Assembly: GCF_044704955.1 (NCBI RefSeq)
Contig: NC_091989.1
Location: forward strand, 80,724,001-80,788,000
Origin: Pristiophorus japonicus
Lineage: Eukaryota
DNA length: 64,000 nucleotides
Direction: 5' to 3'
Positions 1 to 64,000 of this stretch are shown here, piece by piece; within the stretch, counting starts at the first letter, position 1, and the number at the start of each line of letters is the position of its first letter. A model generated the notes under the pieces. It had not been told where the DNA came from, did not search any database, and worked only from the letters and a program-made list of their open reading frames with translations. A program made the translations under genes and the position numbers.

Positions 1-492
1 GACATTGTATTGGCAGGCATTCAATGAGGCACACGCACTGAATGTACCGACCGGGGCGCAAGCGTGAACGTTGCACCAGGAATAGGTCAGGATCGGAGTG
101 ATCGTCAACAGCCAAATGCTAGCGGTTAGCGCCCTTGGTGAGCATCTAATGAATTTCCCGTCAGGGCGCTAAATGCTGCGCTCCCGGTCGCTAAGCTCTC
201 ATGCTCCCATTAACGCCTCCTCTGGCTGCTAACTGGGGCTATAGACGACCCAAAATCCAGCCCTTTGCACTTACTTTGTACTCGAGTTAAGCTTCAGTTT
301 GTAACAAACATAAGGGGGACAACTGAAGACAGAGAAGCAGTGAAAGATTTTTAAATTGGCCACCTCCCACTGCGGAATGATCTTCAGGCCGAGGAGCCCT
401 GGTGCTGGTGACCAGCTGCCGTCACGCTCCTGCCTCAGGCTGATTCCAGCATGAGGCCATGCCAGGGTGCGGAGTGAGCAGTACCAGGAGCA

Positions 493-928
493 CATAAGAA
501 CATAAGAAATAGGAGCAGGAGTAGGCCATACAGCCCCTCGAGCCTGCTCCGCCATTTAATATCATGGCTGATCCGATCATGGACTCAGGTCCACTTCCCT
601 GCCCACTCCCCATAACCCCTTATCCCCTTATCGGTTAAGAAACTGTCTATTTCTATCTTAAATTTATTCAATGTCCCAGCTTCCACAGCTCTCTGAAGCA
701 GCGAATTCCACAGATCCACAACCCTCTGAGAGAAGAAATTTCTCCTCATCTCAGTTTTAAATGGGCGACCCCTTATTCTAAGATTATGCTCCCTAGTTCT
801 AGTCTCCCCCATCAGTGGAAACATCCTCTCTGCATCCACCTTGTCAAGCCCCTTCAAAATCTTATATGTTTCAATAAGATCACCTCTCATTCTTCTGAAT
901 TCCAATGAGTCGAAGCCCAGGCTACTCA
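493..928 (-). mobile_element. CR1 LINE 3' fragment
   Basis: SLEFRRMRGDLIETYKI...NFFSQRVVDLWNSL, with 3' hairpin and (TTCTTATG)n tail. Confidence 0.9.
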
Positions 929-1034
929 ACGACGGTGGAAACTCCTCTCCCCACAGGCACAGGGCTCTCATATCGGGAGAAAGGCTGAGCTGTAAGAGAC
1001 CTTTGGCCAGACCTAGAGTTTTCAGAAATATTAC

Positions 1035-1206
1035 CTGGATGGAGTTGCCCAGGGTACGGATGCAGTCAGACTCGGTGAGCTTGCAGATGTGCAGCTTGTT
1101 GGACTTCTCCAAGTTTCTGACCCACTTGTTAGCCTGGCCCTGCGGGTCGATCATGAGCGGCCAGCGCTGGGCCCAGGTGACGATGATGGCGTTGTCCACC
1201 GAGAAT
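1035..1206 (-). CDS. Dynein heavy chain exon 11 of 11 (AAA5 start)
   Basis: 172 nt, FSVDNAIIVTWAQRWPLMIDPQGQANKWVRNLEK...LGNSIQ. Acceptor actcag, donor gtaat, phase 2/0. Confidence 0.95.
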
Positions 1207-1291
1207 CTGAGTGGACAGGAACGTTGCATGAGATTTTCGCACCACTTCATTCTCAACGTCCTGTCAGAGCGATCGGGAAGGAAATACTTAC

Positions 1292-1425
1292 ATGTCCCGC
1301 GGCAGTCCGTGCAGTTGCCACTCCATGATGTTCACCGGCTCCCCCAAGGTATTCGACAGGGAGAAGATGTCGGACACTGGGATTCGTTTCTGCTTGCACA
1401 TACTCAACCATTCCTTCAGCACGTC
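1292..1425 (-). CDS. Dynein heavy chain exon 10 of 11 (correct frame not in ORF track)
   Basis: 134 nt, DVLKEWLSMCKQKRIPVSDIFSLSNTLGEPVNIMEWQLHGLPRD(I). Acceptor tggcag, donor gtaagt, phase 0/2. Confidence 0.93.
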
Positions 1426-1519
1426 CTGCCATAGAGGGACAACAGCAACACAACATGTGAAACCTTGGCCAGATGCATTTCCTGCAGCTGAGCACCGATT
1501 TAAGCAGTGCCCATGTGCA

Positions 1520-1802
1520 GCTATGTGTCATATACACACCACTAGGTCCGTGCAGCAGAGCAGGTCTCCAGTTGTCTTGGTTAATCCTTGCCACTGGACC
1601 AAGACCTCGCTCTGTGAAGCCCGTGTGGTGGCTGGTGTGAAACGGCCACCCCACTTTAAAAGAATCCACACACAGGCATCTTCCACCCTTCAGGATGTAG
1701 TTCAGGATCTGGAATATTAGTTCCTTCATTGGAACACCTGTGAACTTTTTGACATGGAAGCAAGTCATCCTCGATTCGAGGGACTGCCTATGATGATGAT
1801 GA
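1520..1802 (+). mobile_element. Non-autonomous RTE-tailed retroposon, copy 1
   Basis: Ends ggaagcaagtcatcctcgattcgagggactgcctatgatgatga, shared with the RTE at 13411; body is non-coding. Confidence 0.75.
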
Positions 1803-1858
1803 CCCACCAAAGGGTCTATTTACAACAACAACTTGAATTTATATAGCGCCTTTAACAT

Positions 1859-3000
1859 AGTGGACTTTCAAAAGGCTTTTGACAAGGTCCCGCACAAGAG
1901 ATTGGTGTGCAAAATCAAAGCACATGGTAATGGGGGTAATGTACTGGCGTGGATAGAGAACTGGTTGGCAGACACGAAGCAGAGAGTCGGGATAAACGGG
2001 TCCTTTTCAGAATGGCAGGCAGTCACTAGTTACAATATACCTTAACGATTTAGATGTAGGAATTGAGTGTAATATCTCCAAGTTTGCAGATGACACTAAA
2101 CTAGGTGGCGGTGTGAGCTGTGAGGAGGACGCTAAGAGGCTGCAGGGTGACTTGGACAGGTTAGGTGAGTGGGCAAATGCACGGCAGATACAGTATAATG
2201 TGGATCCATTTTGGGGGCAAAAACACGAAGGCAGAATATTATCTGAAAGGCGGCTGATTAGAAAAAGGGAGGTGCAACGAGACCTGGGTGTCATGGTTCA
2301 TCAGTCATTGAAAGTTGGCATGCAGGTACAGCAGGCGGTGAAGAAGGCAAATGGTATGTTGGCCTTCATAGCTAGGGGATTTGAGTATAGGAGCAGGGAG
2401 GTCTTACTGTGGTTGTACAGGCCTTAGTGAGGCCTCACCTGAAATATTGTGTTCAGTTTTGGTCTCCTAATCTGAGGAAGAACGTTCTTGCTATTGAGGG
2501 AGTGCAGCGAAGGTTCACCAGACTAATTCCAGGGATGGCTGGACTGTCATATGAGGAAAGACTGGATCAACTGGGCCTTTATTCACTGGAGTTTAGAAGG
2601 ATGAGAGGGGATCTCATAGAAACGTATAAGATTCTGACGGGACTGGACAGGTTAGATGCGGGTAGAATGTTCCCGATGTTGGGGAAGTCCAGAACCAGGG
2701 AACACAGTCTTAGGATAAGGGGTAAGCCATTTAGGACTGAAATGAGGAGAAACTTCTTCACTCAGAGAGTTGTTAACCTGTGGAATTCCCTGCCGCAGAG
2801 AGTTGTTGATGCCAGTTCATTGGATATATTCAAGAGGGAGTTAGATATGGCCCTTGCGGCTAAGGGGATCAAGGGGTATGGAGAAAAAGCAGGAAAGGGG
2901 TATTGAGGGAATGATCAGCCATGATCTTATTGAATGGTGGTGCTGGCTCGAAGGGCCAAATGGCCTATTCCTGCACCTATTTTCTATGTTTCTATATTTC
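1859..3000 (+). mobile_element. CR1 LINE, 5'-truncated, inserted in an L2 3' end
   Basis: DFQKAFDKV, KFADDTKL and the CR1 ORF2 C-terminus; tail tttctatgtttcta. Confidence 0.9.
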
Positions 3001-3397
3001 TAAGGCGCTTCACAGAAGTGTTCTAAGACAAAATAAATAAATTTGACACCGTAAGAAGAAATTAGCGCAGGTGACCAAAAGCTTGGTCAAAGAGGTAGGT
3101 TTTAAGGAGCGTCTTGAAGGAGGAAAGAGAGGTAGAGAGGCGGAGAGGTTTAGGCAGGGAGTTCCAGAGCTTGGGGCCCAGGCAGCTGAAGGCACAGCCA
3201 CCAATGGTTGAGTGATTACAATCAGGGATGCTCAAGAGGGCAGAATTTGAGGAGTGCAGACATCTCGAGTTATTGTGGGGCTGGAGGAAATTACAGAGAT
3301 AGTGAGGGGCGAGGCCATGGTGGGATTTGAAAACAAGGATGGGGATTTTGAAATCAAGGCATTGTTTAACCGGGAGCCAATGTAAGTCAGCGAGCAC
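3001..3397 (-). mobile_element. L2 LINE 3' end (tail continues at about 1822-1858)
   Basis: LADLHWLPV...LWNSLP...FKTLLKTYLF; tail gctatataaat...gttgttg. Confidence 0.85.
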
Positions 3398-3524
3398 AAT
3401 TTAAATTAAAAATCGATATCATTCCTGGTTGGCAGAGTGGCTGCAGTGTCACAACTCGGGAAATGAGGGTAGAAAGTGGGTGAATGCCCCAGCACGGGGT
3501 TAGGTTCCACATGAATGCTTATGG

Positions 3525-4120
3525 CACCCAGCTCTATCTCACCACCACCTCTCTCCACCCCTCCACTGCCTCTGTGTTGTCAGACTGCTTTGACGACTTC
3601 TAGTCCTGAATGAGCTATAATTTCCTTCAATTGGGAAGACTAAAGCCTGCGGTTTCCCCTCTGCCACAAACTCCATTCCCGATCCATCGACTCCATCCAT
3701 TTCTCTTTAACTGATCCAGTTTGTTCGCAATCCTGGTGTCCTACTTGACCCTGAGCTGAACTTCCGACTTATAGGAAATAGGAGCAGGAGTAGGCCATTG
3801 GGCCCCTCGAGCCTAATCCACCATTCAATAATATCATGGCTGATCTTTTACCTCAACTACACTTTCCTGCCCATATCTTTTGATTCCCTTAAAGTCCAAG
3901 ACCGCCGACTTCAACCTCTGTAACATCGCCCGATTCTACCCCGGCCTCAGCTCATCTGCTGCTGAAGCCCTCATCCATGCCTCTGTTACCTCTAGTCTTG
4001 ACTATTCCAATACTCCCCTGGCCGGCCTCCCACATTCTACTCTCCGTAAACTTGAGCTCATCCAAAACTCTGCTGCCCCTTGTCCAACTCGCTGCAAGGC
4101 CCGTTGACCCATCACCCCTG
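3525..4120 (+). mobile_element. Decayed L2 fragment with a small CR1 3' piece inside
   Basis: AAEALIHASVTSSLDYSN...LELIQNSAA, typical of L2 ORF2. Confidence 0.75.
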
Positions 4121-4291
4121 TTGTTGGGAATGAAGGAAGTTGTCCGGCGGGCCTGCCATTGGATTCCTGCCCTGCCGTGTGTTTTCCTCGGCCTAGCCTA
4201 CCTGGGGAGGCAGCTAACTGTTCCTTCCCCTCCTGCCGGGGGACAGACGGCCTGGAAAGCTGCCCGACTCCACACTGCCACCTGCCTGTGC

Positions 4292-4735
4292 AGCCCCGTC
4301 CGCCCCGCCCCACCCGGCCCAACTCCCTCCGCCCCGCTCCCTCCACCCAGCCCCACCCCGCCCAACTCCCTCCGCCCAGCCCCACCCCACTCCCTCCGCC
4401 CAGACCCACCCCGCCCAACTCCCTCCGCCCAGCCCCACCCCGCCCAACTCCGTCCGCCCCGCCCCACCCCGCCCAACTCCCTCCACCCAGCCCCACCCCG
4501 CCCAACTCCCTCTGCCCCACCCCGCCCAACTCCCTTCCCCCCCCCAGCCCATCCTGCGCAACTCCGTCCGCCCCTCCCCACCCCGCCCAACTCCCTCCAC
4601 ACAGCCCCACCCCGCCCAACTCCCTCCGCCCAGCTCCACCCCGCCCAACTCCCTCCGCCCAGCCACACCCCGCCCAACTCCCTCCGCCCAGCCCCACCCC
4701 GCCCAACTCCCTCCGTCTTGCGCCGCCCCGACCTG
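4292..4735. repeat. 29-bp C-rich minisatellite, about 15 copies
   Basis: Unit ccccaccccgcccaactccctccgcccag. Confidence 0.9.
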
Positions 4736-5501
4736 CCCGGCCCCGCGGCACTGCCAGGAATGGAGCAGTGGCCTGGAGGCAGTGGTTCAGTGCCAGGCCC
4801 TTTGATCTTCGGGCACCTGAGACCTTTGGAAACCACCTCCACCTCTTTGAGAGCTGCGGTGGGGATCCCTCTTCAACCCCACTGCACCTTCCTCCCCTCT
4901 GACAGCAGTGGGCTTCCTCTTGGGCAGCACAGATCTCACCGGGAGCGTGCCCTGCGTATTGAATGGGGCCCAAGGAGGAGAGTAGGTCGAGGGTCCCTGT
5001 CAGGTGAGGATAGTGGACGGAGGTCTCACCCTGACCCTCCTCGGGCAGAGTCAGGAAACTCCCGCCTTGCGTGTGCATCTCACTAATATTTACATCAGGT
5101 CATTAACTATTACCAGACCTTTCAAATTCATCCAGCAAGCAATGCTACCTTCTCAATTACTTCTGGATAGGGATAGGAAAGGACTAGCCTTTCCCTCATG
5201 CTAGTCCCCATGTAATGGAAGGCCACGGGCCAGACAGCACTGAACAGTGGCCAACAACCATCACTTTGGTCGGACTTGCACAGGCACGATGGGCCGAATG
5301 GCCTCCTTCTGTGCTGTAAGCTGCTTCATTTTTGCTGCTGGAATGATTTGATTGACTGCCCAAGTAGCCAAGATAATAAAGCAGGGTAATATTCCACAAA
5401 TGCAGCAGTAAGTGGAAGCCAAACATTGTTCCTTATTCTGTTATCAGTCACACATTGAATGATATTAAACGTTTCAGTTGCACTGAAGAGCCTTGCCTCA
5501 C

Positions 5502-5673
5502 CTGTCGGAACTCTGGGGTGAAGGGGCCGAGATAGGCCACCACACTGGCACTCAGTAATACATCGCCAATAATATTCTGGTATGTGTCTTCCAGATGTTC
5601 TGCAATATCAGTCCAGCGTTCCTTCTCCCCTCCAAGGCCATTGATCAGCTTCTCAGCACGCTCCAGCTTCAGC
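5502..5673 (-). CDS. Dynein heavy chain exon 9 of 11
   Basis: 172 nt, LKLERAEKLINGLGGEKERW...VAYLGPFTPEFRQ. Acceptor tttcag, donor gtgagg, phase 2/0. Confidence 0.95.
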
Positions 5674-5789
5674 CTGAAAACAATACGAGGCAGTGAGGGG
5701 GCGTTACACCAGCCAAGCGAAACAGAGCAATAACCAAAGGAAGACAACAAGCTCCCATCCTGCTCACTCAGGTGTTTCTGGCAAACTGC

Positions 5790-6015
5790 CCAACCCCAAT
5801 CCCCCTCCTACTCCCGCCCCCCTCCCCCTCTGACTCCTCCCCCTCCTACTTCCCTCCCCCTCTGACCCCCTCCCCCTCCGACCCCTCCCCCTCCGACTCC
5901 CCTCCCCCTCTGACCCCCTCCCCCTCCGACCCCCCTCCCCCTCCAATCCCCCTCACCCTCCAATCCCCCTCACCCTCCGATCCCCGTCCCCCTACAACCT
6001 CCGTCCTCCTCCTGC
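5790..6015. repeat. C/T-rich low-complexity tandem repeat
   Basis: ccccctccccctc(c/t)ga motifs. Confidence 0.8.
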
Positions 6016-7003
6016 CTCCATCCCACTCATATAACAACCATGGATCCCTTCATTCTTTCCTCAATTAAGGGCTTGCACATTTGTTTGTTGGAAGATTCCA
6101 TAGATTGTGTAATTTACCATAATTAGTGACAGTTTATTTGGGTGGCTGGGGGTTTCGGGAGGGAATACCGGATGGCGGGACAAGATAGCTTAAGGCAGTC
6201 ATTTGTCATACATTGCTCTCCATCCCAGCGACCTCGGCCTCCGAGTCTCAGTGTGAAGGTGGAGCAAGCCTTTCGGTTTGTGGTAATGTTCCCGCCCCTG
6301 AGTCAGAAGGTGCAGAGTTCGATCCCGCTCCAGATCGTCACAGTGAGTGGAGACCGGCTTAGAATTCTGGCTCCACATCATATTAGTTGCATTCAGACAC
6401 CACATTATATGGAAAACTGAATATGAATAGGGATCGGGCAGGAAAACGGAGTTGATTTAGAAGTTCAGCCATGATCTTATTGAATGGCGGAGCAGGCTCA
6501 GGAGGCCACATGACTTACAAAGAACATAAGAAATAGGAGCAGGAGTAGGCCGTACGGTCCCTCGAGCCTGCTGCACCCTTCAATACGATCATGGCTGATC
6601 TGATCATGGACTCAGCTCTACTTCCCCGCCCGCTCCCCATAACCCTTGACTCCCTTTCGCTCAAAAATCTGTCCATCTCTACCTTAAATATATTCAATGA
6701 CCCAGCCTCCACAGCTCCCTGGGGCAGAGAATTCCACAGATTTACAACCCTCTGAGAGAAGAATTTCTCCTCATCTCAGTTTTAAATGGGTGGCCCCTTA
6801 TTCTGAGACTATGCCCCCTAGTTTTAGTTTCCCCTATGAGTGGAAATATCCTCTCTGCATCCACCTTGTCGAGCCCCCTCATTATCTTACATATTTCGAT
6901 AAGATCACTTCTCATTGATCTGAACTCCAATGTGTATAGGCCCAACCTACTCAACCTATCTTCATAAGTCAACCTCCTCATCTCTGGAATCAAACAAGTG
7001 AAC

Positions 7004-7190
7004 TGTTGTATATGAATAAAGAGTCTGACTGGATACTGTGAGCTCAAAGTAAAGTGTGACCTTAGTCTTTTATTGCAGGTCTCCAGAGTACCTCTGCAGC
7101 CTGTGAGGCCTCCTTAAGTACCTGTGCTCCCAAAGTATTGTGGGATCCCTTGAGATTCCAGGGGATGAGCCCTCTGGTAGCTGTACAACA
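7004..7190 (-). repeat. Gypsy 3' LTR
   Basis: Direct repeat of 12529-12711; adjacent to the polypurine tract at 7191-7202. Confidence 0.9.
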
Positions 7191-7321
7191 CTCCCCCTGC
7201 CCAAAGTCAACAGTGTAACTATTTACAAGGTGAGTCGATCTGGAGCCTTTCTTGCCCTGGTTGATCGTCTCGGTGCAAATGCTGGTTTTGGTGAATCGTT
7301 TGTTGGGCCCTCGCTGGGCTA

Positions 7322-8662
7322 CTATACAGCTGGCCTTGCTGGGCTGCCTGGTGTGGTGAGTCCTGCTGGGCTGCTGTGGGTGAAGGGTTCTGCTTCATGG
7401 ACAACTGTGGTGGTTGCCACTGGTGTGTGTGTTGGGTGGTCAAAGAAGGTAGGGTCCAAGGTGGGTTGCTCAGGATAGTCCGTGAATCTGAGTTTGATTT
7501 GGTCCAAGTGTTTCCTGTAGATGAGTCCATTTGAAAGTTTGACCTGAAACACCCTGCTCCCCTCTTTGGCCACAACAGTGCCGGGAAGCCACTTAGGACC
7601 TTGTTCATAATTCAATACAAATACAGGATCATTGATTTCAATTTCGCGTGACATATTTGCGCTATCATGGTATGCACTTTGTTGAAGCCGCCTGCTCTCT
7701 ACCTGTTCATGTAGATCAGGGTGAACTAACGAGAGCCTTGTCTTAAGTGCCCTTTTCATGAGCAGTTCAGCAGGTGGAATCCCAGTGAGCGAGTGGGGTC
7801 TCGTGTGGTAGCTAAGCAGAACTCTGGATAGGTGAGTCTGCAGTGAGCGTTCAGTTACCCTCTTCAAGCCCTGCTTGATAGTTTGCACTGCTCTCTCTGC
7901 CTGACCATTGGATGCTGGTTTGAACGGGGCAGATGTAACATGTTTGATCCCGTTACAGGTCATGAACTCTTTGAACTCGTCACTGCTACAAAATGGCCCA
8001 TTGTCGCTCACAAGGACATCAGGTAGTCCGTGCGTGGCAAACATGGCCCGTAGGCTTTCAGTGGTGGCAGCGGACGTGCTTGCCGACATTATCTCACATT
8101 CAATCCATTTGGAGTACGCATCTACAACCACAAGGAATATTTTACCCAAAAATGGGCCTGCATTGTCGACATGGACCCTGGACCACGATTTGGAGGGCCA
8201 AGACCATAAACTAAGTGGTGCCTCCCTGGGTGCATTACTTAACTGCGAACATGTGTTACATCTGTGCACGCAGGACTCTAAGTTTGCATCGATACCGGGC
8301 CAACACATGTGGGATTTGGCTATCGATTTCATCATTACGATGCCTGGATGGGTACTGTGGAGGTCACTGATGAAAGTGTCTCTGCCCTTCTTGGGGACCA
8401 TTACCCGATTGCCCCACAGAAGGCAGCCTGCCTGTATAGACATTTCATTATTGCGCCACTGGTACGGCTTTATCTCTTCCTGCATTTCCATTGGGACACT
8501 GGACCAGCTCCTGTGAAGCACACCATTTTTTACTCGGGACAGTAAGGGGTCCTGGCTCATCCAGGTTCTAATCTGTTGGGCTGTGACGGGCGATTGCTCA
8601 CACTCGAATGCTTCCATAACCATGGCTAGATCTGCGGGCTGCCGTTGCCCACCCCCGGGCAA
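7322..8662 (-). pseudogene. Gypsy integrase region (K02A2.6-like pol fragment)
   Basis: LHSTHPG...CNTC zinc motif, WSRVHVD, VDAYSKW, LVSDNG, ASNGQAER. Upstream pol is broken by frameshifts. Confidence 0.88.
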
Positions 8663-9580
8663 CAGGAAAACAGGGATATTAGTGGCTTATGGTCCATTTC
8701 CAATTAAAATTTTAGCCCAAACAGATATTGATGCATTTTCTTTACCCCATAGACACACGCTAACACTTCTTTTTCAATCATGCTGTAGGCTCTCTCAGCC
8801 TTAGACAGACTTCTGGATGCATAAGCAACCGGTTGCAATTTCCCAGATTCATTAGCTTGTTGCAATACACACCCGACTCCATATGACAACGCATCACATG
8901 CTAGTACCAAATGCTTACATACAACACAAGCAATTTGTTTGAGCATAACAATTTTCTAGCTTTTACAAAGGCATTTTCTTGGCTTTTGCCCCAAACCCAT
9001 TTGTCCCCTTTACGCAGTAAGGCATGCAATGGTTCTAACAGTGTGCTGAGACCCGGTAATAAGATACCAAAGTAGTTCAGAAGTTCTAGAAACGACCGCA
9101 GCTCCATCACGTTCTGCGGCCTTGTTGCGTTCTCGATTGCCTCCATCTTCGAACTGGTGGGCCTGATGCCGTCCGCCGTGATCCTCCTCCCCAGGAACTC
9201 CACTTCAGGCGCCAGGAAAACGCACTTCGAGCGTTTCAACCTGAGCCCCACGCGGTTGAGTCAACTTAGAACCTCCTCCAGGTTCTGCAGATTCTCGATT
9301 GTGTCCCGACCTGTAAACAAGATGTCGTCCTGGAAGACCACCGTGGCGGGACCGACTTCAGTAAACTTTCCATGTTTCTCTGGAATATCGCTGTGGCTGA
9401 TCGAATTCCAAATGCGCATCTGTTATAAATGAAGAGACCTTTGTGCGTGTTGATGCAGGAGAGGCCCTTCAATTACTCCTCCAGCTCCTGCATCATGTAG
9501 GCCAAGGTCAAGTCCAGCTTCATAAACGTCTTTCCTCCCGCCAGCATAGCAAAAAGCTCGTTATCCTTTGGTAGTGGGTA

Positions 9581-10954
9581 ACATTGAAACATAGAAACAT
9601 AGAAACATAGAAAATAGTTGCAGGAGTAGGCCATTTGGACCTTCGAGCCTGCACCGCCATTCAATGAGTTCATGACTGAACATGCAACTTCAGTACCCCA
9701 TTCCTGCTTTCTCGCCATACCCCTTGATCCCCCTAGTAGTAAGGACTACATTTAACTCCTTTTTGAATATATTTAGTGAATTGGCCTCAACAACTTCCTG
9801 TGGTAGAGAATTCCACAGGTTCACCACTCTCTGGGTGAAGAAGTTTCTCCTCATCTCAGTCCTAAATGGCTTACCCCTTATCCTTAGACTGTGACCCCTG
9901 GTTCTGGACTTCCCGAACATTGGGAACATTCTTCCTGCATCTAACCTGTCCAAACCCGTCAGAATTTTAAACGTTTCGATGAGATCCCCTCTCATTCTTC
10001 TGAACTCCAGTGAATACAAGCCCAGTTGATCCAGTCTTTCTTGATATGTCAGTCCCGCCATCCCGGGAATCAGTCTGGTGAACCTTCGCTGCGCTCCCTC
10101 AATAGCAAGAATGTCCTTCCTCAAGTTAGGAGACCAAAACTGTACACCAAGACCCTGTACAACTGTAGTAACACCTCCCTGCCCCTGTATTCAAATCCCC
10201 TCGCTATGAAGGCCAACATGCCATTTGCTTTCTCAACCGCCTGCTGTACCTGCATGCCAACCTTCAATGACTGATGTACCATGACACCCAGGTCTTGTTG
10301 CACCTCCCCTTTTCCTAATCTGTCACCATTCAGATAATAGTCTGTCTCTCTGTTTTTACCACCAAAGTGGATAACCTCACATTTATCCACATTATACTTC
10401 ATCTGCCATGCATTTGCCCACTCACCTAACCTATCCAAGTCACTCTGCAGCCTCATAGCATCCTCCTCGCAGCTCACACTGCCACCCAACTTAGTGTCAT
10501 CTGCAAATTTGGAGCTACTACATTTAATCCCCTCGTCTAAATCATTAATGTACAATGTAAACAGCTGGGGCCCCAGCACAGAACCTTGCGGTACCCCACT
10601 AGTCACTGCCTGCCATTCTGCAAAGTACCCATTTACTCCTACTCTTTGCTTCCTGTCTGCCAACCAGTTCTCAATCCACATCAGCACACTACCCCCAATC
10701 CCATGTACTTTAACTTTGCACATTAATCTCTTGTGTAGGACCTTGTCGAAAGCCTTCTGAAAGTCCAAATACACCACATCAACTGGTTCTCCCTTGTCCA
10801 CTCTACTGGAAACATCCTCAAAAAATCCCAGAAGATTTGTCAAGCATGATTTCCCTTTCACAAATCCATGCTGACTTGGACCTATTATGTCGCCTCTTTC
10901 CAAATACGCTGCTATGACATCCTTAATAATTGATTCCATCATTTTACCCACTAC
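9581..10954 (-). mobile_element. CR1 LINE inserted in the Gypsy RT
   Basis: QHGFVKGKSCLTNL, YLDFQKAFD, GVPQGSVLGP, FADDTK; (TTTCTATG)n tail. Confidence 0.92.
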
Positions 10955-11564
10955 CTGCAGGGCGAAACGATTGATAGTTACTTTGTAATCACCACAGATT
11001 CTGACGGTGCCATCTCCCTTGAGGATTGGAACAATAGGACTGGCCCAATTGTTGAATTCGATCGGCGAAATGATGCCCTCTCATTGCAGCTGGTCCAGCT
11101 CGATCTCTATCCTTTCTCTTATCATGTACGGTACTGCTCTCGCCTTGTGATGGATGTGTCGCGCCCCCGGAATTAGGTGGATCTGCACTTTTGCTCCTTA
11201 GAACTTCCCGATGCCTGGTTCGAACAGCGAAGGGAACTTGTTTAAGACCTGGGCACACGAAGTGTCGTCAGTGGGCAAGAGCACTCTGACGTCATCCCAG
11301 TTCGAGCGTATCTTTCCCAGCCAGCTCCTGCCGAGCAGCTTGGACTATCGCCCGTTACCACCCAGAGTGTTAACTTGTGCACCGCTCCATCGTAGCACTG
11401 CTGATTACGGGAGTCAATTCCTTTGTGTAAGTTCTCTGTTTCATGCGAATCGGAGTCAAGACTGGCCTTGAGGCCTTGCTGCACCACAATTTTTCAAAAG
11501 TCTTTTTACTCATAATGGACTGGCTCGTGCCCGTGTCCAGCTCCATTGACACTGGGAGTCCATT

Positions 11565-12490
11565 TTATTCAACCTTCAGCATTATCGGGGGACACTTTGT
11601 GGTAAATGTGTGCACCTCATATACCTCTGCCTCCTTGGTCTGAGGCTCTGGTTCGCCGTGATCCGCTGTGGATCTGTCCTCTTCTGCAACATGGTGGTTT
11701 GCAGGATTAACCGGGTTTTCAGCTCGCCTGCACATACGTTGGAGGTGTCCCATTGTTCCACAGCACTTTCAAACGTACCCTTTGAAGCGGCATGAATGGA
11801 AATGATGATCACCCCCCACAGCGCCAACAAGGTGATAATGGCATTGCATTCATCACCCTTGATGGCGGACTCTGATATATCTGTGGATGTGCAGCTGCAG
11901 GCATGTGGGGCCTGCCGTCTATGTGATTTGAAAACAACATCACTTTGTTCACAGTACTTGTAGCAGAACTCGTGTGCTGAGAGATTTGCTTAGTATTGTC
12001 ACTGTTGGCAATGAATGCCTGGGCTATCACTATGGCCTTATTCAAGGTTGTGGTCTCTACAGTCAAAAGTTTGTGAAGTATGGTTTCGTGGTCAATGCCA
12101 AGTATGAAAAAGTCTCTGAGCATGTGCTCCAAATGTCCTTCAAATTTGCAATGTCCTGCAAGGCATCTTAGCTCGGCGACATAACTCGCCACTTCTTGGC
12201 CTTCAGACCTTTTGTAGGTGTAGAACCGGTACCTCGCCATCGGGTTTAGATGCTCCTGGACCAGTGTGCACAAATCATCGTACAATTTCTCTGTGGGTTT
12301 CGCTGGAGCAAGCAGATTTTTCATGAGGCCATACGTTGGTGCCCCGCAGACGGTGAGGAGAATCGCCCTTCGTTTGGTAGCATTCGCTTCTCCTTCCAGC
12401 TCTTTGGCCACGAAGTATTGGTCGAGTCGCTCCACGAAGGTTTCTCAATCATCTCCCTCTGAGAATTTCTCCAGGATGCCTACTGTTCTC
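11565..12490 (-). pseudogene. Gypsy gag remnant
   Basis: ERLDQYFVAKELE...RAILLTVCGAPTY...LRDFF, then CWRCGG and GHLQRMC knuckles split across frames. Confidence 0.8.
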
Positions 12491-12528
12491 TGCATTGTTG
12501 GGTTCGTCATCTGTATCTCGTCGTCAGT

Positions 12529-12711
12529 TGTTATATGTGAATAAAGAGTCTGACTGGATACTGTGAGCTCAAAATAAAGTGTGACCGTAGTCTTTTATTG
12601 CAGGTCTCCAGAGTGCCTCTACAGCCTGTGAGGCCTCCTTAAGTACCTGTGCTCCAGGGGATGAGCCCTCTGGTGGCTGTACAAGGTATATACAAGTTTA
12701 CATACATAACA
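12529..12711 (-). repeat. Gypsy 5' LTR
   Basis: Direct repeat of 7004-7190; adjacent to the PBS-like sequence. Confidence 0.9.
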
Positions 12712-13410
12712 TGAACCTTCTCTGAACAGCTTCCAATGCAAATATATCATTCCTTAAATACGGAGACCAAAACTGCACGCAGTACTCCAGGTGTGGCCTC
12801 ACCAATACCCTGTCCAGTTGTAGCAGGACTTTCCTGCTATTATACTGTAACCCCCTTGCAATAAAGGCCAACATTTCATTTGCCTTCCTGATCTTGCTGT
12901 ACTTGAATATTAACATTTTGTGTTTCATGCACAAGGACCCTCAGGTCCCTCTGTACTGCAACACTTTGCAATTTTTCTCCATTTAAATTAGAATTTGTTT
13001 TTCTATTATTTCTGCTAAAGTGGATAACCTCACATTTTCCCATATTATACTCCATCTGCCAGATTTTTGCCCACTCACTGAGCCTGTCTACATCCCTTTG
13101 CAGATTTTGTGCATTCTCCTCACAATTTGCTTTCCCACCCATCTTTGTATCATCAGCACACTTGGCTACATTACACTCCTGCTCCTGTTTATTATGAAAA
13201 ACTTGCATTTATATAGCATCTTTCATGACCTCAGGACGTCTCAAAATGCTTTACAGCCAATGAAATATTTCTGAAGTGTAGTCGCTGTTGTGATGTCAGA
13301 AATGAAGCAGCCAAATGGCATACAAGTTCTCACAAACAGTACCTGAGAGGGCAGACCAGAGTGGGCTTTGGTATAACGTCTCATCCAAAAGACGGCACTC
13401 CATCAGTATT

Positions 13411-14020
13411 CATCATCATCATCATAGGCAGTCCCTCGGAATCGAGGAAGACTTGCTTCCACTCCTGAAGTGAGTTCTTTGATGGCTGAACAGTCCAATA
13501 CGAGAGCCACAGACTCTGTCACAGGTGGGACAGATAGTCGTTGAAGGAAGGGGTGGGTGGGACTGGTTTGCCGCACACTCCTTCCGCTGTTTGCGCTTGA
13601 CCTCTTCATGCTCTCAGCGTTGAGACTCGAAGTGCTCAATGCCCTCCCGGATGTACTTTCTCCACTTAGGGTGGTCTTTGGGCAGGGACTCCCAGGTGTA
13701 AATGGTGATGTTGCACTTTATCAGGGAGGCTTTGAGGGTGACATTGAAATGTTTCCGCTGCCCACCTTTGGCTCATTTGCCGTGAAGGAACTCCGCATAG
13801 AGCACTTGTTTTGGGAGTCTCGTGTCTGGCATGTGAACTATGTGGCCTGCCCAGCGAAGTTGATCGAGTGTCACCAGTGCTTCAATGCTGGGAATGTTGG
13901 CCTGGACGAGGACACAGATGTTGGTGCGCCTGTCCTCCCAGGGCATTTGCAGGATCTTGTGGAGACATCGTTGGTGATATACCTCCAGCGACTTGAGGTG
14001 TCTTCTGTACATCGTTCATG
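13411..14020 (-). mobile_element. RTE-clade LINE 3' fragment inserted in a Deu-type SINE
   Basis: QLRWAGHIVHMPDTRLPKQVLY; (TGA)n tail; 10-bp TSD CATCAGTATT (13401, 14021). Confidence 0.9.
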
Positions 14021-14371
14021 CATCAGTATTGCACTGGAGTGTCAGCCTAAATTATTGGCTCAAGTCCCTGGAGAGGGACTTGAACCTATGGCCTTCTGAC
14101 TCAGAGGCAAGAGTGCTATCGACTGAACCTCAGCTGACAGTGTAACTAATGAGAAGTATTTCTACTGGAGGGTACAGAATGGTCTGGTGCTTTCAGGATG
14201 ATAATGAATCAGAGCTCCAAAACAGTATGGTGAATAGGCTCGAATGTTTGGCAACAAAACAATACTCCCAGGAGAAGCAGAGCTGGTTTGATTTATTTCT
14301 AAGTGTTTGCACACACCAGTAGATATTACTATGCAGCTCGTTGATGCTCCAGAGCATTATCCAGTGTGTGG

Positions 14372-15073
14372 TGTAAGACTACGGCATTTTTTTCATCTCA
14401 TCTTTCTGCTAATAACTGTGTTTGCAAACTGCTCCAAGGTGGCTGAAACTGATTTGACCATTTTTAGTGACCCACAAGGCTGTGCAAATTCAAAAGACTT
14501 TCTCATGAGTTTAACACTTCACAGCTGCAAAAGACTTGTCTGGGAACTGTGGAAAAGGACTGTCCAGGAGATAAGAGAATGAAAGACCTATTCATTGTGA
14601 GAGAGCGTCCTTTGTTTCAATGCTAGAAGTATATTACGCACAGGGTGGGCAGGCAGCCAGAAAAAAGTATAAAATGGCTGTAACACGTGAGATAGGGGAC
14701 TGCTGAACTCCAGAGAACTGGCAACCTGGTTAGCTGCCAAGAGAATCAGGGGGTTAAGTCTTACAATGGCTGACCACGGTCTGGTGTGAGTATCTTTGTT
14801 TCTTTGAATCACTTAGGGGTAGACAATTTTAACAGTTAAGAAATATATTAATAGGAGTAGGTTGGTGCAGTATAATTGTGCCTTTGATGCTGTCGTAAAT
14901 TGCTTGTATTTCCTTTGATTATTTTAAGTAAAGATAACCCCCTGGAAAGGAGTGAGAAAAGAAACATCCTTGGTCTGTGTCTGTTGTTTTATTTTGTCTC
15001 ACAAGTTTGAACTCTGTTAAGTGTAGATAAATCTTACAGGCTAAAACCTGTCTTCATTAAGTTAAGTCTTACA
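14372..15073 (+). mobile_element. Possible solo LTR
   Basis: TGTAAGACT...AGTCTTACA inverted termini and an internal TATAAAA; no convincing TSD. Confidence 0.3.
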
Positions 15074-15101
15074 ATAGTGTTCAGGGATTAGCGGGACTCA
15101 C

Positions 15102-15286
15102 TGTGTCATCTCGATGCTATCTTCCAGCTGCTTCTTCTCGGTGAGCTTCTGTGATAGCTGGTTCTGGAGGACTTCCAGCTTACTCCTGATCTCCATCAGC
15201 TCGGACCTCTTCTTGTTCAGTTTCTCCATTTGGAATTTCAGCTCTTCTTCTGCTTCCGCGAGCTTCTGGCGCTTGGGAGCAACAAT
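15102..15286 (-). CDS. Dynein heavy chain exon 8 of 11 (stalk CC2)
   Basis: 185 nt, IVAPKRQKLAEAEEEL...QLEDSIEMT(Q). Acceptor tttcag, donor gtgagt, phase 0/2. Confidence 0.94.
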
Positions 15287-15309
15287 CTGAAAGAGAGATG
15301 TACACTGAT

Positions 15310-17232
15310 CCAGATGGCCCCACCACCAGACAGCCCCACCACCAGATGCACCCAGCACCAGATGGCCCCACCACCAGACGGCCCCACCACCAGACGGCCC
15401 CACCACCAGACAGCCCCACCACCAGACAGCCCCACCACCCGATACCCCCACCACCAGACAGCCCCACCACCAGACAGCCCCACCACCCGATACCCCCACC
15501 ACCCGATACCCCCATCACCAGACGGCCCCACCACCAGACGGCCCCACCACCAGACGGCCCCACCACCAGACAGCCCCACCACCCGATACCCCCACCACCC
15601 GATACCCCCACCACCAGACAGCCCCACCACCCGATACCCCCACCACCAGACAGCCCCACCACCAGACAGCCCCACCACCCGATACCCCCACCACCAGACA
15701 GCCCCACCACCCGATACCCCCACCACCAGACAGCCCCACCACCAGACGGCCCCATCACCCGATACCCCCACCACCAGACAGCCCCACCACCCGATACCCC
15801 CACCACCAGACAGCCCCACCACCAGACGGCCCCATCACCCGATACCCCCACCACCCGATACCCCCACCACCAGACGGCCCCATCACCCGATACCCCCACC
15901 ACCAGACAGCCCCACCACCCGATACCCCCACCACCAGACAGCCCCACCACCAGACAGCCCCACCACCCGATACCCCCACCACCAGACAGCCCCACCACCC
16001 GATACCCCCACCACCAGACAGCCCCACCACCAGACAGCCCCACCACCCGATACCCCCACCACCAGACAGCCCCACCACCCGATACCCCCACCACCAGACA
16101 GCCCCACCACCAGACAGCCCCACCACCCGATACCCCCACCACCAGACAGCCCCACCACCCGATACCCCCACCACCAGACAGCCCCACCACCAGACAGCCC
16201 CACCACCAGACGGCCCCACCACCAGACAGCCCCACCACCCGATACCCCCATCACCAGACGGCCCCACCACCAGACGGCCCCACCACCAGACGGCCCCACC
16301 ACCAGATGGCCCCACCACCAGACGGCCCCACCACCAGACGGCCCCACCACCAGACGGCCCCACCACCAGACGGCCCCACCACCAGACGGCCCCACCACCA
16401 GACGGCCCCACCACCAGACGGCCCCACCACCAGACGGCCCCACCACCCGATACCCCCACCACCAGACGGCCCCACCACCAGACAGCCCCACCACCAGACA
16501 GCCCCACCACCAGACAGCCCCACCACCAGACAGCCCCACCACCAGACGGCCCCATCACCCGATACCCCCACCACCAGACAGCCCCACCACCAGACAGCCC
16601 CACCACCCGATACCCCCACCACCAGACGGCCCCACCACCAGACAGCCCCACCACCCGATACCCCCACCACCAGACGGCCCCACCACCAGACAGCCCCACC
16701 ACCAGACAGCCCCACCACCAGGCAGCCCCACCACCAGACAGCCCCACCACCAGACGGCCCCATCACCCGATACCCCCACCACCAGACAGCCCCACCACCA
16801 GACGGCCCCATCACCCGATACCCCCACCACCAGACAGCCCCACCACCCGATACCCCCACCACCAGACAGCCCCACCACCAGACGGCCCCATCACCCGATA
16901 CCCCCACCACCCGATACCCCCACCACCAGACGGCCCCATCACCCGATACCCCCACCACCAGACAGCCCCACCACCCGATACCCCCACCACCAGACAGCCC
17001 CACCACCAGACAGCCCCACCACCCGATACCCCCACCACCAGACAGCCCCACCACCAGACGGCCCCATCACCAGACAGCCCCATCACCAGACGCCCCCCAC
17101 CACCAGACGGCCCCACCACCCGATACCCCCACCACCAGACAGCCCCACCACCAGACGGCCCCATCACCAGACAGCCCCATCACCAGACGCCCCCCACCAC
17201 CAGACGGCCCCATCACCAGACGCCCCCCACCG
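15310..17232. repeat. 16-bp minisatellite, about 120 copies, three interspersed variants
   Basis: ccccaccaccagacag, ccccaccaccagacgg and ccccaccacccgatac. Confidence 0.96.
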
Positions 17233-17259
17233 CCCTGGGGCTGGAAATGGTATAAACAC

Positions 17260-17877
17260 GGGGCTGGATTATTAGCTTCTTGTCGCCTCTGTTTTTGTCC
17301 GGGAGGGGCAGCAGTGCCAGCAGTGAGCTCTTCCAGGCAGGCGGCCAGCTTCCAGCACCTCACTGGGACTTTCGTCGCCGGTTTCGGCGGGGGTGCGGAG
17401 CATTACCACCCAGAAGAGGTGAGCCTCTGGTTGCAGCACCGGATCGATTTTTGGCTCCCGCCCGACCCGTAGCGCCCCCTGCTGGGACCGCCTGTGAAAG
17501 CGGGCGGTCTGAGCTGTAGCGGCTGCAGTGAGGTCAGTAATGTCCACCTCAGGTAAGTGCGATTGTTTTCTTGTGATTTATGTTGTGGTGGCATGGGCCA
17601 TGTATTGAGAATGTTTTTGGTGGGTTTTTTTCAGGGTTTTTTTCTCCCCCAGGCCTCTCTCGGGGCGCTCCTGGGCCGGCTGTTTAGCTCGGGATTTTCC
17701 CATGCTCAGCTGGCCTAGCGGCCTAAGACAGGCATACAACAGCTGCCTTGGCACTCTGTCCCACACTCAGGGCCCAGCCACCCAATTTTGCTGAGGCGCA
17801 AACGTTTTCCAGGCGGTATCAGGACTGCTCCACCGCCATTAAAGCCCCGGAATCCTCAAAGCCGAATATCCAGCCCC
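17260..17877 (+). mobile_element. GC-rich non-autonomous DNA transposon with GGGGCTGGAT TIRs
   Basis: ggggctggattatt ... aatatccagcccc; the body is homologous to 19925-20540 and to 49210-49860 (reverse). Confidence 0.7.
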
Positions 17878-18028
17878 CAGTGAACACAATGTACAATAAG
17901 TCACGTTGATATGCCGATGGTTGACGGGCTGTAAATGCTACATTTCCTCATTGTGCTCCTTTCCTCTCACCTGACTGACTTAGAACACAATATGAAACTC
18001 ACAATCTCCCACGTGGCGTTAAGTTTAC

Positions 18029-18193
18029 CTTTGCAACTTTATCATAGACTTCAATGGCTCGGACCCAACTGCAGAGGCCCTCACAGGCTGAGGAAATGTT
18101 CCTAATGACGGACGGCTGGAACTCAGGGTTGCTGATAAAATCTCTTCGAATGTGGGTTGTCACTTTAGGAGGGATATTGTCTTTATCAAAATC
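18029..18193 (-). CDS. Dynein heavy chain exon 7 of 11 (MTBD)
   Basis: 165 nt, DFDKDNIPPK...SSACEGLCSWVRAIEVYDKVAK. Acceptor ccacag, donor gtaaac. Confidence 0.95.
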
Positions 18194-18226
18194 CTGTGGG
18201 GAGTACAACACAACATTGATGGATGG

Positions 18227-18896
18227 TGCAATGTATTTGCTTCATGGGTTCTTTGCTTACGAATTCATAGCAACACATTGCTATTAAGAACAAGTTGGTT
18301 TATTAGTAAAAGGTTTAACAATCACACTACACATTGCCAGTTCATCCACCAGGCTCACAACCACCTGCCCCATCGTGGATCCCCCGAACCCAACTGGCTG
18401 GAGTTTTATTGAGTCTTGTGAACATCACGTGACTGGCTAAGCCACTCCCAACTCAACAGCTCTACAACTATTTTGGTAGAACGTAAAATCAAATGCCCTC
18501 TTTTGGCAAGGGCACTAGAACCCACAAATTAACAATTCAAACTTAAATCAAATTAAAATTTGGTTGCCGGGGGTGATGATGCACTTCAGTCCCTCCGGCG
18601 CCCATCTCTCGCGGAAGGCCACGAGCGTACCGGTGGACACCGCATGCTCCATCTCCAGGGACACCCTGGCTCGGATGTAATCGCGGAAGAGAGGCAGGCA
18701 GTCGGGCTGAATGACCCCCTCGACAACCCACTGCCTGGACCGGTCAATGGCCACCTTGGCCAGGCCCAGGAGCAGCCCCGCGAGGAGGCGTTCCAACCTG
18801 CCCGCTCCCCTCTGCACAGAGTGCAACCAGAATTTGAGGAGCAGCCCCTTCAAAAATGCAACAGCTCTACAAACCTGCGAGCATACATTACTCACA
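18227..18896 (-). mobile_element. Solo LTR (48444 family) containing a Tx1 insertion
   Basis: Reverse-complement match to 48444-48713, interrupted after caacagctctacaa. Confidence 0.85.
18468..18858 (-). mobile_element. Tx1/L1-clade LINE 3' fragment
   Basis: GLLLGLAKVAI...FRERWAPEGL; 14-bp TSD CAACAGCTCTACAA (18454, 18859). Confidence 0.85.
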
Positions 18897-19924
18897 CCTA
18901 GCACTGGCAGTTCTCACCTCAGTGAGTGGAAAAAGTAAGGGGGAAAAGCTCTTGTATTCTGTACAGTTTCTGGCTTGCCAACAAAGGTGCACTTCCTGCT
19001 AACACCAAGGCTGGAATCTGCCCAGCACCACGAGTGTGGTTTTGGAGGCGGGCCCACTGTCAAATGGCCATGATTGACATCAGGGTGGAATCCCACTCTG
19101 AACCCCTCTCCGTGTCAGTTTCTCTGCTGTCAGGTCTGTGTGCAGATCGCAAACCCAACACCAAGCAGCGGGCCAGTCAATCAAGATGCTTAAGAGGTAA
19201 TTTAAAGGCATTTAAAAGGATTTCATCCAAGCGCTTGTCATTTTACCAAGTTTTCAATGAGTTTGCCATCCCTCGGATTTCACACTAGGTAAGTGCATTG
19301 AGTTCCCAGTGACTCTCCATTGCTTTGCCTAGTTGACAGCTGCAGAAGTGGTATAAAAGCTACCATTTCACAGCTGTTCACTTTCCAATGTCAGAAGCTG
19401 AAGCCTTCAGGATTTGGAAGAAACTTTTGAGCTATATGCAGGTTGGAAGTGTTTGTGGTGAACTCTTGGAGCAACCTCTCTCACCAATGACAGATCGCTT
19501 CTGTCATCCCTACTTCACCTGCCATCTATTCCATCAGCATCGGTGCCCTTAAAAAAATCTCACCTTGGTTCTCAGAATCCCACCACTATCAGCCCCAACA
19601 CCAGCAGCACCAGGCACACCAGCAGCACCAACAACACCAACCTTCTCTGCAATCACCTGATGTTGCACAGGACAAAGGGCATCAGCACCTGACCACATTG
19701 CTGCCAGGAAGGCCAGGGATGGTCTAACCCTGGCCACATTTACTTCACTTCACGCTGTACACCCTGGCTGCTACATGATGCATCAGGTTGGCACCAGCCC
19801 ACACCAGCACCAAAGCACCCCTACAATGCCCAAGCCATTCCTTTCAAACTTTTCACCATTGACCATTAATTACAACTTACTAAACCAAAGGTGCACACAA
19901 CTCTGTCCAAGAACACAAAGTGAT

Positions 19925-20540
19925 GGCAATTCGACCTTCTGCCGGGGGAGTGGCAATGGCAGCGGAAAGCAGTTGCGTCCGGACGGGCGGCCAGCTTCCA
20001 GCGCCCCGCCGGGACATTCGGGGCCGGTATCGGTGGGGCGCGGAGCAGTACTGCCCAGGAAAGGCGAGCCGGTGTGCAACACCCCTGGTTGTGACACCGG
20101 CTCGATTTTTGGTTACCGCCCGACCCGTAGTGCTCTGTAGCACCCCCTGCTGGGAACGCCTGTGGTTGCGGGCAGTCCGAGCTGCAACGGCTGCAGTGAG
20201 GTAAGTAATGCCGACCTTAGGTAAGTGTGATTGGTTTAAAACATTTTTTGGGCGGTTTATGTTGTGGTGGCGTGGACTATGTATCGGGAATGTTTTTGGT
20301 ATTTTTTTCAGGTTGTTATTTCTCCCCAGGTCTCTCTTAGAGCGCTCCGAGGCCGGCTGTTTAGCTCGAGATTTTTCCATGCTCAGCCGACCTAGTGCCC
20401 TGAGAGAGGTGTGTAACGCCTCCCTTAGCGCCCAGCCCCACACTCAGGGCCCAGCTGATTCATTTTGCAGCAGCAGACGGCGTAAAATTTACCGCTCCGC
20501 CTGGAACAACGTCACAACTGAAGCGCGGCCGAATTTTCAC
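19925..20540 (+). mobile_element. GC-rich non-autonomous element, same family as 17260
   Basis: Shared blocks such as ggccggctgtttagctcg, ccacactcagggcccagc and ggtaagtg. Confidence 0.7.
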
Positions 20541-20799
20541 CACAAAGTGTTCAAAATAAAGATTACAATGCTTGACAACACATTAGCAGAAACTCTACAT
20601 AAACATTGACTAAAACACCCAAGTGCCTACCCTTGTGTGTTGTTAGTTGGTATGATTGGACAAGAATGAGGGTAAATGTGAGGAGTGGCTAGTGAGATGG
20701 GGATGTGATAACGTAGATAGATAGAGAGGGATGGGTGGAGGTGTAAGGTCAGTTGGTGTGAGTAAGGATGTGCAGGAGTCGGGTAGGGGAGGCAGAATG

Positions 20800-21250
20800 A
20801 TGGGGATATGATGAGAGGCACAGCAGGATGAGGTTGAGTGTGGCCTTTCAGTAACATTTCGTGATCTACTGAGGTCATTGAAAGGTTTGTACCACTGCAG
20901 CCTGGTCCTCCTGACAACATCCCTACTTGTGCCCTCCTGTGCAATGTGCAACCAAGCTGCGTTGGTGTCCTGGGGAGGTCTCTTCCACCTATTGGAAGGG
21001 AAGAGGAATTCCTTGTGTGCTGTGACTCCATAAGCATCTGGAGGGAGTAATGGGAGAGCCTGGGTGCAGCCCTGTGTCTTTCTGCAATGACTGTCAGTGT
21101 TTGCAGCACCTCAATGCTGTAGAACACAAATGTAAAAAAAAAGTTGGCCAGTGTCCCTTTGAGGAAACCGGTTGATGACGCGGCATCAAATGACGTCATC
21201 AGACCCGCTTCCTGTTCATTAGCCGGGAACCTCGCAGGGAACCTGACAAG
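20800..21250 (-). pseudogene. Highly decayed Myb/SANT partner remnant of an older Harbinger-like element
   Basis: AAPRLSHYSLQML and RTRLQWYKPFNDL in different frames resemble the RAPRFS..L and QC.KKFNDL patterns. Confidence 0.4.
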
Positions 21251-21346
21251 CCCCACGAAGGGAAGATTGTGTTGAAAGGGCAGGATGGAACCCCAAGGTC
21301 CAGTCTCACCACTGTTGCCGAAATCGCGGTCCAAATCTCTGTTTAC

Positions 21347-21454
21347 CTTTAGTGATTCCAGGAATTTCATATCACCGAGCATCTTCTTCGCAGAGGGCCA
21401 GTAATCGTCTGAACTTTTCCCATTTTCATCCACTTTTTTCTCAGGTTTAATTCC
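21347..21454 (-). CDS. Dynein heavy chain exon 6 of 11 (MTBD)
   Basis: 108 nt, GIKPEKKVDENGKSSDDYWPSAKKMLGDMKFLESLK. Acceptor tttaag, donor gtaaac. Confidence 0.92.
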
Positions 21455-21611
21455 CTTAAAAAGGGAGATAAAAGTTGGACAGATAACTCTCCATGTTTCA
21501 CATTTCTAAACCCAGCCACAGACCTCATCGGGTGCTGGTTGTGATCATTGAGAGCATGCTCGGCCGGGAGGGTTATATCCTGTTACACAGAGTGTACATA
21601 TTATCCCACAG

Positions 21612-21855
21612 TCATCCTGGTTAATCTTTGCCAGTGGACCAAAACCTAGCTTTGTCAAGCCCGTGTGGTGGCTGGTGTGCAATGGTTACCACATGTTAAA
21701 AAAATCCATGCACAGACATCTTCTACCCTACAGGATGTAGTTCAGGATCTGGAATATTGGGTCCTTCATTGAAACACCTGTCAACTCATCCTTTTTTGGC
21801 GTGGAAGCAAGTCATCCTCGCTTCGAGGGACTGCCTATGATGATGATGAAGATGA
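21612..21855 (+). mobile_element. Non-autonomous RTE-tailed retroposon, copy 2
   Basis: Same body and tail as copy 1. Confidence 0.75.
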
Positions 21856-22071
21856 CATATTATCCCACTGCTCAAGTGCAGCCTCATGTAGCCGAATACC
21901 CAATTTCCCTTAAAGGTTTAATTTAGCTACGTTTCTGAGCTCAACTTGAAGTTGGCTAAGTCAATTAGAGGCCAGCAGAAATCAGTAGGAAATGACTAGA
22001 TTTCTTTCTTTTTTTTAAATAATGTTGACACTCTGAAGTGTGACAATATGAGACCTGATACACATACATAC

Positions 22072-22197
22072 CAATGTTCCCTCTAATGTTTTTTCTTTCA
22101 AATTTCTGCGCGCGCGGTTTTTCCATTTAGAAGCCGGTGAGCGGCTGGGCGGGACCTCCGGAATGCTGCAAGGCCGCACAGATTAAAGGGAACATTG
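22072..22197. mobile_element. Small MITE, hAT-like termini
   Basis: CAATGTTCCCTCTAA ... TTAAAGGGAACATTG, 15-bp TIR with one mismatch; TSD not clean. Confidence 0.65.
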
Positions 22198-22329
22198 ATA
22201 CCAAATTCTAGTGAAGTGGGGTTAGACGCTGAAAGAGAGAGTTAGACATTGGTGCACCAGCACAATTCAGACACCATTTGAAAGTCACATGTTTTGTTCT
22301 TATTTTTATATTTCCATATTTTTACATTT

Positions 22330-23295
22330 TTCTTTTATTTATTCATGGGATGTGGGCGTTGCTGACAAAGCCAGAATTTATTGCCCTTGAGAAGGTGGTG
22401 GTGAGCCACCACCGAGAACCGCTACAGTCTGTGGTGAAGGAGCTCCCACAGTGCTGTTATGGAGGGAGTTCCAGGACTTTGACCCAGCGACAATGAAGGA
22501 ACGGTGATATATTTCCAAGACAGGATGGTGACTTGCAGGTGGTGGTGTTCCCATGCGCCTGCTGCCCTTGCCTTCTAGGTGGTGGAGGTCACAAGTTTGG
22601 CGGGTGCTGTCGAAGAAGCCTTGGCGAGTTGCTGCAGTGCATCTTGTAGATGGTACACACTGCAGCCACAGTGCGCCGGTGGTGGAGGGAGTGAATATTT
22701 AAGTTGGTGGCTGGGATGCCAATCAAATGGGCTGCTTTGTCCTGGATGGTGTCGAGCTTCTTGAGTGTTGTTGGAGCTGTACTCATCCAGGCAAGTGGAG
22801 AGTATTCCATCACACTCCTGGATTGTGCCTTGTAGATGGTGGAAAGGCTTTGCGGAGTCAGGTGGTGAGACACTCGCCGCAGAATACCCAGCCTCTGACC
22901 TGCTCTTGTTGCCACAGTATTAATGTAGCTGGTCCAATTAAATTTTGGTCAATGATGACCCCCAGGATGTTGACAGTGGGGGATTTGGTGATGAAGGTAA
23001 TGCCGTTGAATGTTAAGGGGAGGTGGTCAGACTCTCGTTTGTTGGAGATGGTCATTGCCTGGCACTTGTGTGGCACGAATGTTACTTGCCACTTATCAGC
23101 CAAAGCCTGAATGTCGTCCACGGACTGCTTCATTATCTGAGGAGTTGCGAATGGAACTGAACATTTTGCAATTATTAGCAAACATCCCCACATCTGACCT
23201 TATGATGCAGGAAGGGTCATTGATGAAGCAGCTGAAATGGTTGGGCCTAGGACACTGCCCTGAGGAACTCCTGCAGTGATGTCCTGGGGCTGGGA
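22330..23295 (-). mobile_element. Non-LTR retrotransposon 3' part (CR1/L2 group; differs from the dominant CR1)
   Basis: GVPQGSVLGPTI, ADKWQVTF, IYKAQSRSVMEYSPLAW, SLHHRR. Confidence 0.8.
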
Positions 23296-23696
23296 TGCCG
23301 ACATAAACTTAGTATGCTGTAATTGCATCCTCACACCAGTGGTGGCACTATAGCACCACAGTTGTACATTCCCCAACTCCTCGGTCTGTACTGCAGAGAA
23401 ACTCCAAACAACACTACTGCCCTGCTTCACAAATTCCCCAAGATTTTGACAAAAGTTTTATCTAAATATATATATTTAACATATATAAAATAACAAAAAT
23501 AAATCTGTTCTTATGTAACAGCATATCATCTAAGACTGGAGCTCAATTTTCCCCAGTTATCTGCACCGTTTTTTTGGCATACGGTGCTTTTTTTGGCGTC
23601 AATTAAAAAATCCAAGTAGTCCCCAAAGTTTCTGTGCCAGCGTAACTCAGTTAGATACGATTTTTTTAGGTTAGTATTTTTTTGCGTCATAGGAAG

Positions 23697-26600
23697 CAAC
23701 ATAAGAACATAAGAAATAGGAGCAGGAGTAGACCATACAGCCCCGCGAGCCTGCTCCACCATTTAATACGATCATGGCTGATCCGATCATGGACTCAGGT
23801 CCACTTCCCCGCCCACTCCCCATAACCCCTTATTCCTTATTGGTTAAGAAGCTGTTTATCTCTGTCTTAAATTTATTCAATGTCCCGGCATCCATAGCTC
23901 TCTGAGGCAGCGAATTCCACAGATTTACAATCCTCTGAAAAAAGAAATTCCTCCTCATTTCAGTTTTAAATGGGCGGCCCCTTATTCTAAGATCATGCCC
24001 TCTAGTTCTAGTCTCCCCCATCAGTGGAAACATCCTCTCTGCATCCACCTTGTCAAGCCCCCTCATAATCTTATATGTTTTGATAAAATCACATCTCAAT
24101 CTTCTGAATTCCAATGAGTAGAGGCCCAACCTACTCGACCTTTCCTCATAAGTCAACCCCCTCATCTCCAGAATCAACCTAGTGAACCTTCTCTGAACTG
24201 CCTCCAATGCAAGTATATCCTTCCTTAAATATGGAGACCAAAACAGTACGCAGTACTCCAGGTGTGGCCTCACCAATATCCTGTACAGTTGTAGCAGGAC
24301 TTCTCTGCTTTTATACTCTATCCCCCTTGCAATAAAGGCCAACATTCCATTTGCCTTCCTGATTACTTGCTGTACGTGCATACTAACTTTTTGTGTTTCG
24401 TGCACAAGGACTCCTAGGTCCCTCTGTACTGCAGCACTTTGCAATTTTTCTCCATTTAAATTATAATTTGCTTTGCTATTATTTCTGCCAAAGTGGATAA
24501 TCTCACATTTTCCCACATTATACTCCATCTGCCAAATGTTTGCCCACTCACTTAGGCTGTCTATATCCCTTTGCAGATTTTTTGTGTCCTCCTCACAATT
24601 TGTTTCCCCACCCACCTTTGTATCATCAGCAAACTTGGCTACATTACACTCGGTCCCTTCATCCAAATCATTAATATAGATTGTAAATAGTTGAGGACCC
24701 AGCACTGATCCCTGCGGCACCCCACTAGTTACTGTTTTCCAACCGGAAAATGACCCATTTATTCCGACTCTGTTTTCTGTTAGTTAGCCAATCCTCTCTC
24801 CATACTTATATTACCCTCAACCCCATGAGCTTTTATCTTGTGCAGCAACCTTTTATATAGCACCTTATTGAATGCCTTCCTGGAAATCCAAATACACCAC
24901 ATCCACTGATTCACACTTATCCACCTTGCTCATTACATCCTCAAAGAACTCCAGCAAATTTGTCAAACATGATTTCCCTTTCATAAAATCATGCTAACTC
25001 TGCTTGATTGAATTATGCTTTTCCAAATGTCCTGCTACTACTTCCTTAATAATGGACTCCAGCATTTTCCCAACTACAGATGTTAGGCTAACTGGTCTAA
25101 AGTTTCCTGCTTTTGGTCTGCCTCCTTTTTTAAATAGGAACGTTACATTTGTGGTTTTCCAATCCGCTGGGACCACCCCAGAATCCAGGGAATTTTGGTA
25201 GATTACAACCAATGATTCCACTATCTCTGCAGCCACTTCTTTTAAGACCTTAGGATGCAAGCCATCAGGTCCAGGGGACTTGTCCGCCTTTAGTCCCATT
25301 ATTTTACCAAGTACTACTTCCTTAGTGATTGTGATTATATTAAGTTCCTCTCTCCCTACTGTCTCTTGATTATCCACTATTGGGATGTTTTTAGTGACTT
25401 CTACCATTAAGACCAATACAAAATATTTGTTCAAAGTCTCTGCCATTTCCCTGTTCTCAATTATTCATTCCCCAGTCTCATCCTCTAGGGGACCAACATT
25501 TACTTTAGCTACTCTTTTCCTTTTTATGTATCTATAGAAACTCTTACTATCTGTTTTTATATTTTGTGCTAGTTTACTTTCAAAATCTATCTTCCCTCTC
25601 TTTATCATTTTTTTAGTCATTCTTTGCTGGCTTTTAAAAGTTTCCCAATCCTCTGGCTTCCCGCTAGTCTTGGCCACATTGTATGCCCTTTTTTTCAATT
25701 TGATACCATCCTTTATTTCCTTAGTTAGCCACAGATGGTTATCCCTTCTCTTACAGTCTTTCCTTCTCATTGGGATAGTTTTGTTACAAGTTATGAAATA
25801 TCACCTTAAATGTCTGCCACTGCTCATCAACTGTCCCATACTTTAATCTATTTTCCAAGTCCACTTTAGCCAACTCTGCCCTCATACCTTTGTAGACTCC
25901 TTTATTTAAGCTGAGGACACTGGTTTGAGATCCAACTTTCTCATCATCCAACTGAATTTGAAATTCAACCATGTTATGGTCACTCATTTCTAGAGGATCT
26001 TTACTACGAGATCATTTATTAATCCCTTCTCATTGCACCGTACCAGATCTAAGATTGCCTGCTCCCTGGATGGTTCCGCAACGTACTGTTCAAGGAAACT
26101 ATCCCGATACACTCTATGAACTCTTCTTCAAGGCTACTCTGGCCAATCTGCTTTGTCCAATCAATATGGAGGTTAAAATCGGCCATGATTATTGCTGTTC
26201 CTTTATTATAAGCCTCCATTATTTCTTGATTTATACTCCGTCCAACAGTGTCGCTACTGTTAGGGGGCCTATAGACTACACCCACCAGCAACTTTTTCCC
26301 CTTATTATTCCATATCTCCACTCAAACTGATTCAACATCTTGATCTTCTGAGCCAATATCGTTTCTCACTAACGCACTGATCTCATCCTTTATCAACAGA
26401 GCTACCCCACCTCCTTTTCCTTTCTGTCTGTCCTTCCAAATTGTCAAATACCCCTGAATATTTAGTTCCCAGCCTTGGTCACCTTGCAACCACGTCTCTG
26501 TAATGGCTATCAGATCATACCCATTTGTATCTATTTGTGCCGTCAACTCATCTATCTTGTTATGAATGCTGCGTGCATTCAGATAAAGAGCTTTTAAATT

Positions 26601-26745
26601 TGTTTTTTTTACCATTTTTACCCCACTTTTTGATTCACCTTTATGTTTATACATTCTGTCCCTTCCTGTCATGCTCTGGTTTTCATTTTCCCCAGCGCTA
26701 CCCTGCTCTATTGCCTTTTCCTTATTCTTTGACTTTTTTAATTTT
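23697..26745 (-). mobile_element. Long CR1 LINE (near-complete decayed ORF2: APE endonuclease + RT) inside the Harbinger left arm
   Basis: YLNARS, IAITETW, GVVYRPP, SDHN, SPGPDG, PQGSVLGP, FADDTK, and the 3' tail. Confidence 0.93.
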
Positions 26746-26989
26746 CATAACCTGATATCTGTGCCAGTTTTTTACATTTAAGCAAGTTTGGCCAACTTAC
26801 ATTTTTCCTAGGATGGCGTATGTGACCACCCCCAAAAAGCCTTCTGTGCACTTAAGAAAAACCAGCTGACATAAAAAAATTGGCACAGAAAGACGCCAGT
26901 GTTTTTCGGTGAAGTTTTGGAGGGAGTCAAGAAGACATAAATATGCATCATGAAGCTTAATTGTTTCAATATCAAAAGGGAGAAAATGG

Positions 26990-27384
26990 AAGTCTAATGC
27001 AATTCTTTACTTTTGATTTTTTTTCAAAGTGCCACACCACCACCGAACGTCTCCTCACCAGGCTTGAGGGTCAGAGCGTCGGCCGGCAGAATCGTTCCTC
27101 ACCCAGACACAGGGGCTTGGGGCTAGGCTTTAAAAGAAGCCCGGGGGTGGATGGGGTGGGGGGTGGAAACCGAACTGAAGGGATAAGAACCCTTAGACTA
27201 TACAGCAGCTTCAAAAGAAGCCCGGGAGTTTGGGGGGGTGCAGCGGGGAGTGGATGCTGAGCCCCTGTGTCCGGGCGAGGGAATGATTCGGCCGGCCGAC
27301 ACTCGAGCCCGATATGGAAATGTTCAGTCGGTGGTGGGCTGGTATTTTGAAAAAAATCTAAAATTAAAGAATTGCATTAGACTT
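26990..27384. repeat. Long imperfect inverted repeat upstream of the Harbinger transposase
   Basis: aagtctaatgcaattcttta...cccagacacaggggct pairs with agcccctgtgtccggg...taaagaattgcattagactt. Confidence 0.8.
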
Positions 27385-27562
27385 TGTTGCCCCAAATGTC
27401 TTCATTAAATGCCTAGCTTCCCGTTCTGAACAAGTCTATTGCGCATGCGCAGACCAGGGTGTGATCCATACTAGGGCATCCACCTTGGAGAGAGAGAGAG
27501 GAAAGAAGGTGTGAGTGCTTTGTCCTGCTGTTCTGAGCATCTTGCAAAGATACAATTTAATT

Positions 27563-28762
27563 ATGGGGGCAATATTGACAATGCCATACCTCGTGCAAGG
27601 CTTCTGCAAGATGGTGCTGCGGAGGAGAAGATTGATTAGACATCATCGCATGAGGAACCTCAGAGCATGTAGGGTGATGGGCAGGAGGCCTTACCTACGT
27701 CGGGTATATCGAGACAGGCGATCGTACTTGCACCTGAGTGATGCAGACTGTGTGCGAAGGCTGTGTTTCCGCAAAGAAGTTGTAACCGAGATCTGTGAGT
27801 TAGTAAAAGCAGACCTGCACCCTAGAAGCATCAAGAGGACTGCTTTGTCAGTTGAAGTAAAGGTTACAGCTGCACTTTCGTTCTATGCACCTGGATCATT
27901 CCAGGCTACAACTGGGGATGTGTGCACCATTTCTCAACATGCAACACATATCTGCATTCGGAAAGTGACTGCTGCACTATATGCCCAGAGGAATGACTAC
28001 GTAAAGTTCCCCATGACTGCCCAGGCAATGCATGACAGGGCTGTGGGCTTCTCCAGAATTGCTGGCTTCCCAAAGGTACAGGGCTGCAATGATTGTACCC
28101 ACATTGCCTTGAGAGCATCTTTGGAGGATTCTGAGATGTACAGGAACAGAAAAGGCTTCCACTCTGTGAAGTTGCAGCTCGTCTGTGACGACATATATCG
28201 CATCATATCAGTTGATGTAAGATACCCTGGGAGCACCCATGATGTATTCATCCTACGCGGGAGCGCTATATCTGCCATGTTTCAGCAGCAGCCAGAAAGG
28301 CAGAGCTGGCTGCTGGGAGACAAAGGATACGGCCTCGCCACCTGGCTCATGATGCCCCTACACGTAACCCGGACGGAAGCTGACCGGGAATACAACATGT
28401 CGCACATTGCGACGCGCAGCATAACAGAGAGGACCATTGGCATCTTGAAGCAGTGTTTCCGATGTCTGGACCATTCTGGAGGCTACATGCAATACTCCCC
28501 TGAGATTGTCGGTCAGTTCACTGTTGTGTGCTGCATGCTGCATAACTTAGCAATCATGAGGCAGCAGCAGCTGGTAGTTGAAGACCCACCTGAGGTGAGA
28601 GTGGCTGATAATGAGGAGGAAGATGCAGATGACGAGGAGGAAGAGGAAGTCTTGCAACTACCTGAACCCGAAGTACGACGGCGGAGGGCAGGCCGTCGTG
28701 CTCCTTTAACGATTGCTCGAGCCTTGCGCCAGCAGCTCATCCGTGAACACTTTGCTGCCTGA
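27563..28762 (+). CDS. Harbinger transposase (HARBI1-like DDE nuclease), 399 aa from first ATG
   Basis: Uninterrupted ORF with GCNDCTHI, YRNRKGFHS, RYPGSTHD, WLLGDKGY, RSITERTIGILK and CCMLHN. The D/D/E triad is present. It is transposon-borne, so not host HARBI1. Confidence 0.92.
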   Translation: MGAILTMPYLVQGFCKMVLRRRRLIRHHRMRNLRACRVMGRRPYLRRVYRDRRSYLHLSDADCVRRLCFRKEVVTEICELVKADLHPRSIKRTALSVEVKVTAALSFYAPGSFQATTGDVCTISQHATHICIRKVTAALYAQRNDYVKFPMTAQAMHDRAVGFSRIAGFPKVQGCNDCTHIALRASLEDSEMYRNRKGFHSVKLQLVCDDIYRIISVDVRYPGSTHDVFILRGSAISAMFQQQPERQSWLLGDKGYGLATWLMMPLHVTRTEADREYNMSHIATRSITERTIGILKQCFRCLDHSGGYMQYSPEIVGQFTVVCCMLHNLAIMRQQQLVVEDPPEVRVADNEEEDADDEEEEEVLQLPEPEVRRRRAGRRAPLTIARALRQQLIREHFAA

Positions 28763-29046
28763 AGGCTCAGCAGCAACTATTCCAAATGGACCATGTTTAC
28801 TGTTTGGACATGTTCCGTAATGTTGTGTTATGTTAATGGAACAAATAATGGAAATGATTCAGTTATAATTAAAAATATATTTTATTCAGAAGTTTAACAC
28901 TTGTTTGTACTTAACTTAACTTTAATAAAAGTATTCTTGTATCAAACTTTAAAGTTTTCAGTTAAGATCACTTACAAACTTTTAAATTTGTCAATTTACA
29001 TCACTTACAAAAATTTGAAAACAGTTACAACAGTAACATAAATAAT

Positions 29047-29575
29047 ATCATCATCATCATCATAGGCAGTCCCTCGAAACGAGGATGACTTGCTTCCAGG
29101 CCAAAAAGGGATGAGTTCACAGATGTTTCAATGAAGGACCTAATATTCCAGGTCCTGAACTACATGTTGAAGGGTGGAAGATGCCTGTGCGTGGATTTTT
29201 TTAACGTGCGGTGACCGTTGCACACCAGCCACCACACGGGTTGGACAGAGCTAGGTCTTGGTCCAGTGGCAAGGGTTAACCAAGACGACTGGAGACCTGC
29301 TCTGCTGCACAGACCTAGTGCACACACAGTGCAGTGTGGGCTGGCCCGTGCTGCCCCTGGGCCCCTGGCCCCGAACTCACGCCTCCCCTGGGCCCCGATC
29401 ACATCCCTCCACTGTCTCTCGCCGCTCCTGCAGTATCTGCTCACGCTCCAATCACCAACCTGGACCTTGATGATGTCACTCTTCATTGCCGTTGCAACTC
29501 GCGCTGCTCCTAGGCGCCGCACTCCACTCCTTTTATGGCCCAGGCCTGCTGCTCGTGTTCTCACGCAGGTTGGGG
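29047..29575 (-). mobile_element. Non-autonomous RTE-tailed retroposon, copy 3 (longest), between the Harbinger genes
   Basis: Same body and tail, plus a GC-rich 5' extension. Confidence 0.78.
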
Positions 29576-29634
29576 AGAACAACAACAATAACAGCAACAA
29601 AGAAAGGCTGCACCCATCTCGCCTCCACCTTAAT

Positions 29635-31891
29635 CTAAGACCGCCTGCTGCGCTGGGTCTTGTTGACTCCACCCCTGCCAGCAGGCAGTGGCGCAGCGTT
29701 TCTCGGGTTGGTACCAAGCTTATTCTTTCGAGCATCTCGGGTAATGCGCACTTCTTCTTGATGGGGTGGGGGGGGAGGGGGTGGCGCAGGCGGTAATGTG
29801 GAGGGCCCGGCTTGGGCCTCTTCTGAGGCTGGTCTGGAGATTGCAGTTGATTCTGTCAATGGGCGCGGAGTCTGAGCTTGTTCCCTTTTTGCAGCAGCTG
29901 ACTCCAACATTCCCTCCCTCATGTGTCCTGACAGCGTATCAGCTGCCTGCAACATTCCCTCCCTCATGTTCACCGACATTGTATCAGCTGCCTGCAACAT
30001 TCCCTCCCTCATGTTCACCGACATTGTATCAGCTGCCTGCAACATTCCCTCCCTCATGTTCACCGACATTGTATCAGCTGCCTGCAACATTCCCTCCCTC
30101 ATGTTCACCGACATTGTATCAGCTACCTGTGACATTCCCTCCCTCATGTTCACCGACATTGTATCAGCTGCCTGCAACATTCCCTCCCTCATGTTCACCG
30201 ACATTGTATCAGCTACCTGTGACATTCCCTCCCTCATGTTCACCGACATTGTATCAGCTGCCTGCAACATTCCCTCCCTCATGTTCACCGACATTGTATC
30301 AGCTACCTGCGACATTCCCTCCCTCATGTTCACCGACATTGTATCAGCTACCTGTGACATTCCCTCCCTCATGTTCACCGACATTGTATCAGCTGCCTGC
30401 AACATTCCCTCCCTCATGTTCACCGACATTGTATCAGCTGCCTGCAACATTCCCTCCCTCATGTTCACCGACATTGTATCAGCTACCTGCGACATTCCCT
30501 CCCTCATGTTCACCGACATTGTATCAGCTGCCTGCAACATTCCCTCCCTCATGTTCACCGACATTGTATCAGCTGCCTGCAACATTCCCTCCCTCATGTT
30601 CACCGACATTGTATCAGCTACCTGCGACATTCCCTCCCTCATGTTCGCCGACAGTGATCCCATTTCTCGTGATAGTGTTGTTACTTCTCCCGACTGTCCC
30701 GATACCTCATCACCCACCCCACTGATGGTGTCCAGGAGTGATCGCGTAAGGTCAATGCTCTCCGCACTCATTGCCATCATCTGAACCACATCTGTTACAT
30801 CCTGCACCTCAGGCGAGCGCTGTCGAGCTCTTCTTCCCCTCCTCACCCTGGGTGTGGCTCGCTGCATCCCACTGGGACCCGCAGCCTTGGACTGTGCAAA
30901 ACCATGGAATGTCCCAACAACATTCGTACCACTCAGGTAAGGGGCTGGCATGTCAATGGGCGGTACCTGCACCTCCTCCAAAGTGAGTACAACAGTGGGG
31001 ACTTCATTATCCCCTTCCCCCTGCCCCTCCCCCTCACCCCCATGCTCTTGGTCTGGAAGATGGGATTGGAAGATGTTCTCCTCGTCAGGTTCGTCCGCGT
31101 CTGTATCTTCTTCTGCATTGGCTTCAGCCTCATCAGGGTTGGCCTCAAGTTCTGCAAAATATAACAGAACAGTCAAATGGTTAGCAGCAGAGGAGGGGGC
31201 AGGGTGGCATGAGTAGGCTCACACAGGCTGATTTGAAGGACCACAGTGAATGATAAACATTGCATCAATCGAAGCGTAGCTGATGGAGACATCCCCAGGA
31301 ACCGAAGCGTGGCTAGCCCGCGCAGTACCTAACATTTAGCAAAGCCAGACTGTGGAATTTGCAGGACTTACCCTCTCCCTCGAGTGTGCCCAGCTTGTGC
31401 AGTGCTGGTTGCTTTTCTCCAGGCAGGACCCATCAAAGCAGCAACCCTGTCTTCCAAGGATGTCAGTGGGTGCAGATTTTTCAGGCCTCCTCCTGTTCGC
31501 GTTCTCTCTCTTTTGTTGTGTGCCACCTTCCTCTGCAAAGATGAAAATATAACTTTTTAGAGAGGGTGTCTTTCTGCTGGGTGGGACATACAGATGGTCA
31601 CATTTACAACTACAATTCCAGTGAATAAATGAAAATATTACTTACACTAACTAGTTGACCAAGGTCCTGCCACTTCTTTTAGCACTGGCCTCCAGACCTC
31701 GGGGTGGTCACCATTGCACAGTAATCTCCTGCAAATTGGTTCCAGCGTTTCTTAATTTCCTTTGGTGAAATTTTTATGTGACCTCTGCTGGTGTCCAGCT
31801 CGTGCCATCTGGCCTCAGTTACAGTAACCAGTGCCTCCATTTCATCCTGTGAGACATTCTTGGTCCTTGTATTGCAGCTCCGATTTTCCAA
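29635..31891 (-). pseudogene. Harbinger Myb/SANT-like partner gene, 3 predicted exons (about 31891-31646, 31532-31372, 31151-29635), disabled
   Basis: Exon 1 has the trihelix pattern KKRW...RSGGQC*KKWQDL with a TAA at 31679-31681. Exon 2 reads RKVAHNKRERTRTGGG. Splice sites are gtaagt donors and tttgcag acceptors. An exon 2/3 phase mismatch implies a frameshift. Exon 3 is an acidic stretch plus a repeat region. Confidence 0.8.
29906..30650 (-). repeat. 45-bp coding tandem repeat, about 16.5 copies (MREGM[LQA/SQV]ADTMSVN)
   Basis: Plus-strand unit aacattccctccctcatgttcaccgacattgtatcagctgcctgc, period 45, no spacers. Confidence 0.95.
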
Positions 31892-32378
31892 TGAGAATGA
31901 AAGTTCTCACACACACAACTGGCTCTTTAAATGCAGACCGGGAGCTGTACTGGGCATGCCCGTCCATAGCAGTCACGTCAAAAACGTCCTTTTTTTTCGC
32001 GCATGCGCAGAAGAGGGTGGGAAGCATCCTTTTTTCAGTGCAGACATTAGGCTCCGCCCCCCAAAGCTAAAGGACAGGCTGCGCGGCGCCAGTTTCAAAA
32101 AATAGAACGGGGAAACTGGCAAGTTATTTTTTTTTTGGAGTAGTCGGGGCTAAAAAAAACAGACCTAACTCCTGTAATACGCCAAAAAACAGCATTGGGG
32201 AAAATTGAGCCCTGTATAATTAACTGATTTATCTAATCATACACTTTTGGCCTATTCGATTTTGTGTAAAACCAGATTTATTTTCCTTATATTTTTCATG
32301 GATGCTTATTTAATTCAAATATCATTTTGTTAACTAGCTCATAAAATATTTTACATTTGCCAGCTCAAAAAAAGTAAT

Positions 32379-32775
32379 CATCATCGTCATAGGCGGTCCC
32401 TCGAAACGAGGATGACTTGCTTCCACGCCAAAAAGGGATGAGTTCACAGGTGTTTCAATGAAGGACCTAATATTCCAGGTCCTGAACTACATCGTGAAGG
32501 GTGGAAGATGCCTGTGTGTGGATTTTTTTAACATGTGGTGACCGTTGCACACCAGCCACCACACGGGCTTGACAGAGCTAGGTCTCGGTCCAGTGGCAAG
32601 GGTTACCCATGATGAGTGGAGAGCTGCTCTGCTGCATGGACCTAGTGCGCACACAGATCACAGTGTGGGCTGGCCCGTGCTGCCCCTGGGCCCGAACTCA
32701 CGCCTCCCCTGGGCCCCATCACATCCCTCCACAGTCTCTCACCACTCCTGCTGTGTCTGCCCACGCTCCAATATC
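32379..32775 (-). mobile_element. Non-autonomous RTE-tailed retroposon, copy 4, flanked by 236-bp direct repeats
   Basis: Same family; flanks 32143-32378 and 32776-33011 are diverged direct copies. Confidence 0.8.
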
Positions 32776-34282
32776 GTCGGGGTCAAAAAACATGGGCATA
32801 ACTCTTGAAATACACAAAAAAACGGCACTGGGGAAAATTGAGCACTGTATAATTATCTGATTTATCTAATCATACACTTTTGGCTTATAGGATTTTGTGT
32901 AAAACCAGATTTATTTTCCTTATATTTTTCATGGATGCTTGTTTTAATTCAAGTGTCATTTTGATAACTGCTCATAAAATATTTTACATTTGCTAGCTCA
33001 AAAAAAGTAATAGCAATCTGCTTACAGCAGTGCTGCAGAAAATGAAGTCCGATTGCTCAACTTGACTCACCATATCGTACCACGCAACGTGAGCGGGTCA
33101 GCAGAGGCCTCACAGGACCAGCCAGAGAAATAATAGGGTGTGGAACTGATACTGGAGAAGCAACCTAGAGACCTTGAGTTCAAATGCTCCATGGAATGGA
33201 ATTCTGGCTGGCACTAGAAAGATAACCATGAAAGCTGGATTGTCTTCAATGTCCAGCACCAAGAGTTGTTGGATAGGACCACCACTCTGGTGGCCGGATC
33301 ATGAAGGTCATAGCTGTGAGACTGGACCCAATGGGCTGAATGGCCCACTCCTGTTCCTATGTTCCTTTGTTGCTCGGCCAGAATCCTGGAATTCCTGACC
33401 TAATAGCTTCATCGGAGCACCTTCACCGAGAGGATTGCAGGACAACCGGGAATGGCCAATAAATGCAGATTTTCCCACATCCCAATGATAGATCAACAAC
33501 TTATCTCCTTTCATCTCAAACATGGACAGCAGGGTAAAGGAGGCTCAGGAAGGAAGTAAATTCATCCGATATAGGATTGGTGTAGATGTATGCATGTAGG
33601 CGGCAACACAATGTCACATTTCCCACATTGGATGGTCAGATACACATTCGCTGTGCAAATCTCTTTTGTTTTGGACTGTGCAACATTTTGGAACTTTTAC
33701 CTCTTTGGCCTTGAAGCTATATTACATTTAATCCATTTAATGTAATTCGGGCCAGGTTCAGTGTACATAAGGTTAACTCCCAGAGATGCACAATGCTGAT
33801 GAGGCTGAATAGGTAGAAACCCAGATGGAACAGCCATCAGATTATGTATGTTTTTTTGTTACGTCAGCTCTCTGAGACAATGGGAATTGATTGGACACAT
33901 TCCATAGCAGGTTGAGCCCCGATGGTAGAATGGCTTCCATTCAATGTGCCCCAGCAGGGGGCTGAGCTGAACGTGCTTCTTTCTCGGGGGAAGGGAAGGG
34001 CAGCATTTCATTCAAGGCTGTAACTTTGATTGGCAGCAAGGCGAGCCAATCCTTGGCACACAGAATGTCAGGGCGGATCAGGGGTGGGCTTGGTTTTCTT
34101 TCTCTTCTGCGGGAGGGTCTGGGACAGTGAGAGAGACAGTGATATTTTGCTCTCCAATTAGTCAGCAAGGCTGACATACTGAAGGCTGAGGTGTGAACAT
34201 GGACGGCCGATAAACTGAGCTTTCGTAGCCGGATATAAATTTTAAAATGTGTACATAATCTTGATGATGTGTGTAAAACAAA

Positions 34283-34720
34283 AAAGACTTGCATTTATAT
34301 AGCGCCTTTCTTGACCACCGGACATCTTCAGGCGCTTTACAGCTAATGAAGTACTTTTGGAGTGTAGTCACTGTTGTAATGTGGGAAACGCGGCAGCCAA
34401 TTTGCGCACAGCAAGCTCCCACAAACAGTAATGTGATAATGACCAGATAATCTGTTTTTTTGTTATGTTGATTGAGGAATAAATATTGGCCAGGACACCG
34501 GGGAGAACTCCCCTGCTTTTCTTTTACATCCATCTGAGAGAACAGACGGGGCATCAGTTTAACGTCTCATCCGAAAGACGGCACCTCTGACAGTGCAGCA
34601 CTCCCTCAGTACTGCACTGGAGTGTCAGCCTAGATTTATGTGCTCAAGTTCCTGGAGTGGGATTTGAACCCACAGCCTTCTGACTCAGAGGCGAGAGTGT
34701 CACCCACTGAGCCACAGCTT
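34283..34720 (-). mobile_element. tRNA-derived Deu-domain SINE (SacSINE1-like); partial copies at about 13200-13410/14021-14137, 48270-48420 and 60440-60715
   Basis: A box TGGCTCAGTGG and B box GGTTCAAATCC; core gaggtgccgtctttcggatgagacgttaaac; L2-like tail gcgctatataaatgcaagtc. Confidence 0.8.
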
Positions 34721-35100
34721 TGACGATTGACATGGTAAGTTGGAGCATTCTCCTGCCCCCCCCCCCCCCTTCTGGGCCACCCGGTTCAGATCAGGAAGGC
34801 ATGGTGTGGGGAACTACAGGCAGGTACCTGCGTCGTACCGCTCTGCGGGACAGAGTGTTGGAACAGAGTGTATTTTTCTTGAAAATCTAAAATGGTACAA
34901 CTCATTCTTTCCACGGTTTTAACAAGAAAAATCAATCGCATCTACCGTACTGAAAGTTAACACGGTGCAAATGTGAAGAGTGCAAACATTCCCCAACATG
35001 AAGAGCTAGCACGCCAGCTGTTTAAAAGGAACTGCAGTTTGTGAGGATGGGCCACACTGCCTTTCTCAGTGAACAACAGGCTCTGTTCTTTGTGCGATAC

Positions 35101-35259
35101 CTTCAATATGCAAATGGCAGCGAGCGTTAGGCGGACCCCGGATGGAGGACTCTGCATGGTCTTCAGCAGCGTGATATCGCTGGCCTTCAGCGTGTCGAGA
35201 GCCACTATGGCAGCGTTGAGAGCTGGCATGGCCACACTCAGCTTCTGCTCACACTCAAC
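35101..35259 (-). CDS. Dynein heavy chain exon 5 of 11 (CC1 to MTBD)
   Basis: 159 nt, VECEQKLSVAMPALNAAIVALDTLKASDITLLKTMQSPPSGVRLTLAAICILK. Acceptor ctgcag, donor gtatc. Confidence 0.94.
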
Positions 35260-35384
35260 CTGCAGAAGAACCACACAGTTACCCAGTGACTGGGAGAGGA
35301 CGCGAGGCTGACCCAAATACAGTGACGTCAAGCGGCATGTTTGCACCATTTTCATTACAACAATCAAACGGAAACATTTGTCAC

Positions 35385-35710
35385 TGAATCCCTTCAAGCA
35401 AAAGCTGGATTTGTTCCTGGCTGAGGCGAAGATCACCTCTTGCAGAAGGTAGGTGCTGCAGGGAATTTAATGGCCAGAGTGATCTCCTCGACTAGCTTCG
35501 ATCGTCTAGATGGGCCGGAGAAGAATTTCCCAGATTTTTTTTCCTAAATTGGCCTGGGCTTTTATCTGTTTTTTAGCCTCGCCCAGGAGATCACATGGTT
35601 TGGGGTGGGGTGGAGTGTCTATGTTGTGATACACGGGGTATCGCAATTGTGTGGGACAGGCTCGATGGACAAGAGAGTCTTTACCTGTCCGCCATTGTTC
35701 GTATGTTCGT
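35385..35710 (+). mobile_element. CR1-type 3' end, distinct subfamily
   Basis: FKQKLDLFL ORF2 end, long 3' UTR and (TGTTCGTA)n tail; homologous to 58250-58510. Confidence 0.55.
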
Positions 35711-36602
35711 TTTAAAGTTGAGGCGATCTCTTTCGATTCCTGTGCCGTGTGTTAAACACATTGCGATTGGAGGGGGAGGGGGTCATGTTGGCGGATTATA
35801 GAACAGAGAGTAGTCACGACTTCCCCAGTCACTCTGTGTGTCAACAGATCCTGTGGAACTGAGTCAATCAAAGCTCATTGGAGATATAGTCCAGCAGGGG
35901 TTCCCAGCGCCAACAGGTACATGGACTACATGTGTTGTGGTTACGTAAAACCCTGCGATCTCCTGCAGTCAGTGTGCGCAGCATTTTAATTTTAGTGAAG
36001 ATAAAGTGGTCCTGCAGTTTTCGGGGAGTGGTGTTGCTGGGAATAATTAACTGAGAATCTCAAGTTATTAACATCTCTTTACAAAGTTTAAGATTGATTT
36101 TAACAAAATATGGTGAGATCACAGTTGTTTTTTGGCCTTTATATAATTTATTGTTTCAGGAACAACGTTAGAAAAGAAGCCATCACAATAATTTACTCAA
36201 GGTTTATATATTCAGCCGAGTTGCATTTTGCAGGTGGCATGCAGTCATAAATAGGGAATATTAAACTCACCGGGTTTCAAATAAAAACAAATCAATTTGC
36301 AGTTTTGCAATTCAGCATAAATACATGAACAAATGTAGGTAGCGAACCAGGAACCTGGAAACTTTGATTAACCTCACAGGTGCAGCCAACAAAAGCACCA
36401 TCTTGTATAACACAGCTTTGCTCAGCAAGGGCTCAATGCCAGGTGAAGAGCTGCAGTCACTGAGAGACCAGCACAGGCACAGCATCCAGCTCACGGTCTG
36501 TCCCTGCCAATTGTTGCAAACATCAGGGCCTGCAATGTCCTCCTTGGACACAACCCGCAAGTTGGGCCCGAAAATTGCTCTCAATTTCACACCCATATGT
36601 TG

Positions 36603-37180
36603 CGCAGATATCTCAGGGGGTTGTGGGACTGGAGGAGGTTACAGAGATAGGGAGGGGCGAGGGCATGGAGGGATTTGAAAATAAGGATGAGAATTTTGAA
36701 ATTGAGGCATTGCCAAACCGGGAGCCAATGTAGGTCAGCGAGTACAGGGGTGATGGGTGAGTGGGACTTGTTGTGAGTTAGGACATGGGCAACCCGAGTT
36801 TTGGATGACCTCAAGTTTACGTTGGGTAGAAAATGGGAGGCCAGCCAAGAGTATGTTGGAATAGTCAAGTCTAGAGGTAGCAAAGGCATGGATGAGGGTT
36901 TCAGCAGCAAATGAGCTGAGGCAGGGGCGGAGACAGGCGATGGTACGGAGGTGGAAATAGGTGGTCTTGGTGATGGAGTGGATATGTGCTCAGAAGCTTA
37001 CCTCGGGGTCAAGTATGACATCAAGGTTGCGAACAGTCTGGTTCAGCCTTGGACAGTTGCCAGGGAAAGGGATGGAGTCAGTGGTTAGGGAACAGAGTTT
37101 GTGGCGGGGACCAATGGCGGGTAGCAATGGCTCCGGTCTTCCCAATATCTAGATGGAGCAAATTTCTGCTCATCCAGTAC
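36603..37180 (-). mobile_element. L2 fragment
   Basis: SPITPVLADLHWLPVWQCLNFKIL. Confidence 0.8.
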
Positions 37181-37199
37181 ATTGGACGGATGTAAAAGA

Positions 37200-38750
37200 T
37201 TTGTCGACTGCTGATCTGTCGATGTGTTTGCTCACTTTGCTGCCCAGTTAATTTGGACCAGATCCCTTTCTATCTTGCTGAACATTATCTTTTTGTAGTC
37301 TAGCACCCTTATCTACAGCTCTTCATCATTCTTTTCTATTCTGTTTTCCAACTGTTCTCCTACTCTCACATCAATTATTTACCCCATTTCATTTCCCAGA
37401 ACTAATTCAAACAATATTCCTTTCTCTATTGATTGGAACCTCACTGATCTAGGAGGCAGTCCTGGGTACATTCTGAGGTCTTGTCCTCTTTGACCAAGTG
37501 CATTACTTATATTCCACTCGATCCTGGAATATCGTAAATCATCCAATATTAAGATTGCTCTGTTGTTTTGTGTATTTCTCTGCACTGTCCACAATTCTCC
37601 ATCTCCTTCTCATCCACCCTTTGGTGGCCTGTAATGCACATCAACAAGTTCCCCATTCCCTTTCCTGTTTCTTACCTTCTCCATCTTAACATAACGTCCA
37701 GGACATCCTTGTATTCTAGCACTGTGAAGCAATCATTTACTAACACTGCTATCCCACACACACACTCGCTCCTGAAAATGCTATAACAAGTAGTCTAAGC
37801 CATATTTGTCAATAGTTTTTAAAGGTTATAACTGCCTAGTATTATTTTGAATACTTTATGCAGCAACAGCACTTGCATCCATACTTCTCAATTCTGACTC
37901 TATTTTCTGTAACGTTCGCCTCTATTCTATTTCTTGTTTTTAATGTTTAATTGTTTTGCTATCGCTTGCCCCCTAACAGTTTTTATCCCTCACTGCCTCA
38001 TCGCCCTTTCTCCTCTGATAATATTTTCTCACTATTTATTTCAGATAAGCCTTCTGTTTCTAGTCCAACAGATTTATTAGTCCTACCCTGACAAAGAGTT
38101 ACATCGAATTTACAACACAAAAGCGGGCTATTTGGCCCAAGTGGTCTAGACTGGAGTTTATGCTCCACACGAGCCTCCTCCCACCCTGCATCCTCTAACC
38201 CTACTCTCTCAAGGTTCAAACTTAGACTTTGTCCTTTCCTTTCCCTTTAGTTTAAACCCTCCCCACTGCTCTGTCTGCCTTCTCTGCAAGGACACTGGTG
38301 TCATTCTGGTTCCGGTGGAGCCTGCCCCTTTTGATCAGCCTTTCCCCTGTTCCAGAAATCACTCGAACAGCCCAAGAACGTGAGCCCACCCATTGTGCAC
38401 CAGCCCTGCAGCCATACATTGACAATCCTAATCATCCTCTCTCTAACCTGTTCGGTGTGCAGCACGGGAAGCAACCTGGAGATTATCAACCTGGAGAATT
38501 GGTTCCATTCTACTGCCTGACTCCATTAAACCCCCTCTGCAAGACCTCAAATGTATTTCTATCCACGGTCGTTGCTTCCAACACGACCGCTCACCCCCCC
38601 GTTCCAGATGTTGTTCCCATGTTGTCCTTCATTCTGGCATCAGGAAGACAACGCACCCTTCGGGTCTCCAGGTCATGACGGCAAAGAATGGTGTCCGTAC
38701 CCTGATTATAGAATCCCCCACCACCATGCTCTATTCCTGCAGTCTGCAAG
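37200..38750 (-). mobile_element. Old CR1 5' region remnant (ORF1 esterase-like C-terminus and ORF2 start)
   Basis: IISRLLPV...VNVWLQGWC...GLTFL resembles the CR1 ORF1 SGNH domain; downstream GILFELVLGNE resembles endonuclease. Heavily decayed. Confidence 0.55.
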
Positions 38751-39040
38751 CAAATATCACGGAATATAGGAACCTAAAAATGTATTTCCCAGGATCGAGC
38801 TAGTGTTAATTTTTACTAATTGAATACACATTCACGTTGAGCAAATATCTGCAATAAAATACTCTGGTGTGTCGAATTACCCGCAGCAGCTGTAATTTGC
38901 TTCCTCGACCCTTGTACTTCCCTGGTCTAAATGCCAGGTCCTGTCAGCTGATGGGTTATGTTTGAAGAGTGCCCTTGTATTGGCTGCAGCTCCTTGCCTT
39001 TGAGATAAGGTAGGCGGCTGCAGCGTTTAAACCCATTCAC

Positions 39041-39223
39041 CTTAATCGCACGAGCTTTCTGTGCAGCACTGTCTGCTATCGCCTCATCCGCTTCCACCAC
39101 CCGCTTCACAACTTCCACCTCCAGCGTCTCGTCGGCGATGATGTTCAGCAGCTCCTCCGTCTCCTGGTCTCGCTCCAGTAACAAAGGCTTCAGCCCAGTC
39201 AGTTCCTGCTGCATTACTGCAAT
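39041..39223 (-). CDS. Dynein heavy chain exon 4 of 11 (stalk CC1)
   Basis: 183 nt, IAVMQQELTGLKP...ADSAAQKARAIK. Acceptor aatcag, donor gtgaat. Confidence 0.93.
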
Positions 39224-40589
39224 CTGATTGAATACAGCAAAGGGAATATTCAGACACCTGGGCGGCAACACAATGCTGCTCTATTTATCTGCATCTTGAC
39301 CCCATGGACGGTAATCTAATCGAACAGCTAGCCATCCGTTATAGGACCTGCTAGACTTCCACTCAACGGGGCTGTGATGGTCCCTGGGAGACACCATAGT
39401 TTGGTTAACCGTTTCATTATATTGTTAGGTTAGGAATCAAACCCCTGTTAACTGTGGTTCTGGAGGGTTCACATTAAGTAATTTCTCTTTTTTGCTGCTT
39501 TATCGAATTGTTCTTGGATTGGATTATTGTATCGTTCCTGATGGTGTTCTACAAGAAATCTAGTTGTGTGCTTTATTTTGTATCCTTACAGCTCACCGTG
39601 CATAATAAAGGATTTGGAAACCGAAGCCATGAACTTTGACTGTATTTCTTTGTGTTGCGGTTGACACTAGCTGGTGGAATCAGAGTTATCGCTTGCCTCA
39701 AGCTGCACGCTCACAGAAGCCGGTACAAGGGCAGAAATCAGACGTGTTGTCCAATGGGCAGGCTTCTGTTCGCTCAGCTTACCGACTGTTCAGGTGCTGA
39801 AGATGGACACTCAATCCATTGTATTTTCGTTGTGGGTATAAGCCTGAGGCGGAACTTTCATTTACAACACCGAGGAAATCTAATATTGAAATAACAGAGG
39901 GCTGATACATCCTTCCGCTATGTGGAGCAGTCTGACCAAGGAACTTTAACACTCACTGTACTCCAACACTTTCGGTAATTATCACGACTCTACCTTCTCC
40001 ACTTAGTCTGTAACTGAGCAGCACTGAAGGACCACACGTTGTTTGAAATACCAATTAAGATATTTATTAGCCTGAGAACAAAAATAAATAAGCACATTCT
40101 TGTGCTCAAACATTAACCGCAAATCTGCCCATCTGGTATTTCTCCCAATTGCGATCGGAATAATGTCTGCTCCACAAACAATGAGCCCCGTCCCTTTAGT
40201 GAGCTTACGTTAGGGGAGTGTGTGTTCTGGTTGCTGCTGACATGACAGAGAAGGGGAAGGACAAGGAGGGCATGGAAGAGAAAGGTGATTGTTTCTTTAC
40301 AGAGGGAACACCCATGGGGAATGAATTCCTTGAGTTTGATAAGGTAGCTTGTGCGCTTTGGTGTTAACAAACCAAAGATACCCGCAACAATGCTCCTTTT
40401 AAGTTGTGTGGCTGTGCAGTTGTCTGCAGCACCCCGCAGGCTGCATGCCAGCATTACATCGGAAAAACTGCGCATGCGCAGGAATTTAAACCGGACACGC
40501 AGCCCATTATAGGGGCCGTGCACCCACAAAAATAAATGACAGGGAACCTTGGTCCACAGGTGTTCTCAATACCATCTGTCCCATACTCA

Positions 40590-41536
40590 TCCCGTAGCCA
40601 AGTTTGCTGACAATACAAAGATGGGAGGAAAAGCAATGTGTGAGGAGGACACAAAAAATCTGCAAAAGGACATCGACAGGCTAAGTAAGTGGGCAAAAAT
40701 TTGGCAGATGGAGTATAATGTTGGAAAATGTGAGGTCATGCACTTTGGCAGAAAAAAAATCAAAGAGCAAGTTATTATTTAAATGGAGAAAGATTGCAAA
40801 GTGCCGCAGTACAGCAGGACCTGGGGGTACTTGTGCATGAAACACAAAAGGTTAGTATGCAGATACAGCAAGTGATCAGGAAGGCCAATGGAATCTTGGC
40901 CTTGATTGCAAAGGGGATGGAGTATAAAAGCAGGGAAGTCTTGCTACAGTTATACAGGGTATTGGTGAGGCCACACCTGGAATACTGCGTGTAGTTTTGG
41001 TTTCCATATTTACGAAAGGATATACTTGCTCTGGAGGCAGTTCAGAGATGGTTCACTAGGTTGTTTCTGGAGATGAGGTGGTTGACTTATGAGGAAAGGT
41101 TGAGTAGTTTGGGCCTCTACTCAGTGGAATTCAGAAGAATGAGAGGTGATCTTATCGAAACGTATAAGATTATGAGGGAGCTTGACAAGGTGGATGCAGA
41201 GAGGATGTTTCCACGGATAGGGGAGACTAGAACTAGAGGGCATGATCTTAGAATAAGGGGCTGCCCATTTAAAACTGAGATGAGGAGAACTTTCTTGTCT
41301 CAGAGAAGTCGCTGTCTCAGAGAGCTGTGGAAGCTGGGACATTGAATAAATTTAAGACAGAAATAGACAGTTTCTTAAACGATAAGGGAATAAGGGGTTA
41401 TGGGGAACGGGCAGGGAAGTGGATCTGAGTCCATGATCGGATCAGCCATGATCGTATTAAATGGCGGAGTAGGCTCGAGGGGCCGTATGGCCTACTCCTG
41501 CTCCTATTTCTTATGTTCTTATGTTATGTTCTTATG
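40590..41536 (+). mobile_element. CR1 LINE 3' part
   Basis: VAKFADNTK through the ORF2 C-terminus; (TTCTTATG)n tail. Confidence 0.9.
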
Positions 41537-41982
41537 CTCGATGGGACGCTGAATTTCCGCAACGAACGACAGCGGCACTGCCCATTACAGCCGAGGTGAC
41601 TGCTGTGTGGGATGTCTGTGCCACAGGATCAGTTCAGGAACCAGGGAAGAATTTTGTGGAACTCTCGAATCGGCAGTGTCTAACTGTACAGAGACGGTCA
41701 ATTAATCTTTCAGCATTGCACCAAGGAAAAAGGAATTTGCATTTAGCCAGTGCCTTCCATGTCAGACTGCTGTATCAGAGAGCAGTGTCTGTGGAAGCCA
41801 GGAGCCTGCAAGAGGGTGAAATGGCTCCAGCAGTGATGGGAGAAATCCTGGCCATCTTGATACAGGAGCATTACAAAATGCATCACTGAGAAGCTTGCCT
41901 TCAAAATAACTTCAATGCAAAGTTCAAAAACAACAGCAGCAACTCTCCTCATAATTAAAAGACAAACTTATGTCTCACTGTC

Positions 41983-43680
41983 AACATAGAAACATAGAAA
42001 ATAGGTGCAGGAGTAGGCCATTTGGCCCTTCGAGCCTGCACCACCATTCGATAAGATCATGGCTGATCATTCCCTCAGTACCCCTTTCCTGCTTTCTCTC
42101 CATACCCCTTGATCCCTTTAGCCAATAGGGCCATATCTAACTCCCTCTTGAATATATCCAATGAACTGGCATCAACAACTCTCTGCGGCAGGGAATTCCA
42201 CAGGTTAACAACTCTCTGAGTGAAGAAGTTTCTCCTCATCTCAGTCCTAAATGGCTTACCCCTTATCCTTAGACTGTGTCCCCTGGTTCTGGACTTCCCC
42301 AACATCGGGAACAATCTATCCGCATCTAACCTGTCCTGTCCCGTCAGAATCCTGTATGTTTCTATGAGATCCCCTCTCATCCTTCTAAACCCCAATGTAT
42401 AAAGGCCCAGTTGATCCAGTCTCTCCTCATATGTCAGTCCAGCCATCCCGGGAATCAGTCTGGTGAACCTTCACTACACTCCCTCAATAGCAAGAATGTC
42501 CTTCCTCAGATTAGGAGACGAAAACTGAACACAATATTCCAGGTGAGGCCTCGCCAAGGCCCTGTACAACTGCAGTAAGACCTCCCTGCTCCTATACTCA
42601 AATCCCCTAGCTATGAAGGCCAACATACCATTTGCCTTCTTCACCGCCTGCTGTACCTGTATGCCAATTTTCAATGACTGATGAACCATGACACCCAGGT
42701 CTTGTTGCACCTCCCCTTTTCCTAATCTGCCACCATTCAGATAATATTCTGTCTTCACGTTTTTGCCCCCAAAGTGGATAACCTCACATTTATCCACATT
42801 ATACTGCATCTGCCATGCATTTGCCCACTCACCTAACCTGTCCAAGTCACCCTGCAGCCTCTTAGCGTCCCCCTCCAGCCTCTTAGCGTCCCCCTCACAG
42901 CTTACATCGCCACCCAGTTTAGTGTCATCTGCAAACTTGGAGATATTATACTCAATTCTTTCATCCAAATCATTGATGTATATTGTAAAGAGCTGGGGTC
43001 CCAGCACTGAGCCTTGCTCTACTCGTCACTGCCTGCCATTCTGAAAAGGACCCATTTATCCCGACGCTCTGCTTCCTGTCTGCCAACCAGTTCTCTATCC
43101 ACGTCAGTATATTACCCCCAATACCACGTGCTTTGATTTTGCACACCAATCTCTTGTGTGGGACCTTGTCAAAAGCCTTTTGAAAGTCCAAATACACCAC
43201 ATCCACTGGTTCTCCCTTGACCACTCTACTAGTTACATCTTCAAAAAAATTCCAGATGATTTGTCAAGCATCATTTCTCCTTCATCAGTCCATGCTGACT
43301 TGGACCGATCCTGTCACTGCTTTCCAAATGCGTTGCTATTTCATCCTTAATAATTGATTCCAACATTTTCCCCACCACTGATGTCAGGCTAACCGGTCTA
43401 TAATTACCCGCTTTCTCTCTCCCTTCCTTTTTAAAAAGTGGTGTTACATTAGCTACCCTCCAGTCCATAGGAATGATCCCGAGTCGATAGACTGTTGGAA
43501 AATGATCACCAATGCATCCACTATTTCTAGGGCCACTTCCTTACGTACTCTGGGATGCAGACGATCAGGCCACAGGGATTTATCGGCCTTCAATCCCATC
43601 AATTTCCCTCACACAATTTCCTGCTTAATAAGGATATCCTTCAGTTCCCTCTTCTCACTAGACCCTCAGTCCCCGAATAC
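41983..43680 (-). mobile_element. CR1 LINE, 5'-truncated
   Basis: RT motifs GNYRPVSLTS, YLDFQKAFD and FADDTK; internal 21-bp duplication (EGDAKRL x2). Confidence 0.9.
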
Positions 43681-43732
43681 TTCCGGAAAGTTAAAAGCTC
43701 TAACCAGTCACGTAGGCTGATATGTAATCAGC

Positions 43733-46700
43733 CAATGCAGGTACAGCAAGCAATTCGGGAGGCAAATGACATGTTGGCCTTGATTGTAAGGGAGTCGGAG
43801 TACAGGAGTAAGGAAGTCTTTCTGCAATTGTATACGGCTTTGGTGAGATCACACCTGGAGTACCGTGCACAATTTTAGTCTCATTACCTAAGGAAGGATA
43901 TACTTGCCCTCGAGGGCAAGTAACCTACATATCAATTCGTCAACTCAAATCGCATGGGGTAGCCTGGAGGAGGAATTCATAGAATGCATACGGAATTGTT
44001 TCTTAGAACAGTATGTTACAGAACCTACAAGGGAGCAAGCTATCTTCGATCTGGTCCTGTGTAATGAGACAGGAAAAATAAACGATCTCCGAGTGAAAGA
44101 TCCTCTCGGAATGAGTGATCACAGTATGGTTGAGTTTGTAATACAGATTGAGGGTGAGGAAGTTGTGTCAGAAACGAACGTACTATGCTTAAACAAAGGG
44201 GACTACAGTGGGATGAGGGCAGAGTTGGCTAAAGTAGACTGGAAACACAGACTAAACGGTGGCACAATTGAGGAACAGTGGAGGACTTTTAAGGAGCTCT
44301 TTCATAGTGCACAACAAATATATATTCCAGTGAAAAAGAAGGGTGGTAAGAGAAGGGATAACCAACCGTGGATAACCAAGGAAATAAAGGAGAGTATCAA
44401 ATCAAAGACCAATGCGTATAAGGTGGCCAAGGTTAGTGGGAAACTAGAAGATTGGGAAAATTTTAAACAACAGCAAAGAATGATGAAAACAGCAATAAAG
44501 AAAGGAAAGATAGATTACAAAGGTAAATTTGCGCAAAACTTAAAAACAGATAGTAAAAGCTTTTACAGATATATAAAACGAGTGACTAAAGTAAATGTTG
44601 GTCCCTTAGAAGATGAAAAGGGGGATTTAATAATGGGAAATGTGGAAATGGCTGAGACCTTAAACAATTATTTTGCTTCGGTCTTCACAGTGGAAGACAC
44701 AAAAACCATGCCAAAAATTGCTGGTCACAGGAATGTGGGAAGGGAGGACCTTGAGACAATCACTATTACTAGGGGGTTAGTGCTGGGCAGGCTAATGGGA
44801 CTCAAGGTAGACAAGTCCCCTGGTCCTGATGAAATGCATCCCAGGGTATTAAAAGAGATGGCGGAAGTTATAGCCGATGCATTCGTTATAATCTACCAAA
44901 ATTCTCTGGATTCTGGGGAGGTACCAGCGGATTGGAAAGCAGCTAATGTAATGCCTCTGTTTAAATAAGGGGGTAGACAAAAGGCAGGTAACTATAGGCC
45001 GGTTAGTTTAACATCTGTAGTGGGGAAAATGCTTGAAACATAGAAACATAGAAACATAGAAAATAGGTGCAGGAGTAGGCCATTCAGCCCTTCTCGCCTG
45101 CACCGCCATTCAATGAGTTCATGGCTGAACATGCAACTTCAGTACCCCCTTCCTGCTTTCTTGCCATACCCCTTGACCCCCGAGTAGTAAGGAATTCATC
45201 TAACTCCCTTTTGAATATATTTTGTGAATTGGCCTCAACTACTTTCTGTGGTAGAGAATTCCACAGGTTCACCACTCTCTGGGTGAAGAAGTTTCTCCTC
45301 ATCTCGGTCCTAAATGGCTTACCCCTTATCCTTAGACTGTGACCCCTGGTCCTGGACTTCCCTAACATTGGGAACATTCTTCCTGCATCTAACCTGTCTA
45401 AACCCGTCAGAATTTTAAACGTTTCTATAAGATCCCCTCTCATTCTTCTGAACTCCAGTGAATATAAGCCCAGTTGATCCAGTCTTTCTTGATAGGTCAG
45501 TCCCACCATCCCGGGAATGAAACTATCATTAAGGAAGAAATAGCGGGACATCTAGATAGGAATAGTGCAATCAAGCAGACGCGGCATGGATTCATGAAGG
45601 GGAAATCATGTTTAACTAATTTACTGGAATTTGAGGATATAACAAGCATGGTGGATAGAGGTGTACCGATGGATGTGGTGTATTTAGATTTCCAAAAGGC
45701 ATTCGATAAGATGCCACACAAAAGGTTACTGCAGAAGATAGAGCTACGCGGAGTCAGAGGAAATGTATTAGCATGGATAGAGAATTGGCTGGCGAACAGA
45801 AAGCAGAGAGTTGGGATAAATGGGTCCTTTTCGGGGTGGAAATCGGTGGTTAGTGGTGTGCCACAGGGATCGGTGCTGGGACCACAACTGTTTACAATAT
45901 ACATAGATGACCTGGAAGAGGGGACAGAGTGTAGTGTAACAAAATTTGCAGATGACACAAAGATTAGTGGGAAAGCGGGTTGCGTAGAGGACACAGAGAG
46001 GCTGCAAAAAGATTTGAATAGATTAAGCGAATGGGCTAAGGTTTGGCAGATGGAATACAATGTCGGAAAGTGTGAGGTCATCCATCTTGGGAAAAAAAAT
46101 AGTAAAAGGGAATATTATTTGAATGTGGAGAAATTACAACATGCTGTGGTGCAGAGGGACCTGGCGGTCCTTGTGCATGAAACCCAAAAAGTTAGTTTGC
46201 AGGTGCAGCAGGTAATCAGGAAGGCGAATAGAATGTTGGCCTTCATTGCGAGAGGGATGGAGTACAAAAGCAGGGAGGTCTGCTGCAACTGTATAAGGTA
46301 TTAGTAAGGCCACACCTGGAGTACTGCATGCAGTTTTGGTCACCTTACTTAAGGAAGGATATACTGGCTTTGAAGCGGGTACAGAGACGATTCACTAGAC
46401 TGATTCCGGAGATGAGGGGGTTACCTTATGATGATAGATTGAGTAGGCTGGGTCTTTACTCGTTGGAGTTCAGAAGGATGAAGGGTGATCTTATAGAAAC
46501 ATTTAAAATAATGAAAGAGATAGATAAGATAGAGGCGGAGAGACAAGATCTAGTCTCCACTGGTCGGGGAGACTAGAACTAGGGGGCACAGCCTCAAAAT
46601 TCGGGGGAGCCAATTTAAAACCGAGTTGAGAAGGAATTTCTTCTCCCAGAGGGTTGTGAATCTGTGGAATTCTCTGCCCAAGGAAGCAGTTGAGGCTAGC

Positions 46701-47396
46701 TCATTGAATGTATTCAAATCACAGATAGATAGATTTTTAACCAATAAGGGAATTAAGGGTTACGGGGAGTGGGCGGGTAAGTGGAGCTGAGTCCACGGCC
46801 AGATCAGCCATGATCTTATTGAATGGCGGAGCAGGCTCGAGGGGCTAGATGGCCTACTCCTGTTCCTAATTCTTATGTTCTTATCTTATGTTCTTATGAG
46901 GGGGTGCAACAAAGGTTCACTACATTGATTCCTGGGATGAGAGTGTTGTCCAATGAGGAGAGATTGAGTAGATTGGACCTGTACTCTGGAGTTTAGAAGA
47001 GTGAGCAGTGATCTCATTGAAACATGCAAGATTCTGAGGGGGATTGACAGGATAGATGCTGAGAGGCTGTTTCTCTTGGCTGGGGAGTCTAGAACTAAGG
47101 TGGCACAGTCTCAGGATAAGGGGACGGCCATTTAGGACTAAGAAGAGGAGAAATGTTTTCACTCAGAGGGTGGTTGATCTTTGGAATTCTCTACCCCAGA
47201 GGGCTGTGAATGCTCAGTTGATGAGTATATTGAAAACAGAGATGGATAGATCTTTGGGCACTAAGGGAAACAATGGATATGGGGATAGTGCAGGAAAGTG
47301 GAGTTGAGGCAGAAGATCAGCCATGATTTCATTGAATGGTGGAGCAGGCTCAAGGGGCCAAATGGCTGACTCTTGCTCCTAATTCTTATGTTCTTA
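43733..47396 (+). mobile_element. Three nested CR1 LINEs: outer (+) 43733-43916/46898-47396, middle (+) 43917-46897, inner (-) 45040-45517
   Basis: GAGGG duplicated at 43912 and 46898; TGAAAC duplicated at 45034 and 45518. Reading frames resume across both inserts. Confidence 0.88.
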
Positions 47397-48443
47397 ATTG
47401 GAACAATGGACTAAAGTGAAAAACAGCAAGCAAAAAATGGAATAGGAACTTGGCATTACTTTTCGTTGAAGCTTTTGGTGCATTTTTTCATATCTGCAGC
47501 AAACTTTAGAAAAGATTGATGAAGGGCTTGCAAGAAAAAACAGAAGAAAATGATTTGGCATAGAGGAAAGTCTGAATCCAATAGAGAAATGTTTTGGGTA
47601 ACCATGTGGTACCAGTGAACGCTTGCACCGTTATATTACAAGTTGTGAAGAGCGACAAAAGGCCCAGCAATTTGAAGAGTCTCCAGCTAGAACTGTCTCA
47701 TGTACAAAATGTGGACTTTAGGGAACTAGATGGTGCAGTGGGATAGTGCACGATTCCTTTTATCACTGGGACCAGTACACACACCCAGCCCAAACCCAAC
47801 CGACGGAGGTATGCTCTCTGCAAACTGTAAGGCCCCAACGTGGCACAAGATAGCCAGGCTCAACCAGGTCCCAGTGGACCTGTAGCACGAAACTCCTCAT
47901 AACTTAGCAACAGTGTCCAAAGGTGGTAATAGCAAAGTTCAGACCCGTGCAATAGGCAGCGCTTTCCCGAGTTTTCTTTCCGAGGTATTATTGGGGACAG
48001 ACTAAAGGAATCTTAACTCTTCATCTGTCCAATGCTACATCTAACCCTGTGATTTTTAATACTGGATGCCTCAAATTGAAAAGTTCCCACTGAAATCCCT
48101 CATTTGGGTAAAATATCTAAAATTTATGAAGTATAAAACATTGGAGCTTATTGATAGTGGTTGGTCTTTCAGATGTGCTGATTTCAGCAGTGTAGCTGGG
48201 TGTTGAGATCCCATGGCAGGATTGGAAGAGCAGGGAGTTTCCCGCAACCTCAACCCAAATAAAATAAACTGGCCGTTGATCTCAATGCCATTTGTGGGAT
48301 CTTGCTGTCATAAAATGGCTGCCATGTCTGCCTACATTTCACAGTCACTGCACCTCAGAGTATCTCCTCGCACAAAGTGCTTTAGGTGTTTCAACGTGAT
48401 CAGACCTTATGTAAATGCACGTTTATTAATATTCTTTCCCCAC

Positions 48444-48713
48444 TGTAATGTGTGTATCTGTGAGGATGCTCATAGGTTGGTGGAGCTGTTGAGTTGGGAG
48501 TGGCTTAGCCAGTCACATGATGTTTACAAGACTCAATAAAACCCCAGCCAGTTGGGTTCGGGGGATCCATGATGAGGTGGTTGTGAGCCTGGTGGATGAA
48601 CTGGTAATGTGTAGTGTGATTGTTAAACCTTTGCTAATAAACCAACTAGTTCTTAATAGCAATGTGCTGCTATGAATTCTTAAGCAAAGAACCCATCAAG
48701 CAAATACATTACA
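48444..48713 (+). mobile_element. Solo LTR, 270 bp, uninterrupted
   Basis: TGTAATG...CATTACA termini, AATAAA, 5-bp TSD CCCAC (48439-43, 48714-18). Confidence 0.9.
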
Positions 48714-49209
48714 CCCACTCAATTGTAGGAATGAATCTGAGTCATAAATACGTTCAGGAACACCAATTCACACATTTATATAATTTTAACATCCTGGGTA
48801 GTTTTGGACGATGTGATCACCATGCAGCCATCTCTGGGTAAGCAAGGGACCATCCTCCAATGTCACTGATTGTGGATATTCCCGCTGTGATCGCACTGCT
48901 CACTGGGGTTAATACATGGACTCATATCCCAAACATGGATACAGCTAAAGCATTTCACCGGGGCTGAGAAATCATGAGTGCAAATCAGTCAGATCCGCAC
49001 TGCTCCACGCCTAAATTGCACGCAGATATGCCTGAAATTTCTTCAGGCATTCTCCCGTTCAGTCCCCATACGAGATGTAAACGGGATTACCACAATTCTT
49101 CCGCCAAAGTCCCGGTGGCCGATCGGGAGAAACCACGAGGAAATTCCCAGCGATCATCGGATTAATGCGGGAATTATCCACAGGGGATAAAGGGGCCGCC
49201 TTTTCATGT

Positions 49210-49860
49210 ACAGGTGGAAATTCTGTTGGGGCGTTAGCTCGGGCAGAGCGGTAAATTTTGCGCCGGGAAATGGTTTGCGTTTCCAGCCGCAAAAATTCAC
49301 CAGCTGGGCCCTGAGTGTGGGGCGGGGTGCTAAGGATGGTGTTCCACAGCTTCTTTAGGGGGCTAGGCCGGCTGAGCAAATGAAAATCCCGAGCTAAACA
49401 GCTGGCCTCGGAGCGTCCTAAGAGAGGCTTCCGTGAAAAAAAATCTGAAAAAAAACCCACCAAAAACAATTCCAATACATTCCTGACGCCACATACCATG
49501 TGAATCGCAAAAATAAAAACATTTAAAGCCAATCACACTTACCTCAGGGCGACATTCCTTCCCTTACTGCGGCCACTACAGCTCGGACTGCCCGCTTTCC
49601 CAGGCGGTCCCACCAGGGGGCGCTGCGGGGGCGCTGCGGATTGGATGAATTTCAGATATCGAGCCGGTGTCACAACCAGGGGGCGTTGCACACCGGCTCG
49701 CCTCTCCTGGGCGGTAATGCTCCGTGCCCCCGCAAACCCAGCACCGAGTGTCCCGGCAGGGAGCTGGAAGATGGCCGCCCGCCCGGAAATGTTTCCCGCT
49801 GCAATTACCGCCCCTCTGGGGCAAAAACAGAGGCAGCAACAGACTGAAAATCCAGCCCCA
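49210..49860 (-). mobile_element. GC-rich non-autonomous element, same family as 17260
   Basis: Reverse-complement match; ends aaaatccagcccc. Confidence 0.72.
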
Positions 49861-50001
49861 TGCATATGGCTCCCACTCAGGTTTACAGATCCCGGAGAAT
49901 GATTGGGAACGGAATAGGCGGGACACTGGATCAAATGACCAATGTGCTCTGCTTGATCCTGGAGCCAGTGGAACATCTAAGCACATTTCACTTCAACCTA
50001 C

Positions 50002-50164
50002 CTGAGACGCTGCGAAGTCCAGCTTTTCCAGTCCAACTCCATACCTGTTCCTGTTGGTCAACAACTCAAGCCTTTTCCTTTCCAACAGGTTTTTAAATAT
50101 CTTAATCAGTTCGAGGTAGGACGTGGGTGTGACGTAAGTTCTCCTTTGAAGAGATGCATAGAAT
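50002..50164 (-). CDS. Dynein heavy chain exon 3 of 11 (not in ORF track)
   Basis: 163 nt, FYASLQRRTYVTPTSYLELIKIFKNLLERKRLELLTNRNRYGVGLEKLDFAASQ. Acceptor ctccag, donor gtagg, phase 2/0. Confidence 0.95.
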
Positions 50165-50194
50165 CTGGAGACGGCAACATTTTTAGCAAGTTAA

Positions 50195-51480
50195 CAAAAA
50201 GCAGAACACTGCAGATGCTGGAAATCTGAAATAAAAACAGAAAATGCTGGAAATCTCAGCGGGTCAGGCAGCATCTATGGAGAGAGAGACAAGAACGTAA
50301 GAAATAGGAGCAGGAGTCAGCCATTTGGCCCCTCGAGCCTGCTCCGCCATTCAACAAGACCATGGCTGATCTGATCATGGACTCAGCTCCACTGCCCTGC
50401 CCATCCCTTATCTGTTTATCACCACCTTAAATATATTCAATGACCCAGCCACCACAGCTCTCTGGGATAGAGAATTCCACAGATTTACAACCCTCAGAGA
50501 AGAAATTCCTCCTCACCTCAGTTTTAAATGGGTGGCCCCTTATTCTGAGACTATGTCCCCTAGTTTTAGTTTCCCCCATGAGTGGAAACATTCTCTCTGC
50601 ATCCAACTTGTTCAGTCCTCACATTATCTTATATGTTTCAATAAGATTACATCTCATTCTTCTGAACTCCAATGAGTATAGGCCTACCCTACTCAATCTA
50701 TCTTCATAAGTCAACCCCCTCATCTCTGGAATCAACCTAGTGAACCTTCTCTGAACAGCCTGCAATATAAGTATATCCTTCCTTAAATACGGAGACCAAA
50801 ACTGCATGCAGTACTCCAGGTGTGGCCTTATAATGCCCTGTACAGTTGTAGCAGGACTTCTCTGCTTTTATATTCTATCCCCCTTTGCAATAAAGGCCAA
50901 CATTCCATTTGCCTTCCTGATTACATGCTGTATCTGCATACTAACTTTTTGTGTTTCATGCACAAGGACCCCCAGGCCCTTCTGTACTGCAGCACTTTGC
51001 AATTTTTCTCCATTTAAATTATAATTTGCTTTTCTATTATTTCTGCTAAAGTGGATAACCTCACATTTTCCCACATTATACTCCATCTGTCAAATTTTTG
51101 CCCACTCACTTAACCTGTCTATATCCCTTTGCAGATTTTTTGTGTCCTCCTCACAATTTGCTTTTCCACCCATCTTTGTATCATCAGCAAACTTGGCTAC
51201 ATTACACTCGGTCCCTTCATCCAAGTCATTAATATAGATTGTAAATAGTTGAGGACCCAGCACCGATCCCTACTGTTTGCCAACTGGAAAATGACCCATT
51301 TATCCCAACTCTCTGTTTTCTGTTAGTTAGCCAATCCTCGATCCATGCAAACAGAGTTAATATGTTTCAGGTCGATGACCTTTCGTCAGAACCTCGCGAC
51401 CTGAAGCGTTACCCGTCCTTCCTTTCTCCACAGATGCTGTCTGACCTGCTGAGTGTTGCCATGATCTTCGGCTTTTATTT
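50195..51480. mobile_element. Palindromic Penelope-like terminal-repeat element split by a CR1 (50195-50289 and 51349-51480)
   Basis: ctcagcgggtcaggcagcatctatggaga vs tctccacagatgctgtctgacctgctgag form inverted arms; hammerhead-like core near the centre. Confidence 0.55.
50290..51348 (-). mobile_element. CR1 LINE 3' part inserted in a palindromic Penelope-type repeat
   Basis: CR1 ORF2 C-terminal peptides and 3' hairpin. Confidence 0.88.
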
Positions 51481-52304
51481 AACTTCTCTGAAAACAAACA
51501 ATTTTTTCCTTTTATTAGTTCTGAAAGATAAACTGAATTAAAATTGACAAATAGAGGTGGTAATTCCTGTCGTCTATCACAAATTCAATTCTTAATGGGC
51601 ATTTAAAAAAAAATCATCATTTTGGTTTTATATTTATGCCTAATTATGTTAGAACGTCTCCACAGAATTAGAACTGACAGGTCACGTGCATGTTGTGGAA
51701 AGAGCACTCATCGCCTCTCTCGGTCCTGTCTCACTCCCTTTGTCACCAATGCCCCTCACCCTCACATAATCTCAGGTGGAGTGCGGGACTGCTCGAGACT
51801 TGAGCCCAGGAGAAAATAAGGGAAAATAGGGATTGAAGTTGCTGTGACATTTAACTAGCTGGAGTGAGTGAGGCTGATTCAATAATGCCGGCCCGGATAC
51901 AGTTGCCCTATCTCTGCCAGCACTCTCCCACTTGCCTGTTCACTCCCACATACTTTAATATTGCGGTGATTATTTGCACCATTGTTCCCACTCTCCTCTG
52001 CGCAGGCGCACTTGATCCAGTTGCATGTGCAGCGGCTGCAGACTGACCACCACGCTTTCCTCACTTTCCTCACCTCACTGCGGAGATCAGGGCATATTTT
52101 AGTGCCCTGGGGGGAGGGGGGGGAGGGGAGAGTGGATCAAAAAGGGGAGAATGGATCAAAAGAGAGAGAGAGAAGAGAGGGGATGAAAGACAAAAGTGGA
52201 TTGGGAGGAGGGGGGCGTTGTGAAGAGAGAGGAGAGTGGCTCAAAAGGGGTGAGAATACATCAAAGGAGAAAAGGGAGAGGAGCTCGGGGGTGGAGGGGA
52301 GAAG

Positions 52305-52480
52305 GTCAGGAACTCGGGGTGGGCGGTGGGTTCAGGAACTCGGGGCGGGCGGTGGGTTCAGGAACTCGGGGCGGGCGGTGGGTTCAGGAACTCGGGGCGG
52401 GCGGTGGGTTCAGGAACTCGGGGTGGGCGGTGAGTTCAAGAACTCCGGGCGGGCGGTGGGTTCAGGAACTCGGGGGTGGG
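52305..52480. repeat. 26-bp G-rich minisatellite, about 6-7 copies
   Basis: Unit gggcggtgggttcaggaactcggggc. Confidence 0.88.
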
Positions 52481-53289
52481 GAGAAAGTCAGGAACTTGTT
52501 GGGGGGAAAGAATGTCCTAACCCATGAGGGTGAGCCCTGTTTATGCTCTGAAAGCAGCGCTGTGAGCTCTGTCTGGAACCTGGCAGTCAGAATGAATGGA
52601 TCAAATTGCACATTGTAAAGTACTTGATTACTCAGGCAGGCAGGATCTAATTACACATTGCAGACAAACAGCGGGGTGTGTCCTGTCCTCCATGGGGACC
52701 AATCAGAAATCTGCTCTTGCAATCCAAGGAGGCCAATCAGAACTTGATGTTGCAACACACTGCCCTTTAATAACCCACCCAGTCTAATCCCATCCCCCTG
52801 TACCCATTAATATACCACCCAGTCTAATCCCACTCACCTACTCAATCCCACATCCTTTAATATCCCACCCAATCTAATCCCACTCTTCTACTCTACCTCT
52901 ATACCCTTTAAAATTTATCTTATTCACGTGACACTCTAATTCTCATTTATAATAATTGATCATTCTTTTTGAATGATGGTTTATGGTAGAAAATACTACA
53001 TTTTACCCCCTTTCTAGATAAATAATTTTACTCCAACCTCCCCCATAGATTGTTCCTGTTTGGGGAATGGGTGAATCCAGTGTGTGTGATGGGTGGCACC
53101 CATTGAATCCTGGGTCAGGTTTGTGGCAGTACAATAGGAGTTTATTGTGCTGTTAGATTGTGTCTCGATGGTCTGAGACATTGTGATGCACCCAGCTGTA
53201 GCTATAATATCACTGTATGGGCAGATCACCAGCGATGGGTGTTGGTACAGGCAGTGCGTCTGAATCTCCTCCGCACCCTTTCCAACCTT

Positions 53290-54100
53290 AGAGAGAGTGC
53301 AGGGGAGATTTACTGGAATGGTCCCAGGAATGAGGGACTTCAGATATTTGGAGAGACCAGAGTAGCTGGGGTTGTTCTCCTTAGAGCAGAGACAGTTAAG
53401 GGGAGATTTAGCAGAAAAGCTAAAATGATGACTAGATCAGGAGAAACTGTTTCAATTGAACAGGAGGGCTGATAACCAGAGGACACAGATTTAAAATAAT
53501 TGGCAAATTAAAGGGGAGATGAGGAGAATTTATTTTGCTCAATGAGTTGTGATCTGGAACCCGCTGCCTGAAAGGGCGGTAGAAGAAGATTCAATAGCAA
53601 CTTTCAAAAGGGAATTGAATATATATTTGTAAAAGAAAAATTTGTGGGCTATGGGGATGCAGAGAGGATATTTCCACTCATAGGGGAAACTAAAACTAGG
53701 GGACATAGTCTCAGAATAAGGGGCCACCCATTTAAAACTGAGATGAGGAGGAATTTCTTCTCTCAGAGGGTTGTAAATCTGTGGAATTCTCTGCCCCAGA
53801 GTGCTGTGGAGGCTGCGTCTTTAAATATATCTAAGGCGGTGATAGACAGATTTTTGAGCGATAAGGGAGTAAAGGGTTATGGGGAGCGGGCGAGGAAGTG
53901 GAGCTGAGTCCATGATCAGATCAGCCATGATCTTATTGAATGGTGGAGCAGGCTCGAAGGGGCCAAATAGCCGACTCCTGCTCCTATTTCTTATATTCTT
54001 ATGAAAAAGCAGTGGAGTGGGACTAATTGGATAGCTCTTTCAAAGAGCCGGCACAGGCACGATAGGTCGAATGGCCTCCTTCTGTGCTGTAAGATTCTAT
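53290..54100 (+). mobile_element. Nested CR1 3' fragments
   Basis: TRGHSLRIRGHPFKTEMRRNFF; two CR1 tails (about 54002 and 54100). Confidence 0.8.
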
Positions 54101-54629
54101 GCATTAGAGTGAGCACCACCAGCTCCATAAACCTGAAATACTTCTGGGTTGCATGTCGTATTAGAAGTGTGGTGTAACCAAAGTGTTAGGCCCAAGTGTA
54201 TCAAACAGCTGGAGGCTGATCACAGTGTGACATACGCAGTATGCCCACAACAAAAGGGGGTAGGATTTCCCTGAAGCCTATATAAATTGCAATCGTTTAG
54301 GACCTCTGTCGTCTGCACAGAACGCGGCTGTCAAATCAGGCACACTAAAGGCAAAATACTGCGGATGCTGGAAATACTCAGCGGGTGCATTTCCAGCATT
54401 GTCTCTTCAAATTTCTGTCAAATCAGTGCTCGCTTCAAAAAAGCTCATCGCAATTCTTCCTCTATTGTGCCCTTTCTTCTAACAAAGTTACAGTGCTGAC
54501 ACTGAAACGTTGTGCTTCAGTGTGGGAGCTGTGTAACAAAAGAACTAAAAATACCCTGTCGAAGTTTTCTTTGATAAATCAGTTAAACGTACAACATAAT
54601 GTCTCTGCCTGTCCCTAGTTTGGGTGGAT

Positions 54630-55810
54630 ATTAAGGAAACGCGGCGCACTTACCGTGTTTGAGCTGTTTTCACCGCCGCGGTGGCCTCTTGAATGAAATT
54701 CCGCTATTTCACTTTTTTTCCCGGCGGACCAGAAGTCGGTCATAATGGGGGCAGAAGGGCGGTGGTGAGCGAAAGTCCGTACACTAGAGGGGCGGAAGTT
54801 GGGGAAGCGGAAGGAGTGTCCGCTGATGTCACTCATCAGCGTAGCGCTGATGACGTCATCGTGCTGGTGCATCACCACGTCTCTCCCCTTCACTTAAAGG
54901 GGAGGGCCGCTGCGAGCTCTGTGATTATTTTAGTTCAGACCACCGGGCCACCAGGGAGGGTTCCGGCTGGCACCCAACAGGGGGTACCAGGCTGCCTGTT
55001 GGCAGCCCGGCCGAACGTGGAGGGGCATAATTGTCGGCTCGACATGGCAGTCGACCGACAAGAAAAAGTAAGATGGCGGCCGCGGCGGTGCGCCCTCCCC
55101 TTTAATGGTGACCGCACCGCAATTTTGAACATGCTGCACCAGCAGGAAAAGCTGCACCGAGCGGTGGAAGCAAGATTTTCTCGGTGGAATCTCACATTCA
55201 GGGGAAACATCGGCAGTGCGTGCACTGATGACGCACTTCGGACGGAGCGGCAGCAGCGAAGCGGTGGGGGGGGGGTGGCGGGTGGGGGTGGGAAGCGGGT
55301 CACCGGCGGGATACTGCAGGAGCGGAATTTCCAAAATGGTGGCTATTTCACAAAAAATCGGCGGCCATTGCACTCTGTAGCATGGCCGCCAATTTCCAGC
55401 ATTTACAGGCCTTAAGGGAAGAGGCAATTACGGCCCCCTAAACGTCCCATGCCTGTCTCAGGCCTAGAAATTAGCCTCCTCAGCACCTCCCGTTTTCGCC
55501 TCCAGTGTCAATACTGGGGCGCTAAATATTAGCGACCGGGCGCGGTGAGAAGATTGACCCCCGCTGTATTCGGCGGCAGATTTGCGGCAGCGGTACGGTG
55601 TTGCACCCAGATCGCCTTCGCCCGGAGATCGCGTCACCATCGCCATGCGCATCGCCCCGGTAATGCCCCGAACCCAAACATGGATTCTGCCCCCTGCAGC
55701 ATCGCTGGGCGTAAACACCGACAGCTGCAGGAGGCGTGGATCGGGACGCCGGGCGTTTCGGGGGCGGCGCTTAAAGGCCAGGTGTCCGAGGTAAGCAAAT
55801 CTCAAATGCT
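54630..55810. mobile_element. CpG-rich non-autonomous DNA-transposon-like repeats (probably two elements)
   Basis: Abrupt GC/CpG-rich block with internal palindromes and no credible protein; similar in character to 1-265 and 17260-17877. Confidence 0.45.
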
Positions 55811-56097
55811 CTCTTTGAATTTTTTTCCCTGTTTTTCCCTCGCGATCGATGTCCCAAGTCTCAATGTTCGAGTGAGATATTAAAGAGCTAAAGTTGTTAA
55901 CCAATCTGCATCTATTTGTAAGAACATGAAGATTGTTAAACAGCTTGATGAAAATGTTCTCGCCACTTCAATTGATTCCATTCCAACACATAATCCCGAT
56001 GAATTTGTTCTTTCAGTGAAACGTCATTAGCAGAGAATTTATCGGTTATACAACTGAATTCAGTTCAGAGGAACACTTTCCAATGGCTGACGGGCAC

Positions 56098-56231
56098 CTT
56101 TCAGAGAGAGCAACGACACTCTGATGGAAATGTTTACACATGAGCACAGCTTCATTCCGGATTTCCTGCGACATTTCAACATCATCTAGGAAATGGTTTG
56201 CCACTTTCTCCAAGGCATCTTCAGGCCAGGC
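56098..56231 (-). CDS. Dynein heavy chain exon 2 of 11 (not in ORF track)
   Basis: 134 nt, AWPEDALEKVANHFLDDVEMSQEIRNEAVLMCKHFHQSVVALSE(R). Acceptor ttgtag, donor gtgccc, phase 0/2. Confidence 0.93.
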
Positions 56232-56439
56232 CTACAACATATAGACGAGGATACATTAGAATACATCCACAGCTCTGTCCATCGGTGGGACATTGATAGA
56301 CACAGGTTCAGTGTGACAGATTGGCTCACTGTGAGGCACTATGGTCCAGATCTTTCTCCTTGCACCAAAGTGGGTTGTTGAGGGACTTCTGCTAGCCAGC
56401 TCTGACCTTTGACCCTTCTCCGGAGTCAGGGTCAATCAC

Positions 56440-56876
56440 ATACGTAGAGGAAAGATTGGACATCTGGGGTTGTTTTCTTTGGAACAGAGAAGGCTGAGGG
56501 CAGACCTTATTGAGGTGCAAACAAACATGAGAGGCCTGGATAGAGTGGATAGGACGGACCTATTTCCCTTGGCAGAGGGGTCAACAAACAGGGGCATAGA
56601 TCTAAAGTAATTGGGGGTTTAGCGGCAATATGAGGGGAAATTTCTTCACCCAGAGGATGGTGAGGGTCTGGAACCCACTGCCTGAAAGGGTGGTAGAGGC
56701 AGAAACCCTCACCACATTTAAAAAGTACTTGGATGTGCACTTGAAGTGCGGTAATCTACAGGGCTACGGACCAAGAGCTGGAAAGTGGGATGAGGCTGGG
56801 TAGCTCTTGGTCGGCCGACACGGACACAATGGGCCGAATAGCCTCCTTCCGTGCTGAAAATTTCTATGATTCTATG
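56440..56876 (+). mobile_element. CR1 3' fragment
   Basis: FSLEQRRLR and FFTQRMVRVWN; (ATTCTATG)n tail. Confidence 0.8.
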
Positions 56877-57777
56877 AAAATGGAAAATTTCAGGAGGGAA
56901 ATCCAAGCCAGCACTTTCTTTCAAGTAAAGAGACCAAATTCATTAATAAATCAGTTTACAAATCAACTGTCTCATTAGAACATTCTAATTAATCACACAA
57001 CCCAGGAACACTCTAATTAATCACACATCCTACCGACAACAGGCTGTCATTATACAATTTGCAGCTGACTAGTTCTAATACTTTAATGGCTAAACTCTCA
57101 CATTCTGTGATGTGGTGGCACAGATGGGTTTATTCAGAAACTCTCTTTGTAAGTTATATCTTCCGCCAACACTAGTCAGCAGGGTGCTGGAGCAAGGAAT
57201 CTGACTGAGCAATACATTATTAATTCTGGCTCGAGGCTTCAATGACATCTCACATCCCTTTTCCAGGGAATTATTTACTCCTTGATGTCAGAAGAGTAAC
57301 ACTAATTCAAAATGAATTGACCCCTGTTGACAAATTTATCAACTCAACTTCCAGTTGCTAAACCTGTTGACGAATGTAAATAGACATACATTGATTATTG
57401 CTCTGTAGTTGACAATCTAGCCCTCTTTAATACCTTCGGAGTGAACATTAGAACAGCCCCTGGATACTGCTCTGCCATTCTATTAGCTCATGGCTAGTCT
57501 GTAACTCAACTCCATCTACCCACCTTTGCTCTATATCCCTGGATACGCTTACCCAACAAAGGTCTATGCAAATCAGTTTTAAAAGCTGCAATGCACAAAA
57601 CTGCTGTGCTAAATATTGCGGTTAGATATAAGGAAAATGTTAGCCATTATTCAGCTACTAAAGCTCAGTTAAACACTCCGCTAAATCCGTTAGTGGGGAA
57701 CACTAACAGCATGGGCAGACACTACATCAACAGAAAGCTTGCAGATAATAGTTGATGCCCATTGCTTATTCCTGCTT

Positions 57778-58690
57778 TAGAAACATAGAAACATAGAAAC
57801 ATAGGACTCAATTTTCCCCAGTATTTGCACTGTTTTTGAGAGCGAGAGAGAGGTAAGATGGTGCTATGTGTTTTTCAATCCTTTTAATGTGTTGGGAGCT
57901 GGCTGTATGTTTCACTTTGCAGCCTCAGGTCACATTGTGTCCCTGGTTACCATGGCAACCCCATCTTTTTGGCGCAGATCAAGGTTCCATCCCCCTCAGG
58001 TTCGGCCACACCAAAATGAAGAGATCCAACGGGGAAAATTACAACACATTTTTTTGGGGCATACTTGGGCCCTAAAAAAAAATCGGGCGTAACCCTTCAA
58101 GTACGGCAAAAAAATGCTTTGGGGAAAATTGAGCCCATAGAAACATAGAAATTTACAGCGCAGAAGGAGGCCATAACGGCCCATCGTGTCCGCGCCGGCC
58201 GACAAAGAGCCGCACGGTCCTTGGTCAGCAACCCTAAAGGTTACATATAAACCCATGAACAATGACAGAAAGGCAAAGAGCACCCAGCCCAACCAGTCCG
58301 CCTCATACAACTGCGACACACCTTACACTTGAAATATTCTACACTCCACCCCAACCGGAGCCATGGGATCTCCCGGGAGAGGCAAAAACCAGATAAAAAT
58401 CCAGGCCAATTTAGGGAGAAAAAATCTGGAAAAATTCCTCTCTGACCCATCCAGGCGATCGAAACTAGTCCAGGAGATCACCCTGGACTTATTCAATTCC
58501 CTGCAGTGATACCATTATATCTGCACCGGCCAACAAGAGGTTATCCAGTCTAATCCCAATTACCAGCTCTAGGTCCGTAACCCTGCAGGTTACTGCACTT
58601 TAAGTGCCCATCTAACCATCTCTTATAAGTGGTGAGGGTTTCTGCATCCACCACTCTTCCAGGCAGCGAGTTCCAGACCCCCACAACCTC
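57778..58690 (-). mobile_element. CR1 3' end with compound 3' UTR; tail interrupted by the MITE
   Basis: (TTTCTATG)n tail; the body matches both 56650-56876 and 35450-35710. Confidence 0.7.
57804..58136 (+). mobile_element. Harbinger/Tourist-type MITE, 333 bp, sharing TIRs with the element at 23539-32212
   Basis: GGACTCAATTTTCCCCA ... TGGGGAAAATTGAGCCC, flanked by 3-bp ATA duplication (57801-03, 58137-39). Inserted in a CR1 (ATAGAAAC)n tail. Confidence 0.88.
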
Positions 58691-58710
58691 GATTTAGCCT
58701 ATTTGGGCCC

Positions 58711-60065
58711 TATAATGTATTTGCTTCATGGGTTCTTTGCTTAAGAATTCATAGCAACACCTTGCTATTAAGAACTAGTTGGTTTATCAGCAAAAGGTTT
58801 AACAATCACATTACACATTACCAGTTCATCCACCAGCCCCATCGTGTATTCCCCGAACCCAACTGGCTGGGGTTTTATTGAGTCTTGTGAACACCACGTG
58901 ACTGGCTAAGCCGCTCCCAACTCAACAGCTCTACAACTATTTTGAGCATAACTTTAAATCAAGTTTCCCAGGAGATCACATGGCTCCAGTTGGGGTGGAG
59001 TGTAGAATGTTCTAGTATAAGGGGTGTCGCAGTTGTGTGAGGTGGATTGGTTGGGCTGGGTGCTCTTTGTCTTTCTGACATTGTTCATAGGTTTATATGT
59101 AACCTTTAGGGCTGTTGACCGAAGACTTGCGACTCTTTGTCGGCCGCCACAGACACGATGGGCCGGAATGGCCTCCTTCTGCGCTGTAAATTTCTATGTT
59201 TCTAAGTATCCCCTTTTGGCAAGGGCTCTAGAACCCACAAATTAACAAATAAAACTTTAAAGGAAACTTAAATCAAATTAAAATTTGGTTGCCAGGGGTG
59301 ATGATGCACTCCAGTCCCTCCGGCGCCCACCTCTCGCGGAAGGCCGTGAGTGTACCGATGGACACCGCGTGCTCCATCTCCAGGGACAACCTGGCTCAGA
59401 TGTAACCACGGAAGAGAGGCAGGCAGTCGGGCTGAATGACCCCGTCGACCGCCCGCTGCCTGGACCGGCTGATGGCCCCCTTGGCCAGGCCCAGGAGCAG
59501 TCCTACGAGGAGGCCTTCCAACCTGCTCGCTCCCCTCCGCACAGGGTGCCCAAAGATCAGGAGTGTGGGACTGAAGTGCAACCAGCATTTGAGGAGCAGC
59601 CCCTTCAGATATTGGAAGAGGGGCTGCAACCTCGCACATACAATTAAAACGTGGAACACGGACTCCTCCAGACCACAGAAATGACAGGCGCCTGGGAATC
59701 CGTGAACCAACTTAAAAACTTATTGCACGGGACTGCTCCTTGCACCACCCTCCAGGCCAAGTCCCCGATAAATAGAGGGAGGACTCCCGCTTGGAGTGCG
59801 CTCCATTGGGGAACCCTGCCTCCTCTGGAAGCAAGATGGTGCACCATGGCATGTCCGGACAGCAGACAAGGATGGCAACGTGGAGAGTGTGCAAGAGCAG
59901 CCCGTACAGGAATCCCCTCCGTGCAGAACTGAAAGGCACGGAAGGGATTTCCTGGAGGAGGCTCAAGTTGTGAGGCAATGGCTCCCGAGGGAGGTTTCGG
60001 GGCTTGGCGCCGATGAGGAATTCCATCCGGACGGGTAAACAGCTCTACAACTAGCATCGCCACAG
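58711..60065 (-). mobile_element. Solo LTR (48444 family) containing a Tx1 insertion
   Basis: Same LTR, interrupted at the same site; short decayed 5' remnant after 60053. Confidence 0.8.
58940..60037 (-). mobile_element. Tx1/L1-clade LINE 3' fragment with a CR1 piece (about 58963-59205) in its 3' UTR
   Basis: zf-RVT CHFCGLEESVFHVLIVC; TSD AACAGCTCTACAACTA (58924, 60038). Confidence 0.87.
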
Positions 60066-60090
60066 GTGCAGACATCAGAGGCCGAGTTAC

Positions 60091-60282
60091 CTGAAACCAA
60101 TCGATGGTGCAGCAGTTAATGAGGGCTGGGAACTGGCGCAGGCGATTGCAGAAGGCCTGCCCTACGGGACTGAACACCAGCATCAGGTGCAGGTTCTGCT
60201 GAATTCTTTCGGTGAACCTGTTGTACACGTTGACGGAGGTAACGTCAAGCTTGCTTTTCTCCACAGGTGCCAGCTGACTCAT
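60091..60282 (-). CDS. Dynein heavy chain exon 1 of 11 in window (AAA4 C-terminal part)
   Basis: 192 nt, MSQLAPVEK...FPALINCCTIDWFQ. Acceptor ctgccag, donor gtaac, phase 0/0. Confidence 0.93.
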
Positions 60283-60716
60283 CTGGCAGTGAAAGAAAGC
60301 CATTGTCAAAATAATACAACGAGACTGCCCTACGGAATGTTGGCAGTGAGAACCAAGGTCATAGTTCAATCACAGGGACATCCTCAAAACTATCAGAATG
60401 ATTTGCTCCTGGTTTATGGATTTTAGAGAAAAAAAAATTGCATTTCTGTAGTGCCTGTCGCAACCACAAGACGCCCCAATGCCAATTAGATATTTTTGAA
60501 CAAAAGCAAAATACTTTTTGAAGTGTAGTCACTGGAGTGTGGGAAACGCGGCACCCACTTTGTTCACAGCAAGGTCTCAGAAACAGCAATGTGATAATGA
60601 GCAGCTAATCTGTTTTATTGGCATTGATTGAGGGGTAAACATTGGCCTTCAGTGAGGAGAACTCCTCTGCCTGTCTTTGAATAGTGCCATGAGATCCTTT
60701 ACATCCAACTGAGAGA

Positions 60717-61440
60717 GAACATAAGAACATAAGAACATAAGAATTAGGAACAGGAGTAGGCCATCGAGCTCCTCGAGCCTGCTCCGCCATTCAATAAGAT
60801 CATGGCTGATCTGGTCGTGGACTCAGCTCCACTTACCCGCCCTCTCCCCGTAACCCTTAATTCCCTTATTGCTTAAAAATCTATCTATCTTTGACTTGAA
60901 AACATTCAATGAGCCAGCCTCAACTGCTTCCTTGGGCAGAGAATTCCACAGATTCACAACCCTCTGGGAGAAGAAATTCTTTCTCAACTCGGTTTTAAAT
61001 TGGCTCCTCCGTATTTTGAGGCTGTGCCCCCTAGTTCTAGTCTCCCCCACCAGTGGAAACAACCTCTCTGCCTCTATCTTGTCTATCCCTTTCATGATTT
61101 TAAATGTTTCTATAAGATCACCCCTCATCCTTCTGAACTCCAAGGAGTAAAGACCCAGTCTACTCAATCTATCATCATAAGGTAACCCCCTCATTTCTGG
61201 AATCAGCCTAGTGAATCGTCTCTGTACCCCTTCCAAAGCTAGTATATCCTTCCTTAAGTAAGGTGACCAAAACTGCACGCAGTACTGCAGGTGCGGCCTT
61301 ACCAATACCTTATACAGTTGCAGCAACACCTCCCTGCTTTTGTACTCCATCGCTTTCGCAATGAAGGCCAACATTCCATTTGCCTTCCTGATTACCTGCT
61401 GCACCTGCAAACTAACCTTTTGGGATTCATGCACAAGGAC
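60717..61440 (-). mobile_element. CR1 3' part, target of the Tx1 tandem array
   Basis: Intact 203-aa ORF2 C-terminus and (TTCTTATG)n tail; breaks at ttcatgcacaaggac. Confidence 0.92.
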
Positions 61441-64000
61441 ACGCTGGCGCGGCGCCTAAATTCTGCCAACGTCCGCCACGCGGCCGATGCCATCGAGTCG
61501 CTAAAAACAGCTCTGGGTCCTGACTCCGTTAGGTGCATCGAGGAGGCTCAAGCACGGGGGGAGATCCCGTCCGAACTGACCCCCGTCCGGACGGAATTCC
61601 TCATCGGCGCCAAACCCCGGAACCTCCCTCGGGGGCCGGCGCCTCACAACTTGAGCCGCCTCGGGGAAATCCCCTCCGTGCCTTTCAGTTCCGCGCGGAG
61701 GGGTTTCCTGTACGGGCTGCTCCTGCACACCCTCAACTTTGCCATCCTCGCCGGCCGTCCGGACACGCCATGGCGTACCATCTTGCCGTCCGGAGGAGGC
61801 GGGGGTCCCCGATGGAGGGCACTCTACGCAGGGGTCCTCCCACTATTCATCGGGGCCTTGGCCTGGAGGGTGGTGCACGGAGCAGTGCCGTGCAACAAAT
61901 TTTTAAGCCGGTTCACGGACTCCCAGGCCGCCTGCAATTTCTGCGGTCTGGAGGAGTCCGTGTTCCATGTTTTTATTGAGTGCACAAGGTTGCAGCCCAT
62001 GTTCCATTATTTGAAGGGGCTGCTCCTGAAATTCTGGCTGCACTTCAGTCCCACTCTCCTGATCTTTGGGCACCCTGTGCGGAGGGGAGCGGGTAGGTCC
62101 GAAGGCCTCCTCGTAGGACTGCTCCTGGGCACGGCCAAGGGTGCCATCAGCCGGTCCAGGCAGCGGGCGGTCGAGGGGGTCGTTCAACCTGACTGCCTGC
62201 CTCTCTTCCGCTCTTACATCCGGTCCAGGGTGTCCTTGGAGATGGAGCACGCGGTGTCCACCGGTACGCTCGCGGCCTTCCGCGAGAGGTGGGCACCGGA
62301 GGGACTGGAGTGCATCATCACGCCCGGCAACCAAATTTTAATTTGATTTTACGTTTTAAAGTTTAATTTGTTTTAATTGCCGGTGTTTTTAGTGTCCCCT
62401 TCCCTTTTATAGGGGGCACTGGGGAAAATTGTGAATTTCGTGCCCAAAAAAAAAACCAAAAAAAGAAAAACACAAAAAAAAGGGGGGGAAAAAAAAAAAA
62501 AAGGGCCTTGTAAATGTCTGGAGTGTCACCCAGGTCGGGTGGCACCGTTTAATGTTTTATGTTTTCGCAGGTAAACTCAAAAGAGTTTCATGCACAAGGA
62601 CACGCTGGCGCGGCGCCTAAATTCTGCCAACGTCCGCCACGCGGCCGATGCCATCGAGTCGCTAAAAACAGCTCTGGGCCCTGACTCCGTTAGGTGCATA
62701 GAGGAGGCTCAAGCACATGGGGAGATCCCGTCCGAACTGACCCCCGTCCGGGCGGAATTCCTCATCGGCGCCAAACCCCGGAACCTCCCTCGGGGGCCGG
62801 CGCCTCACAACTTGAGCCGCCTCGGGGAAATCCCCTCCGTGCCTTTCAGTTCCGCGCGGAGGGGTTTCCTGTACGGGCTGCTCCTGCACACCCTCAACTT
62901 TGCCATCCTCGCCGGCCGTCCGGACACGCCATGGCGTACCATCTTGCCGTCCGGAGGAGGCGGGGGTCCCCGATGGAGGGCACTCTACGCAGGGGTCCTC
63001 CCACTATTCATCGGGGACTTGGCCTGGAGGGTGGTGCACGGAGCAGTGCCGTGCAACAAATTTTTAAGCCGGTTCACGGACTCCCAGGCCGCCTGCAATT
63101 TCTGCGGTCTGGAGGAGTCCGTGTTCCATGTTTTTATTGAGTGCACAAGGTTGCAGCCCATGTTCCATTATTTGAAGGGGCTGCTCCTGAAATTCTGGCT
63201 GCACTTCAGTCCCACTCTCCTGATCTTTGGGCACCCTGTGCGGAGGGGAGCGGGTAGGTCCGAGGGCCTCCTCGTAGGACTGCTCCTGGGCACGGCCAAG
63301 GGTGCCATCAGCCGGTCCAGGCAGCGGGCGGTCGAGGGGGTCGTTCAACCTGACTGCCTGCCTCTCTTCCGCTCTTACATCCGGTCCAGGGTGTCCTTGG
63401 AGATGGAGCACGCGGTGTCCACCGGTACGCTCGCGGCCTTCCGCGAGAGGTGGGCACCGGAGGGACTGGAGTGCATCATCACGCCCGGCAACCAAATTTT
63501 AATTTGATTTTACGTTTTAAAGTTTAATTTGTTTTCATTGCCGGTGCTTTTAGTGTCCCCCTCCCCTTTTATAGGGGGCACTGGAAAAATTTGATTTTAG
63601 CGCCCCAAAAAAACCAAAAAAAAAGAAAAAAAAAAGGGGCCTTGAAAATGTCTGCTGTGTCACCCAGGTCGGGTGGCATGGTTTTAATGTTTATGTTTTT
63701 GCAGGTAAACTCAAAAGAGTTTCATGCACAAGGACACGCTGGCGCGGCGCCTAAATTCTGCCAACGTCCGCCACGCGGCCGATGCCATCGAGTCGCTAAA
63801 AACAGCTCTGGGCCCTGACTCCGTTAGGTGCATCGAGGAGGCTCAAGCACATGGGGAGATCCCGTCCGAACTGACCCCCGTCCGGACGGAATTCCTCATC
63901 GGCGCCAAACCCCGGAACCTCCCTCGGGGGCCGGCGCCTCACAACTTGAGCCGCCTCGGGGAAATCCCCTCCGTGCCTTTCAGTTCCGCGCGGAGGGGTT
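61441..64000 (+). mobile_element. Head-to-tail tandem array of identically 5'-truncated Tx1 copies (periods 1161 and 1134 bp), running off the window
   Basis: Near-identical units, each about 300 aa of ORF2 C-terminus (CNFCGLEESVFHVFIEC) plus an A/T-tract 3' UTR, separated by TTCATGCACAAGGAC at 61426, 62587 and 63721. Confidence 0.92.

Follow-up and report, generated by a model that had tools for sequence, protein, structure and literature searches.

Two LTRs in the window (the whole 64,000-nucleotide stretch of Pristiophorus japonicus DNA that was analysed) are interrupted at one position by fragments of a Tx1 retrotransposon. This raises the question of whether the element selects the site or whether an LTR that already carried it was multiplied. 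The analysis makes it very probable that Tx1 prefers a single 14-bp site, located about 35 bp inside a Gypsy-type LTR, with nicking by its endonuclease and pairing of the RNA tail as the likely cause. The same explanation, rated as a whole, includes the two window inserts as independent, 5'-truncated Tx1 copies.

Insertions in the window

The first-pass annotation had described three copies of one LTR, one of them empty and flanked by CCCAC, and two interrupted at one site in one relative orientation. All three copies were found, and their ends and alignments agree with that description (Table 1). The empty LTR has TG..CA ends and aligns to the two interrupted copies at 93% and 89%. In copies 1 and 3 the interruption starts at the identical base and runs in the direction of the LTR itself. 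The target duplication is 14 bp in copy 1 (CAACAGCTCTACAA, at 18454 and 18859) and 13 bp in copy 3 (58924 and 60038). The Tx1 fragment of copy 1 matches the full-length copy L178 at 86-89% and has an internal deletion of roughly 26 bp, while that of copy 3 matches it at 87%. The later insert in copy 3 (58966-59204, roughly 240 bp), a candidate CR1 in the first-pass annotation, is an 89% match to a neighbouring repeat at 58138-58378.

Some points of the earlier description were adjusted. Copy 3 does start at 58711, but its LTR reaches 60079 rather than 60065, with GGCCC/GGCCG on its two sides. The empty copy is indeed empty, but it differs from the target at two of 14 positions and is therefore not a perfect empty site. 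The LTR 5' part of copy 1 is reduced to about 19 bp (18873-18891), and no LTR duplication was seen at the flanks of this copy. The repeat search of the window was dominated by a 16-bp minisatellite.

Table 1. Positions of the LTR copies, Tx1 inserts and second target within the window
Feature	Position	Strand	Remarks
LTR copy 1, 3' part (positions about 35-274 of Gypsy-type LTR)	18227..18467	-	target duplicate 18454-18467 inside
Copy 1 insert: 5'-truncated Tx1, end of ORF2 and short 3' UTR, 391 bp	18468..18858	-	
Copy 1 second target duplicate (18859-18872, 14 bp) and LTR 5'-part remnant	18859..18891	-	
Empty solo LTR	48444..48713	+	5-bp duplication CCCAC; target site 48478-48491 with 2 mismatches
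LTR copy 3, 3' part	58711..58936	-	target duplicate 58924-58936 inside
Copy 3 insert: 5'-truncated Tx1, about 860 bp, short-UTR type	58937..60037	-	holds later ~240-bp repeat
Copy 3 second target duplicate (60038-60050) and LTR 5' part	60038..60079	-	5-bp deletion in 5' part
CR1-like LINE ORF2, 3' end	60717..61440	-	second target site 61427-61440
Array of three young sister-Tx1 fragments within CR1-like LINE	61441..64000	+	target duplicates at 62588, 63722

The inserting element and its target

By its sequence, the inserting element is a non-LTR retrotransposon of the Tx1 clade. ORF2 of copy L140 contains the Pfam domains Exo_endo_phos (APE endonuclease), RVT_1 (reverse transcriptase) and zf-RVT (C-terminal zinc knuckle), and frames of 1306 residues are open in L182 and L183. 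The best match of ORF2 is the Xenopus TX1 149 kDa protein (E 7e-106), and ORF2 of a sister full-length copy has 643/1297 identities (50%) with Xenopus Tx1L. The human L1 endonuclease matches that of this element at only 79 bits. The Tx1 copies show fixed 3' ends, variable 5' truncation and target duplication, and poly(A) is absent at their junctions.

The target LTR is part of a Gypsy-type element. In L151 and L154 a pair of LTRs is accompanied by a primer site and a purine tract, and the flanks are GGTAG/GGTAG or CCCGA/CCAGA; at least four of five flank bases match in 14 of 30 LTR loci. The pol order protease-RT-integrase is found at a single locus, L153, 3-6 kb downstream of an LTR with a primer site; the second LTR is out of view there and other repeats lie between. 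The element may be of a Mag-like clade with a tRNA-Ser primer; Rfam and ARAGORN made no tRNA call for the primer tRNA. The LTR 3' part was also considered as a transduced Tx1 tail. This reading was rejected because the duplications match the internal target and not what follows the LTR end, and because the LTR 5' part is usually upstream.

Genome-wide preference for the LTR site

The target motif is found without mismatch directly after 1591 of 3253 Tx1 3' ends genome-wide. Reversed-pattern controls gave 0 matches, which excludes chance. When Tx1 ends were selected by tail only, 52/76 were at the LTR target and 24/76 elsewhere, most of the latter starting TTGT; the 76 are those encountered first along one chromosome rather than a random sample. 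The off-target ends show that there is a strong preference rather than strict specificity. A family has been called target-specific when more than 20% of its flanks are of one sequence type (PMC4494074), and the fractions found here are higher, both for these two samples and for a younger sister family, in which 84 among the first 100 of 2952 tails adjoin a site in a CR1-like LINE (CR1a). Of 5733 perfect LTR targets, the first 100 were scored by eye; 72 hold an insert, and the tails adjoining the LTR 3' part are of the older type in 67/72.

The sequence-specific Tx1 proposed from the window is thus supported across the genome as a strong preference, and tabulating the 3' flanks, the check suggested with it, placed the majority of ends beside the LTR site. 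A duplication was found for 14 of 28 off-target ends. Every one of these 14 junctions starts with T, but only six of the sites began with T before the insertion, suggesting that target-like bases are supplied by the RNA.

Independence of the insertions

The 5' joints indicate many separate insertions rather than the spread of an interrupted LTR. There are 71 joints in 47 loci at about 48 points, and these heterogeneous 5' ends, where a single common junction would have spoken against it, argue for independent insertion. In the competing account, an LTR+Tx1 composite arose once or a few times in the past, was multiplied by the LTR element and then underwent internal deletion. One 5' joint does recur in 21 places genome-wide, and the site is near the LTR 5' end, a position from which an insert might pass to both LTRs. 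However, these 21 copies have varied 3' UTRs, several come after another Tx1 tail instead of the LTR 5' part, and their mean body identity is 80%, a value lowered by interrupted copies. The recurring joint coincides with a similarity between target and Tx1 (GAGTTGGGAG versus GGTCTGGAG). In addition, L154 and L155 have both LTRs in view, and only one LTR of each contains Tx1. Composite spread was rejected on the shared joint and is largely refuted, leaving it highly improbable.

Joints and tandem arrays

The copy of the target next to the 5' joint spans 13-18 bp. Of 51 joints, 26 have 1-3 bp of microhomology and 14 contain extra bases; the other 11 are blunt. In tandem arrays, 14/24 neighbours have 5' truncations identical to the base, compared with 28/2446 between loci; five of the 14 are from L102, part of which looks like DNA duplication, and the figure without this locus is 9/19. 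A shared adjacent pair is present in 7/16 arrays. Neighbours that share a truncation carry differing 3' UTRs, so the sequences suggest that the resident copy likely guides the 5' joint of the newcomer.

The shared joints could have another origin even if targeting is real, namely tandem duplication at the DNA level (unequal crossover between target duplicates) or gene conversion. Consistent with copying or conversion, no copy matches the body better than the array mate in 6/21 shared-joint pairs (27 rows minus six artefact rows in which both bodies start at one site), clearly so in L196 (97.2% versus 87.6%), and L102 and L104 contain duplicated blocks. Among 23 shared-joint pairs, which include loci chosen for shared joints, none has the two mates as each other's best 3' UTR match, and in one pair this holds for one copy only. 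UTR lengths also differ, with polarity: the left is longer in 13 array pairs, the right in three, and 29 are similar. Array bodies are 82-97% alike. Duplication or conversion is an unlikely source of the shared joints, and guidance by the resident is preferred. A version in which the newcomer copies the 5' part of the resident predicts a gradient of identity and was rejected, as none was seen along the body (thirds 0.91, 0.91 and 0.92 over 27 rows, artefacts included).

A second target in CR1-like LINEs

The window also contains a sister subfamily with another target (61427-64000), which the first-pass annotation had passed over. The three fragments of its array have one 5' joint in common and a different 3' UTR each; the third extends beyond the window, and the LINE resumes past it. 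The 99% identity of the array bodies was rejected as proof of duplication because unrelated young copies are also 99% identical. The interrupted LINE matches APE-RT proteins of cartilaginous fish and birds and has RT motifs. From these motifs we take it provisionally to be CR1-like, a name that no listed match bore.

The younger sister Tx1 is about 90% identical over 7 kb and uses one site in two CR1-like LINEs. In 7/20 long copies this is the CR1b site, which falls on the same DLGVLVH codons. An LTR-target-like 12-13-mer opens every one of the 17 CR1-target copies whose 5' end is complete. In a midpoint-rooted 3'-ORF2 tree, the CR1-target copies are nested within LTR-target copies (branches 100/99, 99/93 and 95/89) and have the shortest end branches, with three LTR-target copies within or beside the CR1-target clade. 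The 5' ends and the nesting suggest a target switch, and the lineage likely moved from the LTR to the CR1-like target. Motifs similar to the 5' relic recur in the 5' UTR of the element itself, so the relic need not derive from the LTR. Support in the EN+RT tree is weak, and none of the target groups is a single clade there. Three rows with CCCTGTG were considered as a fourth target and rejected, as those loci are without Tx1.

A single enzyme of relaxed specificity may instead have used all three targets at once, with the LTR-to-CR1 order reflecting target supply or sampling. The endonucleases are 92-93% identical, with the hairpin-loop region unchanged in five aligned copies; the LTR and CR1b sites are similar (CAGGTTTGTAGA versus CAGGGATCTGTGGA); and a single tail type occurs at each of the three targets (75, 7 and 8 rows out of 100). 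On the other hand, target labels cluster on both trees (0/200 shuffles as low, though kin share labels), and off-target flanks change from TTGT to mostly TTTC. Endonuclease residue 67 is Ser in 12/13 CR1a copies and Cys in 7/7 CR1b and 4/6 LTR copies. The youngest tail type has no LTR-target row among 100, yet empty targets remain. Simultaneous use by one enzyme is thus improbable compared with a switch of target.

Proposed mechanism and significance

Insertion would begin with the APE endonuclease nicking the bottom strand at CAGGT^TTGTAGAGCTG. The transcript, which lacks poly(A), would extend a few bases into the target and prime reverse transcription at the nick. The duplication would result from cutting of the top strand about 13-16 bp downstream, and the 5' joint would arise where the cDNA pairs with the top-strand end. 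The duplicate beside the LTR 5' part would restore the site, so that later copies join on that side, and the first bases of the resident, next to the cut, likely set the truncation of the newcomer at the same base. As targets filled, younger subfamilies likely moved to the site in the two CR1-like LINEs.

A bolder and doubtful extension is that sequence memory acts twice: the terminal target bases of the read-through RNA help to pick the next site, and the resident fixes the truncation of the newcomer to the base. If so, landing in a new repeat could re-aim descendants with few endonuclease changes (LTR to CR1b to CR1a). A LINE would be parasitising the coding sequence of another LINE, with the target switch preserved in one genome and accompanied by young full-length copies with open ORF2.

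How target-specific retrotransposons come to change targets is mostly deduced by comparing distant families. In this genome the old and young subfamilies share about 90% identity over 7 kb, insert at three sites and differ by a short list of endonuclease residues, residue 67 first, so the roles of enzyme and RNA tail are directly testable. The shared truncation in arrays offers a natural read-out of 5' joint priming, the less understood half of LINE integration.

Comparison with known systems

Targeting of LTRs by Tx1 as such is already known: the crocodilian elements Tx1-8_Crp and Tx1-4_AMi favour specific LTR retrotransposon groups (Kojima 2015, PMC4494074). These Tx1 elements also have close relatives with other transposon targets (Mariner-N4_AMi). 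They differ in host group, and the accessible text yielded no LINE target or shared array truncation (PMC4494074). In the literature searched, outside Repbase, Dfam and most subscription journals, no shark Tx1 with these targets, no CR1-targeting Tx1 and no shared array truncation was found. By that measure, the younger members at the CR1-like site and the base-exact shared truncation in arrays may be new.

Drosophila R1 similarly has a 14-bp duplication, arrays formed by insertion into the 5' duplicate of the resident, and microhomology at truncated 5' joints (Stage and Eickbush 2009, PMC2718515). In contrast, it belongs to another clade and targets rRNA genes, and truncation shared by array mates was not found in the portion of that paper available. 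SART1Bm and R1Bm differ in their telomere and rDNA targets, and SART1 is poly(A)-tailed (PMC7265360). Xenopus laevis Tx1L (P0001) is the closer parallel in ORF2 (50% over 1297 aa) and in its APE-based targeting of another transposon. Tx1L, however, inserts into the DNA transposon Tx1D, with an enzyme that nicks little besides that target (PMC1950540, PMC6719617), whereas about a third of shark Tx1 insertions are off target. The putative hairpin loop of shark Tx1 is three residues shorter than that of Tx1L.

Preferential insertion of Tx1 at one site in an LTR family

The Tx1 fragments in the window, which spans G000:C13:80724001-80788000, belong to a family that preferentially inserts at a 14-bp target about 35 bp into a Gypsy-type LTR. 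The first-pass annotation was right to infer a site-specific Tx1 parasitising an LTR family, and in the 5.9 Gb covered by our genome-wide counts the insertions number thousands. Window alignments bore out its three LTR copies, common insertion point, duplications and differing 5' ends, with small corrections: copy 1 has a 14-bp duplication and copy 3 one of 13 bp, the LTR of copy 3 extends to 60079, the interrupted LTR of copy 1 retains only a remnant of its 5' part, and the empty copy has two mismatches within the target.

Repeat features of the window
Feature	Position	Strand	Remarks
LTR copy 1	18227-18891	-	with Tx1
Empty LTR copy	48444-48713	+	
LTR copy 3	58711-60079	-	with Tx1
Sister Tx1 array	61427-64000		antisense to CR1-like ORF2; LINE resumes beyond third unit
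Minisatellite	from 15166		16-bp unit, 112 copies

The window fragments match the end of L178, a 7.1-kb copy, at 86-89% identity. The protein of long copies has APE, RT, and zf-RVT domains, and its top database match is Xenopus Tx1L. In two copies of a younger sister subfamily (L182 and L183) the 1306-residue ORF2 frames are still open; that of L182 has 643/1297 identities with Tx1L, and L178 and L182 are 89.7% identical across 7.2 kb. UTRs fall into two size classes across loci, about 92 nt and 200-250 nt, and the inverted motif GTG(T)CCCC..GGGGCAC is present twice in the long 3' UTR form.

A tail pattern identified 3253 Tx1 ends, 1591 of which are followed by the target motif with no mismatch at its 8 fixed bases, while controls gave 0. 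For the 76 ends that come first along contig C1, the flank is the LTR in 39, the target and another Tx1 in 11, the target alone in 2, and elsewhere in 24. A Tx1 tail also precedes 72 of the first 100 (counted by eye) of 5733 perfect targets with LTR continuation. The 71 mapped 5' joints, from 47 loci, lie at about 48 distinct places. One joint was seen 21 times, and an LTR+Tx1 composite was considered as its source, but the varied UTRs of these copies and their positions inside arrays disfavour this. A microhomology hotspot is the better fit for this joint. Three loci (L082, L100, and L104) are minimal inserts, with only the last 12-50 tail bases between two target duplicates.

Off-target copies have duplications of their own, which were found at 14 of 28 ends. 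These junctions begin with T, even in the 8 of 14 cases in which the site before insertion began with another base (the filter favours TG at positions 2-3), so the target-like bases come from the RNA end.

The target element

The target LTR is about 274 bp long with ends TG..CA, and 5-bp duplications with no more than one mismatch flank 14 of 30 LTR loci. No flanking internal sequence is common to these 30 loci. Flanks match poorly at 16 of 30 solo LTRs (L052-L081); ectopic recombination between LTRs may be the cause. Among 100 rows a primer site recurs in 5 places; following it uncovered elements with both LTRs, as well as a single locus in which protease, RT, and integrase follow the Gypsy order. 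The element may be Mag-like and the primer tRNA-Ser. Tx1 occupies only the 3' LTR in one two-LTR element (L154) and only the 5' LTR in another (L155). L151, with two LTRs about 310 bp apart and a perfect 5-bp duplication, is internally deleted and may be a non-autonomous form. In L152 (oriented 723-780; G000:C4 near 55359750) the primer-site match after the LTR extends for about 55 bases, and only about 180 bp separate this extension from the next LTR. The extension resembles the 3' half of a tRNA in reverse complement; tRNA scans of it gave no tRNA call.

Tandem arrays and shared truncations

Neighbouring copies in an array often share a 5' truncation. At loci picked by their tails, starts match within 3 bases in 14 of 24 adjacent pairs versus 28 of 2446 between-locus pairs. 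Without locus L102 the figure is 9/19, and 7 of 16 arrays hold at least one such pair. Of 23 shared-joint pairs, some from loci selected for this trait, none consists of two copies that are each other's closest match in the UTR; over the body, the array neighbour ranks first in 6 of 21 pairs (6 artefact rows dropped). Most shared joints thus unite copies of different masters, and duplication or conversion may account for a minority.

The longer UTR is in the left copy in 13 pairs and in the right in 3, with 29 similar, and the tree shows long-UTR copies to be generally younger. Arrays therefore grow at the target duplicate next to the 5' part of the LTR. The top-strand end would now extend into the resident's first bases, and could pair there, at the corresponding position, with cDNA of the newcomer. 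The same array growth is described for Drosophila R1, together with microhomology priming, in the accessible text of PMC2718515, and RNA-target annealing in that of PMC7265360.

A likely switch to LINE targets

The sister subfamily targets CR1-like LINEs. The closest named relatives of the window LINE fragment are from skates, rays, and sharks, which makes a cartilaginous fish the likely host. The LINE may be a CR1. The sister tail was found 2952 times; by eye, the first 100 comprise 84 at the same CR1-like site, 3 partial matches, and 13 elsewhere. Full-length young sister copies form 7.2-kb tandem arrays. Twenty long copies picked by endonuclease DNA lie at the CR1-like site of the window array (CR1a; 10), the same codons in another CR1-like family (CR1b; 7), and the LTR (3). 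The 17 CR1-target copies whose 5' end is complete all open with a 12-13-mer resembling the LTR target.

A midpoint-rooted tree of the 63 of 195 copies spanning the last 700 bp of ORF2 forms a ladder from short-UTR LTR copies (end branches 0.06-0.12) through long-UTR LTR copies to CR1b and CR1a, and then to near-identical CR1a copies; three LTR-target copies lie within the CR1 group or next to it. Support is weak in the EN+RT tree, which covers 26 copies. Branch lengths, nesting, and the 5' remnant suggest that the target changed from LTR to CR1. Endonuclease residue 67 tracks CR1a, being Ser in 12/13 CR1a copies and Cys in 7/7 CR1b and 4/6 LTR copies; the association with CR1a is looser for residues 163 and 201.

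LTR targeting by Tx1 is of a known kind, to which this family adds. In the accessible text of PMC4494074, crocodilian Tx1 families prefer LTR retrotransposons, Mariner, Harbinger, and microsatellites, and form tandem insertions around a duplication. Tx1L inserts in Tx1D (parts of PMC1950540 and PMC6719617), and sections of PMC8869645 and PMC3747384 give background on target change and Tx1 placement. No CR1-targeting Tx1 and no shared array truncation were found in literature outside Repbase, Dfam, and most subscription papers, and because of that scope these families may already be catalogued. What goes beyond LTR targeting is the probable change to LINE targets, along with truncations that match those of the resident copy. 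Off-target insertions of the young subfamilies recur in two further repeats (L260-L263), one a 62-bp minisatellite; L260 is a tail remnant only.
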